Of a stretch of DNA of 64,000 bases, positions 1 to 64,000 are shown piece after piece. Both the position numbers and the translations under genes were made by a program. Source of the stretch: a virus (lineage: Duplodnaviria; Heunggongvirae; Uroviricota; Caudoviricetes); the IMG/VR virus record IMGVR_UViG_3300021387_000091, positions 69,979-133,978 of that record. One strand, given 5' to 3'. Under the pieces are notes generated by a model that made no database searches, was not told the origin of the DNA, and saw only the letters and a list, made by a program, of their open reading frames with translations. How positions within the stretch are numbered: the stretch's first letter is position 1; every line of letters begins with the position of its first letter.

Positions 1-630
1 CAACTTACATTTACAGCAGATAATTGCAACCGTTCGGCTAAAACACCAATATCTGTGCCAATTCCATATTCTTCCGTGTATTTATATTTTGCCATAATAG
101 GCGTTGCTTCTTGAAGCCATAATTCGGATGTAGAATAAATACAATTAGTATATGTAATTAAATCAGAATTACCATGTCTATCAGCTTGTACAAAATAAGA
201 AACATCACAGAAAAAATCAATATTATCTGCTGCTGCATCTGCACCTAAAAATCCAATTTCTTCTTCTGTTGTAAAACATACTTTAAGATCTGGAATTTCT
301 TTTAACAATTGTAGTGCAACACAGATACCATTTACATCATCCATACCAAGGCCTATTTGTTTGCCATTAACAGGGTTTTTACCAAATATTTTACCATTTT
401 TAATTTTTACAGCCTTGTTAGCATGTGGTTTGACACAATCTGTATGTGCAACAACACATGGATAATAATCAGGATTTGTTGTATTCTTTGTTATAAATAT
501 ATTAGAATAAGAATCCATTGAAAACTCAAGATCACCTATTTTATAGCATTCATTAATTATTGCAGATAACATAGGCCATTCTTGTTTAGATGGATGATCT
601 ATTACTAATAATCTCTTAAGTAAATTTAAA
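1..630 (-). CDS. M42/M20-family metallopeptidase-like protein (N-terminal part; gene runs off window start)
   Basis: Uninterrupted minus-strand frame from ATG at 630 to window edge; motifs HTD, GMDDxxG, EEEIGFLGA resemble M42 aminopeptidase metal-binding motifs. Confidence 0.5.
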
Positions 631-631
631 T

Positions 632-2512
632 CTAGTTTCATAATGATAATTGTTGACAATTTAATTTGTCAATAATTTTATAAACTTCGTGTATATAATA
701 TTGATAATTTATATGGCGTTCTGAAATATCTTTATTATCAAATGTATTGTATAATGTTACAGCAGAATCCGAACACAAATTTGTAATTCTTTCTCTAACA
801 TCACCGTTTAACTTATATTTCATTAATCTTTTTCCATTAGTAGACATATAATATCTATTAATGTGTCTAACTTCTTGACCTCCATATTCTACGTGAAAAT
901 CTTTAGCGACCTTTTGAAATGTGCAAAATTTCAGAATATCATTACAAGATTTAATTGTAATTTCAGGATCAATATCCTCAACAAAATATTTATTTAGAGC
1001 CTCCGGAATTATTAAAGGCGCTAAACCCTTTCCAAGTTGAGGTTCATCAATAAACATTCCTTTCTTTTTTATAAGATTAGGATTCTTAGATTCACTTCAA
1101 CCCTTTTTTACGCCAATATAATCATTAATTGCATATTGATAAAACCGTTCAAATTCCTCACGTTCCAATTCCAATCCGGTGAGTTTTTCTCACCAATCTT
1201 TTACTTCATTTACTTTTGGAATTAAAGATTTATTTATTGTATAACACAATCCATCTGTATTTGATTGAACAATTTTACCACCAGCAAGAGCAATGCTTTC
1301 TGCGTACATTAATAATAGTAATTGACCATTAATTCTAATTCTTAAGACCGCTTTTGGATCATATACTCAAGAGAATTCAGATTGAAGATTTCCGGTTAAA
1401 CCATTAATTGCAAGTTTTAGTGTTTCATTCTTTAATTTATTACCGCTTCTCTTGGCTTCAATTCTTTCATCACGAATGTTTTTATAAATTCTAACAAAAG
1501 CTTCGCCCAAATGTTGCGGGAATATGTTATTCTGAATAATAATTGACGGATATAGCGACGCAACATCGTCGTCAAATATCGCAATATCATCATCAGCTTT
1601 AAATATTTCTGGAACATTAACACTATGCAATCCACCCATTCCAAATGTGTGTTCAACACCATTTAAAAAGAATTTTCTTTCAAAAGAATTATCGTTTGGA
1701 TCGGCGCAATGTTGTTTTAAATCATCAAGAAGTTGTTTTAATTCTGGAGTTTTAAATTCAATGTATGGAAATATAATTTCTCCAAAACACAAATTATCAC
1801 AAGGGCTTCTTAAATCTTTAATTTGATTTCATGTTAATCCTGTTTCTTTAAGATATCTATCTTTAAGAATTTCCATTCCAAGATTAACTCCATCTTTATT
1901 CATTACATCTATACCATATTCTTCTTCAATTGCAATTCTTAAATCAATGTCCTTTTTACATCTAGTTAAGAATTCTTCAGTACTTTCAACATCATTAAGA
2001 TTATATGCGTTTTCTTTATCAATATCTGACTCTGGCAATGGTGCATCAAAATCACCATCATATTCTTCAACATTTTTATAATTCATTGTTACTTGAAGTG
2101 CTTTTAAACTAGGTCTTAGTTTTTTAGACCATTTCATAGCCAATAAATCTAAATCATTATAAAGATTTGCATATTTATATTTACTTCAAGAAGCAGATGT
2201 TGTTGAATTAATAATTAAATCACTAAACTGTTTAAGCTCCATTGTTATTACTCAAACAGGTTTAGTAATTAAGCGTTTATAATTAATTAAAATATAAGAT
2301 ATAATTGGTTTATCATAATGTAAACTATTATAACCTACAAAATATATATCTTTTCATAAAAACAATCTTGCTATTTTCGGCATATCGTTTCTTCGATTAG
2401 ATATTTCGTATGTAGCATGATTACCAGATTCAGTATTTTTAATAGTAACACTAAAATAATTTACAAATACTTCAATATCATATACAAACGCTGGTAAATT
2501 TTTAATCAGCAT
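632..2512 (-). CDS. polB: Family B DNA polymerase, read through 8 in-frame TGA codons
   Basis: ORFs 638-1057, 1367-1792, 1829-2143 plus upstream segment share one frame and are separated only by TGA (2354, 2252, 2186, 1829, 1367, 1190, 1097, 638); YDIEVF (Exo I), FVGYNSLHYD (Exo II), DxxSLYPSII (motif A), NTDG (motif C); ATG 2510-2512, TAG stop 632-634. Confidence 0.8.
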
Positions 2513-3338
2513 TTAAACTTATACCCTTTTGTGATGCTACTAATTCTAGTTTCTCTTTAAGAGATTCCCACTTTTGTATATGATATTCTAGATCTTGATC
2601 CAAAAGAAGTAAAATCTTATCTCGAAGCAAAGTAATAACATCAGTAGTCATAGTAGAGAACTTTGGACGGCTCTCTATTCTTAGAAGAGAACGAAACTCT
2701 CCATATGTTAAACCTTTAGAGTTAAAATGAATTTCTACATTAGGATTAAGAAAAAGACGCTCTTTAATAACATCTTTCCTATTTCTAAATTTTCCATTTG
2801 CGTCATAATCGGTTAAATCTTTTTTCTCTTGATCTGTCAGTCATATTCCAAGAGAAAGAATAAATTTATCAGATAATAGCTTTTTATTAAATGCAGGTAG
2901 TGCATCCAAACAAGCTGAAAGCAAATAATCAATTGTGATTCTTCCATACCCTTCTGATAATCCAGAAAAAATCTTTGAAACAGGATCAGAATTACTAATA
3001 TTATTTGCTTGCTTATGAGCACTTATATAATCGAGCAGATCTTTATTTGTTTTAAGACCCTCAACATTACAATCATATAAAATATGACGAAGTAACAATT
3101 CTGTGTTTGCACAATCCCACATTTTTCTTACTTGGTCACGCTTTCTTTGTACGCCAGGATGATAAGGATCTTTATTATTAAGCATTTCCAACACATGAGA
3201 ATATGCATGCTGAAGTTGTTCTGGAGTTAAATCCATCATTCGCACTTCTTTCCCATTTGACATTTTTCATACCCAACGATTAATATCGTTTTCCCTATCA
3301 TCAAACGCTTTAGTTAATTTATCTGCTAAATCACTCAT
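2502..3338 (-). CDS. hypothetical protein (2 in-frame TGA)
   Basis: ORF 2841-3263 extends through TGA at 3267 and 2841; ATG 3336-3338, TAA 2502-2504. Confidence 0.5.
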
Positions 3339-3341
3339 AAT

Positions 3342-3653
3342 CTAAAAATTAAAATCTTTTTTGTTTATTATTTGTTGTTGTTTTATAAAATTAATTAGGT
3401 AACATACAGTATAGTTATATATTTCCTTACTACCCGTAGACGGTTTATAATAACATTCGCCTGCATTTACATATTCACATTCAATATATCCAGTATCACC
3501 AATTTGTGGTTTATCGCAGTTTCAATTTGGAGCTAAGGTTGTGGTAATATATCTTAGCAGGCTATTATTTTGTTCATCTAAATTCTTAAATACATATATT
3601 GTATATTGACCTGGTTGTATGGCTACTACTTCTCCAAAGTATGTTGTTCGCAT
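3342..3653 (-). CDS. hypothetical small protein (1 in-frame TGA)
   Basis: Manual translation from ATG 3651-3653 to TAG 3342-3344; absent from track because of TGA. Confidence 0.3.
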
Positions 3654-4138
3654 AACGTTAATACATCGGCATTGTTTTTAACGGCCGCTAGTGCTCTACA
3701 ACATATATGATCAATAGTATCCAACTTTTTTAAAAGATAATGGAAGTTATACCAATCTTTATCTCCAAAAGCAATATCAATTAAACTTATTAACTTACTT
3801 TCAAAGGTATCTTCCATATCAGATAGCATTTTAAACGGAGTTACTGTGTCATCAAAAGATATAATTCCGGGAATAGTAAATTCTGGAACAGCGGCACTAT
3901 TTTTTATTAATTGTTCAATTAAACAATGCTTTATTTCTTCGCAGGATTTATATAAAGTTTTAAAAAACTTTTTATTGTTAATTAAACCATTTTCACAAAA
4001 ATAGAATTTAGCCGAACTAATTAAAGCTAATTTATCTATTTCAAACTGAATTAAATCTATAAAACCTTTATAAAGGCTTAATGACATTTTTCCTTGTTCG
4101 TTGCTTTGTTCTTCTTGGTTGGTCTTGAATTTCATCAT
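3626..4138 (-). CDS. hypothetical protein
   Basis: ORF track 3626-4141; ATG at 4136-4138, TAG stop. Confidence 0.55.
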   Translation of the reverse strand: MMKFKTNQEEQSNEQGKMSLSLYKGFIDLIQFEIDKLALISSAKFYFCENGLINNKKFFKTLYKSCEEIKHCLIEQLIKNSAAVPEFTIPGIISFDDTVTPFKMLSDMEDTFESKLISLIDIAFGDKDWYNFHYLLKKLDTIDHICCRALAAVKNNADVLTLCEQHTLEK

Positions 4139-4263
4139 CAAGTTGCATTATTGTAAAATATGAACCATTTTTAGAATAGTTAAATTTACGTACAATTTTA
4201 TCTGATTCAAACTCTTTTGAGTCAACTAGATGATAATACTTTAATCCATCTACCTTATCTCAT

Positions 4264-4701
4264 TTATATTGTTCAATTACGTATTTCAATTATATAATAA
4301 GTTTTATGAAAATTAGTATTATATTGACGTTCTATTAAACTATACATATCATCTGAAATTGAAAATTCATGATCTCTAACCATAAATCTTATTTCAAGAC
4401 TATCAGAAGTTGTAAAATATTTTAATAAATCATCATCGTTTATAAATATAGTATTATCATAAACTATACTGTAAACTTCATTTAGTTCTATTTCTAATTC
4501 ACCTCGTTTATAAGTATCGTATAAATCAAATACTTTACAAAGTTTATCATTAAATGCAATATCCTCTGGATCTAAATGATCTAAATCAGCATACCATTTA
4601 TTTCCAAGTCGTTTTGCTTTAATTCTATAGTCCATATATCTTTTGGTAAATTGTAACACTGTGCTGCAAATGTACATCATTTGTCAGCTTCCTCGTTTCA
4701 T
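4264..4701 (-). CDS. hypothetical protein (TGA-containing)
   Basis: ORF 4273-4680 extended through TGA at 4684 and 4273; TAA stop 4264-4266. Confidence 0.45.
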
Positions 4702-5026
4702 CTATTATTATTATGACCTTTTACTCACTGCATTGTAACATTATGTTTTGATAATAATTCAACTAACTCAAATCATAAATCTAAGTTTTTCTTAGTTAAA
4801 TCATTATTTTTTATTCAAGATTCAGCAGAACCTGTAACAATGCTTTGAACCACATATTGAGAATCGGAAATAATTGTTAAGTTGCATCTTTCTTTAAAAT
4901 ATTTTAAAGTTTCAATTACAGCTTTTATTTCCATTCTATTATTTGTTGTATCGGTCATACCCTGATAAAGTCTAGCAATTACATTTTCATTTTCATCTAA
5001 AATGATGCTTGCTCAACCTCCAGCAT

Positions 5027-5389
5027 TTAAACTTGCTTGATAGGATCCATCTGTATAGCAAATAAATCTTTGCATTGTTCTGTAAGATATTGTATAATAT
5101 AACAAAAAGCCTCTTGATCCGATTTATCCAATCCAACATCTTCCATTAGATCAAATGTAGCATGACACAATTCATGAACCAAAACACTAACATCAGAACC
5201 AGATTGCATTCAAATTCAAGAAGTACAACAATAATGCATACAAATAGCATCTGTAATATCTGGATTAAATGTTGCTTCATCTAATCCTTCTATATCTTTT
5301 AAATAATCTTGAAATTCATATGGATCTCCTATCAAAATATAAACAGATTGTCTATAAATTGGAATTTTAATTTCGTGAATCAGTAACAT
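5027..5389 (-). CDS. SprT/Wss1-like zinc metalloprotease (HExxH), 2 in-frame TGA
   Basis: ORF 5027-5209 contains HELCH motif; frame continues upstream through TGA 5210 and 5216 to ATG 5387-5389. Confidence 0.45.
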
Positions 5390-5603
5390 CTGCTTTTTGG
5401 TAATCTACATATGGTGCAAGTTGATACGCTGTAAATTGTCCAAATAATTCTCCTTTATTAGAATCTATTGCTTTATTAATTAACTCAAACAATTCATCAG
5501 GATTTTCAGTTTCAATATATCCTTTTAAACTAACTTGATACACCGTAAATTCGTTTTGTTTCATTTTCAAATATTTCACTAACATATTTTTGTGAAATAT
5601 CAT
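5367..5603 (-). CDS. hypothetical protein
   Basis: ORF track; TAA stop; overlaps neighbours in other frames. Confidence 0.35.
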   Translation of the reverse strand: MIFHKNMLVKYLKMKQNEFTVYQVSLKGYIETENPDELFELINKAIDSNKGELFGQFTAYQLAPYVDYQKADVTDSRN

Positions 5604-5889
5604 GAATCTCTTGCATATTGGAAATTTCTACAGTTGCGTATGGTTTCTTAAGAGCTCTTGCCATTGCAATTTTTTGTCCAATTTTCTTTACATACTGATC
5701 TTTATGAGAACAAGTGGCAAAACCAATAGATAGTTTAGTTCCATCAAGAATTGTACAAATTATAACCCTTGGAAGATTTTTAACAAAACTAGAACCTGGA
5801 AACTTATATAGTATGTTTCCATTTACATCTGAAACAAAGTATCCGGATCTAATTTGCTGAGGAGCAGAATAATAATATTTAATTCCCAT
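5530..5889 (-). CDS. hypothetical protein
   Basis: ORF track; ATG 5887-5889; TAG stop. Confidence 0.5.
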   Translation of the reverse strand: MGIKYYYSAPQQIRSGYFVSDVNGNILYKFPGSSFVKNLPRVIICTILDGTKLSIGFATCSHKDQYVKKIGQKIAMARALKKPYATVEISNMQEIHDISQKYVSEIFENETKRIYGVSS

Positions 5890-6274
5890 CTTTAAATAAT
5901 TTTTTATAAAATTTTAATATTAGATAAATAACAAAAGTCATGATTAAGCTTTCAATAATAAAACCTAATCCGATAAGACATCCAAGTGATGCTAGACACC
6001 ACATTAATATAGCGGTAGTTATATTAGCAATTTTATCTGAGTCTCTTTTAAACATCAAACCAGCGCCAATAAAACCAACTCCGGAAACAACTTGTGCCAC
6101 AATTCTAGATGGATCGCCACCAACTCTAACTGATATATATGAGAAAATAAAAGCACCAAGCATTATTAGTGTAACAGATCTTACACCAACAATTCCATGT
6201 GTCTTCTGTCTTTCCAATCCAATTAGAATTCCGGATAAAAGTAAAATTAATAAGCTAAATAAAAACTTAACCAT
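5879..6274 (-). CDS. MgtC/SapB-family membrane protein
   Basis: Multi-TM protein with GLERQ...GVRS...GAGLMF pattern typical of MgtC family. Confidence 0.65.
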   Translation of the reverse strand: MVKFLFSLLILLLSGILIGLERQKTHGIVGVRSVTLIMLGAFIFSYISVRVGGDPSRIVAQVVSGVGFIGAGLMFKRDSDKIANITTAILMWCLASLGCLIGLGFIIESLIMTFVIYLILKFYKKLFKDGN

Positions 6275-6278
6275 TTAT

Positions 6279-6980
6279 CTATAAGTCTAAATATAAAACT
6301 GGATACTCAATTTTATAATCTTCATTTAAAACACTAACACAATAAACATCTGTTTTATCGAGAATTTCTTTATTATGATTAGATGAATGAAGATGGCCGT
6401 GAATATTTATTTTTGGAGATTTTTCTAAAATAGCATCTCTTAAAGCAACATTTCCAATATGTTCAGGATTTCTTCCCCATTTAGTCCAATCAAAACACAT
6501 ATCCGATGTACCATATGGCGCATCATGTGTTAATAATATGTCACAATCTTTAGGAATATAAGAATAAAGTTTATTTAAATTTTCTTGGTCTTTCATAAAA
6601 GCCCAATTTCCAAATATCTTACACCACGGTGTACCGTAAATAGTAATGCCGTTAAAATTATATAATGAATCCTCTAAATAAATAGTCCTATTATTTGTTT
6701 TATCTTGAATATATTTTGCTATTTCAAATCGTCCATCTTCAAGTTTTTGCCATCCAACTTCATGATTACCAGCTATCCATAAAACAACACTGTTTTCGTC
6801 TTTATATGGTAAAGAATTGACCCAATCAACAAAAGTTGTAATATACCATGACATTGTATCATGTTGATTCCGCTGATAATTTAAATCAACATTATCTCCA
6901 GCAACTAATAATAAATCAAAAGATTCCTTTATCTCTGGCAATAAACCGTGACTATCCGAAAATGCAGCCAATTTAATCAT
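6279..6980 (-). CDS. calcineurin-like metallophosphoesterase
   Basis: DSHG, GDNVD, GNHE motifs. Confidence 0.75.
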   Translation of the reverse strand: MIKLAAFSDSHGLLPEIKESFDLLLVAGDNVDLNYQRNQHDTMSWYITTFVDWVNSLPYKDENSVVLWIAGNHEVGWQKLEDGRFEIAKYIQDKTNNRTIYLEDSLYNFNGITIYGTPWCKIFGNWAFMKDQENLNKLYSYIPKDCDILLTHDAPYGTSDMCFDWTKWGRNPEHIGNVALRDAILEKSPKINIHGHLHSSNHNKEILDKTDVYCVSVLNEDYKIEYPVLYLDL

Positions 6981-8565
6981 ATTGTTTAAATATATCTTTT
7001 TCTATAACAACACAATTTGTAGAAATAAACATGTTTAAAACACTAATAGCATTTTCAAAAGCAAGTCTATCAGCTTTTGTTGGATTTATAATTCCACTTT
7101 TTAAGAAATCTACATATTTTTCTGAATTAGCATCCCAAGAAATATTATCTTTAGGAAATACATTTTTTCCAATTTCTTTAGGATCAAATCCAGCATTTGT
7201 TACAATTGTATCAAATATAGATGTTAATGCTAAATTTACAATATCAATACCTTGTTGTTCTCCTTCTGATTCTGACTTTGGCATATCTAGAAATGCTTTC
7301 ATAAAAGTTAAGCCACCACCAGGAACAATTCCTTCTTCTAGTGCAGCTTTTGTAGCACAAACAGCATCATCAATACGATCTTTCTTTTCTCGCATTTCTA
7401 ATTCTGATGTTGCTCCAACTTTAATAACACCTATTCCGCCAACTAATCTTGCAATTCGTTCTTTATAATACTTTTGCAAAGTTTCTTCACTATCTTGAAG
7501 TTTAGAAAGAAGTCCTTTTAATTCTAAAACTCTAGCCTTAATTATATCAACAGTACCATTACCATGTAATAGAGTTGTTGTATCTTTTGTAACTACAACT
7601 TTACCACACAAACCTAACATATCTCCTGTTACTTTAGATAACTCAATACCATTATCATAAGTTGCTAATTTAGCTCCAGTTAAAATTGCAATATCTTCTA
7701 ATATACCTTTTCTATAATCTCCAAATGAAGGGGCTTTAACAAGACAACATTTAATATTACCCTGAATATGATTTAATCTCATATTCTGAATAACTTCGTC
7801 GTCATAATCTTGTGCAATAATTAGTAATGGTTTGTTATTTTTTGCCGCATATTCGGCGGCGGGAATAATTTCTCTAGTAAGCTGAACTTTTTGATCTGTA
7901 ACAAGAATTAAACAATTTTCTAAAACAGATTCAGACTTATTTCTATCTGTTATAAACCAATGTGAAACAAATCCTCTTTCAAATTGCATACCGTTTATAA
8001 TATCAATAGTTGTCTGATTGTTAGCTGATTCTTCAACTGTTATAATTCCATCCAATCCAATCTTCTTAAAAGCAGATGCAACTAATTCTCCAATTTCAGA
8101 ATCTCCATTTGCAGAAATAGTAGCAATTTTTGAAACATCAGATTCATTAATAGGAATAGACGATTCATTAATTGTTTTATTAACAAAATCTTCCGCTATT
8201 TTAATTCCTCTTTTCAAATCTGATATATTTTTGATACCAGATTTATATTTAGCGTAAGCCTGTTCAACCATACTAAATGCTAATACAGTTGAAGTGGTTG
8301 TAGCATCACCAACAGATCTAACTGTATTTAATGCTGCTTGCCTTAGTAATGTAGCACCAACATTTTCATATTTATCTTCAAGAAAAATATTCTTTGCAAC
8401 AGTAACTCCATCTTTTGTTACATGAGGAAGTCCGTTATTATAATCATCTAATATTACGCATTGACCTTTTGGACCAAGTGTTGAACCAACAGCTTTTGCT
8501 AATATAGACATACCTTTTAATAAACTTCCTTTTGCAGAACTATCAAACTTTAACTCTTTTGCCAT
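6973..8565 (-). CDS. groL: chaperonin GroEL (Cpn60)
   Basis: 530 aa; MAKELKFD...GPKG...DGVTVAK N-terminus and overall Cpn60 pattern; no TGA. Confidence 0.9.
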   Translation of the reverse strand: MAKELKFDSSAKGSLLKGMSILAKAVGSTLGPKGQCVILDDYNNGLPHVTKDGVTVAKNIFLEDKYENVGATLLRQAALNTVRSVGDATTTSTVLAFSMVEQAYAKYKSGIKNISDLKRGIKIAEDFVNKTINESSIPINESDVSKIATISANGDSEIGELVASAFKKIGLDGIITVEESANNQTTIDIINGMQFERGFVSHWFITDRNKSESVLENCLILVTDQKVQLTREIIPAAEYAAKNNKPLLIIAQDYDDEVIQNMRLNHIQGNIKCCLVKAPSFGDYRKGILEDIAILTGAKLATYDNGIELSKVTGDMLGLCGKVVVTKDTTTLLHGNGTVDIIKARVLELKGLLSKLQDSEETLQKYYKERIARLVGGIGVIKVGATSELEMREKKDRIDDAVCATKAALEEGIVPGGGLTFMKAFLDMPKSESEGEQQGIDIVNLALTSIFDTIVTNAGFDPKEIGKNVFPKDNISWDANSEKYVDFLKSGIINPTKADRLAFENAISVLNMFISTNCVVIEKDIFKQYD

Positions 8566-9672
8566 TTAAAATCCAATTTTATTTGTTCTCTTTTTCTCTC
8601 CATACTCAGTTTTATCCGCATTATATATTTCAGCAAGAGTCATAGGCTTAATTTCAGTGAGACCTAAATTATATTTTTCATTTAAAGTTTCAACTTTATC
8701 TTTAGTTAACTCTTTAAACTCATACTTTGCATAGCATCTTCCTTTACGAAGTAAAGCTTGGTCAATATCCTTAACGTTTGCATTAAATGTGCAAATAAAT
8801 TTAATATTCATAATATCTGATAGTAAACCATCAGACATATTAAGAATGTTACTAATTGCACCATTAAACATATTAACGCTTCTATCAGTTAATACTTGTT
8901 CGCAGTCTTCAAGAATAAAAACAGAATTTGCATTATCAATCATAAAAGATACAAAATCAGGATCTCCTAATCTACTAGTTAAAGAAGTTGGAACAATTAT
9001 ATAGTTTTTAGGGTATTTATCGCATAAATGTCTCAATAAAGAACTTTTGCCAGTTCCAGGAGAACCATAAAACAATACAAGACCGCTTTCCCTAGAATCT
9101 AGAAACGTAATTAAATCTTTATAAACAGGCATAAAATCATCATTATACGTTTCATTGATATTTATATCAACTTTTTTTATTTTAGATTCTATAGTATAAT
9201 AAGATCCATCCGAATATCCAACAAGATTTGCTGTTGCTTCTTTAGACTCCTTAACTCTTTTAGGCAAACCATCCCATATTTGTTTTAACAGCTCTTCTAT
9301 TTCCGATTCTGTATGTTCTTCTGGAAAATATTTCACAGATATAGAATTAAGATCTATAACAAATATATACTCGTTAGATGTAATAACATTAATAGCAGAA
9401 CCAGAATCGGATATATTTAATGTTGTACCATTAGAATATTCTTGATCTGTAGCACCACCAACAAGACTGTACTTACTTGTTGTTCTCTTAATAAAACTTA
9501 TATCCGGAATTAAACTATACAAAACTTCAGATGTAATTTTTTCTAGATCGCAATGTTTTTCCTCTTCGTTAAAAGTAAGCATTAAAGAATTAGGTACACA
9601 ATTGTACTTAAAAACAAAATATTTAGAAGCAATAAAAACACCGCTTTCAGTGAAACAATCGATTAACTCCAT
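8566..9672 (-). CDS. AAA-family ATPase
   Basis: Walker A GSPGTGKS, Walker B ILEDCE, sensor-2 LLRKGR; immediately upstream of GroEL. Confidence 0.75.
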   Translation of the reverse strand: MELIDCFTESGVFIASKYFVFKYNCVPNSLMLTFNEEEKHCDLEKITSEVLYSLIPDISFIKRTTSKYSLVGGATDQEYSNGTTLNISDSGSAINVITSNEYIFVIDLNSISVKYFPEEHTESEIEELLKQIWDGLPKRVKESKEATANLVGYSDGSYYTIESKIKKVDININETYNDDFMPVYKDLITFLDSRESGLVLFYGSPGTGKSSLLRHLCDKYPKNYIIVPTSLTSRLGDPDFVSFMIDNANSVFILEDCEQVLTDRSVNMFNGAISNILNMSDGLLSDIMNIKFICTFNANVKDIDQALLRKGRCYAKYEFKELTKDKVETLNEKYNLGLTEIKPMTLAEIYNADKTEYGEKKRTNKIGF

Positions 9673-9833
9673 AATTTCTTAATATAAATAAATAAACAAA
9701 TCCAGTTTATAATAGGTACTAAACACAATAATGCCATAAACTGCGGATAATTAAAATACCCACGTTTATAACATTCATTCATTAAAATAAATGATAAAAG
9801 CATGGGTATGGTATAAATAAATAATATTTCCAT
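9663..9833 (-). CDS. small membrane protein
   Basis: ORF 9663-9860 trimmed to ATG at 9833 to avoid tRNA-Asp; two hydrophobic segments. Confidence 0.3.
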   Translation of the reverse strand: MEILFIYTIPMLLSFILMNECYKRGYFNYPQFMALLCLVPIINWICLFIYIKKLWS

Positions 9834-9835
9834 AG

Positions 9836-9911
9836 CGGTGTATATGGGATTTGAACCCATGATCTTTAGCGTGACAAGCTAACATCCTAGACCAGACTGA
9901 ACGAATACACC
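9836..9911 (-). tRNA. tRNA-Asp(GTC)
   Basis: Manual cloverleaf: acceptor GGTGTAT/ATACACC, anticodon arm TTAGC-TTGTCAC-GCTAA, T-arm ATGGG-TTCAAAT-CCCAT. Confidence 0.85.
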
Positions 9912-9921
9912 ATCTCTTTCT

Positions 9922-10137
9922 TTATTTCTTGGAAAATAAATACTTATAAAGCTTATATATTCCAAAACCTTCAGCGCAAATATTAACTCCGGCAACCCAA
10001 CCATAAAAACTTCCAATTGCTTTAAGAGCAACAGCGTTTCATACTCCAGCTGCAGAAATAATAGCGACCATAGCTAAAAGTATTAAACTAGCAACTTTAC
10101 CAAACGTAATTAATGTTTCTTTATTAGCTTCAGTCAT
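9922..10137 (-). CDS. small 2-TM protein with charged C-terminus (holin-like), 1 TGA
   Basis: Manual translation MTEANKETLITFGKVASLILLAMVAIISAAGV(W)NAVALKAIGSFYGWVAGV...KLYKYLFSKK. Confidence 0.3.
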
Positions 10138-10209
10138 ATAAAATACAAGTTTAAATTAATCAAATCTCTAAAAATTGTGATTCTATAGAATCAACATCTA
10201 AATTATTAG

Positions 10210-10302
10210 CAGGGGCTGCAGGACTCGAACCCACATATCCGGTTTTGGAGACCGGCGTTGGCGGTTTTGAAGACCGCTGTGTTACCATTACACCAAACCC
10301 CT
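10210..10302 (-). tRNA. suppressor tRNA, anticodon UCA (reads UGA); tRNA-Trp-derived with tandem duplicated anticodon arm
   Basis: 93 nt: AGGGGTT TG GTGT AATGGTA ACAC A GCGGT-CTTCAAA-ACCGC CAACG CCGGT-CTCCAAA-ACCGG ATAT GTGGG-TTCGAGT-CCTGC AGCCCCT G; second hairpin equals E. coli tRNA-Trp anticodon arm (CCA). Confidence 0.8.
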
Positions 10303-10372
10303 ATAAAATGATACTTATTTAAAAATGATCCACAGTCATTCGCGTAAACCATTCCGCCAATTCGCCAAAATG

Positions 10373-10400
10373 TCGGCAAATGTGGGACTCGAACCCACAA
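10373..10400 (-). pseudogene. tRNA 3' fragment (T-arm plus acceptor strand)
   Basis: GTGGGTTCGAGTCCCACATTTGCC has no matching 5' half; near-copy of the suppressor tRNA T-arm. Confidence 0.4.
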
Positions 10401-10434
10401 TTTATTTTAATTTTGTAAGTATCATAAGATTGTT

Positions 10435-10770
10435 TTAATTTATTAATTTACGACGATACGCAATAGTTGTAAATGCTTCATATTCATTTACACTAGGTAT
10501 TATATCTGTATCACTCCAAATCATCATTTCAGAATAAAGTTCATATCCAGCTGTTACTCCAACAAATCCATCTTCTAACATATAAACGTTAGTTGCAACA
10601 GAAAACCATCTATAGCTATGGATGTTTTGGCAATTAGAAACACATTTAATTTCTTCCCAATCATCTGGATACTCTGTAGAAAAAGCATCTTCAAATTCTG
10701 ACAAAGAATTAATGGAATAAAGAGTTAATAAATTCTTGAACTTTTCAATGAATTGATTAATTGATATCAT
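10435..10770 (-). CDS. hypothetical protein
   Basis: ORF track; TAA stop. Confidence 0.55.
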   Translation of the reverse strand: MISINQFIEKFKNLLTLYSINSLSEFEDAFSTEYPDDWEEIKCVSNCQNIHSYRWFSVATNVYMLEDGFVGVTAGYELYSEMMIWSDTDIIPSVNEYEAFTTIAYRRKLIN

Positions 10771-11890
10771 AACGTATTTTTCCTATAAATTCGTTTAAAA
10801 CTTTAGCATTACAATAACTCATTGTAGAACGTATTGCTGCAACAAATTGAGAAGTCCATTCAGAAAGTGTATATTCAATCGGAATCCAATATTCTTTACC
10901 TTCAGAATGTTTTATTTCAGTTTTACCCATTTCTTTTTGGGCACGCTCTGTTGACATTCCATAATACATTCTTCCAGGTTTAAATACATAATCCTTTATT
11001 TCCACAATTCTTGCTAAACGATTTTCACTAGCAGGTGTAAATATACTATTTATGTTTTTAACAGCCTTTTCAATTATTTCTCCAGCAGCTTCTTGTGATT
11101 GAGCAAATATTTTACCACACATTACATAATCTGCACCAATAGCTAAAGCCACAATTATGTCTCTTATAGAATTACAACCGCCATCATATACAATATATGG
11201 TACAGACCTATACTTTCCTAATGGATAAGAATCATACGATTTAGCAACATATTCTTGTCTATATCTTGTTTCTCTTAACATATACAAAGCATTACGTCCA
11301 ATACCAGTTAAATCGTTTGTTGCACAGCCATTACCAGAACCAATCATTATTCGTACATAATCAATACCGGCTTTAGCATATTCATCATATGCTAATGGCT
11401 CCGCAATATTTCCAGCCATAAGAATTAGTTTGTTATCAAATTTATGTTTTGCAAATTTACAAAGTTCAAGTAATTTTTTCATATGTCCATTTGCAATATC
11501 AATACAAATAAAAGTTTCAGATGTTAATGTATCTGTATTAATAGCAAAACATTCAAATTCTTCTAAACCCATTGCAATCCAAACCTGTTCAAATGCAAGT
11601 TTTATTCTAATATCATATGGAACAGTTCTTGGTATTATTGGAGTAATTTTATTTTTACTAAACTCCAAATAATTTTTATCGTTAACAACACATGACATTG
11701 GTGCAGTAAAAAGAGGTAAATGTGCGGAATCTAAATTCCAATCAAGTTTCTCTTTGGACCAAATAGCATTATAATACGGAGAGCATTCAGATCTATGTTC
11801 TATATTAGTTGTTATAGATGGAATTAATTGTATTTCATCAAAATTAGTCAAATACTTCTTCATTTTTATAAATTTTTGTAAAATCATCAA
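10757..11890 (-). CDS. IMPDH/GMP reductase-family protein (GuaC-like, no CBS domain)
   Basis: GIDYVRIMIGSGNGC and DGGCNSIRDIIVALAIGADYVMCG resemble IMPDH/GuaC catalytic-Cys loop and phosphate-binding motif. Confidence 0.7.
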   Translation of the reverse strand: MMILQKFIKMKKYLTNFDEIQLIPSITTNIEHRSECSPYYNAIWSKEKLDWNLDSAHLPLFTAPMSCVVNDKNYLEFSKNKITPIIPRTVPYDIRIKLAFEQVWIAMGLEEFECFAINTDTLTSETFICIDIANGHMKKLLELCKFAKHKFDNKLILMAGNIAEPLAYDEYAKAGIDYVRIMIGSGNGCATNDLTGIGRNALYMLRETRYRQEYVAKSYDSYPLGKYRSVPYIVYDGGCNSIRDIIVALAIGADYVMCGKIFAQSQEAAGEIIEKAVKNINSIFTPASENRLARIVEIKDYVFKPGRMYYGMSTERAQKEMGKTEIKHSEGKEYWIPIEYTLSEWTSQFVAAIRSTMSYCNAKVLNEFIGKIRYDIN

Positions 11891-12035
11891 AAGTTATTAT
11901 GTCTGAAATATCAAGCCAATTTAATTGTTTTGATTTATATGAAGTAACAAATAAATCATTTCCAATAATTTTCTTGATAATATATTTTATATATCCTTCC
12001 TTTGTTGGATAAAAGACAATATCTCCGACTTGCAT
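11844..12035 (-). CDS. hypothetical protein
   Basis: ORF track. Confidence 0.35.
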   Translation of the reverse strand: MQVGDIVFYPTKEGYIKYIIKKIIGNDLFVTSYKSKQLNWLDISDIITFDDFTKIYKNEEVFD

Positions 12036-12319
12036 GGTTTATTTAAAAATAAAACTTTATTATTTTGTACTATAAATGTTTTAGTATTTGGCCTTGTTAT
12101 AATAAACCTAAAATCTAAAAATTCATCGTCTGATAAACGAACTGTTACAATAACATGTTTTTTATTAATATCAAACACCCAGCCTTCTAATAATGATTCG
12201 TCTGAATTTAAAATCCAAACAGTATCTAAAAAATCTAAGTCTGCTAGAGTTTTCTTGGGTTTATCTATTTTATTATACTTCGGCACTATTATTTTTTTAA
12301 GATTATCTAAAAAAGACAT
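11987..12319 (-). CDS. hypothetical protein
   Basis: ORF track. Confidence 0.45.
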   Translation of the reverse strand: MSFLDNLKKIIVPKYNKIDKPKKTLADLDFLDTVWILNSDESLLEGWVFDINKKHVIVTVRLSDDEFLDFRFIITRPNTKTFIVQNNKVLFLNKPCKSEILSFIQQRKDI

Positions 12320-12338
12320 AATTTTTTATTTTAGTTAG

Positions 12339-12411
12339 GGTGTTCTGAGAGAATCGAACTCTCCTATCTAGAGCCACAATCTAGCCGACTAACCGCTATC
12401 GTAAGAACACC
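12339..12411 (-). tRNA. tRNA-His(GTG)
   Basis: G-1:C73 extra pair, anticodon arm CTAGA-TTGTGGC-TCTAG, T-arm GAGAG-TTCGATT-CTCTC. Confidence 0.85.
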
Positions 12412-13032
12412 AGCGTCTATTCTACAAAATAAATAGTAGAATTAATATCTGTAATAAATTATCGATTAGACTTCCAATAATAGTACAAATCTAATCTAAC
12501 CAATCTCAATTTTTCAAGACCATTCTTTTAATGGTTTATCTCCGTTTGCATAATGACAATCTTTAAATTCCATTCCAGATACAATTCCTAATCCAAATAA
12601 AACTGTAAACATAAATCTCAAAGGAATTACTAAAAGAAAATGTTTATATCGAATCAATTGATACTATTTTTTAATCACTCATTTTTTTTATTTATTACAT
12701 TGTAAGTATTCAAATAATTAATCCGAATAATCTCAAAAATCAATTTTCTTTTCTCGATGATTCTTTTTTTCTGGATGTTTTGTTTCTTTTTGTTGTTTTT
12801 TCTTTTTACTACGAACTTTTTCAAAATTAGTCTCGTCTGACATATGTTCTAGTTCGTAAAATGAAACTTTAGGCATTAAAAATTAAAATTAATAAAACGT
12901 AAAAAGACACTGAAAGTCACTTTTACTTACAGGCCACTAATTAACGTGTTAGAACGGAATCAATTTCGTAGACTCACCGGTACGTCCAGCGTACTTTTAA
13001 AATACATGATTTTAGCAGTTAATAAAAGTTAA

Positions 13033-13049
13033 TATTGTAAGTGTCTTAA
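13033..13049 (+). repeat. motif AATATTGTAAGTGTC (family M1)
   Basis: Recurs at 22063-22078, 26265-26281; variant at 26041-26057. Confidence 0.5.
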
Positions 13050-13280
13050 TCTATTATAATTGTTATAAATCTTTATTCACGTGTGTAGATATTTTTTACC
13101 GATATAAAATATCAAACGTTAAAATACATCCATAAAGGGCAAAAAGTCACGAAGCATACTTGTAGTCATTAGATTCTCTAACTCCAATAATTCATTATCC
13201 ACTTAGTTGGAAGCTCTCGGTGGGAATATAAGTTGTTGAATAGAATCTTATAATCTATACACGATTTTAATTTATAACAG

Positions 13281-13359
13281 TGGTGGAGTTGAAGGGACTC
13301 GGACCCTCAAAAATCCTGCCGTGCAAAGGCAGTGCGGTTACCAATTTTGCTACAACCCC
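13281..13359 (-). tRNA. tRNA-Ala(TGC), CCA encoded
   Basis: G3:U70 pair, anticodon arm CTGCC-TTTGCAC-GGCAG, 3' ...CTCCACCA; D-stem poorly paired. Confidence 0.75.
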
Positions 13360-13604
13360 AAAATCACCTTTTATACTAACCCCAGAGGTGTAACTGTGCC
13401 AACCTACGATTTGGAGGAATAGTATGCTTCTATGAGAGGCCTTTCCCATCTTCGTTCCCTGCGCGCTTAGGGCTCATTAAGTAGTTTGTTTGAAGATTTA
13501 TGGAAAAGCTACAATTACACGCTTGTAGCACACGTAGAGCTTACGTTCTCTCTATAACGATAGTAGTATATAGGATTACGATTCTTCCGTCGAAGACCAG
13601 TGAG

Positions 13605-13777
13605 TAGCGGGAGCAGGATTCGAACCTGCGACCTTCAGCTTAGACACTACGTTTGGACTCGAACCAAAATCCCGAGACTTAGGCTACGTGTACCTTACCA
13701 TTGGTCGACGTAGTGTGGTTCGTTTCAGTGAACCATGCTGTATTGAGGCTGACAAGCTACCACTGCTCTACCCCGCT
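13605..13777 (-). tRNA. class I tRNA (Arg UCU/CCU-like) split by ~100-nt intervening sequence in the anticodon loop
   Basis: 5' half AGCGGGG TA GAGC AGTGGTA GCTT G TCAGC (13777-13748) and 3' half GCTGA AGGTC GCAGG-TTCGAAT-CCTGC TCCCGCT A (13639-13605) pair as acceptor and anticodon stems; insert carries its own T-arm TTTGG-TTCGAGT-CCAAA inside an 8-bp helix. Confidence 0.5.
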
Positions 13778-13784
13778 ATTTTAA

Positions 13785-13991
13785 CTAAAGTTTATATTTC
13801 TTATGAAGTAACTTTCCACACTCTTCACATTGGAGAATATAATTTATTTTTCTACCTATTGGATATTTTTCACCATAATTACCCCATATTTGGGTTTCCT
13901 GTTCTTTAATAATTTTCCATTTATGTTTATGGAAAATGAATCGAATAAAATTTTTTAATTTGTTTAAAATATCTCTCATAATAAATAGCAT
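13785..13991 (-). CDS. small Cys-containing protein between tRNAs
   Basis: ORF track 68 aa, CEECGK motif; lies between two tRNA genes. Confidence 0.3.
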   Translation of the reverse strand: MLFIMRDILNKLKNFIRFIFHKHKWKIIKEQETQIWGNYGEKYPIGRKINYILQCEECGKLLHKKYKL

Positions 13992-13999
13992 TAATTATG

Positions 14000-14084
14000 T
14001 GGGAATGGTAGGATTCGAACCTACTGCGTTTCATAGTGTCGGATTTACAGTCCGATGCCCATCCACCATCTGAGCAGCATTCCC
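14000..14084 (-). tRNA. tRNA-Tyr(GTA), class II
   Basis: 85 nt; acceptor GGGAATG/CATTCCC, anticodon arm TCGGA-CTGTAAA-TCCGA, long variable arm. Confidence 0.85.
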
Positions 14085-14090
14085 AAATTG

Positions 14091-14161
14091 TACTCCCGCC
14101 GAGATTCGAACTCGACCTACCACCGTGAAAGGGTGGGGACCTACCACTAGTCTACAGGAGC
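14091..14161 (-). tRNA. tRNA-Glu(TTC)
   Basis: Anticodon arm CCACC-CTTTCAC-GGTGG, T-arm TCGAG-TTCGAAT-CTCGG; G1:U72. Confidence 0.8.
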
Positions 14162-14469
14162 ATAAAACCAAACTCTTACGCGGTTTGGTATTACGTCTGA
14201 TTGATTACAGAGCACAGTCACCAATCTGTACAAATAACTTTAACGTTTGATAAGATTACAGCACTCCTATGGAATTACCCAATGGTCTGTCACCTCTCTC
14301 TTTGCATAAGGCGGTCGAGACATTTACGAGGTTCAGGGTTTCTGATCTTACCCACTAATACAAACCCTTTTTCGCCAGCTGTTATTTACGTCCCTTGTAA
14401 TATTTTACAAGTTATAGCCGGAATGGTGTTATGTCAAAAGAAGATGTTTGTCCATTTTCCTCAAGCCAT

Positions 14470-14694
14470 TCAAACATTGTTTGTTCTTCGTTTAAGTTCT
14501 TGTTTGAATTGCTCTCTAAAATTGATAATATTTGTTCTACTTGGTTCATTAGAATAATTAACGATTATATTGTACATTTTTATTTGTGCAATTAGCTGAT
14601 AATTGCTCAGATGATTTATTATCATTCTCTTTATCTTTATTATCTGATGTATAACCTTTAATATTATACCTTTGCTGAATAGCATTAGATTCAA
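14470..14694 (-). CDS. hypothetical small protein
   Basis: ORF track. Confidence 0.3.
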   Translation of the reverse strand: MNLMLFSKGIILKVIHQIIKIKRMIINHLSNYQLIAQIKMYNIIVNYSNEPSRTNIINFREQFKQELKRRTNNV

Positions 14695-14724
14695 TATATC
14701 TTAATCATTCTTTAGTAGCGTTCA

Positions 14725-15141
14725 TTATAATAAAGTTAAATGTCCAGTTATTTTATCTATTTCTTCTGATATGTATGGTCCAATACAAAGACACGTGTTT
14801 GTTGGTTCTCCATGAAATTCAGTTAGTCCTGAATCTGTTATAAGTTTAACAGGAAGAAAAGCATTTTTTGCTTTCTTATAAATATCAAGGAGTTCTTCCT
14901 CTGAATTTACACCAACACAAATCTTTGTAAATTTACCATTTAGCCAATCATCTAATACAGATTTTTCATTAAAAGAAACACTATATCTATATGATTTTAT
15001 ATCGGAATTATCTTCTTTAATTTGTTCTTTGTTGAATAATAAAAGTAACGCACCAAGTGAAGCGTGTGCTCCTTGCGCAATCATTTTTCCTTTCCTCATC
15101 CCGAGGTCTTTACGCATTACTATTACTTGTTTTGTGTTCAT
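14725..15141 (-). CDS. peptidyl-tRNA hydrolase, PTH2 family
   Basis: GKMIAQGAHAS and DSGLTEF...T.T.L.IGP motifs. Confidence 0.65.
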   Translation of the reverse strand: MNTKQVIVMRKDLGMRKGKMIAQGAHASLGALLLLFNKEQIKEDNSDIKSYRYSVSFNEKSVLDDWLNGKFTKICVGVNSEEELLDIYKKAKNAFLPVKLITDSGLTEFHGEPTNTCLCIGPYISEEIDKITGHLTLL

Positions 15142-15736
15142 TTCTCCAATTGACAATTTGTTGGTTTATCTTATCATTTAAATCTTTCCAAGAAATAGGA
15201 GTAAAATTATTATTATCTACTCCTACATCATATTGTGTTGGATAAAGATATTGAAGTCTTCCAACATCTTCTGATGAACTTTTTGGCCCACTATGACAGT
15301 GCCCAAATGGAGCAAATGCAAGATTATTATCAGAATACAAACCAGGATCACCGTGAGCAAAACACAAAAAAGGAAAATGATTTAAATAAACACGCCTACC
15401 ATCAATAGTAATTTGCATTTGATATGTAACATAATCAAATAATTGATCTATACCAGCGGTTCTGTTTTTCGCGTCATGATTACCCAATATAAGTATTATA
15501 TGACCATTTAACTGATTTCTAATTTCCTTCCATTTAGGAAATCCTCCAAAACAGAAATCTCCAAGATGAAATACAGTATCTTCTGGCCCTACAACAGAAT
15601 TCCAATTATTAATTAAAATTTTATCTTGCTCTTCAACAGAAGAAAATGGACGGTTACAAAACCTAATTATGGCTTCATGACAGAAATGAGAATCGGATGT
15701 AAAAAATAATCCGTCTCCAGTAAATTTAGTCACCAT
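15110..15736 (-). CDS. metallophosphoesterase
   Basis: TSDSHF, HLGDF, GNHD motifs. Confidence 0.7.
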   Translation of the reverse strand: MVTKFTGDGLFFTSDSHFCHEAIIRFCNRPFSSVEEQDKILINNWNSVVGPEDTVFHLGDFCFGGFPKWKEIRNQLNGHIILILGNHDAKNRTAGIDQLFDYVTYQMQITIDGRRVYLNHFPFLCFAHGDPGLYSDNNLAFAPFGHCHSGPKSSSEDVGRLQYLYPTQYDVGVDNNNFTPISWKDLNDKINQQIVNWRNEHKTSNSNA

Positions 15737-16340
15737 TTAATATAGGATTAGAATTATAAATTTGCATCATCTTTTCTAAAGTAAGATTCTCTATAAGTTC
15801 TGGAAAGTTTTCTAATTGACGCATAAGACCATATCCTAAAACAGGAGACTCTGATTCATTATTAAATAAACAATCTGTAAGCTTATGAATTAAAGAGAAA
15901 TGATTAAATGCCCAGACAAACATATCAATCTTGTTTAACGATATCCATTGAACATCATCTATTTCATTTGGTTCACAATAATTGTTGTTTAAAATAATAT
16001 CAATATAATGTGGTTTATAATTCCAGTAATTTATAGTAACATTTTGTTTATTACTTAAAGGATTATCGTCTATACGCCACATTTTTAAATCAAATGGATT
16101 AACGTATAAACCAGATTCTTCGTGTATTTCTCTAGAGCAAGCACCTACTAAGGTTTCGTTATAATCCAAATATCCACATGGACAACACCACTTACCTACT
16201 TCATCTGGACAACCAGATCCTCTTTTTACAGCCAAAATAGACAAATTATCAGGGCTTCCAGTTAAAACAAAACCACAAACGGCAATAGATCTGCTTATCC
16301 AATATTCCTTATTGCCTAATTTTACAGGAAAATTATTCAT
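15726..16340 (-). CDS. NUDIX hydrolase
   Basis: Nudix box GACSREIHEESGL. Confidence 0.75.
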   Translation of the reverse strand: MNNFPVKLGNKEYWISRSIAVCGFVLTGSPDNLSILAVKRGSGCPDEVGKWCCPCGYLDYNETLVGACSREIHEESGLYVNPFDLKMWRIDDNPLSNKQNVTINYWNYKPHYIDIILNNNYCEPNEIDDVQWISLNKIDMFVWAFNHFSLIHKLTDCLFNNESESPVLGYGLMRQLENFPELIENLTLEKMMQIYNSNPILNGD

Positions 16341-16962
16341 TGTATTTAAAATATAATAATGTTGGATTATCTTTATGTATGTCTATTTCAGGATATTCCT
16401 GACTAAATTTTTGACAATTAAACGGAGATGTTATAATATGAACACCATGTAATGTAGGTACTCTAAATTTTATTTTAGATTTATCGATATGCGGTTCAAG
16501 TGTATCAATAAACACCTCTAATAATTTTAAGCCTCCTTTATTAATGGCCACATGTTCTCGTTCATTCCAGTTATCGTAGTCAATATCCACAACCCAATTT
16601 TTATAAGGTTCGTCAGCATATTTTCCAACTACAGACGGAATTAAATTAGGAAAATGGAGATAATTATCGTCAATTGCCATTTTAGCAGCATCTGCAAGCA
16701 TATTTAACATACATTTTTTATATGATCTTCTATTAAGGAGAATATATACTCTTGCACCTGTACAATCGGATAGTCTTTTTACTTCAGATTCAATGGCATC
16801 ATAGTATTCCAAAGAATAAACAAAATAATATTTAACCATTCTATTATTTGCAGGAAAAGAAGCATCATCTTTCTTTCTCTGCATTAATTCAATGAAATAA
16901 AATTTATCTTTATCTGAAAAATCCAATTTTTCTCTTATTAATTGCCAATTATCTACTATCAT
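16333..16962 (-). CDS. hypothetical protein
   Basis: ORF track. Confidence 0.5.
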   Translation of the reverse strand: MIVDNWQLIREKLDFSDKDKFYFIELMQRKKDDASFPANNRMVKYYFVYSLEYYDAIESEVKRLSDCTGARVYILLNRRSYKKCMLNMLADAAKMAIDDNYLHFPNLIPSVVGKYADEPYKNWVVDIDYDNWNEREHVAINKGGLKLLEVFIDTLEPHIDKSKIKFRVPTLHGVHIITSPFNCQKFSQEYPEIDIHKDNPTLLYFKYNE

Positions 16963-16964
16963 AA

Positions 16965-17396
16965 TTATTTTAATGTATTTAATCTAGATTTGTCAATAGG
17001 CAAACTAGTGTTTTCAGAAATAAATTCATCAAATTTATATACAACTTGTGCAGAAATAATAGGCATTATAGAATTATCTGAAATTAAATCTGTACACAAT
17101 AATATTATTGGTATATTATGAGCATATGCAAATCCTATTTCCCAAGCCGTTCCAGAATCAGAATAATGTTTATCATAAACAGCAATTATTCTATCTGCTT
17201 TTACTAAAGCATCAACGTCCATTTTAAATACAGCATTTGCCCAGTCATAATTACTTATGTTTTCTCCATCTTTTATAAAATGATCCATTGGAAAGAAATA
17301 CTCATGTCCTGATATATTAAGCAAGTATGACTTTAATTTATTCATTCGTTTCCTTTCTGTTTCGTTAAAAAATGGACCTGCTATATAAACTTTCAT
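16965..17396 (-). CDS. nucleoside 2-deoxyribosyltransferase / DNPH1-like protein
   Basis: IAGPFF...E N-terminal motif and DSGTAWEIGFA. Confidence 0.6.
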   Translation of the reverse strand: MKVYIAGPFFNETERKRMNKLKSYLLNISGHEYFFPMDHFIKDGENISNYDWANAVFKMDVDALVKADRIIAVYDKHYSDSGTAWEIGFAYAHNIPIILLCTDLISDNSIMPIISAQVVYKFDEFISENTSLPIDKSRLNTLK

Positions 17397-17402
17397 AATG
17401 CA

Positions 17403-17906
17403 TTATCTATTTAATATATTTTTAGCTAAAATACAATCTTCATCAGATAATCCACGATAAGAATTTATTTGAACAAAATGTGGTTTTTGTTCTTCTGTAA
17501 AGTCAATTCTATCATCAATAATGACATAATTTTCAACCTCTGGATGCCACTCTAGCCACATTTGGATTTCTTCTCCTCTTGTGAAATGATAACAAGATCC
17601 ATAAGAACCAAATATAGTAATTGGTGTTTTATCAATTATGTATTTTAATCCAGCTCTTTCTAATCTTCTTTGCCAACTGCTATCAATTCTCCAATCAGAA
17701 GATATTACAATCTTTGCATCAGTTTCTTGACACAATCTATTAATTCTTTCTATACAAAGTGGATCTACATCTTCCTCTCCGTTTAAGTTTCCTGGATTCC
17801 TATCATCTATATACCATAAAGTATAATTTAAAACCCCATCCACATCAAGGAAGATAATCTTATTATTTTTCATCGTCAAATAATTCATCAATTGCATTAG
17901 GAACAT
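17403..17906 (-). CDS. HAD-superfamily phosphatase
   Basis: Motif I IIFLDVDGVLN. Confidence 0.6.
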   Translation of the reverse strand: MFLMQLMNYLTMKNNKIIFLDVDGVLNYTLWYIDDRNPGNLNGEEDVDPLCIERINRLCQETDAKIVISSDWRIDSSWQRRLERAGLKYIIDKTPITIFGSYGSCYHFTRGEEIQMWLEWHPEVENYVIIDDRIDFTEEQKPHFVQINSYRGLSDEDCILAKNILNR

Positions 17907-18022
17907 AAAGAGATTTTTTCTTTTTCTCCTTTACAATCCTTTTATTCATTTCTCTAATTTGTAAAATTAATTTCCAAGTTTTTGGTTTTATATGTTTTGG
18001 TCTTTTCATATTTTATTTATTG

Positions 18023-18094
18023 AGCGAGTAATCGGAATCGAACCGACATCCTCAGCTTGGAAGGCTGACGCACTAGCCATTGTGCTATACTCGC
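18023..18094 (-). tRNA. tRNA-Gly(TCC)
   Basis: Acceptor GCGAGTA/TACTCGC, anticodon arm TCAGC-CTTCCAA-GCTGA, U73. Confidence 0.85.
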
Positions 18095-18225
18095 ATGGTC
18101 AAGTACCAGGATTTCCACCAACTTTTTACAACCTTAATACAATATAAAAAAATTAACTAGTACTTTTTAAATATTATACTTAGTTCTCCTTCTGGTTTCG
18201 AAACCTAACAGAAGGTGTACTTGGC

Positions 18226-18297
18226 GGACTCAGTAGGGTACGATCCTACAACCTATTGGTTAACAGCCAATTGCTCTACCAATTGAGCTATGAGTCC
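18226..18297 (-). tRNA. tRNA-Asn(GTT)
   Basis: Acceptor GGACTCA/TGAGTCC, D-arm GCTC-AATTGGTA-GAGC, anticodon arm ATTGG-CTGTTAA-CCAAT. Confidence 0.85.
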
Positions 18298-18301
18298 ATT
18301 G

Positions 18302-18374
18302 TCGGGATGATACGACTCGAACGTACGACCCCCTGCTCCCAAAGCAGGTGTTCTAGCCAACTGAACTACATCCC
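18302..18374 (-). tRNA. tRNA-Pro(TGG)
   Basis: Acceptor CGGGATG/CATCCCG, anticodon arm CCTGC-TTTGGGA-GCAGG. Confidence 0.85.
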
Positions 18375-18385
18375 GAATACCACAT

Positions 18386-19402
18386 TTATGGTAATGTGGT
18401 CAACCAGTTTTCAAACTCGAAAGCTTTAATAGGAATATTAAGTGTAGAAACTTTATTAAGTAATTCCTGATTTAATTTATATCCATGACTAAATACAATA
18501 GTACGATCAACATTGTAAGAATAGATAGAATCAATTGTTATAGAATGTTTTAATAACTCTATATCAAATTCAAACGCTCTAAAACTTTTCTGAAAATCGT
18601 TCCATGGATTATTTTCATCATCGATATTTAAAATAGGTTTTCCACTTAATAATGGGCCATTACCATGTCTTGTAATATACGGTCTACAAACATAATTTAC
18701 TGTAATATCATCATTTCTATTAAGTTTTGATATTATTTCAATTGCATTTTTAGATGTTGTATTACTTGGTGTACACCAAGGCATAACACCATGTATTTGA
18801 TCAAGTAATATACCTTGAGATCCCTCAAATATAACATTCTGAAAATTATTTAAATAATCTAAATGATAAATTTGAAATTTATTAGCCATTAAATGAACCT
18901 CTTCAATCCAATCATTTAAATTATTCATTGGTGTTTTAGAATCCAAATGATAATAATTTTCAGCAATACTATAAACTTTCTCTCTTAATACATGAATGTT
19001 TTGTGCATCTACAATTCGTACAGAATATCCATTTTTAATCCTATCCAATGTAGATTTAAACCCAGTTCCTACCGTACCATGTTTTCTGTTATTTTCATTA
19101 TTCCATTGACTAATAACATCAAATGGTGTAACTAATTCACAGAACGGAGAGAAAATAATTTTAGGAAGAATTCCAAGTTGCTTTAACTCAATTGCTTCAA
19201 GAAATAATGTATGTAAATCGCATATACAATACTCAGACCAATAAGTAGGAACATTTTTTAATGTGCCACTTCCAAAATTTCTAAAACAATGTTGTAAATT
19301 ATTATGTTTTACATTATGTCCAACTTGATTTGCACCAGAAAACCTTACAACAATACTATTTTCATCACATAAATTATTAACACATTGTCCCTTTGCTTCC
19401 AA
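18386..19402 (-). CDS. adenylosuccinate synthetase (PurA)-family protein with degenerate P-loop; PurZ-like candidate
   Basis: GHNVKHN (cf. GGHNAGHT), GTVGTGFKST (cf. GTTGRGIGPA), FEGSQGILLDQIHGVMPWCTPSNTT (cf. [25 protein letters not shown]); GDEGKGK replaced by LEAKGQC; TTG start. Confidence 0.7.
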   Translation of the reverse strand: MEAKGQCVNNLCDENSIVVRFSGANQVGHNVKHNNLQHCFRNFGSGTLKNVPTYWSEYCICDLHTLFLEAIELKQLGILPKIIFSPFCELVTPFDVISQWNNENNRKHGTVGTGFKSTLDRIKNGYSVRIVDAQNIHVLREKVYSIAENYYHLDSKTPMNNLNDWIEEVHLMANKFQIYHLDYLNNFQNVIFEGSQGILLDQIHGVMPWCTPSNTTSKNAIEIISKLNRNDDITVNYVCRPYITRHGNGPLLSGKPILNIDDENNPWNDFQKSFRAFEFDIELLKHSITIDSIYSYNVDRTIVFSHGYKLNQELLNKVSTLNIPIKAFEFENWLTTLP

Positions 19403-19655
19403 AATTGTTATCCTATAGACTTTTTATTCTATAGTTCTTATACTTCTTTTTTGTATAAGTTCAGCATATATTTTCATCTACTTATTTTAGTTAAGATGGC
19501 GGATACTCGTGGAAGGATTATATTTATTCACCTTCTATGCGTTACAATGTCAAATAGCCTTTCGAAATCTATTTGCTTATCTCGGTATTAACATCACAGT
19601 CTTCACCGATTTTACCCGCTTCGATATATGATTTCTCATATAAAGGACGAAATTC

Positions 19656-20582
19656 TAAATAACGATTGAATTTTCTTTCAAGATATATATTAGAATCTTC
19701 ATAAAGATATTTTACACAATTTCAAGCTTTTCTATCTGTTGCAATTAATACATGTGTTACAGTATTTCCATTTTCTGGATGAAGTAAACGTATATGTTGA
19801 TATCCATTATTAAAATATTCAGCACATTTATTAAGAAAATCTTTTGTTCCAATAATACTCATTTCTATAGCAGAATGATCTGCGTTGGAATAAGTAATAC
19901 ATCCATCTCCATCAAAGTACCCTCTAATAAAATGTCTTATTAAAGCTGGATCTTTAAATATATTTTCATTTGGAAATTTAATAGTTAACGATTTTCTTGG
20001 AGTACAACCATAAGAATTTAATACTTCAACCATATGTTTATTATCAAAAGACATTCTGCAAAGATCTCCTGTTGGTAAACTCTGATACCTCATTTTGTAA
20101 GTATATCCAAGAAAATCCATAAATTTCTGCAAATGTGCTTTATCTTTAATACTAAGATTTACTGTAATTTTTGGTCTAGTAGAATCAATTCCTCCATCTG
20201 CATACAAAAATCCAAGTCAATAAGCTTTTTCTTCTGTATCAATAGAATCAAAAATATTATAATTTATATTGTTAATTCTATCTTTTCTAATTACTTGAAT
20301 GTTTGTTTGTTTTAATCATCTAGCAAGTGTTGCAACACCAACATTTAAAATAGATGATATTTCTTTAAGAGTTTTTCCCTGATTCTTATAAAGATCAATC
20401 ACTGTGTTTATATCTAAACTAATATTTCTTCTTTTTATTTCTACATTATTTAAACGTAAGTAATTCCCAATTGTTTGAGGACTTACTTTTAACTCTGTAG
20501 AAATATCTTTAATTGTTTTTCCAGACTTATAGATTTCTATAACGTTTGCTTTTTGTAAAAATTCAATCATTCGTTTTTGCAT
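19656..20582 (-). CDS. LAGLIDADG homing endonuclease with N-terminal HTH domains (3 in-frame TGA)
   Basis: ORFs 20316-20582 and 19722-20207 share a frame and join through TGA at 20316 and 20217; motifs Y(W)LGFLYADGG and FIRGYFDGDGC; TAG stop at 19656. Confidence 0.65.
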
Positions 20583-20689
20583 AATTAAAATTATTTTTTT
20601 GTTAAACCTTTGTAAATTTACACAAAAAATTTCAAAAATGCAAATTTATTTTTCATCACCAAAGAAACTTCCTAAAACTATCTCTATCA

Positions 20690-21586
20690 TTAGTACTTAT
20701 ATTCGTTATTATCTAAATCAGACTTTGGCGATTCAGAAGAATCTTTATCTAGATACTTATGAATTGTATCACCAATAACCTTATTAATATCAGAGGAATC
20801 ACATCTAAGAACATGATCTCCAAGCTTTTCATTCCAATCTGAACTAAATCTATTGTATCCATCATTTACATGAATATGAAATACATGATACTGTTCACAA
20901 GCTTTATTATAAGCTTCTGTATCAGTAATAGGTTTACAACCACTTTCATATCCCATGCAACGGACTAATGCATCACTACTTACTTCTGTAGCATTTCCTT
21001 CATCTCCAATTGTAAATAAGAAACCTTTCTTATGACGATTATACCAAGAATCAGTTTCCGTGTGATACCCCGCAGCAATCCAAGCAAGAAGATAAGATTC
21101 TACTCGGTTTCCACCACCGCCTCCTTCGAGATAAAGACTCTGAAGAGAAGAACAGATTTTTTCGGTATCAGATTCAAATTGAGTAATCTGAATAGGAGCA
21201 CGATCATACAAATGATCTCCAATTCCCATAAATAATAACTCAGGGTCAGGAACGCCAATTTCTTTTAATTGATTCATGAGTTTAGGAAGAAGTTCCGTAA
21301 CCATCTTATGTGGAATATGACCCATTGAACCAGTTACATCAAATGCAACAATAATAGGTGTAGTATTAGGATGTTCTTCAGAATCACGACATTCTCTAAC
21401 ACCTACATTTAACATTTTTGCATCAATATCTTTATTATATGTTCTTGCATCAATATTTAGACTTTTAATTGCATTAACATGATTAATACTCCTACTTTTA
21501 AATGCAGTATTAACATTGCTATTTGCTAAATTATTGTCAAGACTATAACTAGCATATGATGCAGTTGACCAACTACCAGAACCCAT
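20690..21586 (-). CDS. vWA-domain protein
   Basis: MIDAS-type motif IIVAFDVTGSM. Confidence 0.65.
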   Translation of the reverse strand: MGSGSWSTASYASYSLDNNLANSNVNTAFKSRSINHVNAIKSLNIDARTYNKDIDAKMLNVGVRECRDSEEHPNTTPIIVAFDVTGSMGHIPHKMVTELLPKLMNQLKEIGVPDPELLFMGIGDHLYDRAPIQITQFESDTEKICSSLQSLYLEGGGGGNRVESYLLAWIAAGYHTETDSWYNRHKKGFLFTIGDEGNATEVSSDALVRCMGYESGCKPITDTEAYNKACEQYHVFHIHVNDGYNRFSSDWNEKLGDHVLRCDSSDINKVIGDTIHKYLDKDSSESPKSDLDNNEYKY

Positions 21587-21942
21587 TAGTTATCCTCCTC
21601 TGTTGTATCAACAACTTCTTCTGTTTCAGGAAACATTTCATCATACCACTTCTTTACAAGATTATATTCAATCTTAGCGATACGAAGATCCTTCTGAAAT
21701 TGAATTTGCGTATCAACCCAAGCTTTAGGATCAAAATCCTTTGAACCAGGACGAAGTGAGTGTGTAGATTCTACTGCAAGATCAGCATGATTCTCAATCT
21801 GATTCTGTAAACGAAGAACCTTTGTTTTGTAAGAAGCAACTAAATTATTTGCTTCAATTTTAGTCATTTCGGCAATATTTGCCGCACGTGCATCTAGTAC
21901 ATTTTTACCAGTAGCACCAAGTCTTTCTTTAAAACTGGCCAT
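21586..21942 (-). CDS. hypothetical protein
   Basis: ORF track; stop overlaps next start (TAATG). Confidence 0.45.
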   Translation of the reverse strand: MASFKERLGATGKNVLDARAANIAEMTKIEANNLVASYKTKVLRLQNQIENHADLAVESTHSLRPGSKDFDPKAWVDTQIQFQKDLRIAKIEYNLVKKWYDEMFPETEEVVDTTEEDN

Positions 21943-21977
21943 TAATTAAAAAATTTAAATTTTTTACGACACTTTGA

Positions 21978-22049
21978 CTATAAATATTGGAATCGAACCA
22001 ATGTATTAACTACCCAAAAGTTATGTCCAAACCACTAGACGAATTTATA
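21978..22049 (-). tRNA. tRNA-Pro(TGG) second copy with all-A/T acceptor stem
   Basis: TATAAAT TC GTCT...GGAC A TAACT-TTTGGGT-AGTTA ATAC ATTGG-TTCGATT-CCAAT ATTTATA G. Confidence 0.55.
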
Positions 22050-22062
22050 TTATCCTTATAAT

Positions 22063-22078
22063 ATTGTAAGTGTCGTTA
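22063..22078 (+). repeat. motif ATTGTAAGTGTC (M1 copy)
   Basis: Next to unresolved tRNA-like element 22083-22135 and inverted M3 copy at 22160-22176. Confidence 0.45.
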
Positions 22079-22239
22079 TTTGAGGCTCCTCCGGATCCCG
22101 AGACCGGTACTAGGGGTTACAAATCCCTTATTTTACCTGTTAAACTAAAGAGCCGTTAATGATACTTATTTAAACATATAAAGCCATTAATTTTTTTTGT
22201 TTTATAAAGTATTATAAGTATCATAAAATATTATAAAAG

Positions 22240-23406
22240 TTAAAAAATACACTCGTTAAAATAATTAAGCACTTCATTATTAACAGGTTCTTTAAAACAT
22301 TCTAATATGTCTTGTTCCCTATCTTTAATAAACTGCTGAGCTAACAAACGAGTATTTTCTTGTACTGGTCTATCGTGACTTAAATAAATTTGATCAAAAA
22401 TAACACCATCTCCTGCTTTATAAGCACTAAAAGTACAATCTTCTGGAGAACTCATATGAAATGCAATATAATTGTGACTTTGGATTCTATCAAAATAACA
22501 ATTATATAAACAATGATGCATTGTTTTAGCCTCAATAAAAACTTCTTTTTCTGAATTTAATAATTTTATATTATCTCCAGAAATTATATTTTTATATATT
22601 GGAACTTCATCTTTATCTTCAATTTCTTTCTCCAAAACAGTACGTATTTGTTTCTGATGTTCTAGATTAATTCTTTTAATAGACCATTTAAAATCTACAA
22701 TTTGATTTAATTTTACTGCATAAGTTAATAAATCATAATATAAATTAAGATTATCTGTATTTGTTAAAATATCAATACTGTCTTCTAAATTTCTAGTGAA
22801 ATCTCTCAGGTCAAAGATATTAAAGTAATAATGTCCATTAGTTAATAAACAATATTTCTTTACAAATCTCCAACCGATGTTTTTAATTCCAAAAACTCGT
22901 TTCTCAATAAATTTATAAAACGTCTCTTCGTTGTATATTTTATGAGTAATAATTGCACGAAATACAGAACTTTTTACAAAAAAGATTCGCATAAGATGTT
23001 GTGGAATATCTCTATACCAATCAATATTACACAAAGTAAAAAATGCGAGAATAAACTGTAAATCACATTTTAGATTTATCCTGTTTGATTCAATATAAAT
23101 ATATTGTGATAAAGGAGCTTTCCGTAAAAAGATTTTGTTTCCAATACGAGTAATTACAGTATTAGTTTGACATAAACAAATATGATTATCTTTAATTGTT
23201 AATATACAATTTGTATTATTAGCATGTTTTTCACAAAGCTTATTCTTTTCAAAATAATCTAAATCTTTAAAATTATCAGGAATTTGTTTTGATCCAATAT
23301 CATTAGTAACTTCTGTAACTAATGAATTGTCTACTTTAAAAGTCTCAATAAATTTCCTAAGACTAATCGATTGATCTTTCATGCTAACAGATTTTCTCTT
23401 AGACAT
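22240..23406 (-). CDS. PcfJ-like protein
   Basis: C-terminal AKTMHHCLYNCY resembles PcfJ-family HHC motif. Confidence 0.4.
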   Translation of the reverse strand: MSKRKSVSMKDQSISLRKFIETFKVDNSLVTEVTNDIGSKQIPDNFKDLDYFEKNKLCEKHANNTNCILTIKDNHICLCQTNTVITRIGNKIFLRKAPLSQYIYIESNRINLKCDLQFILAFFTLCNIDWYRDIPQHLMRIFFVKSSVFRAIITHKIYNEETFYKFIEKRVFGIKNIGWRFVKKYCLLTNGHYYFNIFDLRDFTRNLEDSIDILTNTDNLNLYYDLLTYAVKLNQIVDFKWSIKRINLEHQKQIRTVLEKEIEDKDEVPIYKNIISGDNIKLLNSEKEVFIEAKTMHHCLYNCYFDRIQSHNYIAFHMSSPEDCTFSAYKAGDGVIFDQIYLSHDRPVQENTRLLAQQFIKDREQDILECFKEPVNNEVLNYFNECIF

Positions 23407-23469
23407 AATATTATAAACTATGTTAACTTTATAAAAAATTATTTTATTTTATAAGTATCATAACTATTT

Positions 23470-24147
23470 TTATAGTCCAAATTTTTTTCTATATTTTCTT
23501 ATTGTTGCTTCAGAAACATTATATTTTTGTGCGATTCATAAATTGGATCTACCTTGCGCAATATATTGTTTTATATTTTCAACTTCACTATCTCAATCTA
23601 CAATTTTTCGATGTTTTGAAGCACAAGATAAACATAAACCAGAATTTGTTTTAGTTTCTCTTCCACACTCTGAACAATAATATTTTATCTTTTCCGTTTT
23701 ATTCGCATTACCGCAATAATTTTCTGTTTGCGAATGACAATTTGGACATAGCATTTGTAAATTACTTAATTCATTATTTGTTTCGTCTCCATCTATATGA
23801 TGTAGCTGACAAATAATAGGTTTATTTAATCATTCTGTTAATCCACAGCATTCACACTTATTTTGTTTTAATCCAGCATTGATTAATTTTTCTTTAAGTT
23901 TGGAAGATTTTATACAACTTCCATTAATAAGATATTCTTCAACTGATTTACATCTGCTTTTTCCTTTATCTTTAGACACAAATGTAAAATGAGATGTGTC
24001 TAGCCCATATTCTTTTATTTTATTTTTAAGGGTGTCTGAATTTCTACCTCTAACAGGAATTTCAAGTTCACGTAATGTATCTGCATAACAGAAATTATTT
24101 GCCACTGCTTTTTGTATGCGTTCTAAAGATCAATCATATTTTTTCAT
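23470..24147 (-). CDS. HNH homing endonuclease with C-terminal HTH (4 in-frame TGA)
   Basis: ORF 23830-24105 continues through TGA; CECCG...ICQLHHIDGDETNN...LCPNCHS HNH motif; ATG 24145-24147, TAA 23470-23472. Confidence 0.6.
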
Positions 24148-24226
24148 AATTAAAAATTTATTTGTTAAACATTTTATTTTGTAGTACAAAGATACAAAAT
24201 AATTTTGTGCTATCCAAATAAATTTG

Positions 24227-24522
24227 TTGAAATGCCGGGATTCGAACCCAGATTGCAAGAGCCACTTACTACTATAACTTTCGTTACCGTAAAATACGTT
24301 TGTAGTCTGGAGTTCCTCTTAACCATAACAAATCTTGTTTTAGGTTCGCTCTATAAACTCTCTACACACTGTCTTTAAACATTGGCTCGGGATTGCCATC
24401 ACCTTTACGTGTTAAGGGTTCCCCGAATTAGGAGCGTTCTACTTCTATTCTTTCAAATAGAGCATTCTGGTAACCAATAATGGTCTGGTAAATCTTGTGT
24501 CCTACCATTGGACGACATTTCA
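24227..24522 (-). tRNA. tRNA (most parsimoniously Gln UUG) interrupted by a group I intron in the anticodon loop
   Basis: 5' exon TGAAATG TC GTCC-AATGGTA-GGAC A CAAGA TTT (24522-24490); 3' exon TGGC TCTTG CAAT CTGGG-TTCGAAT-CCCGG CATTTCA A (24264-24227); U1:A72. Confidence 0.65.
24265..24489 (-). other. group I intron (~225 nt) within tRNA anticodon loop
   Basis: P-like AATTCGGGGAA, Q-like AATCCCGAGCC, R-like CCAGACTACA, S-like AAGTTATAGT elements in canonical order; 5' exon ends in U, intron ends in G. Confidence 0.6.
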
Positions 24523-24603
24523 ATTCAAAATGTAACTTAAAATAACATGTAATTCATTGATGACAGTATAAAATATTTAAGTTGTAAGTTACATTATTAA
24601 TAA

Positions 24604-25038
24604 TTAATTTATTGCAGGAACAAGTTTATACTTTTCTCCAACAATGTTTTTAATAATTTTATTTAAACGACTAATATAAACCCAATCGTTATCATAACCA
24701 ATTGTAACAAGAATAACAGAATTAATATCAGATTCATCAATCCACCCATTAACTGTTTCTTCAGAAGATCCAAATCCAATAGCAATTTGTTTGATATGAA
24801 GAATATCTTCCTTTGTTTTTGGAATAACAACAAACACTTCACTTTCACAACTACCGGTATAGAATAAATCCTCTTCGGTAGAAGATTCACGAATAGACAT
24901 ATCCTTTAAATAGGATTTCATTGCACAGGCAAATGTTTTTTCATAAGTCTTACAAGCACCTGAATCAGCAAATTCTTTACCGTCACATGCTACATAAACA
25001 TTAACATAACTTTTCTGTTCAACTTGTTTTGTAACCAT
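24604..25038 (-). CDS. hypothetical protein
   Basis: ORF track. Confidence 0.5.
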   Translation of the reverse strand: MVTKQVEQKSYVNVYVACDGKEFADSGACKTYEKTFACAMKSYLKDMSIRESSTEEDLFYTGSCESEVFVVIPKTKEDILHIKQIAIGFGSSEETVNGWIDESDINSVILVTIGYDNDWVYISRLNKIIKNIVGEKYKLVPAIN

Positions 25039-25207
25039 AATTAATTTTTATTACTCATTATTTTTATAATATTACTTATGTCCTTTCTAGAGTATTGCAA
25101 CTCTTTTAAAAATTTACAAAAACTAATTTTTAAATGTGTTTCTTGTCGATATTCTTTATATCGTTCCTTTAATGTAATACAGTTTCTTAACATATGTAAA
25201 AAATATG

Positions 25208-25288
25208 TGCGGAAGAAGGGACTCGAACCCTTACGCCTTGCGGCATCAGCTCCTAAGGCTGACGTGGCTGCCATTACACCACTTCCGC
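25208..25288 (-). tRNA. tRNA-Leu(TAG), class II
   Basis: 81 nt; anticodon arm TCAGC-CTTAGGA-GCTGA, variable arm GCCGCAAGGCG, A73. Confidence 0.85.
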
Positions 25289-25471
25289 AAATATACTTTA
25301 TTTCATCTACCGGAGGAAAAGTATTAAAACCCGGAAGTCCGTAAGCGTTGGATTAATTTGTTCGCCAGCTACCAACTATCCTACGTTTAGCATCTCACTT
25401 AATTTAATAAGGCTGATCTTTCACATGTTGATACGACGTAGATGGAATTTGCCACTCTCTTACCCTTCCTT

Positions 25472-25852
25472 TTATTTCTCTGGCTCTAATTCAATTAGAA
25501 GTCTAAATGGTCGTGGTTTGCCAGTTTTATTTACTTGCTCTTGTGCACAATTTCTACAAAGGGTTCTATACCAACCACCGCCAATAGTTCCAATATTCTC
25601 TGTTGAACCGCACTCTTCACACGTATAAAAAGATTTTGATTCAGCTTCATAAATCATTTGCTTTAATTCTTCTGTAGGATTATCTACATAAATTCTTAAT
25701 CCTGCAAATTTTTCTTTTATTTGAGTTATTTCTATTTTAGATTCATGGCTTTTATTCCATTCTTCTACATAATCAATAATAGGTTGATATAGAGATTTCC
25801 AACCATGACCACATTCTATACCAAATAATTCATAACATGTTTTTGATTCCAT
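25472..25852 (-). CDS. hypothetical Cys-rich (zinc-ribbon-like) protein
   Basis: ORF 25472-25897 trimmed to internal ATG to avoid tRNA-Arg; CxxC...CxxC. Confidence 0.45.
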   Translation of the reverse strand: MESKTCYELFGIECGHGWKSLYQPIIDYVEEWNKSHESKIEITQIKEKFAGLRIYVDNPTEELKQMIYEAESKSFYTCEECGSTENIGTIGGGWYRTLCRNCAQEQVNKTGKPRPFRLLIELEPEK

Positions 25853-25872
25853 AATATTAGATTTATTATTTG

Positions 25873-25946
25873 TGATTCCGATGCGGCTCGAACGCATGAC
25901 CTACAGCTTAGAAGGCTGTTGCTCTATCCAACTGAGCTACGAAACC
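25873..25946 (-). tRNA. tRNA-Arg(TCT)
   Basis: D-arm GCTC-AGTTGGATA-GAGC, anticodon arm ACAGC-CTTCTAA-GCTGT, T-arm ATGCG-TTCGAGC-CGCAT. Confidence 0.8.
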
Positions 25947-25961
25947 ATTTAAATGTCTCTT

Positions 25962-26040
25962 TTAATGCTTATTGGAATCGAACCAATTATTTTTGAACCC
26001 TATTCAAATGTTAAAACCATTTAACTAAAGCTAATAAATA
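25962..26040 (-). pseudogene. degenerate tRNA-like element (T-arm identical to tRNA-Pro copy 2; acceptor does not pair)
   Basis: ATTGG-TTCGATT-CCAAT T-arm and TTTGA-ATAGGGT-TCAAA hairpin but only 4 acceptor base pairs. Confidence 0.3.
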
Positions 26041-26179
26041 TTGTAAGAGACATATTATAACGAAACCTACTATTTTGAAAATTCTAAATTTCTGAGAAAT
26101 TCCGGAATGATACATCAGAAATGTATTTAAAAATAACAGGGAATAGTAGGAATAAATTGTTCAATAAAAGACACTTTAG

Positions 26180-26330
26180 TATTTTTGCTAAACCACTTAG
26201 CGACTTTTCCTAATATTGGCAGAAAAGACGAGATTCGAACTCGCGTAACAAAATATTTTATAATATTGTAAGTGTCTTATTAAAAGTCTATGATACTTAA
26301 TTACGTGCTCTATCCGCTGAGCTATTTGTA
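26180..26330 (-). ncRNA. tRNA-like module with intact D-arm and T-arm but no anticodon arm (Y-RNA/YrlA-like candidate)
   Basis: GCTC-AGCGGATA-GAGC D-arm at 26321-26306 and GCGAG-TTCGAAT-CTCGT...CTGCCA at 26245-26210; 5' and 3' acceptor strands do not pair; M1/M2 motifs in the spacer. Confidence 0.3.
26265..26305 (+). repeat. adjacent inverted motif copies ATTGTAAGTGTC ... GATACTTAA
   Basis: M1 and inverted M2/M3 copies 15 nt apart inside the tRNA-like module. Confidence 0.45.
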
Positions 26331-26339
26331 AACAATACA

Positions 26340-26400
26340 CAAAACAGGATTCGAACCTGTGACACCGGCATTAAAAGTGCTAAATTTGAGATTATAAGTA
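26340..26400 (-). ncRNA. second tRNA-like fragment (T-arm plus acceptor strand)
   Basis: ACAGG-TTCGAAT-CCTGT TTTGTGT with weak CTTTTAA hairpin; no pairing 5' acceptor. Confidence 0.25.
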
Positions 26401-26408
26401 TCATAAAT

Positions 26409-26446
26409 AGAACTTCTGGGACTATCCCTAATCCCAGAAGTTTTAA
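26409..26446. terminator. rho-independent terminator hairpin (bidirectional)
   Basis: CTTCTGGGA...TCCCAGAAG 9-bp stem flanked by T-runs on both strands. Confidence 0.55.
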
Positions 26447-26482
26447 TACACAAAGATACGAATTTAAACTTGAAAATCCAAA

Positions 26483-28309
26483 TTAAATTACATACTTTCT
26501 AACAAAATCATAACGATTACTTCTATAGATAGACATGAGTGGAGTATAGACATCAAAAATATCAATATCTTTAAAATTAACAAGCATTTGCTCAATTAAT
26601 TCAATTTTACCAGGAATATACATTACCTGATCAATATCTGCAAAATGGTTAATATTATAGTTATTGAAATTTCCAATTTCTATAATTACAATATATGGAA
26701 TAAATCCAAGATACTGTTCACACTTATGTTGAAGCTCGAGAATAGATGATTTAGCATCATAGCTATTATTCAAATCGCCATCAGAGCAGCAAATCCATAC
26801 AGGATATTCTCGTAAAGCATCTAATGTGTCTGGTTCTGATTTTGCAATTTCTTTTAGTCTTTCAGCAATAGAAGAAATATAAGTTCCACCACCTTTAAAT
26901 GTTGCATTTAAGAATTCAGAAATTCGTTTATAATTTTCATAAAAACTCTTTTCTGGAATAATAAATGGCTCTGGAACAATACTAACAACATTCTGTCTAT
27001 GCCAAAAACTATTTACCACTTTTGAACCTTTACAATCAATTGCAGACAAAAATCTTGCCTGATTTGCAAACATTCCAATAAGATTTCTTCCAGTATCATC
27101 AGGATTCTTATAGAGAAGAACAGATGCAAGAAATGCTGCAAAATTATATGGTGCACCCTGCATTGATCCAGATTCATCTATGATGGTTAAGAAATTAAAT
27201 GGAAGATTTACTTTGTTTTCTACAAAAGATTCTAACTTTAATTTATCCGGATTTCCAGAAAGAATCTCTTTATATAAATCTTCAAAAGTTGATGCACCAG
27301 TTGTAACTTTAGCTTCTTTCTTTACTTTTTCAAGACGAATCCTATCCTCTATAGAAGCAGTTCCTTGACGAACTTTTTCCTGAAGAACACGTTGTTCCTG
27401 CTGAGCATTTTCCTTAAACTTTTCCCAATCAAGATACCACTGTTTTAAATTTGGCCATTTAAGAATGGTTTTTGCATCATCCTTATATGAATAGAAAATC
27501 CTATTTTTAACACGATATCTTGCTTGCGCTGGAAGTTTGTTTATCCAATTGGTAAACTGCAATTTATCAAATTCTGATATTTTTCCAGTTGAAAATAGAA
27601 CAGACTCAAGATTGGAATTATACTGTCTTCTCCAAGAACGATATCCTTTAAAATTAGCAAATTTACCATTAAAAACATAAGTCCAACCCATCTTAACAGA
27701 AATATCTTTCAAGAACTGAGCTTTTTCAAGCATTACTCGATAGGTGTCTGGCAACATTTGCTTATGTCCACTTCTTTTTCCAAGTCTAGGTAAAGTTAAG
27801 AATTTAGCAACAAGCATCTTCTTAAATGGATTGTTTCCATTAATAATAGACACTACGTAATCCTCTAAATCCTCTCTATACTTAGGAATAGAAAGCATAT
27901 TATAAACATTTATTACATCTCGAGTTTTAGCTCTTGTTTGAACCCTACTTCTAAAAAGGTTATCGAAACAAGTATATTCATCAAACAAACCTGCCCACAA
28001 GAACTTTTTAAATTGCTCATAATCATTAGCAATTATCCAGTTCATTATAATGAAAAACTCATTTCTTTTAGCTTGTCCTCCAGAATCCACCTTATTTCCT
28101 TTAAAGATATTATGTTCACGATTTGTAATATCTCCAATAGAAAATAAAAGAGAGTAAAACATCTCTCTTTTTACTTTATCATCTTTTACCTCATTATAAG
28201 CAGAAGTTAAAAGACTATTTGTAATAGACTGACCCTGAAAAATAGAAAGACAATTTTTTAATCCATAAAAAGGATTTTCATTCGTTTTATTAAATTCTAC
28301 CTTTACCAT
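26483..28309 (-). CDS. large protein with C-terminal vWA domain (possible TROVE/Ro60-like architecture)
   Basis: 608 aa; MIDAS LTIIDESGSM at ~aa 378, then GGGT and CSDGD motifs; ~375-aa N-terminal domain of unknown fold. Confidence 0.55.
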   Translation of the reverse strand: MVKVEFNKTNENPFYGLKNCLSIFQGQSITNSLLTSAYNEVKDDKVKREMFYSLLFSIGDITNREHNIFKGNKVDSGGQAKRNEFFIIMNWIIANDYEQFKKFLWAGLFDEYTCFDNLFRSRVQTRAKTRDVINVYNMLSIPKYREDLEDYVVSIINGNNPFKKMLVAKFLTLPRLGKRSGHKQMLPDTYRVMLEKAQFLKDISVKMGWTYVFNGKFANFKGYRSWRRQYNSNLESVLFSTGKISEFDKLQFTNWINKLPAQARYRVKNRIFYSYKDDAKTILKWPNLKQWYLDWEKFKENAQQEQRVLQEKVRQGTASIEDRIRLEKVKKEAKVTTGASTFEDLYKEILSGNPDKLKLESFVENKVNLPFNFLTIIDESGSMQGAPYNFAAFLASVLLYKNPDDTGRNLIGMFANQARFLSAIDCKGSKVVNSFWHRQNVVSIVPEPFIIPEKSFYENYKRISEFLNATFKGGGTYISSIAERLKEIAKSEPDTLDALREYPVWICCSDGDLNNSYDAKSSILELQHKCEQYLGFIPYIVIIEIGNFNNYNINHFADIDQVMYIPGKIELIEQMLVNFKDIDIFDVYTPLMSIYRSNRYDFVRKYVI

Positions 28310-28323
28310 AAGTTAACAAATTG

Positions 28324-28689
28324 TTACTTTACATATTTTTTCATTTGATGATATACATCCCATAATGTATCGTTAAGGATTGCATCATCACCCCAATAAA
28401 TGACATCATCTTTATCAACTATATATAGATTTTTACCTGGTTGCTTACAATCACCAAATCTATCAATGGAATATCCAACAGTTATAACAGATATATCTTT
28501 ATCTCCACTATCGTAATCCCAAATAGTCATTATTGGACAATCTTCTGGAGATTCTTTAAAAGTAAATTGGGTTACTTCCCACTCTTCAAGTAACCCAATT
28601 ATTCTTTCTTTAATCTCTGTAGCAATACTACAAATTACCTCCCAAAGATCGTTGTCATTTAATTGTTTGAGATATGAATGTCGTTTCAT
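28324..28689 (-). CDS. hypothetical protein
   Basis: ORF track. Confidence 0.45.
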   Translation of the reverse strand: MKRHSYLKQLNDNDLWEVICSIATEIKERIIGLLEEWEVTQFTFKESPEDCPIMTIWDYDSGDKDISVITVGYSIDRFGDCKQPGKNLYIVDKDDVIYWGDDAILNDTLWDVYHQMKKYVK

Positions 28690-29108
28690 TACTCAAGTTC
28701 TTTAATCTTCTGCTGAAGTTCAGAAATAAGATCTTGAGGAGTCTTCTGAGACTGAACAAGTTCATCAAGCTGTTTTGTAAGACGAGCCTTCTCTTTAGCA
28801 TTATCGGATAGTTGCTGCTGATAAAGCTTCCATCCAATTGTAAGAGAAATAAGTCGTTTCTCAGTTTCCAGTTTAGAAATCTCTTCTGCATTTGGATTTT
28901 CAATCCATTCATCTGCAACAGAAAGTTTTGTAATTTTATTCTGTACAAATTGTGCAAGAGAACGAAGAGAAGAAACAGCCATTCCATTTACAAGGTCAAA
29001 TACATCATATTCTTGACCCATTGGCCCAGAATAAATGCATTTTCCGAGAATAGAATCTGCAATTAATGAACGAAGTTCATTTTCGTTTTCTTTAGTAAAA
29101 TTAATCAT
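28689..29108 (-). CDS. hypothetical protein
   Basis: ORF track. Confidence 0.45.
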   Translation of the reverse strand: MINFTKENENELRSLIADSILGKCIYSGPMGQEYDVFDLVNGMAVSSLRSLAQFVQNKITKLSVADEWIENPNAEEISKLETEKRLISLTIGWKLYQQQLSDNAKEKARLTKQLDELVQSQKTPQDLISELQQKIKELE

Positions 29109-29943
29109 AATTATTGTCCTTTTTAATTATTTCACCTTTCCAACAATATTCTGGAATTTCACACTTTGTATTTTCATCGTTTAATTCAGATGGCTTCATT
29201 AAATGTGTATCTGGATTATATTCAAAAATAGCTCTACAATCAACACATATACCTCCATTCCAAGTTCTAAGTTGTCCAGTTATTTCTCCTTGTTGATGAC
29301 TAAAAACTTGTACACATTGCCATCCTTCTGGATTCATCCAGTCAGAATATAAATCACTCCAAAAAGGACCTCCGTAAGAAGCATCTCCTCCACGAGATCG
29401 TCCAATATCAAATATATTGGAGTTTAGGCTAGCGTATCCAAAATGTTGATTTGGGGCTTCATCGTTTTGTAACTCCAAGGCCCATTCATTTTCAATATAA
29501 GAAACAATATTATCTTCTGTTATTTGAAATGTACTACCTTTGTTTACAAGTATTTCATTAACAACTTTAATCCACCCATCATTAATACCTGCGTGTGTAA
29601 AGATAGTATCTCCTACCTTATAAATTGGATGAAATAAGTTAATATTATCTCTATAAATCTTGTGAAGTTCTTGATAATATTTCCTTGATGTTCTCTCAAA
29701 ACCCATTGGTGACCAAATCCAACTAGCGTCATGATTTCCAGTTAAAAGAATTACGTTTTTATTATTCTTAGCAAATTCAATAATCTCTTTCAACTTTTCA
29801 ATACCATCTTCATCATCAAATCCTTCCCAATAATAAGGATCCATATAATCTCCCATGAAAATGATAGGAGTATCTTTTACATTGAGAACTGGTTTATAGA
29901 ATGATCGACAATGTTCATCACTTACCACAATTATTTTGGCCAT
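29101..29943 (-). CDS. metallophosphoesterase
   Basis: VVSDEH, MGDYMD, LTGNHD motifs. Confidence 0.7.
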   Translation of the reverse strand: MAKIIVVSDEHCRSFYKPVLNVKDTPIIFMGDYMDPYYWEGFDDEDGIEKLKEIIEFAKNNKNVILLTGNHDASWIWSPMGFERTSRKYYQELHKIYRDNINLFHPIYKVGDTIFTHAGINDGWIKVVNEILVNKGSTFQITEDNIVSYIENEWALELQNDEAPNQHFGYASLNSNIFDIGRSRGGDASYGGPFWSDLYSDWMNPEGWQCVQVFSHQQGEITGQLRTWNGGICVDCRAIFEYNPDTHLMKPSELNDENTKCEIPEYCWKGEIIKKDNNYD

Positions 29944-30203
29944 TTACTATAATTAAGTTTAAATGTTAGTAAATCTATTGAATAAGCACTACTACATTCT
30001 TTAATACGTCCATCAGAATCAATTGCCATTTTAAATACGGTAATCCAATTATTGTAAACATCTACAACTTTTACAAGATCTCCATACTTATTTACATAAA
30101 TATCTCCTAATGTTGGCTCGGATAATAGTACTAAACAAATAATTATTACACAAATTATTAAAATAATTGCAACCATTTTTATTCTATTTCTTCTGGAGTC
30201 CAA
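29931..30203 (-). CDS. small membrane-anchored protein
   Basis: ORF track; hydrophobic N-terminal segment. Confidence 0.35.
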   Translation of the reverse strand: MDSRRNRIKMVAIILIICVIIICLVLLSEPTLGDIYVNKYGDLVKVVDVYNNWITVFKMAIDSDGRIKECSSAYSIDLLTFKLNYSKWPK

Positions 30204-30421
30204 AGAGGAGCGGTAATTCCTCCATCTTTTGCAGACTTTACAAGTGAATTATAAAGTTCTACAGACTTTTGATCTACATTATAACCATCAATGAAATACC
30301 CGCGATTTGTCTGAACAAGTTTTCCGGGAACAAATTTGTGGTGAGGAAATCTTTTGTAAGATTTTTCATTTTTACGAACAGTCTTGTTCGATACAATAGA
30401 GTAAAGATTATAAAGTTTCAT
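30179..30421 (-). CDS. hypothetical protein
   Basis: ORF track. Confidence 0.4.
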   Translation of the reverse strand: MKLYNLYSIVSNKTVRKNEKSYKRFPHHKFVPGKLVQTNRGYFIDGYNVDQKSVELYNSLVKSAKDGGITAPLWTPEEIE

Positions 30422-30443
30422 AATAAAAAAACATTAGGTGTTG

Positions 30444-30515
30444 TAGCGGTTCTCGGGCTTGAACCGAGGACCTTACCTTATAAGGGTACTGCTCTAACCG
30501 CTGAGCTAAACCGCT
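30444..30515 (-). tRNA. tRNA-Ile(TAT) candidate
   Basis: AGCGGTT TA GCTC-AGCGGTTA-GAGC A GTACC-CTTATAA-GGTAA GGTC CTCGG-TTCAAGC-CCGAG AACCGCT A; one G.A mismatch in anticodon stem. Confidence 0.65.
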
Positions 30516-30741
30516 AATTACTTTCCAACATCTTGCCAAGATTTTTTAATAAAGCATTGTTAGCAGATTTCAAACTATTAAGAGAATTAACTTCTGCTGT
30601 TAAGTTTGCAATCATTTTATTATTTTTAGTTACTTCAGAATCAATATCTTTATTAACTGATTCCAAATCAGAATACATCTGTCTTAAAGAGCTAAAAGAG
30701 CTAAGAATGTCATTTCTTTTGACGATTAAATCTTGTACCAT
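30514..30741 (-). CDS. coiled-coil small protein
   Basis: ORF track. Confidence 0.4.
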   Translation of the reverse strand: MVQDLIVKRNDILSSFSSLRQMYSDLESVNKDIDSEVTKNNKMIANLTAEVNSLNSLKSANNALLKNLGKMLESN

Positions 30742-30759
30742 ATTATTAATTTAAATGTA

Positions 30760-31077
30760 TTACCATCCCCAATAATCAGATGAAGTTTCCGTAGTTACAA
30801 CAGACTCTGGATCACTGTTTTTGCATTTAGGACATTCCGGAGAATGGATAATTGTGCGGTTTCCATGATTTTTAAGATGAAGCATCCACATCTCATGCCC
30901 TTCTAATTCAAATGTAAATTTTTCAACAATATCCTGATGACCTCTACAATTTTCTGTATGATGCCATTCAATTTTAGTTTTCTTAACTAAAGAACCAACT
31001 GTAGAATTACGAACACTTTCAGAAGAACAACAGCCAACTAAAATTAATAATAATGCTATTATACTAATTCTTTTCAT
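30760..31077 (-). CDS. lipoprotein
   Basis: Signal peptide and lipobox LVGCCS; paralog of 42146-42457. Confidence 0.5.
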   Translation of the reverse strand: MKRISIIALLLILVGCCSSESVRNSTVGSLVKKTKIEWHHTENCRGHQDIVEKFTFELEGHEMWMLHLKNHGNRTIIHSPECPKCKNSDPESVVTTETSSDYWGW

Positions 31078-31370
31078 AAAGGCTTATTAAACCAATCTAG
31101 TATTTGACAAAGTATATCGTCCTTTTTTCTAAGTTTAATGTTTTCAGTCTTTTCGTATTTAGTTGTTAAATACTTAAATGGCACAATTAAAGAACAAATA
31201 ATGTTAAAAATAGGAATTAAGAGAGAAAGAAGAGCAATTGCTATAAATGCTCTATTTATAACAATAGGCTCTTCTCTATTACGATATACTGCAACCATAT
31301 AGTGCATAATTAATATCCATATAAAATAAATAACAATACTAATTAGCACTAACCAAAGTTTCCAACTCAT
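31059..31370 (-). CDS. membrane protein (1 TGA near C-terminus)
   Basis: ORF 31074-31370 extended through TGA at 31074. Confidence 0.45.
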
Positions 31371-32581
31371 TACTTCTTCTGAGTATCAATCTTTTTAACA
31401 ATATCCAGCATCATGTTATATCCAACAGCATCCATTGCATTTGAGCCAGAACCATCTTTACCAGATACCATTATTTCAGGAACCCAACGAACGTTTGATT
31501 TACTAAGAGCTTCAGCAATACCAACTGCTGTCTTATAATCCCATTCAGCTCTCTCCTGAGGTGTTAGACCTGCTGCAACCTTAAGTCTATTGGCTTCAGC
31601 TTCTGCTTGACCTTCAGCAACAATACGCTTTTTATCAAATTCAGCTTTCTCTGCAGCAAGACGAGAAACTTCACGTTCCTGTTCTGCCTTAGTAACTTCT
31701 ACAGCTTTAATCTTTTCCTGTTCCCATTTTGCACGTGCAGCAACAGCTTTTCCTTCCTGTTCAGCACGAACTGCTTCCTGCTGAGCTGCAGCAGACTTTG
31801 CTTTAGAGGTCTGAATTAACATATTTGCCTCTTGCTGCTGTGCAATCTGTTGTTTTACCTTATCGGAATAATCAATCTTAGATACAGCAACCTGTCCAAT
31901 CGAAAGACCGTAATAAGCAAATGGTGAAGCTTCAGAACGTTTAAATCCACCAGGTGCATTTTCATCAGGAATAAGAGTAGCAAGTTTAATTGTCTTCTTT
32001 TCTCCAGTTACAGCATCTGTAGTTTCCTCAACTTTAACAGCAGTTTTATAAACACCATTGTTAAGCTGATCGGTAATGTAATCAATCAGATCATTCTTCT
32101 TTTCAGCATAAGATTCAAATGCTGACATTAGAGGGCCAGATGCATAAATTACCTTAGTAACAGTCTGAGAAACTAAATCGTTCATCAGTCTATCCATGCC
32201 ATTATAATCGGTCTGAATACGACTTAAATGTTCTTCATCAGTAGGAAGTTTTACTCGAAGTGAACCATAAATCTGACCATCTGAAGCATCATTAAAAATT
32301 ACAGGAATAGGAGTACCTTGCTGCTTATTATCGTCATCAGATGAACCAAACCAGAACTGCTGAGTCTTAAAGTAATAAGTAGTCTTACCAAACCACTGGA
32401 ACTTCAGACCCGGTGTAGTCCAGTATGCCATTTCACCAGTGAAAGGATACTGGTTAACAACGATTTCTTCATTACGAACGTCTTCTGCTACAGATTTTGC
32501 GCAGATGAGAAAAATTACACTAACTACTGCTACAATAATAGCAATAATTGAGCCTTTGCTAATGATTTTTTGATTGTTCAT
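31370..32581 (-). CDS. SPFH/band-7 (HflK/C-like) membrane protein
   Basis: N-terminal TM, SPFH core and long Ala/Glu/Lys-rich coiled coil. Confidence 0.7.
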   Translation of the reverse strand: MNNQKIISKGSIIAIIVAVVSVIFLICAKSVAEDVRNEEIVVNQYPFTGEMAYWTTPGLKFQWFGKTTYYFKTQQFWFGSSDDDNKQQGTPIPVIFNDASDGQIYGSLRVKLPTDEEHLSRIQTDYNGMDRLMNDLVSQTVTKVIYASGPLMSAFESYAEKKNDLIDYITDQLNNGVYKTAVKVEETTDAVTGEKKTIKLATLIPDENAPGGFKRSEASPFAYYGLSIGQVAVSKIDYSDKVKQQIAQQQEANMLIQTSKAKSAAAQQEAVRAEQEGKAVAARAKWEQEKIKAVEVTKAEQEREVSRLAAEKAEFDKKRIVAEGQAEAEANRLKVAAGLTPQERAEWDYKTAVGIAEALSKSNVRWVPEIMVSGKDGSGSNAMDAVGYNMMLDIVKKIDTQKK

Positions 32582-32756
32582 GTTTTTTAACTTTTTTATT
32601 TTCTCTATTAAACCAATAATAAAAAGGAATTAACGCTTTTCCAATAGTGATATTCTGATAAGTAATTTTAAATAAGTTAAAACAGTGGCAAACAACAGTT
32701 ATTATATAAAGAAAATATAATAACATGAATGCAAAAATAATTAATTTGTATATCAT
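32559..32756 (-). CDS. small membrane protein
   Basis: ORF track. Confidence 0.3.
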   Translation of the reverse strand: MIYKLIIFAFMLLYFLYIITVVCHCFNLFKITYQNITIGKALIPFYYWFNRENKKVKKHEQSKNH

Positions 32757-33364
32757 TATAATAATTTAGCAAGTTCTATAACAGATATTGAAATCTTATA
32801 CTCCTTAATATAATCTTCCATAGTCTTTCCATCCTTGAGGTACCAACAGGCACACTTGGCGGGGTTTTCATATGTCCAACAGCCCTTACACCAATCACAA
32901 GTCTTGGCAGGACAACCGATCTTACATATATGATCTTCTGGAATGAAAGGTTCGGGGTTACCATTTTCATCCCTATGAAACTCATTCCAAGCCTTTTCAC
33001 TTTCAATGAGCTGATTCTTTTCATCTTCTTCAAACCCACAGGTAAAAGAGTAAAGGCGGAACACCTTTCCAATCTTCTTTTCCCTTTCCTCACGGATCAT
33101 ATCCAGTCTCTTCTGGGTTTCCTCATCAGGTAAATCATTACCATCCTGTGTCTTGAACCATCCATTCTTGCGGTATGCTTCCGGCTGATAAGAATCATAC
33201 CAGGACAGACAGCGGTTATCATGGGGAGCACCCTCCTTGAAAGCATACTCAATGTAATAACCTTTGTCATCCTTCTTGAGAACAACAATGGTGTCAATCA
33301 TAGGGCGTCCAAACACATCCTTCTTATTTTGGAGATCTTCTTTAATAAGTTCTATAACGTCCAT
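32756..33364 (-). CDS. hypothetical Cys-rich protein (start of GC-richer island)
   Basis: ORF track; composition shift to ~45% GC. Confidence 0.5.
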   Translation of the reverse strand: MDVIELIKEDLQNKKDVFGRPMIDTIVVLKKDDKGYYIEYAFKEGAPHDNRCLSWYDSYQPEAYRKNGWFKTQDGNDLPDEETQKRLDMIREEREKKIGKVFRLYSFTCGFEEDEKNQLIESEKAWNEFHRDENGNPEPFIPEDHICKIGCPAKTCDWCKGCWTYENPAKCACWYLKDGKTMEDYIKEYKISISVIELAKLL

Positions 33365-33768
33365 TATAATATTACTTCCTTTTCAATTTTACAAAGCTTA
33401 AGGGCGTGCTGAAGCTGATGAACATATTCACATGTTATATTCGAATCATATATGTTAATGAAGCAAGGCCAATTTCCCTTTTTATCAAGACACGCTGTTG
33501 CTAATTCAAGTCCTTCATAAATCCACCAACCATTCCACACCGAATCCTTATTGTCGTTCCGGAGGAAATCAAATTCATTTTTCTCCAAGATTTCTGGTGT
33601 AAGAGGAACACCATCTACTTTGTCTTCTGAATGATACCTATCCTCAGCGAGGGTATATAATTCATCGTCGGCCATGATTTCGTCATCAATGCCATTTACG
33701 GCTTGAATCTTGCGAGGAGTGCCGTTTATCAGCACCCAATCCCCAACCATTAGTTCATTAGCTTTCAT
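33364..33768 (-). CDS. hypothetical protein
   Basis: ORF track. Confidence 0.5.
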   Translation of the reverse strand: MKANELMVGDWVLINGTPRKIQAVNGIDDEIMADDELYTLAEDRYHSEDKVDGVPLTPEILEKNEFDFLRNDNKDSVWNGWWIYEGLELATACLDKKGNWPCFINIYDSNITCEYVHQLQHALKLCKIEKEVIL

Positions 33769-33786
33769 CTTCTTTCTATGTTAGGC

Positions 33787-34032
33787 TTATAGTTTATCAA
33801 ACAATCTATCAATGACTACAATAGGGAGTAGTACAACAATAAAAGCTACACACAGAGGCCAGATAGCAGTACGGGCGCATACATCACATTTCCATACCTC
33901 CGGAGTAATCTCATGTACCACATCATATTCAATAGTGTACTCTCCATTTTGAAAAGGGAAGAATCGTTTTTCCATCCATATCCAACAAAGGATACCGAGG
34001 ATATAAACTGCTAACAATATCCAACCAATCAT
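33787..34032 (-). CDS. small membrane protein
   Basis: ORF track. Confidence 0.4.
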   Translation of the reverse strand: MIGWILLAVYILGILCWIWMEKRFFPFQNGEYTIEYDVVHEITPEVWKCDVCARTAIWPLCVAFIVVLLPIVVIDRLFDKL

Positions 34033-34158
34033 AATTTCTCTTTTAGGCTTTCGTTAGGTTAATAAAAAGGCGCAGCGTTCATTTTCCTTCTTATGTGTTG
34101 CTATGCAAGTTACCACGAATGTAATGTAGAGCCTTTACTTTTCTTCTGCGCCATATGG

Positions 34159-34599
34159 TTACTGTTTCTTTCGAATTTGAACTATAACCTTATCTCCGGG
34201 ATTAAACTCTTCGTAGGGGACAAACACATATTTTCTATCTTCTAAATCACTATATTTTACTTCATCAGTGTATCCCTGCCCCGTTATCCACTCAACACCA
34301 GCTTTGAAAATGTTAAGGAAAGATAATCCTTCACCATCTTCAAGTCTGATATGTGCCTGTATCGCTGCCTCGTCAAGATTTGAGGGAAGCAGTGAGATGT
34401 TGTCAAGCATTGCTTCTGTTCCATCAACGAACTGAACCACGAAGAAGAATTCTTTTAGACCATCAATAGAAAATGATTTTATTATATGAGGTCTTCCGTC
34501 ACCATCTTTCAGGCGAACTTTATCTCCTATTTTAAAACCATTTATAGAGGTTATGGGTTGTGAAAGTTTGAGCATATTATATTGAGTTAAGTTTGTCAA
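34159..34599 (-). CDS. hypothetical protein
   Basis: ORF track. Confidence 0.5.
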   Translation of the reverse strand: MTNLTQYNMLKLSQPITSINGFKIGDKVRLKDGDGRPHIIKSFSIDGLKEFFFVVQFVDGTEAMLDNISLLPSNLDEAAIQAHIRLEDGEGLSFLNIFKAGVEWITGQGYTDEVKYSDLEDRKYVFVPYEEFNPGDKVIVQIRKKQ

Positions 34600-34821
34600 T
34601 TACATCCATAAAAGCATTCCTTCGTCCGTAAGAACGCTCTGCTTTGCGGCTTTCATCATTTCCTCTTCCGCCCACTCTAGCAGCACGCCCTTGCGGATGT
34701 ATTTTTCATTTTGGACGGTATGACCTCTCATTCCTTTCTTTAACGGTTCAAGAGTCCAGTTTTTACATGGTTCGTCATCAAAAAAATAGCCGTGTAAGAA
34801 AATAGTTTCTGGTGCTTTCAT
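34600..34821 (-). CDS. hypothetical protein (paralog of 37427-37657)
   Basis: Shared YIRKxxLLEWAEE motif. Confidence 0.45.
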   Translation of the reverse strand: MKAPETIFLHGYFFDDEPCKNWTLEPLKKGMRGHTVQNEKYIRKGVLLEWAEEEMMKAAKQSVLTDEGMLLWM

Positions 34822-34982
34822 TTGCTTTCCTCCTTTCTTGTGTTTTTATCCATTTTCTTGTCAAACCTACGATTGGATAAATCTACGAGCCAGCATTCAA
34901 TAAGATCCCACCCTCCGAAGAGAAGAGCGCATATTAACGCTCCTATAATGCCGCACACAATACCATCAATCGTTATTATCAT
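34818..34982 (-). CDS. small membrane protein
   Basis: C-terminal half of ORF 34818-35153 starting at ATG 34980-34982, just after stop of upstream gene. Confidence 0.35.
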   Translation of the reverse strand: MIITIDGIVCGIIGALICALLFGGWDLIECWLVDLSNRRFDKKMDKNTRKEESK

Positions 34983-34983
34983 A

Positions 34984-35607
34984 TTATTCCTCCTTTCTTG
35001 CGTTAAGACCGAGTTCGTAGAAGTAGCGGGCAAACCGAGCAATTCTTGGAGCCCAATCTTTATAGTTTCTAAGTTCTCCAATAAAGCCGATTGTGTATTG
35101 TTCAATTTCTTTCTCCAAATCCACCTCCGACTGCTCCTGCTGGAGAATCTCATTTACTTCATCCTGCGTGAACATAAAATCCATGCAGTATTGTTGTAAG
35201 CAACAAAGGACTATTTCCGCCCCTACACTTTCCATATATTCGCTAAGTATAGCAAGGTCATGTGGAGCAATATTCCTCTTAATTTCGGTGGCTCGTTCTT
35301 TTGTTTCTTTTATGCGGTCAATAGCGTTAGAACGATGCAAGCCAATCTCGCTTATCAGCAGGCCATAATTCATCCAGCCCTTCTTTTGTGTCTCCTGTTC
35401 GATGCGCGGTACCTGTGTAAGTTTCGGCTGCTCCTGCTGGAGAGATGAGATAGTGCGTAAGACATTTTCGTATTGTAAAACTACAGCGTCCCATTTCGTG
35501 CAATCAGATGATGTTCCGGTTTCTCCCGCAAAACGGGCTTTTTCCTTTGCATCAAGATATTTTTTTTCTATCTTCTCTTTTAGTTTGTCCGCGTCAATGT
35601 ATTTCAT
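34984..35607 (-). CDS. hypothetical protein
   Basis: ORF track. Confidence 0.5.
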   Translation of the reverse strand: MKYIDADKLKEKIEKKYLDAKEKARFAGETGTSSDCTKWDAVVLQYENVLRTISSLQQEQPKLTQVPRIEQETQKKGWMNYGLLISEIGLHRSNAIDRIKETKERATEIKRNIAPHDLAILSEYMESVGAEIVLCCLQQYCMDFMFTQDEVNEILQQEQSEVDLEKEIEQYTIGFIGELRNYKDWAPRIARFARYFYELGLNARKEE

Positions 35608-35609
35608 GG

Positions 35610-36383
35610 CTAAAGTAGTTTTTGAAGGTCGTTATAAAGTGACACAAGAATACGATAGGCATCATATCCACCCACAGACGCATTATGAATTTCTTTTGCT
35701 TTGGAAACACAATCCAAAAGGCAACGCATCTGTTCCTCGCTCGGCTTCCAGCGCCTGTAATACATACTTTTTAAAGCGTCGGGATTGCTGTTCTTTTCAA
35801 TAGATAGACATACCCCATTGAATCGCAGAATAAGACATTCACCGATTTTTCTCGCTTCTTCGATGGTATCACTAATCGCCTTGTCGATAATAGTACCAGG
35901 GCGGGGTTCATATACCCTCACATAGCCTTCCTTGCTCCACTCTGCGGGCTGCTGGTCTTGTGTTAAAGTGTCCTTGTCTGCTGGCCAATTTCGTGCAACA
36001 TAGTCTCTGCGCTCCTTGATTATCTCATCGTCTTCTCCGATATGACAGACATACCAACCATGTCTTTTCAGGGCGTGGTGCAATGCTGCTGGAATATAAC
36101 TATCGCAAATACCATAATCAGGTTCAGCTGTACCAGATTCATCTCTGGGCTTCTGCTCTTTCTGCCTTTCGAGGTAGGCAATAGCTTCGTCTTTTGTAAC
36201 ATCATTAATAAGTGTCCCATCCTGGTGGGCTGCTGCACAGATAGCATAACTTATTGCTTTCCTTATTCTCTCGTCCTTGCTCTCCTTGAGCTCAATGATA
36301 ACCTTGTTACCTTCAATTCTAGCTTCATAGCCTTCAGGTATCTCACGCTCATAACGAATCGCCATATTTGCTTGTTCATTCAT
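35610..36383 (-). CDS. hypothetical protein (cassette A; paralog of 44607-45293)
   Basis: Shared IPEGYEARIE...NDLQKLL ends. Confidence 0.5.
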   Translation of the reverse strand: MNEQANMAIRYEREIPEGYEARIEGNKVIIELKESKDERIRKAISYAICAAAHQDGTLINDVTKDEAIAYLERQKEQKPRDESGTAEPDYGICDSYIPAALHHALKRHGWYVCHIGEDDEIIKERRDYVARNWPADKDTLTQDQQPAEWSKEGYVRVYEPRPGTIIDKAISDTIEEARKIGECLILRFNGVCLSIEKNSNPDALKSMYYRRWKPSEEQMRCLLDCVSKAKEIHNASVGGYDAYRILVSLYNDLQKLL

Positions 36384-36386
36384 ATT

Positions 36387-36767
36387 CTAAATCAAATTTT
36401 CGAGACAATACTTGATAGCCGCTTCACAAGCACTCTCATAATGCTCATATATCCATCCTTGATGATACGATTCATTGGTTTTAGCAACAGTTATCTCAAT
36501 ATCCCAAAGAAATTTTTCATTATCGAGTACACTACTTAAAATTGGCACAACAGCCACACCTTTATCTTCTCTCAGCCATTTCATTACCATTTGAATGGTT
36601 GGACAACAAATAAAACAAAAATCAGGTTGAATTATTTGAGAGTTAGTTCTATTACTTGTTGGAATATATTCTCCATTTTTATTATATCCTAAATAACATA
36701 TTTCATCAAACTCTTTCTCTTTTAAGAGTTTCGCTACCTCAAAGCTAACGTAATCTTCAGTTATCAT
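36387..36767 (-). CDS. hypothetical protein (paralog of 46190-46588)
   Basis: Shared MITEDYVSFE...AIKYCLENLI. Confidence 0.5.
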   Translation of the reverse strand: MITEDYVSFEVAKLLKEKEFDEICYLGYNKNGEYIPTSNRTNSQIIQPDFCFICCPTIQMVMKWLREDKGVAVVPILSSVLDNEKFLWDIEITVAKTNESYHQGWIYEHYESACEAAIKYCLENLI

Positions 36768-37015
36768 ATAAGTTTAAATAAAATGTCGGTGTAGAAACAA
36801 AATTCATTAGGCCAGTCTTCAAGATTTCCATTCTTATCAATCCTAATGTATTTATTTTTGAAAAGAATCTTGTATCCAGTAGCCTGTTCTGCTTTTATTT
36901 GTGCCCTAACATTGTCGAGACTTATTATATTTGTTATAAGTCCGAGATTTTTTCTTTCTGGGGAAATCAAAAATGCTTCAAAATTTCCGATGTTGTTGTT
37001 AATTACAATTGCCAT
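36764..37015 (-). CDS. hypothetical protein (paralog of 47371-47652)
   Basis: Shared FEAFL.SP motif. Confidence 0.45.
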   Translation of the reverse strand: MAIVINNNIGNFEAFLISPERKNLGLITNIISLDNVRAQIKAEQATGYKILFKNKYIRIDKNGNLEDWPNEFCFYTDILFKLI

Positions 37016-37017
37016 AT

Positions 37018-37449
37018 CTATTCAGTTTTATACATCCCTTCTGGCGCTTCTAATGCTAGTCCCATAGGAATTAAACCACGATAATCGAAATGATGGGCAT
37101 TGAGCCAGTCCTGTTTATTTGTTGTAAGAAAATATTCTTTGCATTCTCCACTTTCGATAGAAAGAAATTCCCGTGTTTCATCAAATGTCATACTTGACAT
37201 GGGACGGAGATAGGGCTTGATTTCATCCGGATAAAAATACTCAGAAGCTTCATACAAACCAATTTCCTCCGTTTCAACGCAAACGCTCACTATCCTATCG
37301 TCACAATATCTCTCTATGCCTAAATCCGCGTCTTCTTCGTTATCATAATCGATTTGGCACTTGATACCATAAGGCAACCTTGCACATATATCTTTCAGTA
37401 GTAGTCGTTTTTCTTCTTGTGTCATATTACATTGAGTTGAGCTTGTCAA
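37018..37449 (-). CDS. hypothetical protein (paralog of 46928-47359)
   Basis: Shared LLLKD.CARLPYG...GLIPMGLALEA. Confidence 0.5.
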   Translation of the reverse strand: MTSSTQCNMTQEEKRLLLKDICARLPYGIKCQIDYDNEEDADLGIERYCDDRIVSVCVETEEIGLYEASEYFYPDEIKPYLRPMSSMTFDETREFLSIESGECKEYFLTTNKQDWLNAHHFDYRGLIPMGLALEAPEGMYKTE

Positions 37450-37657
37450 TTAAAGTATTCCAGGCTTTCAACATAGCACCTTTACCATTAAGTTTCTCGG
37501 TGATAGAAGCCTGTTCTTCCGCCCACTCCAGTAGAGCGTCCTTGCGGATATACTCTACATTGATATCATGTTCGGACTTATCAAGATACCACAATCCATG
37601 AGGTGAGTTGTCCTCCGAAAAATTACGGGAAACATAAATTTTGTCTGGTTTATTCAT
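37427..37657 (-). CDS. hypothetical protein
   Basis: ORF track. Confidence 0.45.
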   Translation of the reverse strand: MNKPDKIYVSRNFSEDNSPHGLWYLDKSEHDINVEYIRKDALLEWAEEQASITEKLNGKGAMLKAWNTLIDKLNSM

Positions 37658-37851
37658 TTATTCTTCCTCCCTTATAACCGTTAATTTAACTTTATCTCCG
37701 TATTTAATACTTTCGTCATGCGGAAATAAAACAGTAAAAACATGATTATCATCAAATCGAAATGCCGCCTTATCATATCCAAACACGCCACACGCGATTG
37801 TTACGATACCTTCAACATCGTATTTTATTACTTTTCTCTTGTTTTGAAATC

Positions 37852-38094
37852 TTACCTATTCCACCAACAATCCATATACATTCCTTTATATGGACCACTA
37901 TTCCTATTAAGAAAAGCAAGAATATCATCGGGTTTCATAGTTCCTTCTGACAATAGTTGCAAAGCCATACTACAGCATCCGTAATCAACTCCTGGACAGA
38001 CAAGTCTTGAAAGATTTGCACTCCTACAAATATTTTCAGCATATTCAGATGCTGCCCTTTGAATATGCGGTTTATAAAGTTCGTAATTGGTCAT
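37852..38094 (-). CDS. hypothetical protein
   Basis: ORF track. Confidence 0.4.
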   Translation of the reverse strand: MTNYELYKPHIQRAASEYAENICRSANLSRLVCPGVDYGCCSMALQLLSEGTMKPDDILAFLNRNSGPYKGMYMDCWWNR

Positions 38095-38548
38095 ATGTTT
38101 CTATGTTAGTGAGGTTATGAAAACTATATTCATCACCATTATAACAATGATTTAATATTATTAATTGGTCAGAAACCACATCTCCGTTTTTACCAATGTA
38201 ATATAAACTTCCTTTTGGAATCACAGCATTGAAAATTAAACTACCCGATGTACTCATAAGTATCGGTTCTGCAGCAAGACTATTCACATAACTATGGTAT
38301 CCTTCATTCACTATCCAATAATTTCTTCCAGAAAAGAATTGTCGCTTTAACCCTAAAGTGGTCTTTTTACACTCCATGACACAATTAGCATCAAAAAATA
38401 CACACATGCCTTGATATGGTGTATAATATGAATCACTAATTTGTTCCAATACTTTAACCACCCTTATATTGGTTTTGGCAACAAGCGGCTTTGGTTTTAT
38501 AAAAAACAGTCGCTGTTTATGGATTTTTTCATTTATTGATAAACACAT
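38072..38548 (-). CDS. hypothetical protein
   Basis: ORF track. Confidence 0.45.
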   Translation of the reverse strand: MCLSINEKIHKQRLFFIKPKPLVAKTNIRVVKVLEQISDSYYTPYQGMCVFFDANCVMECKKTTLGLKRQFFSGRNYWIVNEGYHSYVNSLAAEPILMSTSGSLIFNAVIPKGSLYYIGKNGDVVSDQLIILNHCYNGDEYSFHNLTNIETYDQLRTL

Positions 38549-38616
38549 ATTTTCTTAAGAGAAGTTGAAAACATAAACTATTTGTAGATTGATAACTTTT
38601 ATTTTATCCACATTTA

Positions 38617-38940
38617 TTATCGTTTGCGTTTTTCAATTAGTTCGTTAAATTTATGTAAGATAATCTCACTTGCCTCTTGAATAGACGGAGCGTCTTCGTC
38701 TTCACATCGACTGATGTTACCAGCTTCTACTTCCTGTTCATAGATGGTAATAAGGATAGCCACATCCTTCCAATTTAGTATAAAATCTTGCTTCACTTCA
38801 ATATGACTGACGATAGCATCTTTTGACTCAATCTCGAAATCAATATTAAAGTCATTATCGTTACATTTAAGAGGCACATCGGCAGAGTTAAGACAATTGC
38901 CGATGTCCTTTATTTTTCTGTATAAATCAAATAGTGTCAT
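38617..38940 (-). CDS. hypothetical protein
   Basis: ORF track. Confidence 0.45.
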   Translation of the reverse strand: MTLFDLYRKIKDIGNCLNSADVPLKCNDNDFNIDFEIESKDAIVSHIEVKQDFILNWKDVAILITIYEQEVEAGNISRCEDEDAPSIQEASEIILHKFNELIEKRKR

Positions 38941-38943
38941 TAT

Positions 38944-39200
38944 TCTTCCTCTAATTTTTTACGAAATGCTTTAATAAAATCGTCACTATATACCTCCACA
39001 AAAACTAGCGCAATTATATAAAACTTTTATTGGAAGCATTGAATTAAGAACATTACAAACTCTTTCTGCTATATCTTTCTCCGCCTGTTCGTAGCCTTTC
39101 CGATGACAAGTCTGCTTTCCATATTCGGGTCATAATCCATATCTCGATAATCCCATTCGAGTTTTTCAGGATATGCCTCTAACGCCCTTTGTTCTGCTCT
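38944..39200 (-). pseudogene. frameshifted paralog of 39206-39460
   Basis: MDRAEQRALEAYPEK... in one frame and ...YEQAEKDIAERV... in another match the N-terminal and middle parts of the neighbouring gene product. Confidence 0.35.
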
Positions 39201-39205
39201 ATCCA

Positions 39206-39460
39206 TTATTCTTCCTCCATTGATGCTCTAAATTGCTTAACAAAAGCATATTTTATATCAGGGTTTTGCGACAATTCTCCAAGATGTCGAACAAGATATT
39301 CTGCTACTCTTTTAATCGTATCTTTTTCTGCCTGCTCATAAGCCTCTTGTGCAATCAGACGGAAAGTAGCATTGACATCTTCGTTCTGTTGAAGCCAACC
39401 AACTTTTTTTATTTTATACGGAAATTGCTTATTAGCATATTCTTCTGCTCTTTTACTCAT
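39206..39460 (-). CDS. hypothetical protein
   Basis: ORF track. Confidence 0.45.
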   Translation of the reverse strand: MSKRAEEYANKQFPYKIKKVGWLQQNEDVNATFRLIAQEAYEQAEKDTIKRVAEYLVRHLGELSQNPDIKYAFVKQFRASMEEE

Positions 39461-39737
39461 ATTTAATGATTAAAGTATCTCCTGGATTTGTATGTTCATA
39501 TGTATATTTTCCAACGAAAATTGAACATAAATGATGATCGTCAATGTCAGAAAGAAATATTCTATAGTTACCTCCCAGAGTTGTTATTTTTTCTTCTACG
39601 AGATACCTATGACTTTCTTTAGTTGATTCTTTACAAGACAATAAACAAAGTAATGTAATAAAAATTATTATTATCTTTTTCATACTTAGTCCTCCTTGAA
39701 TCCGGGAAGTTTTTCGAGAGAACGAACTGGAATACAA
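39453..39737 (-). CDS. lipoprotein
   Basis: MKKIIIIFITLLCLLSCKES signal/lipobox. Confidence 0.45.
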   Translation of the reverse strand: MYSSSFSRKTSRIQGGLSMKKIIIIFITLLCLLSCKESTKESHRYLVEEKITTLGGNYRIFLSDIDDHHLCSIFVGKYTYEHTNPGDTLIIKYE

Positions 39738-40381
39738 AGCATTTTATGATTAACCATACAATTAGGTTCGATAATATGAAAATCATTATCGTTTATCCAA
39801 CCTTTTATAAGCATTGTTTCCGTTGTGACACAATCATTTTCATCTGTTCTTTTGGTGGTAGCTTCTTCTATTGTTCTCCACCTCGGCAAGTCCTTCAAGG
39901 CTTCGGCTTTGCCCTTATTCATTGCCTCTACATACTTCTTATCAAATTCTTCAACCGAGAGCACTATATTCCCGGACAATGCGAGTTCTTTCCTTGCAAG
40001 GGCAAGGAGTTCGGCGGCCATTCCCTTGGTTTCTTCAAGAAGTTCTGTTGCCAATAGGTGTTCACCATTCATAAGATTCAAACGACGGTGTATTGCCATT
40101 TCAAACTCGCTCAGTTCTTCCTCCGGCGTGACGATGAAAAGGTCTTTTCTTCCAACTCTTGAGGAATCAGACAAGCAATAGCCATTTTGTGCATAGAATA
40201 AAGCATTTTCTGTCCCGCCTTTTGATTTGACAAGAGCTAATATATCATCGTGTACTTTTGAATATGAATTCTTCACATCCCAACACACAACACGAACTTG
40301 TCTTCCATCTTTAGTTTCCACCTTATACTCTCCGCTTTCAATTTGCGGTCTGAATTTAATGTCAAAAGGTATCTTTGCCAT
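39686..40381 (-). CDS. hypothetical protein
   Basis: ORF track. Confidence 0.5.
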   Translation of the reverse strand: MAKIPFDIKFRPQIESGEYKVETKDGRQVRVVCWDVKNSYSKVHDDILALVKSKGGTENALFYAQNGYCLSDSSRVGRKDLFIVTPEEELSEFEMAIHRRLNLMNGEHLLATELLEETKGMAAELLALARKELALSGNIVLSVEEFDKKYVEAMNKGKAEALKDLPRWRTIEEATTKRTDENDCVTTETMLIKGWINDNDFHIIEPNCMVNHKMLCIPVRSLEKLPGFKED

Positions 40382-40382
40382 A

Positions 40383-40742
40383 TTAAATGTTTAATTTTAT
40401 TTTTAAAAGATCTATAATTTCAGATTGTATCTTAGGTTCCCAAGGAGACATAATTTCAAGAATAGAGTTGATGATATTCTCTCTTTGACGATCAAATTTT
40501 TTAAATTTAATAACAAGTTCCTTACATCTGGAATCATTTTTGGAAAGACAATTATAATCTTCTATTCCACATGATATACGTCCATCTTCGCTTTCCCATG
40601 TTGTTAACTGAAGATATGGAGTTTGTTTTCCTTTATCGTCAAGATAAAATTCTTTTGTCACTTTGATAATAATAGCAGTTTCAATAGAACCATCTAGACA
40701 TTCAAAGAAAATCCTATCTCCAACTTTATATTGTTTTTTCAT
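40383..40742 (-). CDS. hypothetical protein
   Basis: ORF track. Confidence 0.45.
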   Translation of the reverse strand: MKKQYKVGDRIFFECLDGSIETAIIIKVTKEFYLDDKGKQTPYLQLTTWESEDGRISCGIEDYNCLSKNDSRCKELVIKFKKFDRQRENIINSILEIMSPWEPKIQSEIIDLLKIKLNI

Positions 40743-40752
40743 AATAATTTAG

Positions 40753-41232
40753 TTAAAATTCAGATTGGACAGAAAAGAATGACTTTTCTCCAGAGCCTAC
40801 AACATAGACTTCATCTTTATTAACAACAAAATCAATACTCCCTGTAAAATCTGAAATAACTGTTGCACACCAAGGATGTTCTTTTAGCCAATCCTGATCT
40901 CTATTAGACAAATTATCATAAATAAATACAGCAACATCTCCTCCATCAGCACAAAACTCTCCTAAGCAATTTTCTTTAAGCCAGTTCTTTTTAAATTCAT
41001 TATATTCATCACTTAATTTCTGTTTCTTATCAGGATCTTTCTCTGAATTATAGTCATAAAAGAATTTAAAATATTTTTCGTTCCACTGATTAGGAAGATT
41101 GTTATTTTCTATGGTTCCTGGATATACCATACAACTTCAATCCCCATAAATTGTATTTCTTTTCATTTCTGGAAAAGAAGATTTCATGTAGCAAGGATCT
41201 GTTATTACAATAGTTTCATTTTTAACTTTCAT
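40753..41232 (-). CDS. hypothetical protein (possible N-terminal extension through TGA at 41137)
   Basis: ORF 40753-41130 plus in-frame upstream ATGs at 41166, 41187, 41232. Confidence 0.4.
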
Positions 41233-41233
41233 A

Positions 41234-41653
41234 TTATTTAAATTTATTAGTATTATACCATTCTTCAGATACCCAAATATTATTAGGAATTGAACCTGCA
41301 GCAATAAACATATCAATCATTTCTAATCCAGTATATCCATTTAACGATCTCAAATTAGTGTTTCTATATGCTATTTTAAAATCGTAATTTGGATTATCTT
41401 TAGCACACTGATATAATTTTTTAATGTTTTCTATTATTTGTTCTTTACTAATAGATCTGACTCCTGGAATTCTTAAATCTTTAGTTGGAAGTGCATAAGC
41501 ATGTCCTTGAAGTCCTTCACCCTGTCCATATTTAGCTCCAAACATTTGTATTGCAGTAAGTGCCGCTCCAGCACCATGCCTTCCTTCTGGATTTGAGCCA
41601 AAGACAAAAATTGTATTTTCTTCAGGAATAATGTTTCCAGTATAATATTTCAC
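41234..41653 (-). CDS. hypothetical protein (FGSNPEGRHGAGAA motif; possible nucleotide-binding fold)
   Basis: ORF track; motif not confidently assigned. Confidence 0.45.
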   Translation of the reverse strand: MKYYTGNIIPEENTIFVFGSNPEGRHGAGAALTAIQMFGAKYGQGEGLQGHAYALPTKDLRIPGVRSISKEQIIENIKKLYQCAKDNPNYDFKIAYRNTNLRSLNGYTGLEMIDMFIAAGSIPNNIWVSEEWYNTNKFK

Positions 41654-41655
41654 AA

Positions 41656-41943
41656 CTACTTATGTTTTATTGTAAAACTAATAACTTCAATAGGAGCACT
41701 TGTTTTTTCAAGATGGTGTCCATTACACATAAACCAATTATTGTTTTCAAAAACTGCTAGTGAATTACTTCCTCTATCACTATTTAAAATATATATAGGT
41801 TCATCAGTAGAATTGAATGTATAAGTTTTAACAGTAGGAATATTAGAATAATAAATATTATAAACTATTGTAGCAGTATAATCCCTATTAGAGTTACAAC
41901 TACATAGAAGAAAAGCAATCAAAGCAATTATAACTTTTTTCAT
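41656..41943 (-). CDS. lipoprotein
   Basis: Lipobox LLCSC. Confidence 0.45.
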   Translation of the reverse strand: MKKVIIALIAFLLCSCNSNRDYTATIVYNIYYSNIPTVKTYTFNSTDEPIYILNSDRGSNSLAVFENNNWFMCNGHHLEKTSAPIEVISFTIKHK

Positions 41944-41945
41944 AC

Positions 41946-42131
41946 CTAATCTTGAAAATGTTTTATTCCTTCATACCAATCATCTGGAGTAGGTTCAAAA
42001 TGAGGACCACCAATATTCATTTCATATTCTTTCATTGAATCATAATCATCCAAATGAACGCCAAATCCAGGAGAATCATATTCTGGCTGTATATTACAAC
42101 CATCATCACTAAAATGTTTCATAATTAAGAT
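41946..42131 (-). CDS. hypothetical small protein
   Basis: Manual translation MKHFSDDGCNIQPEYDSPGFGVHLDDYDSMKEYEMNIGGPHFEPTPDDWYEGIKHFQD. Confidence 0.3.
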   Translation of the reverse strand: MLIMKHFSDDGCNIQPEYDSPGFGVHLDDYDSMKEYEMNIGGPHFEPTPDDWYEGIKHFQD

Positions 42132-42145
42132 TTTTGCATTAAAAT

Positions 42146-42457
42146 TTAATTTACGCCAAAAATCTTTTCATAATCAGACAAATCTTCATTCTTTGTTGAT
42201 GAATTCAGATCACCTTTACATTTTCGACAGTCTGGATCATGGACTATTCCACCGTGTTTATAATGTGAATTAACATTAAAACTTTCATTAGTAAACCAAA
42301 TGTAATCATGATTTCTAAAAGTAAAAGTTCTAAAATCTCCACGTTCCGGAACTTCGTTTCGTTCTTCGTAATGTTTTTCTTGTTCTGGAGTCATTTCACA
42401 ACTAGGAATCGCTAGAAAAACTATTACAAATATTAGATCCCAAAAAATTGTTTTCAT
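42146..42457 (-). CDS. lipoprotein (paralog of 30760-31077)
   Basis: Signal peptide; shared H.P.C.KCK motif. Confidence 0.5.
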   Translation of the reverse strand: MKTIFWDLIFVIVFLAIPSCEMTPEQEKHYEERNEVPERGDFRTFTFRNHDYIWFTNESFNVNSHYKHGGIVHDPDCRKCKGDLNSSTKNEDLSDYEKIFGVN

Positions 42458-42488
42458 TTCAATTAAAGTATATATAATTTGTGTTTAG

Positions 42489-42574
42489 TGACTCTAGAGA
42501 GACTCGAACTCTCGACCCCCTGATTAAAAGTCAGGTGCTCTCTAGCCTTTCGGAACCAACTGAGCTATAGAGTC
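42489..42574 (-). tRNA. tRNA-Lys(TTT) with ~11-nt insertion in the D-loop
   Basis: 86 nt; GACTCTA TA GCTC AGTTGG[TTCCGAAAGGC]TAGA GAGC A CCTGA-CTTTTAA-TCAGG GGGTC GAGAG-TTCGAGT-CTCTC TAGAGTC A. Confidence 0.7.
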
Positions 42575-42785
42575 AAATTGGATAGTTACGTCGTCCTATC
42601 CAGTGCTATCCCTCAGTGACTCATTTCTCATTGGGATACACTTATAGCGGATATGTAGTCACCACTCACCGCACGAAAAAAATTTAGATACAGAGATATA
42701 AAGACCTCAATTAGTTCATTAAAACCCACTTACGGAATCCGTATTGGACCGAGGACGTTGAATTGAACTTACTCTATATCTATAC

Positions 42786-43616
42786 TTATTTAACTACAGA
42801 AAATTTAGCAGTTCGACAACCACAGACATAATCCCATCCAGTGAGAATGAATAGGGTATCATCACTTCCTAGGTATGAATCACCTATCTCATTACAATCA
42901 AATTTACTGGTTCTCAGTTTTATGATTATCTCATTACCATAATCATCTATTAAATAACTGCAGTCACGCTGAATCCCAGCTCCTCCTGGAGTTCCTTCAC
43001 ATCGAGGAGACCTTTCTTTATGGACTCGATCTCGTTGCGAAGAGACAAGTACTTCTGGACATCTAGAGGATAAGTAGATTTTACTTCCTCCAACTCGCGT
43101 TCCTTGGATTTCAATTCCCGCTTGGTTGCAATGACGTCCTGCTGTAAGTTGAGGTCGGTTTCTTCCACCATAAAGGATACTTCCTTCGTAATGTTCGGAG
43201 TTAGAATTTCCTTGCTTTTGTAATTGATTTTGATTTTGTCCATTTTGTTTAAAATCTAATATAAGTGTTGATTTAATTATATTTAAAAATTCTCGATAAT
43301 CTGATTCAACTAAATAAGGCCAACAATCGTCTTTAAATAAATCTCTCTTGCAACCTTTATAAGTTTGTGGTTTAGATTTCCAAACCGATGCATTATTAAT
43401 TGTAAAAGTTCTGTCTACTAATTCATTAGACTCTTCTGTATAAAATCCGTCTAGAATAATATAACTGTTTGTAACAGCTCTTTCAATTATTCTTGAGCAT
43501 GCATTAAACACAATAATATCTAAATCCTTTTCTTTTTTTAATTCAGTTAATGCTTTTACTAATTTTTTTACTTGATTATCGTTAAGTAATTTATAATAAT
43601 ATATAACCGATACCAT
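42786..43616 (-). CDS. hypothetical protein whose middle crosses a GC-rich ~400-nt island
   Basis: AT-rich N- and C-terminal parts in one continuous frame; GC-rich middle reads as low-complexity sequence. Confidence 0.4.
   Translation of the reverse strand: MVSVIYYYKLLNDNQVKKLVKALTELKKEKDLDIIVFNACSRIIERAVTNSYIILDGFYTEESNELVDRTFTINNASVWKSKPQTYKGCKRDLFKDDCWPYLVESDYREFLNIIKSTLILDFKQNGQNQNQLQKQGNSNSEHYEGSILYGGRNRPQLTAGRHCNQAGIEIQGTRVGGSKIYLSSRCPEVLVSSQRDRVHKERSPRCEGTPGGAGIQRDCSYLIDDYGNEIIIKLRTSKFDCNEIGDSYLGSDDTLFILTGWDYVCGCRTAKFSVVK
42950..43243 (-). CDS. coiled-coil protein encoded in the GC-rich island (overlaps 42786-43616 in another frame)
   Basis: ORF track 97 aa; GC-rich codon usage unlike surrounding genes. 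Confidence 0.4.
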   Translation of the reverse strand: MDKIKINYKSKEILTPNITKEVSFMVEETDLNLQQDVIATKRELKSKERELEEVKSTYPLDVQKYLSLRNEIESIKKGLLDVKELQEELGFSVTAVI

Positions 43617-43622
43617 ATTTAA

Positions 43623-43886
43623 TTATGATTCTTTTAATATATTATAAAGATCTTTACAATACTTATGATAAGGCACAGGCTGCGTTGAAATACCTGATCT
43701 AGAAATCCATTCTAATCCAGAAATATGCTGTTCTGTTATCTTATCTTTAAATATATTATATCCTCTAATTAAAGCTTCTCTTAAAGGTTCATTTTCATCC
43801 TTCTTACAATTAAATGTACCTTTACTATAAGAACCAACAATTTTAACCGGATATAATTCTAGTGCAATTTGTTCTATTGTTTTCAT
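43623..43886 (-). CDS. hypothetical protein
   Basis: ORF 43623-43931 trimmed to internal ATG to avoid tRNA-Leu. Confidence 0.4.
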   Translation of the reverse strand: MKTIEQIALELYPVKIVGSYSKGTFNCKKDENEPLREALIRGYNIFKDKITEQHISGLEWISRSGISTQPVPYHKYCKDLYNILKES

Positions 43887-43904
43887 AATATTTGTTTTGT
43901 TTTG

Positions 43905-43990
43905 TAGCGGATGTCGGAGTCGAACCGACACAGCCTATGCAGGCCATCAGAGCTTAAATCTGACGTGTCTACCAATTTCACCAATCCGCC
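43905..43990 (-). tRNA. tRNA-Leu(TAA), class II
   Basis: 86 nt; anticodon arm TCAGA-TTTAAGC-TCTGA, variable arm GGCCTGCATAGGCT, T-arm GTCGG-TTCGACT-CCGAC, A73. Confidence 0.8.
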
Positions 43991-44074
43991 AAAAATCCTA
44001 GCTTTTAAATGGAGCTAGGGAACCAGATTTTATAAAAAATAATCTACCACACATTTATCTTTCGATAAAGTGAG

Positions 44075-44570
44075 GCACTATTTTACCACTATAGCTTTCG
44101 CTACCAGAATAAAACTCTGTTCAATCATTGACATTATCTCTGATGTGTCACAGTTAATTCTGTTTAATTCTGTTTGTGGTCTGGACTGTATCTTAACCAT
44201 ATTGAAATCTCGCGAGTTAGGTTTTAGTTTTCTAAGATTCCTCCAACGCTAACTTTTCGAAGATTCGGAATCTCTCAGTTGTCTTTTCCTATTTCAACTT
44301 AGGTTCCTCCTGTATCTAGTCTCTACACACTGTCTATTCGCTTATTGCAACTGTATACTAATTTAATAGTCAAGTTTTCAAACACTCAAAGATGTTATTG
44401 GGTTGCACGAAATAACATTGGCTCGGTATTGGCATACTCAAGGTTAGTTTCAAACCCATTCTATCATTCAGATAGTATAATTTAGAACTATAGCCTTCAC
44501 CGAATTAGGGAGGTTCTACATCCAAGGTTTTCCTTGGTGCACTCAAATTTTTAAACTTAAGATATGATTT
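44075..44570 (-). other. group I intron-like element homologous to the intron at 24265-24489, not within a recognisable tRNA
   Basis: Shared blocks with 24265-24489 (plus-strand): ctacacactgtct, acattggctcgg.attg.cat, ccgaattagg.g, gttctac, tgt.gtctgga, cttaaccata, actata.ctttcg.tacc; two extra insertions. Confidence 0.45.
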
Positions 44571-44606
44571 ATTCTATTCTTAAATACAATTCTCGTACCA
44601 AAATTA

Positions 44607-45293
44607 CTAAAGTAATTTTTGAAGATCATTAATAAGCAACATTAGTATTGGGAGATGTTCATCTTCACCCCATGTATCATGTGTTTTCAGAACAGAATAA
44701 GATGCTTCTAATGCGTCCATTTGTTCCTTGCTCGGCTTCCAGTGAGGCTGTTTACGGAAGGATTTGAGGAAATCTATCTTAATCTCAATAATTGCGGCGT
44801 GGTCTTTATCTTTGACAAGACTATCCTCATAATCTTTAATGATTGATTCCAACCATTGTTCATCTTCCTCGCTCCACTCTACTGACTGCTCTTTCTGTTT
44901 TCCTGCTAAAAATCCCTCACGAAAACCCTTTGCAAAGGCAAGTTCTATACGATTATCTTCATATCCATCTACTGCGGATGCCCCACTATCATTATAGAAT
45001 TTCCAAGCCTTGTCAAGTGCTTCCTCAAAAGATTCTTGGTCATTATAGATAGGAGTCATCCGATTATACTTTTCTTTGGTTTTCTGCCTTTCTATATAAG
45101 CAAGAGCCTCTTCTTTTGTTGTATGTGAACCTGGAGAAATCACACTTCCATCCTCAAGTGCAAATTTTATGAAGGTTACAATATCATTCCTTATCCTTTC
45201 GTCTTCGCTCTGTTTAGGTTGAATAATAACATTATTTTCTTCAATCCGAGCTTCATATCCTTCTGGAATTTCATATTTGTAGTAAGGTTTCAT
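44607..45293 (-). CDS. hypothetical protein (cassette B; paralog of 35610-36383)
   Basis: ORF track; shared motifs. Confidence 0.5.
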   Translation of the reverse strand: MKPYYKYEIPEGYEARIEENNVIIQPKQSEDERIRNDIVTFIKFALEDGSVISPGSHTTKEEALAYIERQKTKEKYNRMTPIYNDQESFEEALDKAWKFYNDSGASAVDGYEDNRIELAFAKGFREGFLAGKQKEQSVEWSEEDEQWLESIIKDYEDSLVKDKDHAAIIEIKIDFLKSFRKQPHWKPSKEQMDALEASYSVLKTHDTWGEDEHLPILMLLINDLQKLL

Positions 45294-45295
45294 GC

Positions 45296-46069
45296 TTACA
45301 AATTTAAAAATGGAAGTTCTTTTTTAAAATTTAAGATTTCTATAAATTCTTTGTTATCAACGAACTCTTTCCAATTCTTATTTAACCAATCAAAATCATA
45401 GTTGAAATTTGGTTTGAATTTGGAATCAATTTTGTTCATTATTTGTAAACACATATCGTCGAACAGTTGTTTACCATACTCAGTATCTATACGTTTACAA
45501 AGAATATGACCCCACCAGTGAACAATATCTTCAAGTTCATAGCATTGATCTGCAATTATTTGCTCACAAGATCCAGAATCAAAATCATCTCTATGTCTTA
45601 CAACACTACAACGAACATTCCAAAGATCAATTACCCTATTTATTTTAATAACCTTTAAAATATTAAGATTTTCTGAAAGACACACATAATAAAGATGCTT
45701 TTGCATTATTAAATTATTAAATTCATCCTCAGAAATAGGTGATATTGGTTCATCAATAATACAATCTTGTAAACTTATAAAGGCCCATCCATTCATTCTG
45801 AATATAGTATAACGGGGATTTATAGATGATTGAAAAACAATATTTACATCTTTAAGTTTCTTAAGATCATTATCTGAAGCCTTACTAATAACAATGTAAT
45901 GTAATGCCCCTTCATGAAGACAATGCCCTATGCTATTACTTCCTGCTGTATAAAATAGACTGTCATCTGGAAGTTCAATTACATGTCTTTGTGCGTCTTT
46001 AGGATGTATACTATAACATCCAAATCTTACAGTAATTTTCATATTATTTACTATTTTTTGCGAGTTCAA
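45296..46069 (-). CDS. hypothetical protein
   Basis: ORF track. Confidence 0.5.
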   Translation of the reverse strand: MNSQKIVNNMKITVRFGCYSIHPKDAQRHVIELPDDSLFYTAGSNSIGHCLHEGALHYIVISKASDNDLKKLKDVNIVFQSSINPRYTIFRMNGWAFISLQDCIIDEPISPISEDEFNNLIMQKHLYYVCLSENLNILKVIKINRVIDLWNVRCSVVRHRDDFDSGSCEQIIADQCYELEDIVHWWGHILCKRIDTEYGKQLFDDMCLQIMNKIDSKFKPNFNYDFDWLNKNWKEFVDNKEFIEILNFKKELPFLNL

Positions 46070-46189
46070 TCAAAGTCTGCATTGCTTCAATATCCTCTTC
46101 AGATACACAATAAGAGGCTTCGTACCAAAACTCATACCATCCATCTATGGATTGCTCGAGTCGCTTTATTGCTTGTTCTTTAGTCATAA

Positions 46190-46588
46190 CTAAATCAGAT
46201 TTTCAAGACAATATTTAATAGCAGATTCACAGACTTCCTCATAGGAATCTTTATACAAACAAACGTTCGGCACATCCACATCATCTATTTCGCCGTTATT
46301 TTTTATCTTAATGACAGATGCTACATATGTGAATCCAAGTCCGCAAATATTTGCATAATCTGTCGTAATGACAATACGATGAACTTCCCTCAACCACTTC
46401 ATTGCCATTTGGAGGGTTGGCGCTAGGATAGCATTATGCATTTCACATCCAGATGCTTCAACCTCATATTTTTCATAACTAAAAGAACCAGCATTCCCAT
46501 AATGAGCTCTGCATCCTTCATCAAACCCCTTTTCCTTCAGGAGTTTTGCTGTTTCAAAAGAAACGTAATCTTCTGTTATCATAATCAT
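46190..46588 (-). CDS. hypothetical protein (paralog of 36387-36767)
   Basis: ORF track. Confidence 0.5.
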   Translation of the reverse strand: MIMITEDYVSFETAKLLKEKGFDEGCRAHYGNAGSFSYEKYEVEASGCEMHNAILAPTLQMAMKWLREVHRIVITTDYANICGLGFTYVASVIKIKNNGEIDDVDVPNVCLYKDSYEEVCESAIKYCLENLI

Positions 46589-46739
46589 ACAATATTATAA
46601 AGTATAGACGTGCTGTTTCAAATTCTATACACCAAACTGTCAAACCATGATGTGTAGGCAGTTTCCAAACAAGGTTCTAACTTGGACTCCTTCCATACTT
46701 AGTTTATTGATACATAATGCAATTATAATAATCATACCT

Positions 46740-46925
46740 TCATTTCTTTAGGCTCTTTCCGTAAAAATCAACATATCGTTTTACTGTATCATCTATACAG
46801 TCTTTTAGAGATTCATATCCGAAGTAAGTATTTTCAGGATAGCCCTTAAGTTTTGAGTATTCCCAGTTTTTAGGATTGTTATATGCCCGAACTATCTTTT
46901 TCTTTAAGATTGATAGCTTTGTCAT
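46740..46925 (-). CDS. hypothetical small protein
   Basis: ORF track. Confidence 0.35.
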   Translation of the reverse strand: MTKLSILKKKIVRAYNNPKNWEYSKLKGYPENTYFGYESLKDCIDDTVKRYVDFYGKSLKK

Positions 46926-46927
46926 GC

Positions 46928-47359
46928 TTATTCGGTTTTATACATATCTTCTTTAGCTTCAAGGGCCAGTCCCATAGGGATTAAGCCACGAAAATCGAAC
47001 ATCTTTTTGTTAAGCCAATCGATTTCATTAAACAATACTCTATCACTAACAATCATTCCATCAGAGTATTTGTATGCTATTGGAGCATCTATACTATCTT
47101 CAAGAATGGCAAAATCTTTCTCAAATGCTTTTCTATATTCATTTCTTTCCTCCTTAGTCATACTTGACATTGGACGGAAATATGGCTTAATAGTATCTAT
47201 CCAATAAGGAAGATTCGAATATTCTCTTATATAAACATCTTCATCCCTTATGTAATGAATTTCTCTTATGCATTCTTCATTATCGGCCTTAAATTTTACT
47301 CCATAAGGCAATCTTGCACAAAGGTCTTTAAGTAGTAGCTGTCTATCTTCTTGTGTCAT
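46928..47359 (-). CDS. hypothetical protein (paralog of 37018-37449)
   Basis: ORF track. Confidence 0.5.
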   Translation of the reverse strand: MTQEDRQLLLKDLCARLPYGVKFKADNEECIREIHYIRDEDVYIREYSNLPYWIDTIKPYFRPMSSMTKEERNEYRKAFEKDFAILEDSIDAPIAYKYSDGMIVSDRVLFNEIDWLNKKMFDFRGLIPMGLALEAKEDMYKTE

Positions 47360-47370
47360 AATAATTGAAT

Positions 47371-47652
47371 TTAAAATTCAAGAAGGGTATCAAGATAATC
47401 ATCAAGATAAGATATTGGAAAGTTATTTATTCTTCCTGTCTTACTTATTTGATATTTTTTACCATTGTAAATAAGATAGTATCCTGATTTACCACTTTTG
47501 GCTATTTTGCATTCAAAATCCAAAAGGACAATGTCATTTCTTATTATACCAAGAAATTGTTTGGTTGGAGAATATAGAAATGCCTCAAATTCTCCCGCAT
47601 GTAGATTAAGAGTTAATTCTTTTTCTTTCTGTGTCATAACTAATATCCCCAT
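47371..47652 (-). CDS. hypothetical protein (paralog of 36764-37015)
   Basis: ORF track. Confidence 0.45.
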   Translation of the reverse strand: MGILVMTQKEKELTLNLHAGEFEAFLYSPTKQFLGIIRNDIVLLDFECKIAKSGKSGYYLIYNGKKYQISKTGRINNFPISYLDDYLDTLLEF

Positions 47653-47942
47653 TCAATAGACCAATATTCCCAAGGATCCCAAACTCTATCAATGTCGAAA
47701 CCATCTTCACGAAGTCTCGCAATCGTATCATATGTTGCTACCCAATTAAATTCATCGGCACTATTCTTACTAGGGAGAAGGACATATGCTTCTCCATTCT
47801 CCATTGCTTCTTTTATTCTCCTTTGCGCTTCTTCATAATTTCGCTCATCATTACCATTTGTGTAGTAAGCATTTACCATTTCTTCTTTTGTCATGATAGT
47901 TTTGTTTATACTGATATACGCTATTTCATTTAAAAAAGCCAC
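47640..47942 (-). CDS. hypothetical protein
   Basis: ORF track. Confidence 0.45.
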   Translation of the reverse strand: MAFLNEIAYISINKTIMTKEEMVNAYYTNGNDERNYEEAQRRIKEAMENGEAYVLLPSKNSADEFNWVATYDTIARLREDGFDIDRVWDPWEYWSIEWGY

Positions 47943-47999
47943 GTTATGTCATAAGGCCTGAAGTGTAAGAGACATTAATTAATAATCACTACTAATTTT

Positions 48000-48570
48000 T
48001 TCACGTGGCTTTTATTGGAATCCCAGTTAAGTATCACCTCTTCTGGGATTTGATTATCTCACACCTTTAATAGTTTATTGTCGGACGTCTCCTATCGTAA
48101 CTGTGAGTAGGGCTGTATACAGCTTTATTGAAATTTGTTTCCTGCCTAGCTTTATCACAGGAATGGTGGACTATAGGCTCTCTCCACTTTGTAGAGCTAT
48201 ATGCTGCTCTCGAACAACAAAAAAATATAAATGAGGTTGTTAACCGGTTACCTCTAGCCTAGCTATCATCAGTGTTAAGCGGTTTCTAGAAAACACTTTA
48301 TAGCTCTCTTAATGATATTACTGCAATATTAAAGTAGCATGTTAGCCCGCATCATGCTTAGCAGGAGCCTTGGTTACCAAGCCAAGGAAAATCGACTGTT
48401 GTGATAGGATTGTACACTCCTATTGGTCAGCCCGAAGCCAACTATCATGAATAATAGCTCTTCTATGACAAAAAAAATAAAATCCTCTCAGTTACTACAT
48501 TCTAACATAGGTATTCCCAGTATGTTCCTTTTAAGTGTGGTTTTGGCATTAGAGAACTCCACTTATCATA
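48000..48570 (-). other. ~570-nt GC-richer non-coding region with several perfect hairpins; candidate structured RNA (group I-like S element CCTATAGTCC)
   Basis: No ORF of 60 aa or more; hairpins CCTTGG-TTACCAAG-CCAAGG, AGCATG...CATGCT, GGAATCCCAG...CTGGGATT. Confidence 0.3.
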
Positions 48571-48577
48571 TTGAGGA

Positions 48578-48772
48578 TTATTCGAAACTGGATTTAATTT
48601 CTTTTATAAAACATCCATAAGAAGATACAATAGATGCAATAATAAGCTTCCACTTTTTACACAATATTACGCAAAGAAAAATCGTGTTAACAACTGGAGT
48701 AGCAAGCATCAATATACTCCATAAGTTGATGGTAAACTCATTATCCGTGTAATAAAACATTACACCTATCAT
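48578..48772 (-). CDS. small membrane protein
   Basis: ORF 48578-48853 trimmed to ATG 48770-48772 adjacent to upstream stop. Confidence 0.35.
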   Translation of the reverse strand: MIGVMFYYTDNEFTINLWSILMLATPVVNTIFLCVILCKKWKLIIASIVSSYGCFIKEIKSSFE

Positions 48773-48773
48773 A

Positions 48774-49826
48774 CTAATTATCCAGACGAGTAGAATTATT
48801 ACTAGCATAATTTGAGTTAAAGTCTCTAAGAATGATAATAGGAATTCCAGCATCTCCAGATCCAGATAATAAATCCATTAAAGATGCATATAAATCAATT
48901 TTTCTACGAGGTGTTGTACCTTGAGAATCCATCTTATTGAATAGATTGGATTTATGATTAATTGTATCTTTAATGTAATTTTCTAACTCTTTACCGGTTA
49001 AATCGGATTGGTCGATAAAGGCTTTGAGTTTAATTTCGTTTGGTGTACCTTCAAGACCTTTAGTATATGCTGGAGATGTTACAGGATCAGCAAATTCCCA
49101 AATACCTGCAAATGGATCTTTGAAACAACCATCTGCATAAACCATAACCTCTACATCATATCCTTTCTGTTTGAGTATGGATTGGATTTGATCTACAAGT
49201 TGTTGGGCCTTTTTGGTATTTGGAAAGAGCTTAAGTTTTTCTTCTGTAGCTTTATTAGAACCTAAAAGACCATATTCTGTTTTATCGGAACATATATCTT
49301 TAAGTGTAATAAAATTACCAGAAGATTTTATTGGTGGACGAAGCTGACAATTGATATTAAAATGTGAGTTTATTGAATTATAATGAATTTTAGACTGAAT
49401 AATTGTTTTACAACCTTCATTTTCGCAGATTTCTCTGTAATAATCATCATAATTCATTCCTGTAAATGGATGATTTCGGATTATATTTCCTACTTCATCA
49501 ATTTCAGGCATAATAATTTCAATTTCATCTGTTGCCCTAGCGATACCCTTAAGAATCATCGCAAATCTATTGCGAGAGTAAATAGGATACCACAATCTAA
49601 TTGGAAGATTCTTTGTATTTAATCTTCTTACTTCTGCGGCTACATCGTCAAGTGTAACATAATTACCTTGAGACCTAGCGACAATTGATTCTGTAATTCC
49701 AATAATATCACCTGATTTAGGTTCTAAAACTCGAAAAATAGAATCTGGAATTATTTTAATGAGATCATCTCCTTCTCTTATTAACGGAGCTGGAATCCCA
49801 ATAGCTTGTCGAGCCATAATAGTCAA
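48774..49826 (-). CDS. CofE/F420-glutamyl-ligase-like domain protein
   Basis: N-terminal GDDL...GD.IGITESIVARSQG pattern resembles CofE/FbiB ligases. Confidence 0.45.
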   Translation of the reverse strand: MTIMARQAIGIPAPLIREGDDLIKIIPDSIFRVLEPKSGDIIGITESIVARSQGNYVTLDDVAAEVRRLNTKNLPIRLWYPIYSRNRFAMILKGIARATDEIEIIMPEIDEVGNIIRNHPFTGMNYDDYYREICENEGCKTIIQSKIHYNSINSHFNINCQLRPPIKSSGNFITLKDICSDKTEYGLLGSNKATEEKLKLFPNTKKAQQLVDQIQSILKQKGYDVEVMVYADGCFKDPFAGIWEFADPVTSPAYTKGLEGTPNEIKLKAFIDQSDLTGKELENYIKDTINHKSNLFNKMDSQGTTPRRKIDLYASLMDLLSGSGDAGIPIIILRDFNSNYASNNSTRLDN

Positions 49827-50043
49827 ATATTTCTGTGATTATAAAATCTGGATATTCTTTAATTCCTTCTTGACTAAGTACGACGTAAGAATCCTCAGAA
49901 ACCTTTTTAACATTTAAGAAGATATAGTGATCTTCATTATTTTGTTTATAGTTTATCTGAAGAAGTTTTGTTTCCGGATAATATTGGTTTTCTGTACATC
50001 CAATAAAACAGATTGATAGAAGAAAAAGAATTATCTTGTGCAT
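49765..50043 (-). CDS. lipoprotein
   Basis: LLSICFIGC lipobox; overlaps next gene start. Confidence 0.35.
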   Translation of the reverse strand: MHKIILFLLSICFIGCTENQYYPETKLLQINYKQNNEDHYIFLNVKKVSEDSYVVLSQEGIKEYPDFIITEIFDYYGSTSYWDSSSVNKRRR

Positions 50044-50312
50044 AACTTTTGAGCAATTCTAATAAATTCACAAATATCATCTTTTGAACAATATCCAACA
50101 TTCCCATCAGATATTTGATTGTTAATAGTTGGTTGATTATCAAAAAGAAGTTCAAATTCATATGGTAACCATTGGTTAGTATTAGATGAATGCATATATA
50201 CATTACATCCATAACCATTTGAGAATTGAAGAGTTGCTTTTAAAATACGAGAATTTGGAGAAATCGGTTGAAAGTCAAGATTATCGAAATTAAATCTCTT
50301 TCTTTTTGGCAT
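50031..50312 (-). CDS. hypothetical protein
   Basis: ORF track. Confidence 0.4.
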   Translation of the reverse strand: MPKRKRFNFDNLDFQPISPNSRILKATLQFSNGYGCNVYMHSSNTNQWLPYEFELLFDNQPTINNQISDGNVGYCSKDDICEFIRIAQKLCTR

Positions 50313-50879
50313 AGTCGGATACTTATTGTAATTGCAAAACTAAGAGCGGATAATAGATAAGTTGAGATTTAGTAAGGGCTGGAAGGGAGAAAAGATAGTC
50401 CACAAAAATTTCCAGCCCTCACCAATTTTCTCTATCGCCTCAACATTCTGTGAGATGGCACAATGTCATTACTTACTCTTACTCGAAGAGTTACGATAGG
50501 ATACTCATCCGTTTTAGGATCCGGGAGTACAGTTTTGTCAATACGTTTAAGGATAATGCCTCTAAATTTTTTCATAATTGTATATTTTTGGATGGTTTTA
50601 CGTTCGGAAATAACAAACCATTTAAGAGAATGGATATCCGAATTTTGGAAAATTTTCTGGAAAAATTTCGGAAATATAATATATATATTTATATAATAAT
50701 ATATGTAATTTCCAAATATATTTTTTCGATTTTTAGATATTTTCGGATTATTCACTCCTATTAAATGTTTGTTACGAAAACATATAGTTACTACGCGCGA
50801 AGACTTAAAACTTGTTCGGAGATTTCGCATTACGAGTGGATTTTTCCAATCTAATTCTCTTAGATGAGATTTCAACATT

Positions 50880-51323
50880 TAGATGAGCGTGTTTAAGCAC
50901 TTCTTCACTAAAATGTTTTGGACAGTCTTTTGCAAACTGTTTGTAGGATTCACTGTGTTTCATTGTGTGTTAAATGGATTTTTTTGACAAATTTTTCTTA
51001 TAATGAAATTTTGAAAATCATATTTATATTATATATGAACAGTATTAAGTTAGACTAAAAATATTAATCTGATGAAGGCATCACTCTATTCTAAGCTTAA
51101 AAATTCATAACCCCCACTTACTTCACAGATGAACTTTTTACATGTGTGAGGTAGAACTTTACATCTGACATGTAAATTTTACAAATTTTGAAGTATATAC
51201 ATTTGATATGTAAAGTCTACAATTTTTTTTGAAAATATTTCAAAATTTTGTAATTTTTGTACAAAATAATTTGTATAATTAAAAAATTATTGTTATATTT
51301 GTACAACAAAATAAATAAATATT
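50880..51323. promoter_or_regulatory. strand-switch region with direct and inverted AT-rich repeats (candidate divergent promoters/origin)
   Basis: Between last minus-strand gene and first plus-strand gene; repeats TTTGTACAAAAT, TTGTATAATT, TTACATGT...ACATGTAAA. Confidence 0.35.
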
Positions 51324-51851
51324 ATGGCAAGAAAAAATGTATTTAGTCAACACACAGAAACCTATGTAGATTCCAACACTGGAGAAGTTTTAGAGTGTAC
51401 TGATTTTAAAAGAGGTTATATACCTATAGATAATACAGAACATTTCTATATGACCTTTATTGAATTCTTATCTCCTTGATACAAATTAAAACCGGAATCT
51501 GCAAAAGTTTTATTAATGTGAATGTGTGAACATGCCGAGTGAGATACTGGGTGTGTTTCCTTAACAACAATTAAACGCAAAGAAGTATGTGATACATTAA
51601 AATTGTCTCCGCAAACGGTATCTAATTGCATTACTGCTTTAAAAAATGCAAAACTGATTGATGGAGAAAAAGGAGAGTATCGCATTAATCCTTTCTTATT
51701 TTGGAAAGGAACTAGAGACAAAAGACGCGAGTTGTTAAAAGATGCTACAATTGAAGCAACGTTTAAAATTGTTCCAAAATCAAAGGTAAAGGAACAACAA
51801 GTAGAAAATGGTCTAGAACCAATTGAAATGAAAAATTTTGAAAATGAATAA
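51324..51851 (+). CDS. winged-helix DNA-binding protein (replication initiator/regulator-like), 3 in-frame TGA
   Basis: Continuous frame from ATG 51324 through TGA 51477, 51519, 51540 into track ORF 51603-51851. Confidence 0.5.
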
Positions 51852-52131
51852 GTCAATTACACCCGAAAAATGAAATGCGTTAGAAGAAGCTTTTGGAAAT
51901 ACTAACGCAGAAGAAATTCTAGATGGCGTACAGTTCCAAGAATATGAAACCGTTGTACGAGCCTTAAAACATCTTTATGATGATACAACAGATACAAAAC
52001 AAAAGAATGATATTGCATCTATTGCCAGACGTTACGAGAATAAATGTCTAGGTATGTTATATGTAACAAATCGTCTTTATGGAGATAAAAACTCAGAGTT
52101 TACTTGGAAATATCTAAGTGAAACAAATTAA
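51844..52131 (+). CDS. hypothetical protein (1 TGA)
   Basis: ATG 51844 overlaps previous stop; MNKSITPEK(W)NALEEAFG... Confidence 0.4.
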
Positions 52132-52214
52132 TCATTAATGATATAAAAGTTTCAGATTTTGGAAACTTTGTTTCATTTTATATGAATGATTTGTTGCAAA
52201 AAAAATGAAAAAAT

Positions 52215-52250
52215 AAATCCCAGACCAACTTAAAGGCCTGGGATTTTCCA
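52215..52250. terminator. bidirectional rho-independent terminator
   Basis: AAATCCCAG...CTGGGATTT 9-bp stem, T-rich flanks. Confidence 0.5.
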
Positions 52251-52274
52251 TTTAAACACATCACACGAAATTTG

Positions 52275-52347
52275 TACTCGATAATGGATTCAAACCATTG
52301 TTTCCTCATAGAGAGTGAGGTATCCTAAGTCGCTAGATGAATCGAGC
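52275..52347 (-). tRNA. atypical tRNA (anticodon CUC, Glu?) paralog A
   Basis: GCTCGAT TC ATC TAGCGACTTAG GAT A CCTCA-CTCTCTA-TGAGG AAAC AATGG-TTTGAAT-CCATT ATCGAGT A; G1:U72, no G18G19, U at T-loop position 56, pyrimidine at 37. Confidence 0.5.
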
Positions 52348-52354
52348 AAATTGG

Positions 52355-52427
52355 TACTCGGTAAAGGATTCAAACCTCTGTCTGTTGCCGGAGAGACAAC
52401 CGTCCTAGATCACTAGACGAACCGAGC
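52355..52427 (-). tRNA. atypical tRNA (anticodon CUC) paralog B
   Basis: GCTCGGT TC GTC TAGTGATCTAG GAC G GTTGT-CTCTCCG-GCAAC AGAC AGAGG-TTTGAAT-CCTTT ACCGAGT A. Confidence 0.45.
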
Positions 52428-52812
52428 ATATATTCCGGAACGTATACAAACCGGAATGACTAACTAACCTAAAACTTAAACGCAAAACAAATGGAGGCTA
52501 TACGTTTTTATGCACTGAATAAAACCAATCATTGTGCCTTTGATTGGAGTGGATTTTTGATTAGCAACAATTGTAGTATCAAAAAACTGTGTTAAGCCTT
52601 TATCACTTACTCAGGTTTAACGGTAAACAGACGACTTTGTGAATGCCGTTTGCATTTAAATGAAATTCATGATATAATATTTGTTTTGGAGGGAGTGTAA
52701 TACTCAAAATCCAGTACATGAATTCCATTTATTTGCGTTTTCTATTCGTAAAGTGCCAGCGTTTGATAGTAAGTAATCACCGTACAAGCGACCTCATACG
52801 GTGATTATAAAA

Positions 52813-53502
52813 CTATTCGGCAGTTGGAGCATACTCGCTGATGAGTACAACTGTCTGCTTCTTGGTAGCAGCTTCGCTCACCTGCTTGCCATCCTTTATT
52901 ACAGGATTTCCTGCAGCATCCAGGACGTCTGTATAGATGCGATTTCCATCGCGATCGAATGCAGGAACATCGATTTCGATAGTACCGACGCCAGTGATTT
53001 CACCGACTTCTGCCAGAGCCTTAAGGCGAGCAAGATTGTTACCGAGATCATACCAGGTAGGATTCACGGCATTGTTGTTAGCATCGCGCTTGGCGAGTGC
53101 AGGAAGACCAAACCAAGTAGCTTTCTTACGGCCATTGAATTCGGATTCACACTTTACGATGTGATAACCAGACTTGCTACCTTTACGAACAGCGACCCAC
53201 TCAACTTCCATTTCTTCGAACTTGGGGAAGCGGAGAGTCTCACCTTCACGAATGGTGTAAGTATCGAAATTTACACCATCGTTCTGCAGAGCAGAGAGAT
53301 TCGTGACTTTCTTGTGCTCACGTGCATTCTGCCCAGTAGTGCCAAAGATAGGCACATCAACGTTGATTTTTTCAATATTCATATTTTTCTCAATTGAGCA
53401 TTTAGTTGCTCTTCCAGTATGGGTTCTTGGTCTTAGTTGGATACATGAAAAAATAAGGGTAGCCGAAGCTACCCTTATTGGATAAGACGGAGAGAGAACC
53501 AC
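52813..53502 (-). CDS. hypothetical protein (GC-rich block; real start probably internal ATG ~53382)
   Basis: ORF track; N-terminal 40 aa low complexity. Confidence 0.45.
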   Translation of the reverse strand: MVLSPSYPIRVASATLIFSCIQLRPRTHTGRATKCSIEKNMNIEKINVDVPIFGTTGQNAREHKKVTNLSALQNDGVNFDTYTIREGETLRFPKFEEMEVEWVAVRKGSKSGYHIVKCESEFNGRKKATWFGLPALAKRDANNNAVNPTWYDLGNNLARLKALAEVGEITGVGTIEIDVPAFDRDGNRIYTDVLDAAGNPVIKDGKQVSEAATKKQTVVLISEYAPTAE

Positions 53503-53699
53503 TTTCCATCTTTACAAACAAACCAGCGATAATGCCATCTTTGAATGAAACCATCGCTGTTTTCAATAGTTGAGCCATCCTCCATTGCTAGAAGATCTTC
53601 ATTACCTTCTGCTCGAATAGCATAGGTAGGAACATCAAAAGTGTCTCCGCCCACACTAATAGTGAACGGAGACATCTTAATGTCTGTAGTGTATCGCAT
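53475..53699 (-). CDS. hypothetical protein
   Basis: ORF track. Confidence 0.4.
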   Translation of the reverse strand: MRYTTDIKMSPFTISVGGDTFDVPTYAIRAEGNEDLLAMEDGSTIENSDGFIQRWHYRWFVCKDGKWFSLRLIQ

Positions 53700-54229
53700 T
53701 ATTCTGATAATACAGAGATTGCCGCAATCGTGATCTTGCGAAGACGATCTGTGCGATGTGCTTTGCCTTCAGAATCTGTCTCAAAGACAGGCTGATGGGC
53801 TTCGAACAGATCATCACACTTGATTGCGCCAATCTCACAGAGTCTGACGAAACGCTGAAGATCAGTTGACATCATTGCCAACTCGCAATTGAGAGAACGT
53901 ACGCTCTCATCATAGAAGGAGTCAAGCTCTCCTTCTCCAGATGGAATTCTCCGGAATGTAGAGACAGGAATCTCTACAAACCTCTTTCTCTGGATAGAAT
54001 AGCCCGAGATGTACAGGACATCTGTTCCTCTGAATTCCTTCACAAACGGAAACGCTTCTTCCTTTCTAGGGAAGACAATTTCTTCATCCTTACGGAATGA
54101 GAAAGCGAGTCCACGACCTTCGCCAAGTTTTGCAATCTTGGCGTTCTTCTGCGCATCAGCAAGAGACATGCCCTTGTTGTTGCGAATCTGATTCTCCTTC
54201 GAAAAGGAGATTTCACTACGATTGATCAT
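53699..54229 (-). CDS. hypothetical protein
   Basis: ORF track. Confidence 0.5.
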   Translation of the reverse strand: MINRSEISFSKENQIRNNKGMSLADAQKNAKIAKLGEGRGLAFSFRKDEEIVFPRKEEAFPFVKEFRGTDVLYISGYSIQRKRFVEIPVSTFRRIPSGEGELDSFYDESVRSLNCELAMMSTDLQRFVRLCEIGAIKCDDLFEAHQPVFETDSEGKAHRTDRLRKITIAAISVLSE

Positions 54230-54348
54230 AATGGTGTTGTGTGTTTAAATGTTTACTGTTATTCCACAGTTGGAACCATTCATATACGTCTAATAGAGAA
54301 AACGCCCCATTTATAGAGGAACTGTAGAATATGTCAAAGAACTATTTT

Positions 54349-54684
54349 CTAATGAAGATTTCGAACCTGGAAACCGTATCTGTACATATGACCAGTGAAC
54401 TTTGTTTCTGAATCATAATATACAATATTAGCGCCGCAATATCCAAGTTGATCTGTGTCTACGAGATGTTGAAGATACTCGAAGCCATCTTTGTTGAGAA
54501 GATGCTCTTTAGCAAACTTAGCTGTGCGTTTAGAAGCAGATGCTGGGCTATCAAACCAGAGTATTCTTGACTCAGGATGAACACGTTGCAGATACTCCTT
54601 AAGATCTTTTGCAGAAGTGGATACTCGTTCAATACTGCGAGGATATCCAACCTCGTCAATCCAATAAGAAACAATTACTTTCAT
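54349..54684 (-). CDS. hypothetical protein
   Basis: ORF track. Confidence 0.45.
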   Translation of the reverse strand: MKVIVSYWIDEVGYPRSIERVSTSAKDLKEYLQRVHPESRILWFDSPASASKRTAKFAKEHLLNKDGFEYLQHLVDTDQLGYCGANIVYYDSETKFTGHMYRYGFQVRNLH

Positions 54685-54702
54685 TGTATAAGATGTTAAA
54701 GG

Positions 54703-55044
54703 TTAGTCATCAAAGATGTCGGATTTACGTTCTGCGTCAAGTGCAAACTTGCGCACGAACTTCAAGATGTTCTGATGAGCGAGATCAAGTCGATCTGGAG
54801 TAATAGTGGGCTTCGGCCTGGGATTGGCCTCATCATAAGCCTTAGCCAGTTGCTCACGCTCCTTCCAGTCAGAACCTTCGTTACGTGCTTCATTACGTGC
54901 AGCTTCCCAGTCAGCAGCGGCCTTCATCTCTGCATCTGCGAGATCGATTACAGCAAGTTCGTCAGTAAGACGATACTGATCAATGATGCTGAGTTCAACA
55001 GTGATGCCACAAGGGCCTTCGCAAGTGTTAATTTGCTTTTTCAT
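54703..55044 (-). CDS. hypothetical protein
   Basis: ORF track. Confidence 0.45.
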   Translation of the reverse strand: MKKQINTCEGPCGITVELSIIDQYRLTDELAVIDLADAEMKAAADWEAARNEARNEGSDWKEREQLAKAYDEANPRPKPTITPDRLDLAHQNILKFVRKFALDAERKSDIFDD

Positions 55045-55232
55045 TGTTTTGTTGGCCCGTATATACCCGATAGCACAGGATTGGATTTTAATTTATTTGT
55101 TAATAACAAACCAGTAGTCTCCTCTTCCATATACACGAGGAGCCACGTGTGCACAGAATGCAGATGCGGCTCCCCATGAACGGAATCGTTTATGAGATTC
55201 GATAAGCCTAGGATAGCTAGGGTTACCTTCAT
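55041..55232 (-). CDS. hypothetical small protein
   Basis: ORF track. Confidence 0.3.
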   Translation of the reverse strand: MKVTLAILGLSNLINDSVHGEPHLHSVHTWLLVYMEEETTGLLLTNKLKSNPVLSGIYGPTKQ

Positions 55233-55247
55233 AAATGGTTACAGTAA

Positions 55248-55862
55248 TCATATGACTTGAGCAATTTCGAGAAGATCATCCATTGTTAGATTATAGGCAG
55301 CAAGGAACTCTTCTACAAGCGCTTTCTTGCGAGCAAGTTCTGCAGCAGCCTTTCTCTCGTCTTCTCTACGCTGAAGTTCTGCAAGAAGCTCTTCATCTGT
55401 GAAAGACTCTAATCTATGTACAGTAGTCTCTTCATTACAGGTAGATACCTCAGGAATGACAGATTCCTCAGGAGAAATCGTTTCGTCACTTGCTGTACGA
55501 GGTGTTGCCTTATAGAGTTTTGCTGCTTCCATAATGTAGGGAACTAACTCTATACCAGTGATCTTCTTGCCAGTCTCTTGATCACGAAAACCAGAGTGAA
55601 GGCGTTCTATTTCATAGCCTTTATTGCTATGAGATGTAATACGGAATAGAACCGTAGGAAGAACATCAGTCTTATGAGACACAGCCCACAAGAACTTGGT
55701 AACAGTTAAGGTGCCAGCACCTTTAAACAGATCTTTCACAAAGCCTGTGAAAATGTTCTTTTGAACATTTCCTTTGGCATCTGTGGTTTCAGCAGTAGCC
55801 TTAGAAATGGCAGTGTACATGTTTGCATAAAGCACTGTACGAGCTTTGTTTGTTTTCATCAT
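55248..55862 (-). CDS. hypothetical protein
   Basis: ORF track. Confidence 0.5.
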   Translation of the reverse strand: MMKTNKARTVLYANMYTAISKATAETTDAKGNVQKNIFTGFVKDLFKGAGTLTVTKFLWAVSHKTDVLPTVLFRITSHSNKGYEIERLHSGFRDQETGKKITGIELVPYIMEAAKLYKATPRTASDETISPEESVIPEVSTCNEETTVHRLESFTDEELLAELQRREDERKAAAELARKKALVEEFLAAYNLTMDDLLEIAQVI

Positions 55863-55863
55863 T

Positions 55864-56181
55864 TTATTTGTTGTTTAGAACGTCGTATTCCCAAGCACAA
55901 AAATCCAATGCATCCCAAGGAAGAGCGTCAGGATTATAATCACGTACCTCTTTGTAATACTGAGCAAAGAGTTCTTTAGAGCAACCATACTTCTTGAATG
56001 CGATAAACTCACAATCATCGTAAGTATGTGTGAGACGGTTTACCGTGGTTTCATCGCCTTTAATATGGGCGATCGCGATGCGAGTAACACGGACTAACTC
56101 GCTTGCAAATATCGCACCTAGTACGATACCTGCGATAACAGAGATAACGATCCACATATGATTATCTGTAAAGCTTCTCAA
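55864..56181 (-). CDS. membrane-anchored hypothetical protein
   Basis: ORF track; N-terminal TM. Confidence 0.45.
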   Translation of the reverse strand: MRSFTDNHMWIVISVIAGIVLGAIFASELVRVTRIAIAHIKGDETTVNRLTHTYDDCEFIAFKKYGCSKELFAQYYKEVRDYNPDALPWDALDFCAWEYDVLNNK

Positions 56182-56482
56182 TGCTGTTGGTTAACTTAGC
56201 TGTTTCTGATTTGACAAATTCAGCAAAGGCATCGATGTAACCATTGAGAATTGACCTTGTGAAGATTCCGTCGAGAGTATAATGCTCATCTTCGGTGATG
56301 GTGATACCTTGACGTTTGTCGCCAATCGTGTGAGATTTAAGTCCGCACTTCTTACAGAATGTTGCAACTGTAAGGACAAATGCGCGAAGATCTGCATCAA
56401 GCGCTTTTGCTTGATTGTTTCGAGTTTCTAATGTTCCCTCGAAATCTTTGATTAGATGATTGAGTTGTTCGATTGTCATCAT
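56162..56482 (-). CDS. hypothetical protein
   Basis: ORF track. Confidence 0.45.
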   Translation of the reverse strand: MMTIEQLNHLIKDFEGTLETRNNQAKALDADLRAFVLTVATFCKKCGLKSHTIGDKRQGITITEDEHYTLDGIFTRSILNGYIDAFAEFVKSETAKLTNSIEKLYR

Positions 56483-56540
56483 AACAAATCGAGGCAGTAG
56501 GTGCCTGTCCTTTACAGGCGTTGCCAGCCATGTGATGTGT

Positions 56541-57428
56541 TTAAAGAACGTTATCGAAATTCCAGAGATCCAGAATTTGCTTTGTAGTCATAAGGCAGCC
56601 TGCAGCCTTGATGTGGCCATTGCCACCATACTGACGGCAGAATGCAGAAGCGTCAAAGTCACTATTCTCCGGAACACGAACAGAGATCTTGTACTTGTTT
56701 TCAATCTCATCTGCGATGCAAATAAACACGTCATGTGTATGAGCAAGCAAATGATTCTGAATACAAGCGTTTGGACGTTCATCAATGCGAAGCATGCATG
56801 CTTTGAAGCCGTTGATTACGGTCTCACGCATGGTTTTGAAGAGTTCTGCTTCGTGAGCAGCACGTTTCTCCTCAAGCGTATGTCCAATAGCAAAGCCTTC
56901 AAAGGCATCGAAGTCATCCATAAGGCGTTCAGCCTCATGAACGTGCTTCTTTGAGATGTCTCCAGTCTCGTCATATCCTTTACCAAAGGTATCGAGATAC
57001 AGACCGTAAGTGAGAGCAGCAGGAAGCGGTGCATAAGCACCACTAGTGTCCATGACGTCAGCAGTGCCAACGAAGCGGATATGTGCAGGCTTGTACTCAT
57101 CTTTGAAGAAGTACCACCAGACGAGCAGACATGCTCCCATTCCATCGACACGAAGTCCAGGGACTTCAGTAAGAACTGGATTGGTCATCAAACGATTGAT
57201 GGTATTCTTGTGGTGATCACACCAGATAAGTTTAGACGCATTCTGAAGCATCCAATCTTCAGATAGAGAGAGATCAACAAGGATAACCTTGTCATAAGAA
57301 GACATGTCCGGCTCAGGATCATTGTAGGTCCAGCCAAACAACTCGGCATCAGGGAAAGCTCTGAGAGCTACCGCGGCGGAAGTATATCCGTCCCAGTCAA
57401 CGCGGTGATACACGATTGCTGTTTTCAT
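56541..57428 (-). CDS. DHH/DHHA1-family phosphoesterase (NrnA-like)
   Basis: CDHH motif and GGNGH motif. Confidence 0.65.
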   Translation of the reverse strand: MKTAIVYHRVDWDGYTSAAVALRAFPDAELFGWTYNDPEPDMSSYDKVILVDLSLSEDWMLQNASKLIWCDHHKNTINRLMTNPVLTEVPGLRVDGMGACLLVWWYFFKDEYKPAHIRFVGTADVMDTSGAYAPLPAALTYGLYLDTFGKGYDETGDISKKHVHEAERLMDDFDAFEGFAIGHTLEEKRAAHEAELFKTMRETVINGFKACMLRIDERPNACIQNHLLAHTHDVFICIADEIENKYKISVRVPENSDFDASAFCRQYGGNGHIKAAGCLMTTKQILDLWNFDNVL

Positions 57429-57588
57429 ATGTTCAATACCAAATAACCTACAGCCTTACAGATTCAATGAAAAAGTAGGTACCATCTGAGAATCTGCTGA
57501 GGAAATTCTCGGATTGGAAACGACTTTTCCAGAGAGAAGGGCAGGGGTAGAATTGGATATAGTGTCTTTTCCCTCACACAACATCTAT

Positions 57589-57618
57589 AAAATAAAAAAT
57601 CCCCAGCATTTGCTGAGG
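57589..57618 (-). terminator. rho-independent terminator
   Basis: AATCCTCAGCA...TGCTGGGGATT stem followed by TTTTTTATTTT on minus strand. Confidence 0.5.
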
Positions 57619-57625
57619 ATTCAAT

Positions 57626-57991
57626 TTAAGATCTAACCCAATTATCCACAATTTGTTGTTTCTTCTGGTTAATTACTGCAATTTTCGCGTCAAGTTTAAT
57701 AAGCTTTGCATTTAATTTAGCGGTTTCTTTTGGATTTTTTAATTTCTCAAAATATTTATCAATCAATCCTTCCGGATCAAAATATTTCTTCATCAATTCT
57801 TTCTTTTCTTCATCCGAAGCATCTTTACTTTCTTCATTATATGCATTTCAAACTTCAGATGTAGCTTCTGGTAAAGTTGGGTATATTCCAGAAGAAAAAC
57901 CTCCGGGAGAAAATAAAGAACCTAACAAAAAGCCTAAAACACCACCTCCAAAATATGGAGTTCAACAAGAATAAGGAATGGGATTATAAGT
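57626..57991 (-). CDS. Gly-rich small secreted/membrane protein (2 in-frame TGA)
   Basis: Manual translation METTYNPIPYSC(W)TPYFGGGVLGFLLGSLFSPGG...; absent from track. Confidence 0.35.
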
Positions 57992-58131
57992 TGTTTCCAT
58001 AATATTAAAAATTTAAGAGTTAAACATATGTTGTTGATCAATAGTTTAATTTTTAAATTATGGCAATACAAATATATAAAATTTTTTGGAGATATCAAAA
58101 TTTTATTGTATATTTGTCAAAATTTATGCTT

Positions 58132-59055
58132 ATGAAGAAACTTTGATTATTGTTATTATGTACATCATGCTCATTCGTTAAAATAGAGCCTGTAAAGGAT
58201 TATGTGTATAAAATTAATCCCAAGTTAGAATATTCGTGTATATTAGAGGATGGATTTATATACGATTGAGATGAATCTACATTGGGTCCAATTGGTTATA
58301 CTGAACCAAATTTATTTTACGCATCTATTTATCAAAATGGAGAGTATTATACATCTAAAAAGTGCGATTCCACATCTATTGAAATTTATAATAATTCTAA
58401 CATAGACGTAATTGTTTCTAATGTTGAATTAAAAGACCAAACGACTATTAAGCTACCGAAAACAAATCAAACAGGATTTCATTTTTTAGAGCAACTTTCG
58501 TTTTACGAACAACCTAATGAAATTTTTATCGGAAGACAATTCTTTTTGTCTGATACAAATTTATATAATTGACATATTGAAAAAGATGGATCTTATTGAA
58601 CAAATCTTACCACAAATATAATCCCGGCAACAAATATTTATATTATACAAATAATAGTAAATAATCCGGATGTTGTATGTGACTCATTAATTGTTTCTGG
58701 TGTAGCTTGTGAATTAAATGTTTTAAATAAACAATCTATTAAAGGAAATGTTTTTGTCTCCTTACAGGAAAAACAAATAAAAGAATCAAATACTGTATAT
58801 GCAGCAAGATTATTATCTTTTGGATTGGGAAATACAGAACAAAATTCATGAGATATATCTGAATCACTAAAAACATATCTCGCTTTTAAAATTTCAAACA
58901 AAAAACTAGAAAAATACATAAAAATAGATATAACAAAGAAGATTATTAAGCCAGGTGGTTTAATTACGATTAAAATCGAATATTCCAATCTAAATGGAGG
59001 AATGGACCTTGATATAAATGATTGGAATGTTCAAGAAATTGAAATTAACTTATAA
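58132..59055 (+). CDS. lipoprotein (5 in-frame TGA)
   Basis: MKKL(W)LLLCTSCSF signal/lipobox; frame runs through track ORF 58282-58572 and TGA codons to TAA 59053. Confidence 0.5.
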
Positions 59056-59056
59056 T

Positions 59057-59941
59057 ATGAAAAAAATTACTACTTTTCTTTTAATGCTTCTACTTTTCGC
59101 ATGTACAAAAGTAGAACAAGTTCAAACTACAATTACTTTTAACGCAGATGGCGTTGTATCAAAAGCTGTTATAGAGTCTACAACATTTCCAAATGCAGAT
59201 TTTGGAGTTTTTGCAGATGTAAACTCTATAGGACAAGAACTAACTACAGAAGGTACAAACTTCATGAATAACGATAAATATACACATGCGTCTGGTACAG
59301 TAACTGCAGAAACAACTAAGTATTGGATTCCGGATACACAAACACAATTTTATGCATATTATCCTTATGGCACAGTAACAAATTACCTATTACATGTTGA
59401 TGCTAATCATAAAGATGATGATTGTGTAGATGTTTTGCTTGCTAAACCTAGCATTGTTACTTATAATTCCGGAGAGAATCCTCCATCTACAATTAATCTA
59501 AATTTTGTACATCAGCTTGCTTTTATAGAATTTCAAGCAAAAGAGGGAACTGTTGTTAGTGGTGTTACAATTAATAGTATAACTTTTGCCGTTGCTCAAG
59601 AAGGAGATCTTAACGTTAAAACACAAGAATGATCCAATATAACTAGTAATGGCACATATACATTCTCGGCAACTTCAATTACAAACACTTATCAAACGAT
59701 TGGAAAGGTTCTTGTAATTCCTCAAAATGTTGTTGCGATAACAATTAATTATAGTGCAAAAATATTTGGATATACCTACACAAATAAAGAACGTACAATA
59801 CCAACATCTAAATTAGGATCTACTAATTGAGAAAAAGGTAAGAAATACATCTACAAAATTTCAATAGACAGTTCTGATGTTATTTCTTTTGGAGTTCAGG
59901 TTTCAAATTGGGATGATGCAACAGATACTGTCATCTACTAA
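59057..59941 (+). CDS. lipoprotein (2 in-frame TGA)
   Basis: MKKITTFLLMLLLFACTK; track ORF 59018-59632 continues through TGA. Confidence 0.5.
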
Positions 59942-59946
59942 TATTT

Positions 59947-59985
59947 AAAAGTCGGTCTATTAAAAAGGCCGACTTTTAATTTTAT
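59947..59985 (+). terminator. rho-independent terminator
   Basis: AAAGTCGG...CCGACTTT stem followed by TAATTTTATT. Confidence 0.5.
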
Positions 59986-60070
59986 TAAGTGCGTAAATAA
60001 AAAATTAATTTGTTTTATTAAAAAATTTTATTATTTTTGCATGAATGTTTAATAAAATTTTATTTATGTT

Positions 60071-61453
60071 ATGGCAAATATACAATTTACTCCTTATACA
60101 AAAACCACTCAAGAAAACTATAAATTACCGAAATTAAATATTCCAACAATAGTAAGACGTTCAAAAACAACTCCAATAATAATTAACACACCTTTAAATG
60201 AAACAGAAGACGAAGTAATAGAAAAGCCTAAGATTATAAAAGGCATAACAACGTTTAAAGGCAACATCAATATTGGAAATATGCAGCCTGTTATTGATAA
60301 ATTTAATGAGCATGGGATATCTATTCGTGTTACTTCTGGATTAAGACCAGGTGCAATGACTGCATCTGGAAATCTTTCACATCATGCACATGGCAATGCA
60401 CTTGATATAACTCCTGGCGAAGGAGAAACGTGGGATACCATGAAATCAAAATTAAAAGCGTCACCTGAACTAGTATCTTGATTACAACAAAATGGATTTG
60501 GTATATTAGATGAAACTAAATCGGACACTATGCGAAAAACCGGAGCTACTGGTGCTCACTGGCATATTGGAAAAGATACATCTGCGATTAAAGGATTACA
60601 AGCGTTAATAGCAAGGCAAGGTGGAATATTAAAGGCACAACAAGGTGTAATGTTAATTGATTCTCAACCAGCATCTTATGCAAAGCAGTATAATTTATCA
60701 TATAACCCATTTATTCAAAAACAATCTGATGATTTTAATAAATGATATGCGGCTGTAGCGGAAGCTAACAATTTATCTCCAAATCCAGATGATCCAGAGC
60801 ATTATTATGATTATAGAGGTTACTTTAAAGAACATAATAATGCAGCTGAAGAAATAAAAGGACATTTTGATGATAAATATAAACTTCCTGGGCATGAAAC
60901 ATTTTCTATAGAAAGTAAATATTATAAACCAGGAATGATGGCTGGACATTGAGAAAACGAAGACGAATATGTTCCAACCCCATTTAGTGAGGATGAAATG
61001 GATGCCAGACAACATTATGCTGAATCGAGATTTAATAATTCAGCTGTATCTAAATCTGGAGCAAGAGGTGCATATCAGATAATGAAGGCCACTTGAGATG
61101 AAATTGTTAAGAAAAACTCACTAAATGCTAATATAAACAATTATTCCGATAATAAGAAGGTTAAAGACATTTATATGCGAAATCTTGAAAGATATCCTAC
61201 TATTGCGAAGGCTAAAGAACCTATTAAAACTGCACTAAAATATGCGGCATATAATATGGGCATTGGAAATTTAGATAAATTTATAGCAAAAGAGCTTGAA
61301 AAAGGAATTGATGTTTATAAAAATTGAGATTGAATTGATGATTTAAATCATCAAACAAAACAATACGTTAATTTTATAGTTAGAGGAATAGATGGCTCTA
61401 ATGATTTAACAGAGTCTGATTTTAAAAAAGCATTACCTAATAGATTTAAATAA
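60071..61453 (+). CDS. peptidoglycan hydrolase with M15 peptidase (VanY-like) plus lytic transglycosylase (SLT) domains, 6 in-frame TGA
   Basis: SGLRPG...SHHAHGNALD (M15/LAS) and ESRFNNSAVSKSGARGAYQIM (SLT); ORFs 60071-60481 and 60530-60745 share a frame. Confidence 0.65.
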
Positions 61454-61455
61454 TT

Positions 61456-63207
61456 ATGTTAGACGAAATTAAGAAAACATTTAACAACATTAAGAACGCT
61501 ATTATAGAAAAAGGTGTTCAGATAGATGATTGTGATTCTCCAAAAACATATGCTAATAAGATATTAGAAATTAAACAGCAAGGAGATCAAACATTTTTAT
61601 TTATACCAGTATTTAAATCATCTTCAACAAAACCTGCAAAACCAACTGGAACAATGAGCATCTCCAATCCTACAGCTTTTCCAGAAGGATGGGGAACTCC
61701 AGACGGACTTCAATCTCCAATTTGGATGTCATATACACTTATAGGAAAAACTACTGTATATATTCCATGGACAGAACCAATATTAATTAGTGGAGATATA
61801 TCTTCATCTGACATTAAAGGAAGTAAAGCATTTCCTATATACACAGATGTTTCGTCTCTTTCTTTAGATATTTCAAAGCCAGTAGGCGGGACTTGAGATT
61901 TAACTACAAATAAACTCACAGGAAATATATCTTCAAGTCTTTCTGATGGAACATCTACATTATGGTCTGAAGACAGTAAACATGTATCTGGAACATATGA
62001 ATATATGTCTTTCGGTACATTTGATGGAAAAAATGGAAGCATCATCGGTGAATGGTCAGAGCCTATTTGTATTAATTCTGCAAAAGACGGAAAAGATGGC
62101 AAAGATGGAACCGATGGAAAAGATGGTATAAACGGAGAAGACGGAGCAGCAGGTTTAGATGGAGAACCTGGAAAAGATGGCGCTAATGGCACTCCAGGTG
62201 TTTCAATAAGAACAACTGTATGAGAGCCAGAAAAAAAATATTATAATGGAGAAGATATTGATCCAGACGATAATATGATTTATTTAGATATAGTTTCTGA
62301 TAAAGAAATGGGAACCGATGAAGAAGTACATTATTATACTTGTATACGAACCCATACATCTTCAGAAGAAATAACATATGAAAATGGAGATTTTTGGGAA
62401 CAAATCGTTGGTATAAATCGTCCGATTAAAACTCCATTAGTTCTTGCAGATAAAATCAAGGCTGATTTAATTGATGTCGATAATCTAGTTGCAGATGAAG
62501 CTTTTATTAATAATTTAACTACAAATGAAGCTTTTATTGAGAATCTTGAAGTAAAACATCTAGATGGTGCAACTGGAAGTTTTTCCGGAGATTTAATTGT
62601 TTCTAATGAGCATGACCTTGGTTATGAATCAGTAGAAATATCATCTACTGGCGATATAAATGTAGAATCTGTATTTAATACAACACCCGAATTAATACAA
62701 TCTTATCCAGAATATAACGAATCTCAATATGTAGAAAAGATTAAAATAGATCCAAGCGCATCACCTTATTCTATTGAAGATCCATTAATTAAAATAAATA
62801 CAACAGTTCCAAATAAACCAGCTGTTAGATTACAAAATGGGTTTATTTGTTATCCTATAAAATTACTTAGGTCCAGTGTTTCTAATTATCAAATTACAAA
62901 CGATTTTATCATATTATGCGTATTTTCTGCAGTTGGTAATGGATCAACTATATATTTACCAAAGGCTAGACATTATCAAATAGGAAGACATATTACTATT
63001 TGAAGATTGCACAAAGAATATAGCGTTTGACCAAAAATTTGTGCGTTTAACGACGAGGATGATGAGCGATTTTGATATGTTGATATGATAAATGGAAATA
63101 CTTTGAGTACAAAAGAACTAGTATGGCCAAGTAGTAGTTATATAAAAGCGGATTGCTATTGTGTTGATGATGATGGTACACCGTATTGATATGTAGTTTT
63201 TAGTTAA
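61456..63207 (+). CDS. collagen-like tail fibre protein, 5 in-frame TGA
   Basis: ORFs 61456-61896, 62005-62223, 62275-63003 share a frame; GKDGKDGTDGKDGINGEDGAAGLDGEPGKDGANGTPG collagen repeats. Confidence 0.6.
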
Positions 63208-63211
63208 ACAA

Positions 63212-63250
63212 AAAATCCCGGCTCTTTCGAGTCGGGATTTATTTTTTTAT
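63212..63250. terminator. bidirectional rho-independent terminator
   Basis: AAATCCCGGCTC-TTTC-GAGTCGGGATTT followed by T7. Confidence 0.55.
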
Positions 63251-63262
63251 TATTGTTTTAAA

Positions 63263-63664
63263 TTAAGCTACGGTTACAGCACACTCACTTGACTTGCCGT
63301 TAATGGTCACTGTAATTGTTGCAGTACCTGCTTTAACTGCAGTAACAACACCGTCTTCTACTGTAGCAACAGTATCATCGGAACTTTCCCATGTGATTGT
63401 TTGCGGTGCTTTAGAATTTGTAGGTTTTGCTGTTGCAACTAGTGTTTCCTCATCATTAACAGCCATAGATAGTGTTTCTTCACTAAGTTCTACTTCAGTT
63501 ATTTGAATACTAGCTTGCTCATAATTACTGCAAGCTTCAGGATCTGTATAAGGTGTGTGTGCATATTCATCGCTTAATTCCTTATTTTCTCCGAGCTTTT
63601 CTGGTTTCTCAATAGGAATGATAACGCTTTGTTCAGCGTTGTACAAAGTTTTTAAATCGTTCAT
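63263..63664 (-). CDS. Ig-like (BIG2-type) domain protein
   Basis: TITWESSDDTVATVEDGVVTAVKAGTATITVTINGKSSECAVTV. Confidence 0.55.
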   Translation of the reverse strand: MNDLKTLYNAEQSVIIPIEKPEKLGENKELSDEYAHTPYTDPEACSNYEQASIQITEVELSEETLSMAVNDEETLVATAKPTNSKAPQTITWESSDDTVATVEDGVVTAVKAGTATITVTINGKSSECAVTVA

Positions 63665-63683
63665 AATTTTAAATAGTTAATTA

Positions 63684-63980
63684 TTAAACACCAAGTATAC
63701 TGTAAAGAAATTTTCTTCACCAAGGTTCGTTAATATCTAAATCAACAGAACGTGTTTGATCTGGTTTATAGCCTCATCTATAAAGTCTATTATGAGATTT
63801 TCATTCAGAAAGAAGATTATTTCAACATCTCTTTTCAAATACAATACATTCTGGATGTTTTTCTTTGATTATATTGAGTATGTTAGCCATTACTTTCTTA
63901 TCATCTACAGTATAGCTATCTTTTATATGTATATTATTTGGAAATATAGAGCATAATAGTCCGCAAATTTTTTCTGACAT
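63684..63980 (-). CDS. hypothetical protein (4 in-frame TGA)
   Basis: Manual translation from ATG 63980 to TAA 63684. Confidence 0.3.
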
Positions 63981-64000
63981 AAGTTTAAACGTTTAAATTT

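What the first reader, a model, noticed from the sequence alone, without database searches (positions are those of the whole stretch)
13605..13777. tRNA gene split by a ~100-nt insert that itself contains a tRNA-like T-arm
The halves at 13777-13748 and 13639-13605 pair as acceptor (AGCGGGG/TCCCGCT) and anticodon stem (TCAGC/GCTGA), with D-arm, 5-nt variable loop and T-arm all canonical. The insert sits in the anticodon loop (possible loops CU|UCUAA or CUC|CUAA, Arg-like). It is too short for a group I intron and contains its own T-arm (TTTGG-TTCGAGT-CCAAA) closed by an 8-bp helix ACACTACG/CGTAGTGT. It could be an unusual small intron, a nested tRNA remnant, or a disrupted pseudogene.
Basis: seen in the sequence. 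Interest (0 to 1): 0.7.

Follow-up and report, generated by a model that had tools for sequence, protein, structure and literature searches.

The report
Mobile tRNA-shaped insert splitting phage tRNA-Met
A rumen phage tRNA-Met gene is split, exactly inside its anticodon, by a 101-base gene-less insert that folds like a small tRNA, moves between phage genomes, and fits no known class of intron or transposon.

Summary
The split tRNA is real, but it is tRNA-Met (CAU), not Arg-like. A 99-100% identical contig (L007) lacks exactly 101 nt and reads CTCATAA in the anticodon loop. That fixes the insert at window 13643-13743 (- strand), between anticodon nt 35 and 36.

The insert is a 28-nt spacer with a hairpin, a 72-nt near-complete tRNA-like module, and one final C. 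Only the module's anticodon stem is defective.

The insert is present in independent assemblies: L006/L018 (identical), L019 (98% identical genome, 103-nt version) and L022. In L022 it sits at the same site in a different tRNA-Met allele with unalignable flanks. The tRNA-like module is 72/72 identical in all three versions.

SNPs show a 290-410 nt conversion tract carrying the insert. All exon stem changes preserve pairing.

The insert is not a group I or II intron, not an archaeal bulge-helix-bulge (BHB) intron, not an Rfam family, and shows no transposon-like extra copies.

Best reading: a new small mobile intervening sequence. Its tRNA-like module probably serves as an RNase P/RNase Z handle. 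Splicing is inferred, not shown.

The surrounding genome is a TGA-recoded large phage. It also carries a group-I-like tRNA-Gln intron, homing endonucleases, RNA-repair-type genes and Y-RNA-like (YrlA) RNAs.

The parts
13744..13777 (-). 5' exon of tRNA-Met(CAU): acceptor 5' strand, D arm, anticodon-stem 5' strand and loop nt 32-35 (CTCA)
   Evidence: Sequence; ARAGORN -i; the junction is fixed by the empty-site allele L007.
13643..13743 (-). 101-nt insert (ATACAGC...GTAGTGTC) between anticodon nt 35 and 36. It has no ORF, no target-site duplication, no terminal inverted repeats and no microhomology at the junctions.
   Evidence: It is exactly the stretch missing from L007. It is single-copy in the window. 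103-nt versions occur in L019 and L022.
13717..13734 (-). Hairpin in the 28-nt 5' spacer of the insert: GGTTC-ACTGAAAC-GAACC
   Evidence: Predicted fold. In L019 a C->T change turns C-G into U.G, so pairing is kept. All sequence variation within the insert lies in this spacer.
13644..13716 (-). tRNA-like module. It has an 8-bp (or 7-bp) acceptor helix ACACTACG/CGTAGTGT, U8, a D arm with A14 and G18G19, a T arm and a 3-4 nt variable loop. The anticodon stem has only 3 of 5 pairs and the loop is CCTAAGT (C33).
   Evidence: ARAGORN calls it a tRNA at -ps95. It is identical (72/72) in window, L019 and L022. The best non-self hits of covariance model R1 are ordinary or suppressor tRNAs of relatives at 25-39 bits.
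13652..13668 (-). T arm of the tRNA-like module (TTTGG-TTCGAGT-CCAAA)
   Evidence: T-arm scan; sequence.
13605..13642 (-). 3' exon of tRNA-Met: loop nt 36-38 (TAA), anticodon-stem 3' strand, variable loop, T arm, acceptor 3' strand and discriminator A. No CCA is encoded.
13455..13628 (.). Four SNPs (13628, 13508, 13488, 13455) linked to the insert. Here window = L019 (both occupied) and L007 (empty) differs, whereas elsewhere window = L007. This marks a 290-410 nt conversion tract that carries the insert.
   Evidence: Three-way alignment. The T-stem marker C at 13628 is also shared by the occupied allele of L022 and absent from the empty alleles L007 and L012.

Best explanation
This is a small (101-103 nt), ORF-less, horizontally mobile intervening sequence. 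It sits precisely between nucleotides 35 and 36 of the anticodon of an elongator-type tRNA-Met(CAU) gene in large rumen bacteriophages.

Shown:
- Occupied and empty sites exist in near-isogenic genomes.
- The insert travels with a short conversion tract.
- It occupies the same site in a diverged tRNA-Met allele.
- Its 72-nt tRNA-like module is invariant, while the outer cloverleaf stays intact through pair-preserving changes.

Inferred mechanism:
- At the DNA level it spreads by homing-like gene conversion into empty tRNA-Met genes. This would be driven either by a free-standing endonuclease or simply by recombination across the conserved exons.
- At the RNA level the module acts as a tRNA-shaped processing handle. 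RNase P would cut at its 5' end. RNase Z would cut one nucleotide past its 8-bp acceptor helix, which is exactly the insert/3'-exon junction and would leave a 5'-phosphate on U36.
- The 27-29 nt spacer tail left on the 5' half must then be removed by a further nuclease.
- The nicked anticodon loop would be resealed by an RNA ligase of the tRNA-repair type, restoring CAU.
- The spacer-removing nuclease and the ligase are not identified.
For: Empty site and exact boundaries.

Met identity.

Independent occupied alleles: L006 and L018 (identical), L019 (98% identical genome, 103-nt version) and L022 (unalignable flanks, 103-nt version).

Constraint: the tRNA-like module has 0 differences in 72 nt across three alleles. 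All 3-4 changes fall in the 29-31 nt spacer.

Exon divergence: L022 exons differ from the window at 5 of 72 positions, about as far as from an unrelated phage tRNA-Met (L012, 6 of 72).

Pairing: every stem change keeps a pair (1-72 A-U to U-A; 7-66 G.U, A-U or G-C; 10-25 G.U to G-C). 100% of cells are paired in the double cloverleaf.

Conversion tract: 290-410 nt, centred on the insert. The 3'-proximal T-stem marker is shared by all occupied alleles.

Module shape: it has the full tRNA elbow and acceptor helix.

Precedent: a Y-RNA tRNA-like domain with a 7-bp acceptor is cut by RNase P and CCA-tailed in vivo (PMC4201824).

Context: an RNA-repair-type HAD domain (PF18143), three metallophosphoesterases, PTH2, LAGLIDADG and HNH endonuclease genes, and a group-I-like intron in tRNA-Gln.
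Against: - There is no RNA evidence of any kind. Splicing is pure inference.
- No RNA ligase was found in the 64-kb window.
- RNase P would leave a 27-29 nt tail on the 5' half, and no precise activity for the 5' junction can be named.
- Only three distinct insert sequences exist, so the covariation statistics are weak (110 of 500 shuffles reach the observed values).
- The insert-versus-exon divergence contrast is not formally significant.
- No endonuclease gene lies next to the tRNA-Met gene.
- Phage tRNA genes are often dispensable, so an unspliced insertion could persist.
- The double cloverleaf (-46 to -48 kcal/mol) is not the computed minimum-energy fold (-59.5).
Confidence: 0.4

Rival explanations
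1. The insert is an unspliced selfish or neutral insertion. It inactivates a dispensable phage tRNA-Met gene. The transcript is cut by RNase P/Z to release the 72-nt tRNA-like RNA, which may itself be the selected product (a decoy or Y-RNA-like partner), plus two useless tRNA halves.
For: - No ligase or 5'-junction nuclease was identified.
- The invariant part is the tRNA-like module, not the junctions.
- The genome makes other tRNA-like non-coding RNAs (YrlA-like units).
- tRNA-like domains are cut by RNase P in vivo.
- An empty-site strain exists, so the intact gene is not required or the insert is not fixed.
Against: - All exon stem substitutions among occupied alleles preserve the outer cloverleaf, including a double compensatory change at 1-72.
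- The insert sits at a single-nucleotide-precise site in two different tRNA-Met alleles. That is typical of elements that do not destroy their target.
- No other copies exist elsewhere.
Confidence: 0.3
2. The insert is a one-off illegitimate recombination product: a stretch of spacer plus a degenerate tRNA copied from elsewhere into the anticodon loop. It has no function and no drive. It spread passively among co-infecting rumen phages by homologous recombination across the conserved exons.
For: - The module looks like an ordinary tRNA with a broken anticodon stem.
- It scores only slightly better against relatives' suppressor tRNAs than against other tRNAs.
- Window-versus-L019 divergence inside the insert is about the genomic 2%.
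- The element is rare: no hits in IMG/VR or in the species-representative bacterial and archaeal genomes (GTDB), and one further metagenome contig.
Against: - No donor copy was found in the window or any collection.
- The changes cluster in the spacer (3-4 events) versus none in the 72-nt module. By my own estimate this has roughly 1-2% probability if changes were uniformly distributed.
- The insert is present in several samples and in a diverged allele with unalignable flanks.
- The junctions are exact, with no deletion or duplication.
Confidence: 0.15
3. The insert is a self-splicing or self-cleaving ribozyme of a new small class.
For: - It lies in an anticodon loop like bacterial group I introns.
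- ARAGORN's alternative register (U|C...G|U) would mimic the group I U/omega-G rule.
- The same genome has a group-I-like intron in tRNA-Gln.
Against: - It is only 101 nt.
- No Rfam ribozyme or intron hit appears even at E <= 10.
- The true boundaries are A| and C|.
- No guide sequence complementary to either exon end was found by eye.
- The conserved part is a plain tRNA fold.
Confidence: 0.05
4. The insert is an archaeal-type BHB intron cut by a splicing endonuclease, implying an archaeal virus or a phage-encoded endonuclease.
For: - Small size, protein-dependent logic and a non-canonical position are all known in Archaea.
- The phage carries a PTH2 gene of the archaeal type.
Against: - Neither register around the 35/36 junctions gives a 4-bp central helix flanked by 3-nt bulges (checked by hand on the sequence).
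- The chaperonin is bacterial GroEL (555 bits, against 58 for thermosome).
- No EndA-like protein was found among the window ORFs scanned.
Confidence: 0.03
5. The insert is a miniature IS200/IS605-type element (a PATE) moved as single-stranded DNA by a TnpA supplied in trans.
For: - Insertion is seamless, with no target duplication and no terminal inverted repeats.
- There is a hairpin about 9 nt from each end.
Against: - The two hairpins are unrelated in sequence, and one is a canonical T arm of a cloverleaf.
- There is one copy per genome region and no other insertion sites in any collection.
- The guide/cleavage-site tetranucleotide rule is not met (checked by hand).
- No transposase was seen.
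Confidence: 0.02

Closest known systems
Group I introns in bacterial and phage tRNA anticodon loops (cyanobacterial tRNA-Leu/tRNA-fMet from my own knowledge; Patescibacteria tRNA introns, PMC13011429 listed)
   Same: An intervening sequence inside the anticodon loop of a bacterial-type tRNA gene. It is ORF-less, has occupied and empty alleles, and shows lateral spread with co-conversion of flanking exon markers. The same window has a group-I-like example in tRNA-Gln beside an HNH-like ORF.
   Different: It is 101-103 nt rather than about 200 nt or more. There is no P3-P9 core and no Rfam RF00028 signal. The 5' exon ends in A, not U, and the insert ends in C, not G. The conserved fold is a tRNA cloverleaf.
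tRNA-like processing signals: plant mitochondrial t-elements (PMC1920247), the tRNA-like domain of bacterial and phage YrlA Y RNAs (PMC4201824), and mascRNA of MALAT1 (own knowledge)
   Same: A tRNA-shaped module (acceptor/T-arm stack plus D/T elbow, dispensable anticodon arm) is embedded in a longer transcript, where RNase P and/or RNase Z cut at its ends.
   Different: Those modules mark the ends of mRNAs or non-coding RNAs. None is known to sit inside another tRNA's anticodon or to be coupled to rejoining of the flanks. Here cleavage is inferred, not shown.
Archaeal/eukaryal protein-spliced tRNA introns, including 'transposed' BHB introns at non-canonical positions (own knowledge)
   Same: A short intron without catalytic RNA, excised by proteins and sealed by a ligase. 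The position is not restricted to 37/38.
   Different: There is no bulge-helix-bulge motif. The host signal is bacterial (GroEL). The recognition element would be a cloverleaf inside the intron rather than the exon-intron junction.
Collaborative homing of ORF-less phage introns with free-standing homing endonucleases (own knowledge: cyanophage psbA intron/F-CphI, T-even seg/mob genes)
   Same: An ORF-less insert interrupts a conserved target sequence. A short asymmetric conversion tract accompanies it. Free-standing LAGLIDADG and HNH genes are present in the same genome.
   Different: No endonuclease gene lies next to the tRNA-Met gene. The adjacent 68-aa ORF has no family hit and is present in the empty-site strain too. 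No cleavage has been shown.
T4-type tRNA anticodon-loop repair (Pnkp/Rnl1) and RtcB/Ro/Y-RNA RNA-repair modules (own knowledge; YrlA paper)
   Same: They reseal a tRNA nicked in the anticodon loop. The window carries an RNA-repair-type HAD domain, metallophosphoesterases and YrlA-like RNAs.
   Different: Those systems repair damage inflicted by host nucleases. A programmed use for removing an insert is not known, and no ligase gene was seen in the window.

Membership tests
tRNA-Met(CAU) gene (outer gene) | A canonical cloverleaf once the insert is removed, with anticodon CAU | tested here: met
   The empty-site allele L007 is called tRNA-Met(cat), 73 nt, by ARAGORN. The exons of occupied alleles join to the same sequence.
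tRNA-Met(CAU) gene (outer gene) | Sequence similarity to annotated tRNA-Met genes rather than tRNA-Arg | tested here: met
   It matches 162 phage records, annotated tRNA-Met wherever annotated. Five IMG/VR tRNAs with the same 18-mer all read CAT. U20, not the A20 of the Arg identity set (own knowledge), is visible in the sequence. Elongator Met versus lysidine-modified Ile2 was not resolved.
Group I intron | Conserved catalytic core (P3-P9), normally about 200 nt or more, detectable with RF00028 | tested here: not met
   The insert is 101-103 nt. There is no RF00028 hit at E <= 10 on 13500-13900, whereas the tRNA-Gln intron in the same window gives a full-length weak hit.
Group I intron | 5' exon ends in U (U.G in P1) and the intron ends in G | tested here: not met
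   The empty site fixes the junctions at CTCA|A...C|TAA.
Archaeal/eukaryal BHB tRNA intron | Two 3-nt bulges carrying the splice sites, separated by a 4-bp helix | tested here: not met
   Hand check of both possible registers around 35/36 on the sequence: no 4-bp central helix forms.
Archaeal/eukaryal BHB tRNA intron | A host or virus supplies a splicing endonuclease (EndA/Sen) | tested here: inconclusive
   The chaperonin is bacterial GroEL. No EndA-like domain appears in the roughly 40 window ORFs scanned. Only 64 kb of the genome was seen.
Group II intron | Six-domain RNA of more than 400 nt with domain V | tested here: not met
   The length is 101 nt and there is no Rfam hit.
IS200/IS605-derived miniature element (PATE) | Similar subterminal hairpins at both ends, recognised by one TnpA | tested here: not met
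   The hairpins GGTTC..GAACC and TTTGG..CCAAA are unrelated, and the second is the T arm of a cloverleaf.
IS200/IS605-derived miniature element (PATE) | Multiple copies at different loci next to a short conserved target | tested here: not met
   There is a single copy in the window. All hits in public collections are at the same tRNA-Met site.
tRNA-like processing element (t-element / YrlA-type domain) | 7-8 bp acceptor helix stacked on a 5-bp T stem, with a T loop and D loop able to form the elbow | tested here: met
   ARAGORN cloverleaf at -ps95. U8, A14, G18G19, U54U55C56 and A58 are present in the sequence.
tRNA-like processing element (t-element / YrlA-type domain) | Actual cleavage by RNase P and/or RNase Z at the ends of the module | not testable with these tools
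   This needs an in-vitro assay or RNA-end mapping. The precedent for YrlA is in PMC4201824.
Mobile (homing) intervening sequence | Occupied and empty alleles in otherwise near-identical genomes, with exact junctions | tested here: met
   L007 versus window, L018 and L019.
Mobile (homing) intervening sequence | Co-conversion of flanking markers, and the same insert in diverged target alleles | tested here: met
   A conversion tract of 290-410 nt. L022 has unalignable flanks, and its exons are as far from the window's as from an unrelated phage's.
Mobile (homing) intervening sequence | An endonuclease that cuts the empty site | not tested
   LAGLIDADG (19569-20582) and HNH-like (23470-24150) ORFs exist in the window. 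Neither adjoins the tRNA-Met gene, and specificity cannot be inferred.
Intron (any class) | Removal from the RNA with rejoining of the exons | not testable with these tools
   No transcript data are available here.

The most novel reading that the evidence does not exclude
This is a previously unknown class of tRNA intron in bacteriophages: a 'tRNA-within-a-tRNA' intron. It carries its own cloverleaf so that the cell's universal tRNA end-processing enzymes (RNase P and RNase Z) excise it. An RNA-repair ligase then reseals the anticodon loop. The element spreads between phage genomes by homing into the conserved tRNA-Met anticodon.
Probability: 0.3. Interest if true: 0.9.

Novelty: categorically new. 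Interest (0 to 1): 0.72.

Why it matters
Bacteria and their phages are thought to have only self-splicing (group I or II) introns in tRNA genes. Protein-dependent tRNA splicing is regarded as an archaeal and eukaryal trait.

A mobile, ORF-less, 100-nt insert that interrupts an anticodon and is shaped like a tRNA would be one of two things. It could be a third route to tRNA splicing, built from RNase P/Z and an RNA ligase. Or it could be a new kind of site-specific selfish element that hijacks tRNA processing to make a small tRNA-like RNA.

Either outcome bears on how tRNA introns and split tRNAs originate. It also bears on why large phages carry RNA-repair genes.

There is a practical point too. 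Default tRNA annotation misses the gene, and intron-aware annotation mislabels it as tRNA-Arg(UCU).

Tried and rejected
1. Arg identity. Rejected by the empty-site allele and family similarity.

2. Known RNA families. Rfam at gathering thresholds and at E <= 10 gives nothing for the insert.

3. Searches for other copies or a donor.
- Three exact-pattern scans and one exon-anchored gapped scan of IMG/VR gave only chance hits.
- Two scans of the species-representative bacterial and archaeal genome collection (GTDB) gave no real hit.
- BLAST of the insert against cultured phages gave only a weak resemblance to tRNA-Gln.
- Low-stringency BLAST within the window and the fetched loci found only T loops.

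4. Relatives found through neighbouring proteins.
- IMPDH-like relatives at about 50% identity keep the synteny but have no tRNA-Met there.
- PTH2 relatives at 75-80% identity have different synteny.
- The closest intermediate relatives sit on contigs too short to reach the tRNA gene.

5. Covariance model of the insert (R1). It found no diverged homologues in 248 kb of related loci.

6. BHB motif, an internal guide sequence and the IS200/IS605 guide rule were checked by hand. None fits.

7. 'Permuted tRNA genes' in the window. I first considered these evidence for an archaeal-type ligation pathway. They are better explained as YrlA-type Y RNAs.

8. The 244-nt spacer downstream of the tRNA-Met gene, considered as a trans-acting RNA. 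It is not structured (z = +0.39) and has no Rfam hit.

9. The 608-aa ORF upstream of the YrlA-like units, considered as a Ro60 orthologue. It has no Pfam, NCBIfam, PHROG or PDB sequence match.

10. RNA ligase in the window. Not found. The only trace is an 18-bit PHROG hit on a metallophosphoesterase.
Full report
**The observation**

On the - strand, 13777-13605 reads as follows:
- AGCGGGG TA GAGC AGTGGTA GCTT G TCAGC CTCA
- 101 nt of insert
- TAA GCTGA AGGTC GCAGG TTCGAAT CCTGC TCCCGCT A

Default ARAGORN and the Rfam tRNA model both miss this gene. ARAGORN with introns allowed reports a 73-nt tRNA with a 101-nt intron at c[13604,13777]. It labels the gene tRNA-Arg(tct) by choosing the register CT|...|TCTAA.

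**The empty site and the true identity**

I looked up the 68-aa ORF that ends 8 nt upstream of the gene. This returned contig L007 from a sheep-rumen metagenome. L007 is 100% identical to the window over the 457 nt upstream and 99.2% identical over the 642 nt downstream. It lacks exactly 101 nt.

The anticodon loop of L007 reads CTCATAA, and ARAGORN calls it tRNA-Met(cat). Only the split CTCA|TAA reproduces this loop from the window sequence. The insert is therefore 13643-13743, and it lies between anticodon nucleotides 35 and 36.

There is no target duplication, no terminal inverted repeat and no junction microhomology.

The body of the gene is of the tRNA-Met family:
- Five IMG/VR phage tRNAs sharing the 18-mer GGTAGCTTGTCAGCCTCA all read CAT.
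- The joined gene matches 162 phage records, annotated tRNA-Met wherever annotated.

The 'Arg-like' reading is therefore wrong. An alternative alignment (ARAGORN's intron plus two substitutions in the anticodon) cannot be excluded formally, but it is less parsimonious. I did not resolve elongator Met from lysidine-modified Ile2.

**Anatomy of the insert**

The insert has three parts:
- A 28-nt spacer (ATACAGCAT-GGTTC-ACTGAAAC-GAACC-A) containing a 5-bp hairpin.
- A 72-nt tRNA-like module.
- One final C.

At 95% of its default threshold, ARAGORN calls the module a tRNA. Its features are:
- A 7-bp acceptor CACTACG/CGTAGTG, extendable to 8 bp by an A-U pair.
- U8 and a D arm with A14 and G18G19.
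- A perfect T arm with the TTCGAGT loop.
- A short variable loop.
- An anticodon stem with only 3 of 5 pairs, and a loop CCTAAGT with C at position 33.

So the parts of a tRNA that RNase P, RNase Z and the CCA-adding enzyme read are intact. The decoding part is not.

No Rfam family matches the insert even at E <= 10. Thermodynamic folding is unremarkable (z = -1.9 for the insert, -2.7 for the whole precursor). The double cloverleaf (-46 to -48 kcal/mol) is not the computed optimum (-59.5), which is common for tRNAs.

**Distribution**

The occupied allele is present in several independent assemblies:
- L006 (JGI 3300002641) and L018 (Logan SRR873601), both identical to the window.
- L019 (ENA ERZ27256871), from a genome 98% identical over 2.4 kb. 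Here the insert is 103 nt. One hairpin C-G has become U.G, and a CA dinucleotide is added in the spacer. The outer acceptor pair 7-66 has changed from G.U to A-U.
- L022 (JGI Ga0310694), found by the metagenome scan for the module's two acceptor strands. It carries a 103-nt insert at the same site, in a contig whose flanks cannot be aligned to the window.

No real hit was found in IMG/VR, in the species-representative bacterial and archaeal genomes (GTDB) or in cultured phages. There is no second copy in the window. The element is rare and, so far, specific to this one site.

**Evidence that it is neither junk nor static**

1. Across the three distinct insert sequences, the 72-nt module has no difference at all. 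All 3-4 changes lie in the 29-31 nt spacer, and the one change in the hairpin stem keeps pairing. By my own estimate, such clustering has roughly 1-2% probability if the changes were uniformly distributed.

2. L022's exons differ from the window's at 5 of 72 positions. That is about as far as from an unrelated phage's uninterrupted tRNA-Met (L012, 6 of 72). The inserts differ by only two substitutions and one 2-nt indel.

3. Every exon change in a stem preserves pairing:
   - 1-72: A-U to U-A.
   - 7-66: G.U, A-U or G-C.
   - 10-25: G.U to G-C.

   All 125 countable cells of the 42-pair double cloverleaf are standard pairs. With only three sequences the shuffle control is not significant (110 of 500), and I do not claim statistical covariation.

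4. In a three-way alignment, the empty-site contig L007 equals the window everywhere except at four SNPs (13628, 13508, 13488, 13455). These lie within 190 nt 3' of the site. There the window equals L019 instead. Beyond 13363 the window again equals L007 and differs from L019. This indicates a conversion tract of 290-410 nt that carries the insert. It extends less than 28 nt upstream.

5. The proximal T-stem marker (C at 13628) is shared by all three occupied alleles and absent from the empty alleles L007 and L012.

Either the insert entered different tRNA-Met alleles with a short stretch of 3' exon, or it has been kept nearly unchanged while everything around it diverged. Both readings argue against a decaying pseudogene.

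**What it is not**

- Not a group I intron. It is too small, has no core, gives no RF00028 signal, and its junctions are A| and C| instead of U| and G|.
- Not a group II intron.
- Not a BHB intron. Neither register gives the 4-bp helix between 3-nt bulges. The phage's chaperonin is bacterial GroEL (555 bits, against 58 for thermosome), so the host is most likely a bacterium.
- Not an IS200/IS605-type miniature element. The end hairpins are dissimilar, there is a single site, and no guide rule applies.
- Not an assembly artefact. Several independent assemblies agree.

**Most likely mechanism (inferred)**

A cloverleaf with a 7-8 bp acceptor embedded in a longer RNA is a substrate for RNase P. 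This was shown for the tRNA-like domain of Mycobacterium smegmatis YrlA, which is cleaved by RNase P and CCA-tailed in vivo (PMC4201824). tRNA-like t-elements direct RNase P and RNase Z cuts in plant mitochondrial mRNAs (PMC1920247).

The proposed steps here are:
- RNase P should cut at 13716/13715.
- If the 8-bp helix forms, the first unpaired nucleotide after it is the last base of the insert. RNase Z would then cut exactly at the insert/3'-exon junction, leaving a 5'-phosphate on U36.
- The 5' half would keep a 27-29 nt spacer tail with a 3'-OH. This tail must be removed by another activity.
- An ATP-dependent RNA ligase of the tRNA-repair type could then reseal the loop.

These last steps are hypothetical, and I found no ligase in the window.

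The neighbourhood is suggestive. It holds:
- PTH2 (14725-15156).
- Three metallophosphoesterases.
- A NUDIX protein.
- A HAD domain of the 'Swiss Army Knife RNA repair' family (17403-17906, E 7e-32).
- A free-standing LAGLIDADG endonuclease.
- An HNH-like ORF.

The main rival is that nothing is rejoined. In that case the element is a site-specific selfish or neutral insertion. Its transcript is simply cut into a 72-nt tRNA-like RNA and two dead halves. I rate the spliced reading at 0.4, the unspliced reading at 0.3, and a functionless one-off recombination product at 0.15.

**Context noticed on the way**

- The window is part of a large phage with about 30% G+C and more than 20 tRNA genes.
- Reading TGA as sense raises the number of open frames of 150 codons or more from 40 to 61. 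It also completes the LAGLIDADG gene. This fits the tRNA with anticodon UCA at 10209-10302.
- tRNA-Gln(UUG) at 24226-24522 has a 225-nt insert with a weak but full-length group I match. An HNH-like ORF follows it directly.
- Three units that look like circularly permuted tRNAs are best explained as YrlA-type Y RNAs. One scores 35 bits (E 4e-6) against RF02553. Another is conserved, with covarying acceptor pairs, in relatives that are only about 50% identical in protein.

**Verdict**

This is a real and unusual feature. It is a mobile, tRNA-shaped, 101-103 nt intervening sequence inside the anticodon of a phage tRNA-Met gene, and it lies outside every intron or transposon class I could test. 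Whether it is spliced is the open question. That question can be answered directly with small-RNA data or a simple RNase P/RNase Z/ligase assay.

Noticed in passing
window 24226-24522 (-); ORF 23470-24150 (-): tRNA-Gln(UUG) is interrupted by a 225-nt insert in the anticodon loop. The 5' exon ends in U and the insert ends in G. There is a weak but full-length match to the Rfam group I intron model (17 bits, E 0.05). Directly downstream lies an ORF with an HNH motif (CQLHHIDGDETNN...CPNCH). This is the arrangement expected for collaborative homing.
   Followed up: partly
window 26278-26404 (-), 26150-26290 (-), 10308-10425 (-); L001:11667, L002:11620, L019:3978: Three units run T arm, 3' acceptor strand, short linker (one with an encoded CCA), 5' acceptor strand, D arm, then an anticodon-like arm. 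They look like circularly permuted tRNAs. One matches Rfam YrlA (Y RNA-like) at 35 bits, E 4e-6. The unit after the IMPDH-like gene is conserved in relatives with about 50% protein identity, with covarying acceptor pairs and a variable 'anticodon' loop. They are probably phage Y RNAs.
   Followed up: partly
window 26483-28309 (-): A 608-aa ORF lies immediately upstream of two YrlA-like units, where bacteria place the Ro60 (rsr) gene. It has no Pfam, NCBIfam, PHROG or PDB sequence match. It could be a very divergent Ro60-like partner.
   Followed up: partly
window 10308-10317/10416-10425, 22159-22168/22215-22224, 26290-26299/26395-26404, 23452-23461: The 10-mer ATGATACTTA has seven exact copies. 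Six form three inverted pairs (ATGATACTTA...TAAGTATCAT). Two pairs enclose YrlA-like units. One pair encloses only 46 AT-rich nucleotides (an 'empty' unit). A second motif, GACACTTACAATATTA, with a downstream complementary AAGTGTC, flanks tRNA-Pro (21978-22049), the unit at 26150-26290 and a roughly 130-nt region near 12910-13050. These may be promoters, processing stems, or both.
   Followed up: partly
window 10209-10302 (-): The tRNA that ARAGORN calls 'SeC(tca)' has a normal anticodon arm with UCA (GCGGT-CTTCAAA-ACCGC). It also has a second anticodon-like hairpin with CCA (CCGGT-CTCCAAA-ACCGG) in the variable-arm position. Relatives have shorter UCA tRNAs at the same place. It is probably a UGA suppressor.
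   Followed up: no
window 632-2512 (-), 19569-20582 (-), 60071-63207 (+): Reading TGA as a sense codon merges many short frames into long ones. Frames of 150 codons or more rise from 40 to 61, including frames of 626, 460 and 583 codons. It also completes a 337-aa HTH + LAGLIDADG endonuclease. This indicates TGA recoding in part of the genome.
   Followed up: partly
window 14725-17906 (-), also 6279-6980 and 29101-29943: A cluster of tRNA/RNA-metabolism genes surrounds the tRNA array. It holds archaeal-type peptidyl-tRNA hydrolase PTH2, three calcineurin-like phosphoesterases, a NUDIX protein, a nucleoside 2-deoxyribosyltransferase and a HAD domain of the 'Swiss Army Knife RNA repair' family.
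   Followed up: partly
window 22083-22154 (-): A tRNA-like sequence is found by Rfam (38.5 bits) but not by ARAGORN. It lies directly after the 'empty' inverted-repeat unit.
   Followed up: no
L022 1-2201: The second host contig of the insert has no table-11 ORF over 90 aa and no Rfam hit. It is about 43% G+C. A 268-codon frame appears only if TGA is read as sense. About 110 nt upstream of its tRNA-Met resembles L002:8910-9018 (78% identity).
   Followed up: partly
window 6973-8565, 10757-11890, 18386-19402, 48774-49826 (-): Auxiliary metabolic and chaperone genes are present: bacterial-type GroEL, a GMP-reductase/IMPDH-like protein, a truncated-looking adenylosuccinate synthetase and an F420-0:gamma-glutamyl ligase-like protein.
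   Followed up: no

Follow-up and report, generated by a model that had tools for sequence, protein, structure and literature searches.

[quoted passage not shown]

Positions 24227-24522 of a viral DNA stretch of 64,000 nt, here called the window, carry on the minus strand two halves of a tRNA gene that lie 225 nt apart. This raises the question whether the two halves form a single gene interrupted by an intron and, if so, to which class the intron belongs, which tRNA its removal would yield and how it may have reached this place. [quoted passage not shown]

The window is part of a ~177-kb TGA-recoded gut crAss-like phage, and the DNA polymerase it encodes shares 49% identity with that of the uncultured crAss-like phage cr4_1. 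Some of its genes use TGA as a sense codon (eight in-frame TGA codons in the DNA polymerase, many in the plus-strand late block), and a tRNA(UCA) is located at 10302-10209. About 21 tRNA genes were found in the window; a tRNA-Leu(UAA) gene at 43990-43904 has no intron. A tRNA-Arg gene carries an insert of 101 nt, for which scans of IMG/VR and blastn against phages detected no relatives; a search with Rfam in E-value mode was also empty. The 8.4 kb around the tRNA-Gln locus are 100% identical in two independent metagenome assemblies (a JGI contig and a 176,743-bp ENA contig), so that an assembly artefact can be dismissed. The phage is present in the samples JGI 3300002641 and ENA ERZ12302816.

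ARAGORN in intron mode delimited a 296-nt pre-tRNA-Gln(UUG) without encoded CCA (24227-24522, minus strand), reporting a tRNA-Gln(ttg) with a 225-nt intron and exactly the borders given here. The 5' exon (33 nt; 24490-24522, minus strand; tRNA positions 1-34) reads UGAAAUG-UC-GUCC-AAUGGUA-GGAC-A-CAAGA-UUU and comprises the acceptor strand, the D arm GUCC-AAUGGUA-GGAC and the anticodon stem strand CAAGA, followed by U32, U33 and U34. The 3' exon (38 nt; 24227-24264, minus strand; tRNA positions 35-73) reads UGGC-UCUUG-CAAU-CUGGG-UUCGAAU-CCCGG-CAUUUCA-A; it starts with U35, G36, G37 and C38 and continues with the stem strand UCUUG, a variable loop of 4 nt, the T arm, the acceptor strand and A73. 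The ORF-less insert between them (225 nt; 24265-24489, minus strand) starts with ACCAGACC, ends with GUAGUAAG and interrupts the anticodon loop between U34 and U35; it was delimited by nhmmer, Rfam alignment and covariation. Across the insert, pairing is perfect in all 7 bp of the acceptor stem, which includes U1-A72, and in all 5 bp of the anticodon stem (CAAGA/UCUUG). A first-pass annotation of this DNA had already claimed such pairing across 225 nt, and the strings it quoted are all present on the minus strand, in agreement with the ARAGORN call in intron mode.

The joined exons gave a 71-nt tRNA-Gln with the anticodon UUG and a canonical cloverleaf in ARAGORN. The identity set for an E. 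coli-type GlnRS consists of U1-A72, G2-C71, G10, U35, G36, G73, A37 and U38. U1-A72, G2-C71, G10, U35 and G36 are present in the spliced tRNA, which has A73, G37 and C38 in place of the remaining three. Since an intronless tRNA-Gln on a 170-kb viral contig (locus L043) shares A73 and G37, these two deviations seem to be typical of the lineage. On the whole window, neither ARAGORN with default settings nor Rfam at the gathering score called the split locus. A second tRNA-Gln was not found in the 64-kb window by ARAGORN (default and intron mode) or Rfam; a tRNA at 22083-22154 that was detected by Rfam only and considered as another tRNA-Gln is tRNA-Thr(UGU).

The Rfam model Intron_gpI (RF00028) aligned with the insert from end to end (24486-24272) at a score of 17.1 bits, with a gathering score of 50 and E=0.062 in a 551-nt search. 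By itself this score is inconclusive, and relatives were therefore sought. An nhmmer profile built from 26 related tRNA introns, with the window left out, matched 24468-24265 with E=1.4e-35, which rules out a chance match. Two relatives exceed the Intron_gpI gathering score, namely L038, which also resides in a tRNA-Gln gene (82.2 bits), and L004 (53.8 bits). The introns closest to the window intron are those of tRNA-Leu(UAA) genes, with ~70% identity over match columns. The first-pass annotation had proposed an Rfam Intron_gpI match as a check and had counted its absence, together with the absence of a spliced product, against an intron; the Rfam half came out on the negative side and is overridden by the evidence from the family. 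By this homology, we assign the insert to the group I introns of the bacterial tRNA-anticodon-loop family, tRNA-Leu(UAA) type. The presence of P2, a short P5, GAAA loops and the lack of P2.1 and P5abc make it look like a member of subgroup IC3.

Introns of this family were found in genes for tRNA-Leu(UAA), -Gln(UUG), -Ser(UGA), -Lys(UUU), -Met/Ile(CAU) and -Tyr(GUA) and for opal-suppressor tRNA(UCA). A megablast search of GenBank phages with 23000-26500 revealed no close relative and matched tRNA-Arg only. Sensitive blastn against the same phages aligned the P3-P6 core with annotated Intron_gpI features of Staphylococcus phages, and nucleotides 81-258 with the 735-kb uncultured huge phage LR756501, where the match is a 205-nt intron at position 34/35 of a tRNA-Leu(UAA) gene. 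An exact search with the shared 3' block CCAGACUACAAAC...GGUAACGAAAGUUAUAGUAGUAAG identified 30 IMG/VR viral contigs, 23 of them with tRNA-Leu(UAA) genes split by introns of 196-301 nt and one with a split tRNA-Met/Ile(CAU) gene; the viral contigs carrying family introns reach 230 kb. The same pattern was found in 8 metagenome contigs, whose family introns reside in hosts other than Leu at 34/35, and in 16 MAG contigs, mostly tRNA-Tyr(GUA) genes of gut Clostridia and tRNA-Leu(UAA) genes of Bacilli. As the relatives were drawn with one exact 3' pattern, the diversity of the family is under-represented and P9 looks invariant. An exact-pattern scan of IMG/VR with the Gln 5' exon revealed one unrelated intronless tRNA-Gln (L032) only. 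Family members were also detected in a tRNA gene of the cultured Agrobacterium jumbo phage Atu_ph07, in which a CDS annotated as 'hypothetical protein' overlaps the intron, and in the capsid gene of Pelagibacter phage HTVC120P, which is split by the intron. That two unrelated tRNA fragments flank an unrelated sequence by chance is a reading with nothing in its favour beyond the miss by default tRNA finders, and it is already refuted by the perfect 7-bp and 5-bp stems, the family profile match and more than 50 homologous split tRNA genes elsewhere.

To define the core, a helix model was derived on the window sequence and projected onto a MAFFT alignment (A1) of 27 distinct family members; an intron position n corresponds to window coordinate 24490 minus n, and all elements lie on the minus strand. 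P2 is a hairpin, UCUAUUU-GAAA-GAAUAGA, with a GAAA tetraloop (24444-24461; intron 29-35/40-46), which was recovered by covariation and by the MFE fold. In P3, CGCUC at 24432-24436 pairs with GAGCG at 24347-24351 (intron 54-58/139-143; covariation). P4, UUCGGGG/UCCCGAG, encloses P5 (intron 72-73/93-94) and L5 (24386-24427; intron 63-69/98-104); it is indicated by covariation and the Rfam alignment, with 95% of cells paired in the 27 sequences and a high posterior probability of the block in Rfam. P6 is a short hairpin of the MFE fold, CAAUGU-UUAAAG-ACAGUG (24367-24384; intron 106-111/118-123). P5 and P6 are poorly aligned and weakly supported in A1, and P6 is the least certain helix of the model. 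P7 is formed by GAGUU (24356-24360) and AACUC (24310-24314; intron 130-134/176-180), and makes a pseudoknot with P3; its 5' strand lies inside the true R element GUGUAGAGAGUUUAUAGAGCG (about 24347-24367) and its 3' strand within the true S element AAGAGGAACUCC (about 24309-24320). In P8 (24321-24346; intron 144-147/166-169 and an inner stem), an 11-nt motif, CCUAAA...UAUGG, resembles a GAAA tetraloop receptor. The P9 domain is a three-way junction (24268-24306) of P9 (ACUAC/GUAGU; intron 184-188/218-222), a variable P9a and P9b (UAAC-GAAA-GUUA), which is capped by a GAAA loop, and omega-G is intron nucleotide 225. The P8 motif presumably represents an Azoarcus-type tetraloop receptor, and by analogy the GAAA loops L2 and L9 may contact receptors in P8 and P5.

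Standard pairs fill 85.1% of the cells in A1; sliding the 3' partners by 1-3 columns lowers this share to 26-40%. Changes on both sides were observed for 31 pairs, versus at most 22 in the slid versions, and none of 500 shuffles reached any of five measures. By helix, both sides changed in 7/7 pairs of P2, 5/5 of P3, 3/7 of P4 (two being invariant), 2/5 of P7 and 2/4 of P8. All 27 sequences keep the P7 pairs G-C (G24360-C24310) and A-U unchanged. When L038 is aligned to Rfam, the consensus R and S elements fall on the window columns GUGUAGAGAGUUUAUAGAGCG and AAGAGGAACUC; by this homology G24360-C24310 is the predicted guanosine-binding G-C pair. J8/7 and P7 (GAGUU/AACUC) of the window intron deviate from the family consensus. 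P9 and P9b are invariant in A1 because the search pattern had selected these strings, and compensatory variants of P9 (ACCAC/GUGGU) and of P9b (UAGC/GCUA) occur in a second element in the window and in the Atu_ph07 intron. A shorter register of P9, ACUA/UAGU, was discarded, as the ACCAC/GUGGU variants fit the 5-bp register only. When the 296-nt precursor was folded without constraints, the MFE structure contained the acceptor stem, P2, P3, P4, P5, P6, P8 and the P9 domain (z=-2.43). Rfam's own alignment of P3, P7 and P8 was not adopted, given its non-canonical pairs and low posterior probability. The first-pass annotation had described P, Q, R and S-like elements in canonical order. Its P (24419-24429) and Q (24384-24394) are indeed the strands of P4, whereas its R (CCAGACTACA, 24301-24310) and S (AAGTTATAGT, 24271-24280) are both strands of the P9 domain. 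As P7, this R and S would pair GACUA with UAGU+A, which cannot give the G-C pair, and homology and covariation place P7 at GAGUU/AACUC.

The splice sites can be deduced from the tRNA loop and from the intron itself. A 7-nt loop together with a 5' exon that ends in U and an intron whose last base is G results only if the sequence is broken after UUU and again after a G that precedes UGGC. Direct reading revealed a candidate internal guide, CCA-GAAU (24464-24470, minus strand; the hyphen separates the parts facing the two exons), in a layout repeated in the relatives. Its GAAU (24464-24467) pairs with the exon sequence AUUU in P1 (4/4 pairs, with U34 opposite G) and its CCA with the 3' exon UGG in P10 (3/3 pairs); this pairing with both exons supports the junction of UUU with UGGC. 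Across the relatives, whose guide registers were corrected by eye, the guide varies in step with the exons of the host tRNA. In tRNA-Leu(UAA) genes the 5' exon ends in ACUU, the 3' exon starts with AAA and the guide is UUU-GAGU; the corresponding sequences are GACU, CAU and AUG-GGUC for a Met(CAU) relative with site 33/34, CUUU, UA and UG-GAAG for a Lys(UUU) relative with site 35/36, CUU, GA and UC-GAG for a Ser(UGA) relative, CUU, CA and UG-GAG for the tRNA(UCA) suppressor relatives, and ACUU, UGG and CUG-GAGU for the second Gln(UUG) case, L038.

A natural counterpart of the predicted spliced product is found in L043, a contig of a related phage. Its intronless tRNA-Gln(UUG) at 3357-3430, with U1-A72 and A73, has the anticodon arm UCAGA-UUUUGGU-UCUGA and lies upstream, in the same orientation, of a homologue (43% identity) of the window ORF 23406-22240. 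The unusual loop UUUUGG(U/C) is thus exactly the predicted ligation product. Junctions after U32 or U33 were rejected in view of the guide pairing, the position of omega-G and this intronless tRNA-Gln. Other splice sites could in principle produce a different tRNA, since a G before GC at 24261-24263 would permit the 7-nt loop UUUACGC (UUUAC+GC) of a tRNA-Val(UAC). We regard this as highly improbable: the 5' exon would end in C instead of U, the guide does not pair with such a junction, the loop of L043 is that of tRNA-Gln, and the intron ends in GUAGUAAG in all 27 relatives, in line with omega-G at 24265. The first-pass proposals that the 5' exon ends in U and the intron in G, and that splicing after U34 yields the loop UUUUGGC of a tRNA-Gln(UUG) with U1:A72, agree with U34 and omega-G as placed here, with ARAGORN on the joined exons, with the guide and with the L043 loop. 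Its main proposal of a group I intron in a phage tRNA-Gln(UUG) gene is likewise borne out by homology to introns that pass the Rfam cutoff, by covariation, by guide pairing and by the intronless counterpart.

Following standard group I chemistry, the predicted reaction would start with folding of the precursor and pairing of the exon sequence AUUU with the guide GAAU in P1, U34 being opposite G. The attack after U34 would then come from a free guanosine docked at the G-C pair of P7. In the next step, the 3' exon UGG would pair with the guide CCA in P10 and omega-G (24265) would enter the G site. Ligation of the exons would give the loop UUUUGGC and a 71-nt tRNA-Gln(UUG), to be followed by CCA-tailing. 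The predicted junction joins ...CAAGAUUU to UGGCUCUUG..., i.e. AAGAUUU to UGGCUCUU, and the junction 20-mer ACAAGATTTTGGCTCTTGCA does not occur in the DNA. Predictions from the sequence likewise include catalysis itself, how efficient it is and a regulatory role, if any.

Splicing might be real and yet depend on a phage or host protein, or serve as a control on when, or how much, tRNA-Gln is supplied. The short and weak P6 and the AT-rich core (39% GC) are in accordance with this, and many group I introns in nature depend on chaperones in vivo. Timing would moreover matter in recoded phages, and relatives split opal-suppressor tRNA(UCA) genes in three viral contigs (L007, L011 and L035). However, the intron contains no maturase-like ORF, and it has both GAAA tetraloops and the receptor-like motif, elements by which small self-sufficient IC3 ribozymes are stabilised; we consider such dependence or timing unlikely. 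We also judge it rather improbable that catalysis has been lost, with the intron persisting as a relic and the split tRNA-Gln as a pseudogene. The low Rfam score, the divergent P7 and J8/7 and the minimal P6 would fit a relic, as would an apparent decayed copy of the family at 44082-44553 in the window, which lacks omega-G and tRNA exons and implies that decay happens in this phage genome. Several features speak against it: no core helix is broken, omega-G and the G-C pair predicted to bind G are both retained, pairing of the guide with each exon is perfect, the joined exons fold into a cloverleaf free of defects, and no other tRNA-Gln was found in the window. An intron able to splice and to restore tRNA-Gln(UUG) is the reading we retain.

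A free-standing gene for a putative HNH homing endonuclease of 225 aa (23470-24147, minus strand; PHROG 10822, E=1.9e-42) starts 80 nt downstream of the tRNA-Gln 3' end, on the same strand and outside the intron. Its ORF is open only with TGA as sense and contains four TGA and no TGG codons. The Pfam search of the protein gave sub-threshold matches only (HNH_3, 17.8 bits versus a cutoff of 24.8). The protein is 38% identical (E=4e-36) to an ORF inside the tRNA-Leu intron of L022, and one in-frame TGA is found at the same aligned tryptophan in both. A tblastn search of all family loci revealed homologues inside or beside the intron family at nine other distinct loci: 49-250 nt past the 3' splice site in L017, L023 (Met), L031, L038/L040 (Gln), L041/L042 and L054/L055, upstream of the tRNA in L034 (Ser), and within the intron in L022 and L035. 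The same search detected no homologue away from introns in the family loci, and about 45 of the 56 family loci have no HNH gene nearby.

Because this linkage recurs across different host tRNAs, we propose homing in trans: the HNH gene probably moves the intron by what has been termed collaborative homing. In a co-infecting phage, a tRNA allele without the intron would be cleaved by the enzyme, and its repair would introduce copies of both the intron and the endonuclease gene. A wider scheme, which we put forward tentatively and hold to be possible rather than probable, is that intron and HNH gene form a mobile cassette circulating among phage and gut-bacterial tRNA genes with loops that break after ..CUU or ..UUU. 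Such a cassette would hide tRNAs, since split genes escape tRNAscan, ARAGORN and Rfam at default settings, and part of the tRNAs and suppressor tRNAs reported as 'missing' from recoded crAss-like phages would be explained in this way. As every tryptophan of the HNH protein is encoded by TGA, homing of the cassette would also be coupled to the expression of a suppressor tRNA from the phage itself.

This kind of element is already known, and its place in a phage tRNA gene is unreported in the literature that we found. According to the relevant passages of a 2014 review, the phage introns known at the time all resided in protein genes, although phages have many tRNA genes, and a full-text literature search found no later report of an intron in a phage-encoded tRNA. 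Judged by the sequences collected here, introns of the self-splicing type are common but unannotated in phage tRNA genes (27 IMG/VR viral contigs, LR756501 and Atu_ph07). Phage tRNA inventories and analyses of codon usage and recoding are biased in consequence, because the split genes are invisible to default tRNA finders and the window copy also to the Rfam cutoff. Recoded crAss-phage genomes without a detectable suppressor tRNA have been noted (PMC7886860, PMC12386605). In viral contigs, family introns split tRNA(UCA) genes.

Among known phage introns, those of Twort-like and 812-like Staphylococcus phages (annotated as Intron_gpI in GenBank) have a P3-P4-P5-P4'-P6 block that is 81% identical to the window intron over 57 nt; they split protein-coding genes, unlike the window intron, and the similarity is limited to the conserved core. 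Group I introns in the anticodon loops of bacterial and plastid tRNAs have been known since 1990 (Kuhsel et al. 1990, as cited in passages of PMC3984707 and PMC11878797). The window intron resembles the tRNA-Leu(UAA) introns in its site 34/35, a 5' exon ending in U34, a contiguous guide for P1 and P10, its small size and the lack of an ORF; the P4/P6 and R/S blocks are also similar (AAUUCGG..GAA / AAUxCCGAGCCAA; GUGUAGAGAC; AAGxxxAGUCC). It differs from them in its host tRNA-Gln(UUG), its phage genome, the guide CCA-GAAU instead of UUU-GAGU, the P7 GAGUU/AACUC, the conserved three-way P9 and an Rfam score below the cutoff. The GAAA-capped P2 and P9, the P8 motif CCUAA../UAUGG, which is receptor-like, and the R element GUGUAGAGA match features that we take to be those of the Azoarcus tRNA-Ile(CAU) intron. 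This small IC3 ribozyme (PMC13168695) is also similar in size (~200 nt), whereas the window intron has its site at 34/35, another host tRNA, an AT-rich sequence and tertiary contacts that are suggested by motifs.

A survey of 4,934 complete bacterial genomes (Nakagawa et al. 2026, PMC13011429) reports, in its main text, 333 tRNA group I introns at nearly all loop positions, 81% of them of subgroup IC, and points out that annotation tools overlook tRNA genes with such introns. Among the intron hosts named in this main text, tRNA-Gln does not occur. The survey describes an HNH endonuclease gene within a tRNA-Leu(UAA) intron of Bacteroidota, and concludes that the mobility of tRNA introns is limited as few of them encode endonucleases, counting those encoded within introns only. 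It covers bacterial genomes and no phages, whereas the endonuclease gene in the window lies beside the tRNA gene; the repeated combination of an ORF-less intron with an adjacent HNH gene suggests mobility in trans, which such a count, as described in the main text, would miss. The closest parallel for this arrangement is the psbA intron of cyanophage S-PM2, which together with the free-standing F-CphI exemplifies collaborative homing (Zeng, Bonocora and Shub 2009, as cited in a passage of PMC3984707). As far as that passage describes it, both cases have an ORF-less phage intron adjoining a free-standing homing-endonuclease gene; they differ in that the host gene in the window encodes a tRNA, the enzyme is of the HNH type and homing is proposed from the genes. 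The occurrence of the same endonuclease family inside the introns of L022 and L035 points to a possible route from such neighbouring genes to a composite mobile intron.

Introns of the family that interrupts tRNA anticodon loops are present, unannotated, in two named phages. The cultured jumbo phage Atu_ph07 of Agrobacterium (490 kb) carries a tRNA-Leu(UAA) gene with a 278-nt family intron (MF403008, about 112890-113250; locus L062, 1457-1818), and the 3' part of this intron and the 3' exon are overlapped by the CDS AUZ94936.1, annotated as 'hypothetical protein'. In Pelagibacter phage HTVC120P (MH598807, about 19615-19801; locus L063, 1463-1649; nhmmer E=2.7e-29) the intron lies in a protein-coding gene and is flanked by the ORFs gp29 and gp30, each annotated as 'capsid protein'. 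The family thus crosses between tRNA and protein hosts.

The window itself contains a second element of the family on the minus strand (44082-44553, about 470 nt), which the family profile detected as three pieces (E=5e-11, 2e-11 and 0.012). Its guide sequence is of the Leu type, with UUU as the P10-pairing and GAGU as the P1-pairing part, and compensatory changes are found in both P9 (ACCAC/GUGGU) and P9b (UAGC/GCUA). P5, P6, P8 and P9a all have large insertions, tRNA exons are absent at the element, and the Rfam Intron_gpI model scores only 14.3 bits. The terminal guanosine position of the family is lost, the element reading GUGGUA--AAAAUAGUG, whereas the Atu_ph07 intron reads GUGGUAUG followed by AAAAUCCG. 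An intact, intronless tRNA-Leu(UAA) with the loop UUUAAGC is located about 90 nt downstream (43990-43904). The element is probably a decayed copy of an intron-containing tRNA-Leu. Two paralogous runs of three to four small genes with similar N-termini (for example ..EIPEGYEARIE.., MITEDYVSFE.AKLLKEK.FDE and MTQE..LLLKD.CARLPYG) are also encoded on the minus strand, at 34984-37425 and 44607-47359; the end of one run directly abuts the intron-like element.

Family introns also split tRNA(UCA) genes of the opal-suppressor type at position 34/35 in four viral or metagenome contigs (L007, L011, L035 and L051). The intron of L007 is 620 nt long and contains an ORF that, judged by eye, may encode a PD-(D/E)XK endonuclease, and that of L035 is 637 nt long with an HNH ORF inside. 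The split L035 tRNA is similar to the long-arm tRNA(UCA) of the window (10302-10209). The L035 contig (JAEIGA010021616) also shows an Rfam match to OLE RNA at 6530-6741 (98.3 bits, covering model positions 285-595 only), with a tmRNA and tRNA genes around it. Split tRNA(UCA) genes of this kind would escape default tRNA finders, which may bear on the remarks about a 'missing suppressor tRNA' in PMC7886860 and PMC12386605.

For the tRNA-Leu(UAA) of L041/L042, with the exon sequences ..CAGACUU and UAAAAUCUG.., two splice registers can be considered. Like the Met intron, this one may be inserted at 33/34 with GGUC of the guide pairing to GACU; alternatively, splicing may occur at 34/35, giving an 8-nt anticodon loop. 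The ARAGORN call there is inconsistent.

A further split gene of the window is an otherwise flawless tRNA-Arg(UCU) (13604-13777, minus strand), interrupted between U33 and U34 by 101 nt (13645-13745). The preceding exon ends in U and the insert in G. An intact tRNA-Arg(UCU) at 25946-25872 has an identical anticodon arm. A group I core would need far more sequence than the insert offers. One part of the insert is a hairpin, GGUUC-ACUGAAAC-GAACC, and the other a tRNA-like piece with an 8-bp 'acceptor' (CACUACGU/ACGUAGUG), a D-like arm and a T arm (UUUGG-UUCGAGU-CCAAA), lacking an anticodon arm. Searches revealed no relatives in IMG/VR or GenBank phages and no Rfam match. Introns in tRNA-Arg(UCU) occur in Bacteroidota (PMC13011429); the insert could be a deletion remnant of such an intron, or something new. 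Default ARAGORN misses the tRNA-Thr(UGU) at 22083-22154 (minus strand; Rfam, 38.5 bits), whose anticodon stem has an A-C mismatch.

The two free-standing homing-endonuclease genes of the window, both on the minus strand, encode all their tryptophans by TGA: a LAGLIDADG gene at 19569-20582 with the motifs LYADGG and FDGDGC (TGA/TGG, 3/0) and the HNH gene at 23470-24147 (4/0). Most early-block genes neighbouring them use TGG only. This pattern is similar to the recoding of endonucleases that has been noted in 'Agate' phages (bioRxiv 10.1101/2021.08.26.457843).

Follow-up and report, generated by a model that had tools for sequence, protein, structure and literature searches.

Why should one arm of a phage genome carry two diverged sets of the same small genes? 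The window analyzed here, a 64,000-nt stretch of viral DNA, matches part of a 176,743-bp contig at 100% identity, and the ENA and JGI assemblies, which are independent, agree on its sequence. The source is a large gut or rumen phage of Bacteroidota type, with a genome of ~177 kb that carries 18–19 tRNAs, genes of nucleotide metabolism and a GroEL that shares ~40% identity with those of 160–180 kb Flavobacterium and Bacteroides phages. An earlier note on this DNA had read the locus as a module that entered by horizontal transfer and was duplicated. Our analysis favors a recurrent mosaic cassette, (W)-L-(F)-I-E, present here in two old copies and possibly serving as a host-interaction module, a reading to which we assign a probability of about 0.5.

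Two sets of paralogous genes in a plastic accessory arm

All-against-all BLASTP of the 411 ORFs in the window returned paralogous pairs only in families E, I, F, L and W, and family HMMs find exactly two window members of each (Table 1). Specifically, the E, I, F and L pairs are 35%, 39%, 33% and 45% identical (E-values 8e-22, 8e-24, 9e-14 and 1e-32; the L_A ORF compared was 37018–37449), so that alignment statistics uphold the two cassettes of paralogous proteins reported in the earlier note, from which the fifth pair, W (36% identity, 7e-6), had been missing. The cassette proteins are small, acidic and soluble.

Table 1. Features of the cassette region (window coordinates)
Feature	Coordinates	Strand	Evidence
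GC-richer segment, seven consecutive small ORFs ending in E_A, without Pfam match	32756–36383	−	
Conserved 30-nt junction, W stop codon to next gene's ATG, copy 1 of 2	34573–34602	−	
W_2, second W member in the window, 73 aa	34600–34821	−	36% to W_A, E 7e-6; W HMM E 1e-27
E_A, 257 aa, pI 5.4	35610–36383	−	BLASTP 8e-22 to E_B; E HMM 1e-56
I_A, 126 aa, phrog_12005	36387–36767	−	BLASTP 8e-24 to I_B; phrog_12005 E 4e-9
F_A, DUF3696-like standalone domain, 83 aa	36764–37015	−	BLASTP 9e-14 to F_B
L_A	37018–37425	−	BLASTP 1e-32 to L_B
W_A, 76 aa, immediately upstream of L_A	37427–37657	−	BLASTP to W_2; W HMM
Frameshifted tandem copy (pseudogene) of neighboring 84-aa gene	38944–39206	−	Three-frame translation
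Intact 84-aa gene, parent or partner of the frameshifted copy	39206–39460	−	
E_B, 228 aa, pI 4.8	44607–45293	−	BLASTP to E_A
Unrelated ORFs between I_B and E_B, 257 aa and 47 aa (mechanical); one 282-aa public gene call	45296–46187	−	
I_B, 132 aa, phrog_12005	46190–46588	−	BLASTP to I_A; phrog_12005 E 3e-12
Unrelated basic 61-aa ORF, pI 9.6, between L_B and I_B	46740–46925	−	
L_B, 143 aa	46928–47359	−	BLASTP to L_A
F_B, DUF3696-like standalone domain, 93 aa, upstream of L_B	47371–47652	−	BLASTP to F_A

Read in the direction of transcription on the minus strand, cassette A is a tightly packed W-L-F-I-E, whereas cassette B is F-L-(61 aa)-I-(47 aa)-(257 aa)-E, with F and L exchanged in place and three unrelated ORFs interspersed; contrary to the earlier claim, the gene order is thus not the same in both. 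The 61-aa ORF has no paralogue in the window by all-against-all BLASTP, and the ORFs between I_B and E_B, at 28% GC, have neither a paralogue in the window nor a Pfam or PHROG match. The L_A gene likely starts at the ATG at 37425, giving 135 aa, since the family consensus begins MTQEEK and the public gene call is also 135 aa long; the mechanical ORF extends to 37449. The junction listed in Table 1 is 90% identical to a second copy at 37423–37452 (repeat D12), and both join a W gene to a downstream start codon. No Bacteroidetes-type promoter motif was found in the cassette region.

Both cassettes lie in a plastic accessory arm whose genes all point in the same direction; their neighbors are tRNA and metabolic genes, and any recognizable morphogenesis genes of the window are far off. 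The adjoining Band_7 gene is kept in 35 related phage contigs (41–77% identity, with one outlier at 27%), yet within ±10 kb of it these contigs have almost no genes in common. This comparison of synteny bears out the description of the locus as a mosaic accessory module, as arm content is almost fully replaced and mosaicism extends into the individual cassette genes. The hyperplastic (plastic-periphery) regions of T4-type and other large phages are likewise long single-strand runs of small, mostly uncharacterized genes between conserved ones, with near-total content turnover among related phages, duplicates and pseudogenes. Unlike in those regions, unrelated families recur here as an ordered (W)-L-I-E cassette, many per genome and in many lineages, and the genes are internally mosaic around fixed anchor motifs; we know of no description of ordered mosaic cassettes for T4-type regions.

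The frameshifted paralogue noticed earlier in the same arm is real but belongs to no cassette family; it is paralogous to, and in tandem with, the 84-aa gene next to it. Relative to the intact gene of a sister strain (contig L050), it has a single frameshift and lacks 2 nt (TA). The sister strain has one intact 91-aa gene, which corresponds to the N-terminal part of the 84-aa gene joined to the C-terminal part of the frameshifted copy.

Base composition and age of the two cassettes

Recalculated base composition is not uniform across the window. The GC-richer segment has 40.6% GC against a background of 30.2%, and GC3 of its seven genes is 0.30–0.46 against 0.19 (Mann-Whitney p=5e-5). The islands of 40–47% GC described previously therefore hold for this segment, but not for I_A and F_A, which have 31% GC though they lie within cassette A, nor for cassette B, with 33.1% GC overall and only 1 of 61 300-nt windows reaching 40%. 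E-family genes exceed their surroundings in GC in other phages as well, and part of the GC signal thus belongs to the E family.

The GC richness of cassette A and its adjoining genes relative to the backbone, together with the presence of four families in two copies each on the same strand within a 12-kb span, would fit a single foreign GC-rich four-gene island that was acquired horizontally and duplicated in this genome, its copies then drifting apart. We judge this history very unlikely. The A and B proteins are merely 33–45% identical, and synonymous sites differ even inside conserved motifs, where the same codon is used at just ~52–69% of identical residues. The B copies are far closer to other phage contigs (63–74% identity; L 63–72%, I 73–74%) than to the A copies (39–45%), and the identity values point to A and B each grouping with copies from other genomes. 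In addition, the two gene orders are unlike, cassette B is not GC-rich, and multi-copy arrays of the same families occur in many unrelated phages, indicating that the multiplicity predates this genome.

Because synonymous sites differ and the two cassettes are not each other's closest relatives, A and B are both old members of a repeated cassette with a wide distribution and not the product of a recent local duplication. Acquisition followed by duplication is accordingly the part of the earlier proposal that fails. Horizontal exchange itself is supported by segment swaps in the sister strain, the closeness of B copies to genes of other phages, and the compositional heterogeneity.

Cassette genes are mosaics with breakpoints at anchor motifs

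L, I, E and W each contain invariant anchor motifs (N-terminal, middle and C-terminal) flanking variable segments, and identity calculated by 20-residue block shows that the variable segments of L, I and E assort independently. For L, protein P0005 is 100% identical in V1 and 5% in V2, while P0002 shows the reverse. Exchange of segments spans genes, paralogous cassettes and phages, with breakpoints at the anchors. In the sister strain, F is identical and I_A is 100% identical except at residue 2, while W, L and E have segments swapped at the anchors, whole non-homologous segments being replaced. Specifically, the N-terminal 140 aa of E_A match P0128, a chimeric protein of the sister strain, at 95–100% identity; the sister E gene joins the N-terminal part of E_A to a middle part resembling E_B, and nt 44721–44888 of E_B share 91.7% identity with the central part of the cassette-A E gene in that strain. 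A search of the locus found no dedicated recombinase or repeat signal for segment exchange. We hold this anatomy and mode of evolution with considerable confidence.

In the AlphaFold models of L_B (pLDDT 86) and I_B (pLDDT 89), the middle and C-terminal anchors look like core helices packing against variable sheets. Separately, we note that conserved anchors with variable inserts could be just a stable core with tolerant loops.

The data are metagenomic and coverage of the sister contig is low (3.6x), conditions under which paralogues or chimeric sister genes might be mis-assembled strain mixtures. Such an artifact is extremely improbable, as the region is the same in both assemblies, chimeric P0128 is present on two contigs, exact A/B matches at anchors are shorter than assembler k-mers, and the mosaic pattern is repeated in thousands of independent sequences.

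Poxviruses and giant viruses likewise expand sets of paralogous genes for host interaction in variable parts of their genomes, as multigene families and "gene accordions" whose copy number and sequence diversify under conflict, a likeness to the cassettes. Those families involve another host domain and other proteins, and change by copy number and then by point mutation, whereas the cassettes change mainly by segment exchange at anchors and their host-interaction role is putative.

The cassette recurs in large gut and rumen viruses

On large gut and rumen viral contigs, L, I, E and W form very large families. Uncharacterized metagenomic homologues number at least 7,990 for L and at least 7,986 for I; E has 284 at E≤1e-3, modular and with partial coverage, and a search with a profile of F_A and F_B gave 365 cluster representatives for F. 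L and E had no tblastn match among 50,697 GenBank phages; among GTDB contigs from one genome per species, L occurs on MAG contigs only, and IMG/VR lists at least one of these (410,106 bp) as viral. L, I, E and W had no match in Pfam, NCBIfam, PADLOC or PDB sequences. I_A and I_B match phrog_12005 over their full length, L_A and L_B partly match phrog_10841 (E ~1e-6), and E_B partly matches phrog_5819 (E 9e-5). These entries are like the cassette families, but all carry "unknown function" and make no mention of the co-clustering or mosaic structure seen here.

Among 69 non-redundant loci, ascertained via I alone and many of them from similar rumen samples, L lies within 8 kb of I in 51, E in 41 and W in 20, figures that refer to loci selected for holding one family. 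F is present in none of the 69 and is thus not a core part of the cassette. In other large viral contigs the genes tend to follow the order (W)-L-I-E on a single strand, with L before I in 38 cases against 15 (p=0.002), I before E in 20 against 5 (p=0.004) and, in adjacent W/L pairs, W before L in 7 against 0 (p=0.016). Clusters reach up to a dozen copies per 16 kb, and one 16-kb stretch holds nine L, two E, two I and W.

No mutual relationship of L, I and E is detectable (hhalign probability about 1%). Fusion proteins exist of the E N-terminal part with L, of DUF6794 with L and, separately, with I, and of L with DHFR, and one metagenomic protein unites homologues of three separate genes from the cassette region. 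The E-L fusions and a C-terminal domain common to L and I point to possible cooperation of L, I and E.

Paralogous families without a known function are a general feature of large phages, and adjacent same-family pairs are frequent (29 L-L, 47 I-I and 8 E-E), consistent with ordinary accessory genes, each a structural core with tolerant loops, that expanded by neutral tandem duplication and have no common function. We consider this unlikely, as three unrelated families hold the directional order L, I, E over contigs of 28–53% GC, and are fused to one another or to the same extra domain. Furthermore, whole segments have been replaced between near-identical strains while F and I stayed identical, which argues against neutral drift.

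Possible functions of the cassette

In our preferred reading, a host-interaction module, the anchors would preserve a shared scaffold and perhaps also the contacts through which L, I and E cooperate, while the swappable segments would be specificity surfaces against polymorphic host targets. Each cassette would represent one isoform of the module, most likely for counter-defense; several cassettes per genome would broaden coverage, and paralogues would act as gene-conversion donors. Counter-defense itself is a plausible hypothesis that we put forward tentatively.

The diversity could instead reflect conflict among co-infecting phages, not host defense, if the families were selfish or phage-versus-phage elements (superinfection exclusion, inter-phage competition or addiction-type modules). 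Their conserved ends, swappable cores, many paralogues and frequent fusions resemble polymorphic toxin/immunity loci, which, like antigenic-variation loci, also combine conserved flanks with silent or paralogous donors and domain shuffling, and the families are restricted to phages of shared habitats. Unlike such loci, the cassettes lack toxin or surface-antigen features and encode small cytoplasmic phage proteins. With no toxin-like, nuclease or membrane domain in these small, acidic, soluble proteins, no PADLOC or Pfam match, and no evident pairing of toxin with immunity gene, we regard inter-phage conflict as rather improbable.

Phage T4 provides another comparison. Its internal-protein (IP) loci encode polymorphic proteins that are injected and that bear a conserved capsid-targeting sequence at the N-terminus; one of these proteins, IPI*, blocks a restriction system. 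IP loci and cassettes are alike in combining a short conserved motif with a hypervariable body, in having polymorphic paralogues and in their presumed arms-race role. By this logic, the cassette proteins would be packaged in the capsid or co-injected with DNA, their conserved terminal motifs being packaging or processing signals and their variable parts acting in the newly infected cell; conserved N-terminal motifs beside hypervariable bodies, several polymorphic paralogues and small acidic proteins fit. However, there is no sequence similarity, and the cassette anchors are N-terminal, internal and C-terminal and look like core helices, unlike a cleavable signal; the middle and C-terminal anchors are as conserved as the N-terminal ones and are modeled as helices packing on variable sheets. 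The genes also lie amid tRNA and metabolic genes, distant from any recognizable morphogenesis genes in the window. Packaging or injection is therefore quite unlikely.

F is a standalone DUF3696-like protein

F_A matches DUF3696 with an E-value of 0.0097 and 16.6 bits, under the Pfam cut-off of 22, and the Pfam search gave no match for F_B. Across the family, 45 of 60 members match PF12476 (DUF3696), and four of eight tested F homologues match the C-terminal ~55–66 positions of the PADLOC NsnB model. Judged from these profile matches, F is a standalone DUF3696-like domain of the DUF3696 superfamily. DUF3696 is the alpha-helical tail of the Menshen ATPase NsnB, predicted by AlphaFold 3 to dock the effector NsnC; the frequency of Menshen in Bacteroidota is given as 15.5% of systems, and phage-encoded DUF3696 is not mentioned (PMC12065111). 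The tail is described there as alpha-helical, whereas the PADLOC match of F homologues covers the last ~55–66 positions of the NsnB model. F is like the NsnB tail in its domain, but, unlike NsnB, is a free-standing phage protein of ~85 aa without an ABC ATPase. Since NsnB is predicted to hold NsnC by its DUF3696 tail, F, as a lineage-specific addition and free-standing copy of that tail, could act as a decoy, although we consider a role as Menshen decoy specifically to be doubtful. The DUF3696 likeness of F is the only specific lead toward the anti-defense or host-takeover function suggested for the locus.

Paralogous small-protein families in two dissimilar cassettes

All-against-all comparison of the 411 ORFs of the window reveals five pairs of paralogous small proteins, which we call L, I, E, F and W, and nothing else; family HMMs likewise find exactly two window members of each. 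The four pairs shared by cassettes A and B (suffixes _A and _B) are true paralogues, as the earlier note had proposed, with BLASTP E-values of 8e-22 (E), 8e-24 (I), 9e-14 (F) and 1e-32 (L) at 33–45% identity, and the fifth pair is W. The same note gave both cassettes equal order and content, which they do not have. Specifically, read along transcription, cassette A is a tightly packed W-L-F-I-E, whereas cassette B is F-L-(61 aa)-I-(47 aa)-(257 aa)-E, with F and L swapped, three extra ORFs and no W. A 30-nt junction leading from the W stop codon to the ATG of the next gene, TAATTGACAA.CT.AACTCAAT.TAATATG, occurs twice in the window with 90% identity, and the W gene and its junction seem, from their sequence, to move as a unit before differing downstream genes.

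Positions of the features discussed, in window coordinates
Feature	Position	Strand
W_A	37427-37657	minus
L_A	37018-37425	minus
F_A	36764-37015	minus
I_A	36387-36767	minus
E_A	35610-36383	minus
W_2 (second W)	34600-34821	
F_B	47371-47652	minus
L_B	46928-47359	minus
I_B	46190-46588	minus
E_B	44607-45293	minus
W junctions	37423-37452; 34573-34602	
E_B segment shared with sister-strain contig	44721-44888	
Two genes with homologues joined to F elsewhere	39686-40381; 34984-35607	
GC-richer segment	32756-36383	
Broken tandem copy	38944-39206	
Stretch identical to 176,743-bp contig	36928-57359	
tRNA with TCA anticodon	10209-10302	minus
IMPDH/GMP-reductase-like	10757-11890	minus
Adenylosuccinate-synthetase family	18386-19402	minus
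SPFH/Band_7 protein	31370-32581	minus
276-aa ORF	42786-43616	minus
97-aa ORF inside it, other frame	42950-43243	
ORF-free stretches (~600 and 830 nt)	43904-44606; 47943-48773	
CofE family	48774-49826	minus
RepL-like gene	~51.3-51.9 kb	opposite
Two tRNA-Glu(CTC) genes	52274-52427	
Second GC-rich island	52800-57600	
Putative divergent promoter region	58069-58116	both

A widespread, ordered, multi-copy cassette

In the large phages of gut and rumen, the small uncharacterised proteins L, I, E and W recur as an ordered cassette that is widespread and present in multiple copies, and the window carries two old copies of it. We ran the family HMMs over all fetched loci. Loci ascertained through L contain arrays such as E~W-L~I-E..L~I..L~I..E-E..L, and a 16-kb stretch of one 176,790-bp contig holds nine L, two E, two I and one W. 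To avoid circularity, order and co-occurrence were counted at 69 non-redundant IMG/VR loci picked through I alone. Within 8 kb of I, these loci contain L in 51 cases, E in 41, W in 20 and F in none; among neighbours, the order L to I prevails by 38 to 15 (p=0.002), I to E by 20 to 5 (p=0.004) and W to L by 7 to 0 (p=0.016). Contig GC ranges over 24–46% in this set and reaches 53% in the L-ascertained set. Against this background, L, I and E are less likely to be functionally unlinked accessory genes. We also dropped the idea that the three are one diverged superfamily, the pairwise profile–profile probability being about 1%; since they are not detectably related, the cassette order is no by-product of single-gene tandem duplication.

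The families also occur fused. The N-terminal module of E is joined to L in a 424-aa protein, and L and I proteins alike can end in a DUF6794 domain (loci L094, L109, L146 and L093, and protein P0032). On an ENA scaffold of 176,790 bp (L042, 5174-6076), an L-family domain is joined to a complete dihydrofolate reductase with 37% identity to E. coli FolA (E 6e-29). Furthermore, one metagenomic protein joins homologues of F and of two other, separate genes of the region.

L and I each have at least about 8,000 members in public metagenomes (at least 7,990 and 7,986 homologues, respectively), yet neither has a Pfam entry or a known function; E has 284 homologues. L matches phrog_10841 in part (L_A, E 3.2e-6; L_B, E 5.2e-6), over profile positions 2-99 of 163 only, and E_B matches phrog_5819 in part. 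I matches phrog_12005 over its full length (I_A, E 4.3e-9, residues 4-122 against profile positions 2-127 of 137; I_B, E 2.8e-12). None of the GenBank phage records searched has a detectable homologue of L or E, and I occurs there as a single copy in crAss-like cr106_1, in B. thetaiotaomicron phage DAC19 and in Cellulophaga phages; the DAC19 copy, DAC19_43, lies amid a long series of very small ORFs like those of an early region. Neither the single proteins nor the individual members of the alignments of L, I, E and W gave any match above noise in Pfam, NCBIfam, PADLOC or PDB sequences, and a literature search found no relevant description of these families or of DUF6794. The cassette proteins are acidic and soluble, with a pI of 4.4–5.4.

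In one-genome-per-species GTDB contigs, L is confined to MAG contigs from gut and rumen. Two bacterial-MAG deposits, ONIZ01000001.1 (410,106 bp; L063/L070) and CACYXI010000001.1 (286,648 bp; L052/L054/L057), are packed with cassette families and carry the depositor labels 'uncultured Firmicutes' and 'uncultured Bacteroidales'. The 410,106-bp contig is also an IMG/VR viral genome entry, and both contigs probably represent very large phages whose genomes were binned as bacterial.

Segment exchange at conserved anchors

The cassette genes evolve by exchange of segments at conserved anchors, including exchange between both cassettes of one phage lineage. When aligned, each of L, I and E displays near-invariant anchors with non-conserved segments between them. 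The anchors of L are MTQEEKxLLLKDLCARLPYGVK, IKPYLRPMSSMTEEE and DWLNxxHFDYRGLIPMGLALEAPEGMYK; those of I are MITEDYVSFETAKLLKEKGFDE, PTLQMAMKWLREVH and YEEACEAAIKYCLENLI; and those of E are ESEDERIRK, YLEKQK, EWSEEDE, LKSLRPQPHWKPSEEQM and LYxxLxKLL. In L, I and E alike, the variable segments assort independently when identity is taken per 20-residue block: identity with L_B is 100% in segment 1 and 5% in segment 2 for one L homologue, and the reverse for another.

A sister-strain contig (L050), from a sister sample, captures the exchange between close relatives. Its DNA is 93–98% identical to cassette A and the flanks, and its F and I proteins are identical to those of the window; in W the C-terminus, in L the two variable segments and in E the modules at the C-terminal end have given way to unrelated sequence, and the breakpoints fall at the anchors. 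In particular, its E gene has the N-terminus of E_A, continues with a 168-nt piece that matches the E gene of cassette B at 91.7% identity, and ends in a third module. That such joints are artefacts of assembly is hardly credible, because the chimeric E protein is carried by two contigs and the stretches of exact A/B identity at the anchors fall far short of the k-mer lengths of assemblers.

In the predicted models of both L_B and I_B, the anchors are mainly helices and the variable segments mainly β-sheets, so that the proteins may present variable exposed faces on a constant scaffold. A double-stranded-RNA-binding domain was considered and rejected on its alpha-beta3-alpha fold, sequence signature and Pfam match, which the proteins do not combine. 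A diversity-generating retroelement target, which calls for a template and variable repeat pair with adenine-specific changes near a reverse transcriptase, was rejected as well: the repeat search shows only the coding anchors, at 71–90% identity, and no repeats of that kind. The variable segments have been replaced by non-homologous sequence and are not repeats altered by point mutation. There is no reverse transcriptase among the Pfam-scanned ORFs, and the repeat search found no inverted repeats of the invertase-switch kind.

Accessory multigene arrays in plastic phage regions are of a known kind; what is unusual here is the well-documented mode of diversification. With an ordered, repeated cassette of L, I, E and W that swaps segments at anchors even between near-identical strains, what were anonymous ORFs become a unit that is defined and can be tested.

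Age of the two copies and the plastic arm

Judged by sequence divergence, A and B are best described as old cassette lineages kept, or separately acquired, in one genome, and not as a recent local duplication, since closer relatives of B lie elsewhere and synonymous sites within the motifs have diverged. L_B is 63–72% identical to genes on other contigs versus 45% to L_A, I_B is 73–74% identical to such genes versus 39% to I_A, and A and B use the same codon for only ~52–69% of the identical residues inside conserved motifs. A scenario in which a single GC-rich island was acquired horizontally and then duplicated, as the earlier note supposed, is therefore very unlikely, A and B not being each other's closest relatives; what survives of that interpretation is a plastic arm with mosaic exchange of segments.

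The compositional basis of that scenario, islands of 40–47% GC, is borne out by windowed GC for one segment next to and including E_A (40.6% GC; GC3 0.38 versus a background of 0.19, p=5e-5), is patchy in cassette A, where I_A and F_A have only 31% GC, and fails for cassette B (33.1% GC), whose GC3 of 0.26 is a modest rise and where one of 61 windows of 300 nt reaches 40%. In other phages as well, E genes exceed the GC content of the sequence around them. A frameshifted paralogue reported near the cassettes is indeed a broken copy, with a frameshift and a 2-nt TA deletion, but the gene it duplicates in tandem is its 84-aa neighbour, not any cassette gene, which rules out a decayed third cassette copy. 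The sister-strain contig has one intact 91-aa gene, to which the 84-aa gene contributes its first half and the broken copy its second.

Beside this arm lies the SPFH/Band_7 gene, whose product has 41–77% identity to proteins in 34 of 35 other viral contigs of ~34–413 kb and 27% in the remaining one. Within 10 kb of this gene, the 35 contigs have almost nothing else in common except I-family genes. The gene is a useful marker for this phage group.

F and the Menshen system

A profile of F_A and F_B retrieves 365 cluster representatives, which are either free-standing proteins of ~85 aa or C-terminal domains of longer proteins. PF12476 (DUF3696) is matched by 45 of 60 F-profile proteins at E up to 0.01 (best 2e-15); F_A itself scores 16.6 bits (E 0.0097), below the Pfam gathering cut-off of 22 bits, and F_B has no match. 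Through these intermediates, sequence similarity supports placing F in the DUF3696 superfamily. In addition, four of eight F homologues tried match the last ~55–66 positions of the PADLOC NsnB model.

In Menshen defence, DUF3696 is the C-terminal tail of the ABC ATPase NsnB, AlphaFold 3 models have it clamp the N-terminal domain of the effector NsnC, and Bacteroidota account for 15.5% of the systems (PMC12065111); that paper makes no mention of phage copies of DUF3696. NsnB consists of an OLD-type ABC ATPase domain followed by this tail and is encoded beside NsnA and NsnC, whereas F is related to the tail alone. With 83–93 aa and no ATPase domain, F is not NsnB itself, and the cassette region contains no NsnA- or NsnC-like genes. 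As a free-standing phage relative of this tail, F could be a decoy against Menshen, which is a lead and not a result, but one that offers a concrete, testable idea about phage decoys against Menshen-type ABC-ATPase defence. An iterative search found F, among the fetched loci, only in this phage lineage, and F is no part of the cassette in other phages.

Possible roles of the cassette

The cassette proteins may act together, with the anchors holding a common scaffold or assembly and the variable segments conferring specificity for polymorphic targets, most likely components of host defence. In the joint reading, to which we give a probability of roughly 15%, (W)-L-I-E cassettes would be a combinatorial repertoire of binders and F a decoy of the NsnB tail. 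L, I and E would form one complex through their invariant anchors, swappable segments would serve as interchangeable recognition surfaces against polymorphic host defence effectors, and the paralogous cassettes of one genome would act as parallel isoforms and as gene-conversion donors. Such a repertoire would make the cassettes the phage counterpart of variable-receptor or antigenic-variation gene families. Comparison with known anti-defence proteins (anti-CRISPR, Ocr/Ard-type and others) gave no sequence or fold match to a characterised inhibitor.

Modules of conflict between phages, rather than between phage and host, are a conceivable alternative, if a doubtful one. Internal proteins packaged with the genome are a less likely alternative. 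T4-type internal proteins have a cleavable N-terminal capsid-targeting sequence and are present in virions; the analogy seen in the cassette proteins is a conserved N-terminus with a variable body. If the cassettes are counter-defence modules, they would give access to the almost unexplored defence and counter-defence biology of large gut and rumen Bacteroidota phages, and they would also illustrate how phage accessory genes diversify by segment exchange; if they are neutral passengers, the result is still a useful annotation of very abundant viral protein families.

The phage and its wider gene content

By its sequence, the source is a large uncultured phage of Bacteroidota type, given the likeness of its GroEL, its identity to metagenomic contigs and the lack of a GenBank match in DNA. 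The window GroEL is ~40% identical to that of 160–180 kb Flavobacterium and Bacteroides phages. A metagenomic contig of 176,743 bp contains more than 20 kb of the window at 100% identity, and an independent JGI contig contains a shorter identical stretch. When the full 15-kb region was searched as DNA against 50,697 GenBank phages, the only match was one of 87 nt, at chance level, and no DNA-level similarity to any GenBank phage was found.

The window is AT-rich, with 32.4% GC overall and 30.2% over positions 1-32755, and its transcription is almost wholly from the minus strand from position 1 to ~58 kb. Exactly at the switch of gene orientation, matches to the Bacteroidetes promoter consensus (TTTG ... 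TAnnTTTG) stand back-to-back on both strands, which likely marks a divergent promoter region and is a further hint of a Bacteroidota host. This motif has no minus-strand match in the cassette region, and scans for sigma-70-type promoters and terminators gave no excess over shuffled expectation.

The gene content includes 18–19 tRNA genes, GroEL, an AAA ATPase, the SPFH/Band_7 protein, a CofE-like ligase, and IMPDH/GMP-reductase-like and adenylosuccinate-synthetase-like genes. One tRNA, confirmed as such by Rfam and labelled tRNA-SeC by ARAGORN, has the anticodon TCA and reads the stop codon UGA, which hints that UGA may be suppressed or recoded in some of the genome; in the cassette region, ORFs read normally with the standard code. 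The adenylosuccinate-synthetase-family protein is short (338 aa) and divergent; its best PDB matches are PurA enzymes (E 4e-17), in an alignment that starts inside the P-loop, and it is a candidate PurA or PurZ-type (2-aminoadenine DNA) enzyme. The F420-0:gamma-glutamyl ligase (CofE)-family protein (350 aa; Pfam E 3e-37), an unusual phage enzyme, flanks the cassette region, and a scan with its peptide words found no relatives in viral contigs.

Cassette B is bordered on either side by unusually long ORF-free stretches, the downstream one adjoining tRNA-Leu(TAA), in which Rfam detects no RNA family at gathering thresholds. Nearby, a 276-aa ORF has a low-complexity middle rich in Gly, Arg and Gln, and the 97-aa ORF in another frame inside it looks more ordinary in sequence, so the longer ORF may be mis-called or frameshifted. 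Outside the cassettes, a second and stronger GC-rich island (43.2% GC; genes 39–47%) adjoins two tRNA-Glu(CTC) genes and the RepL-like gene on the opposite strand; its ORFs have no Pfam match, apart from one with a weak match to the DHH family.
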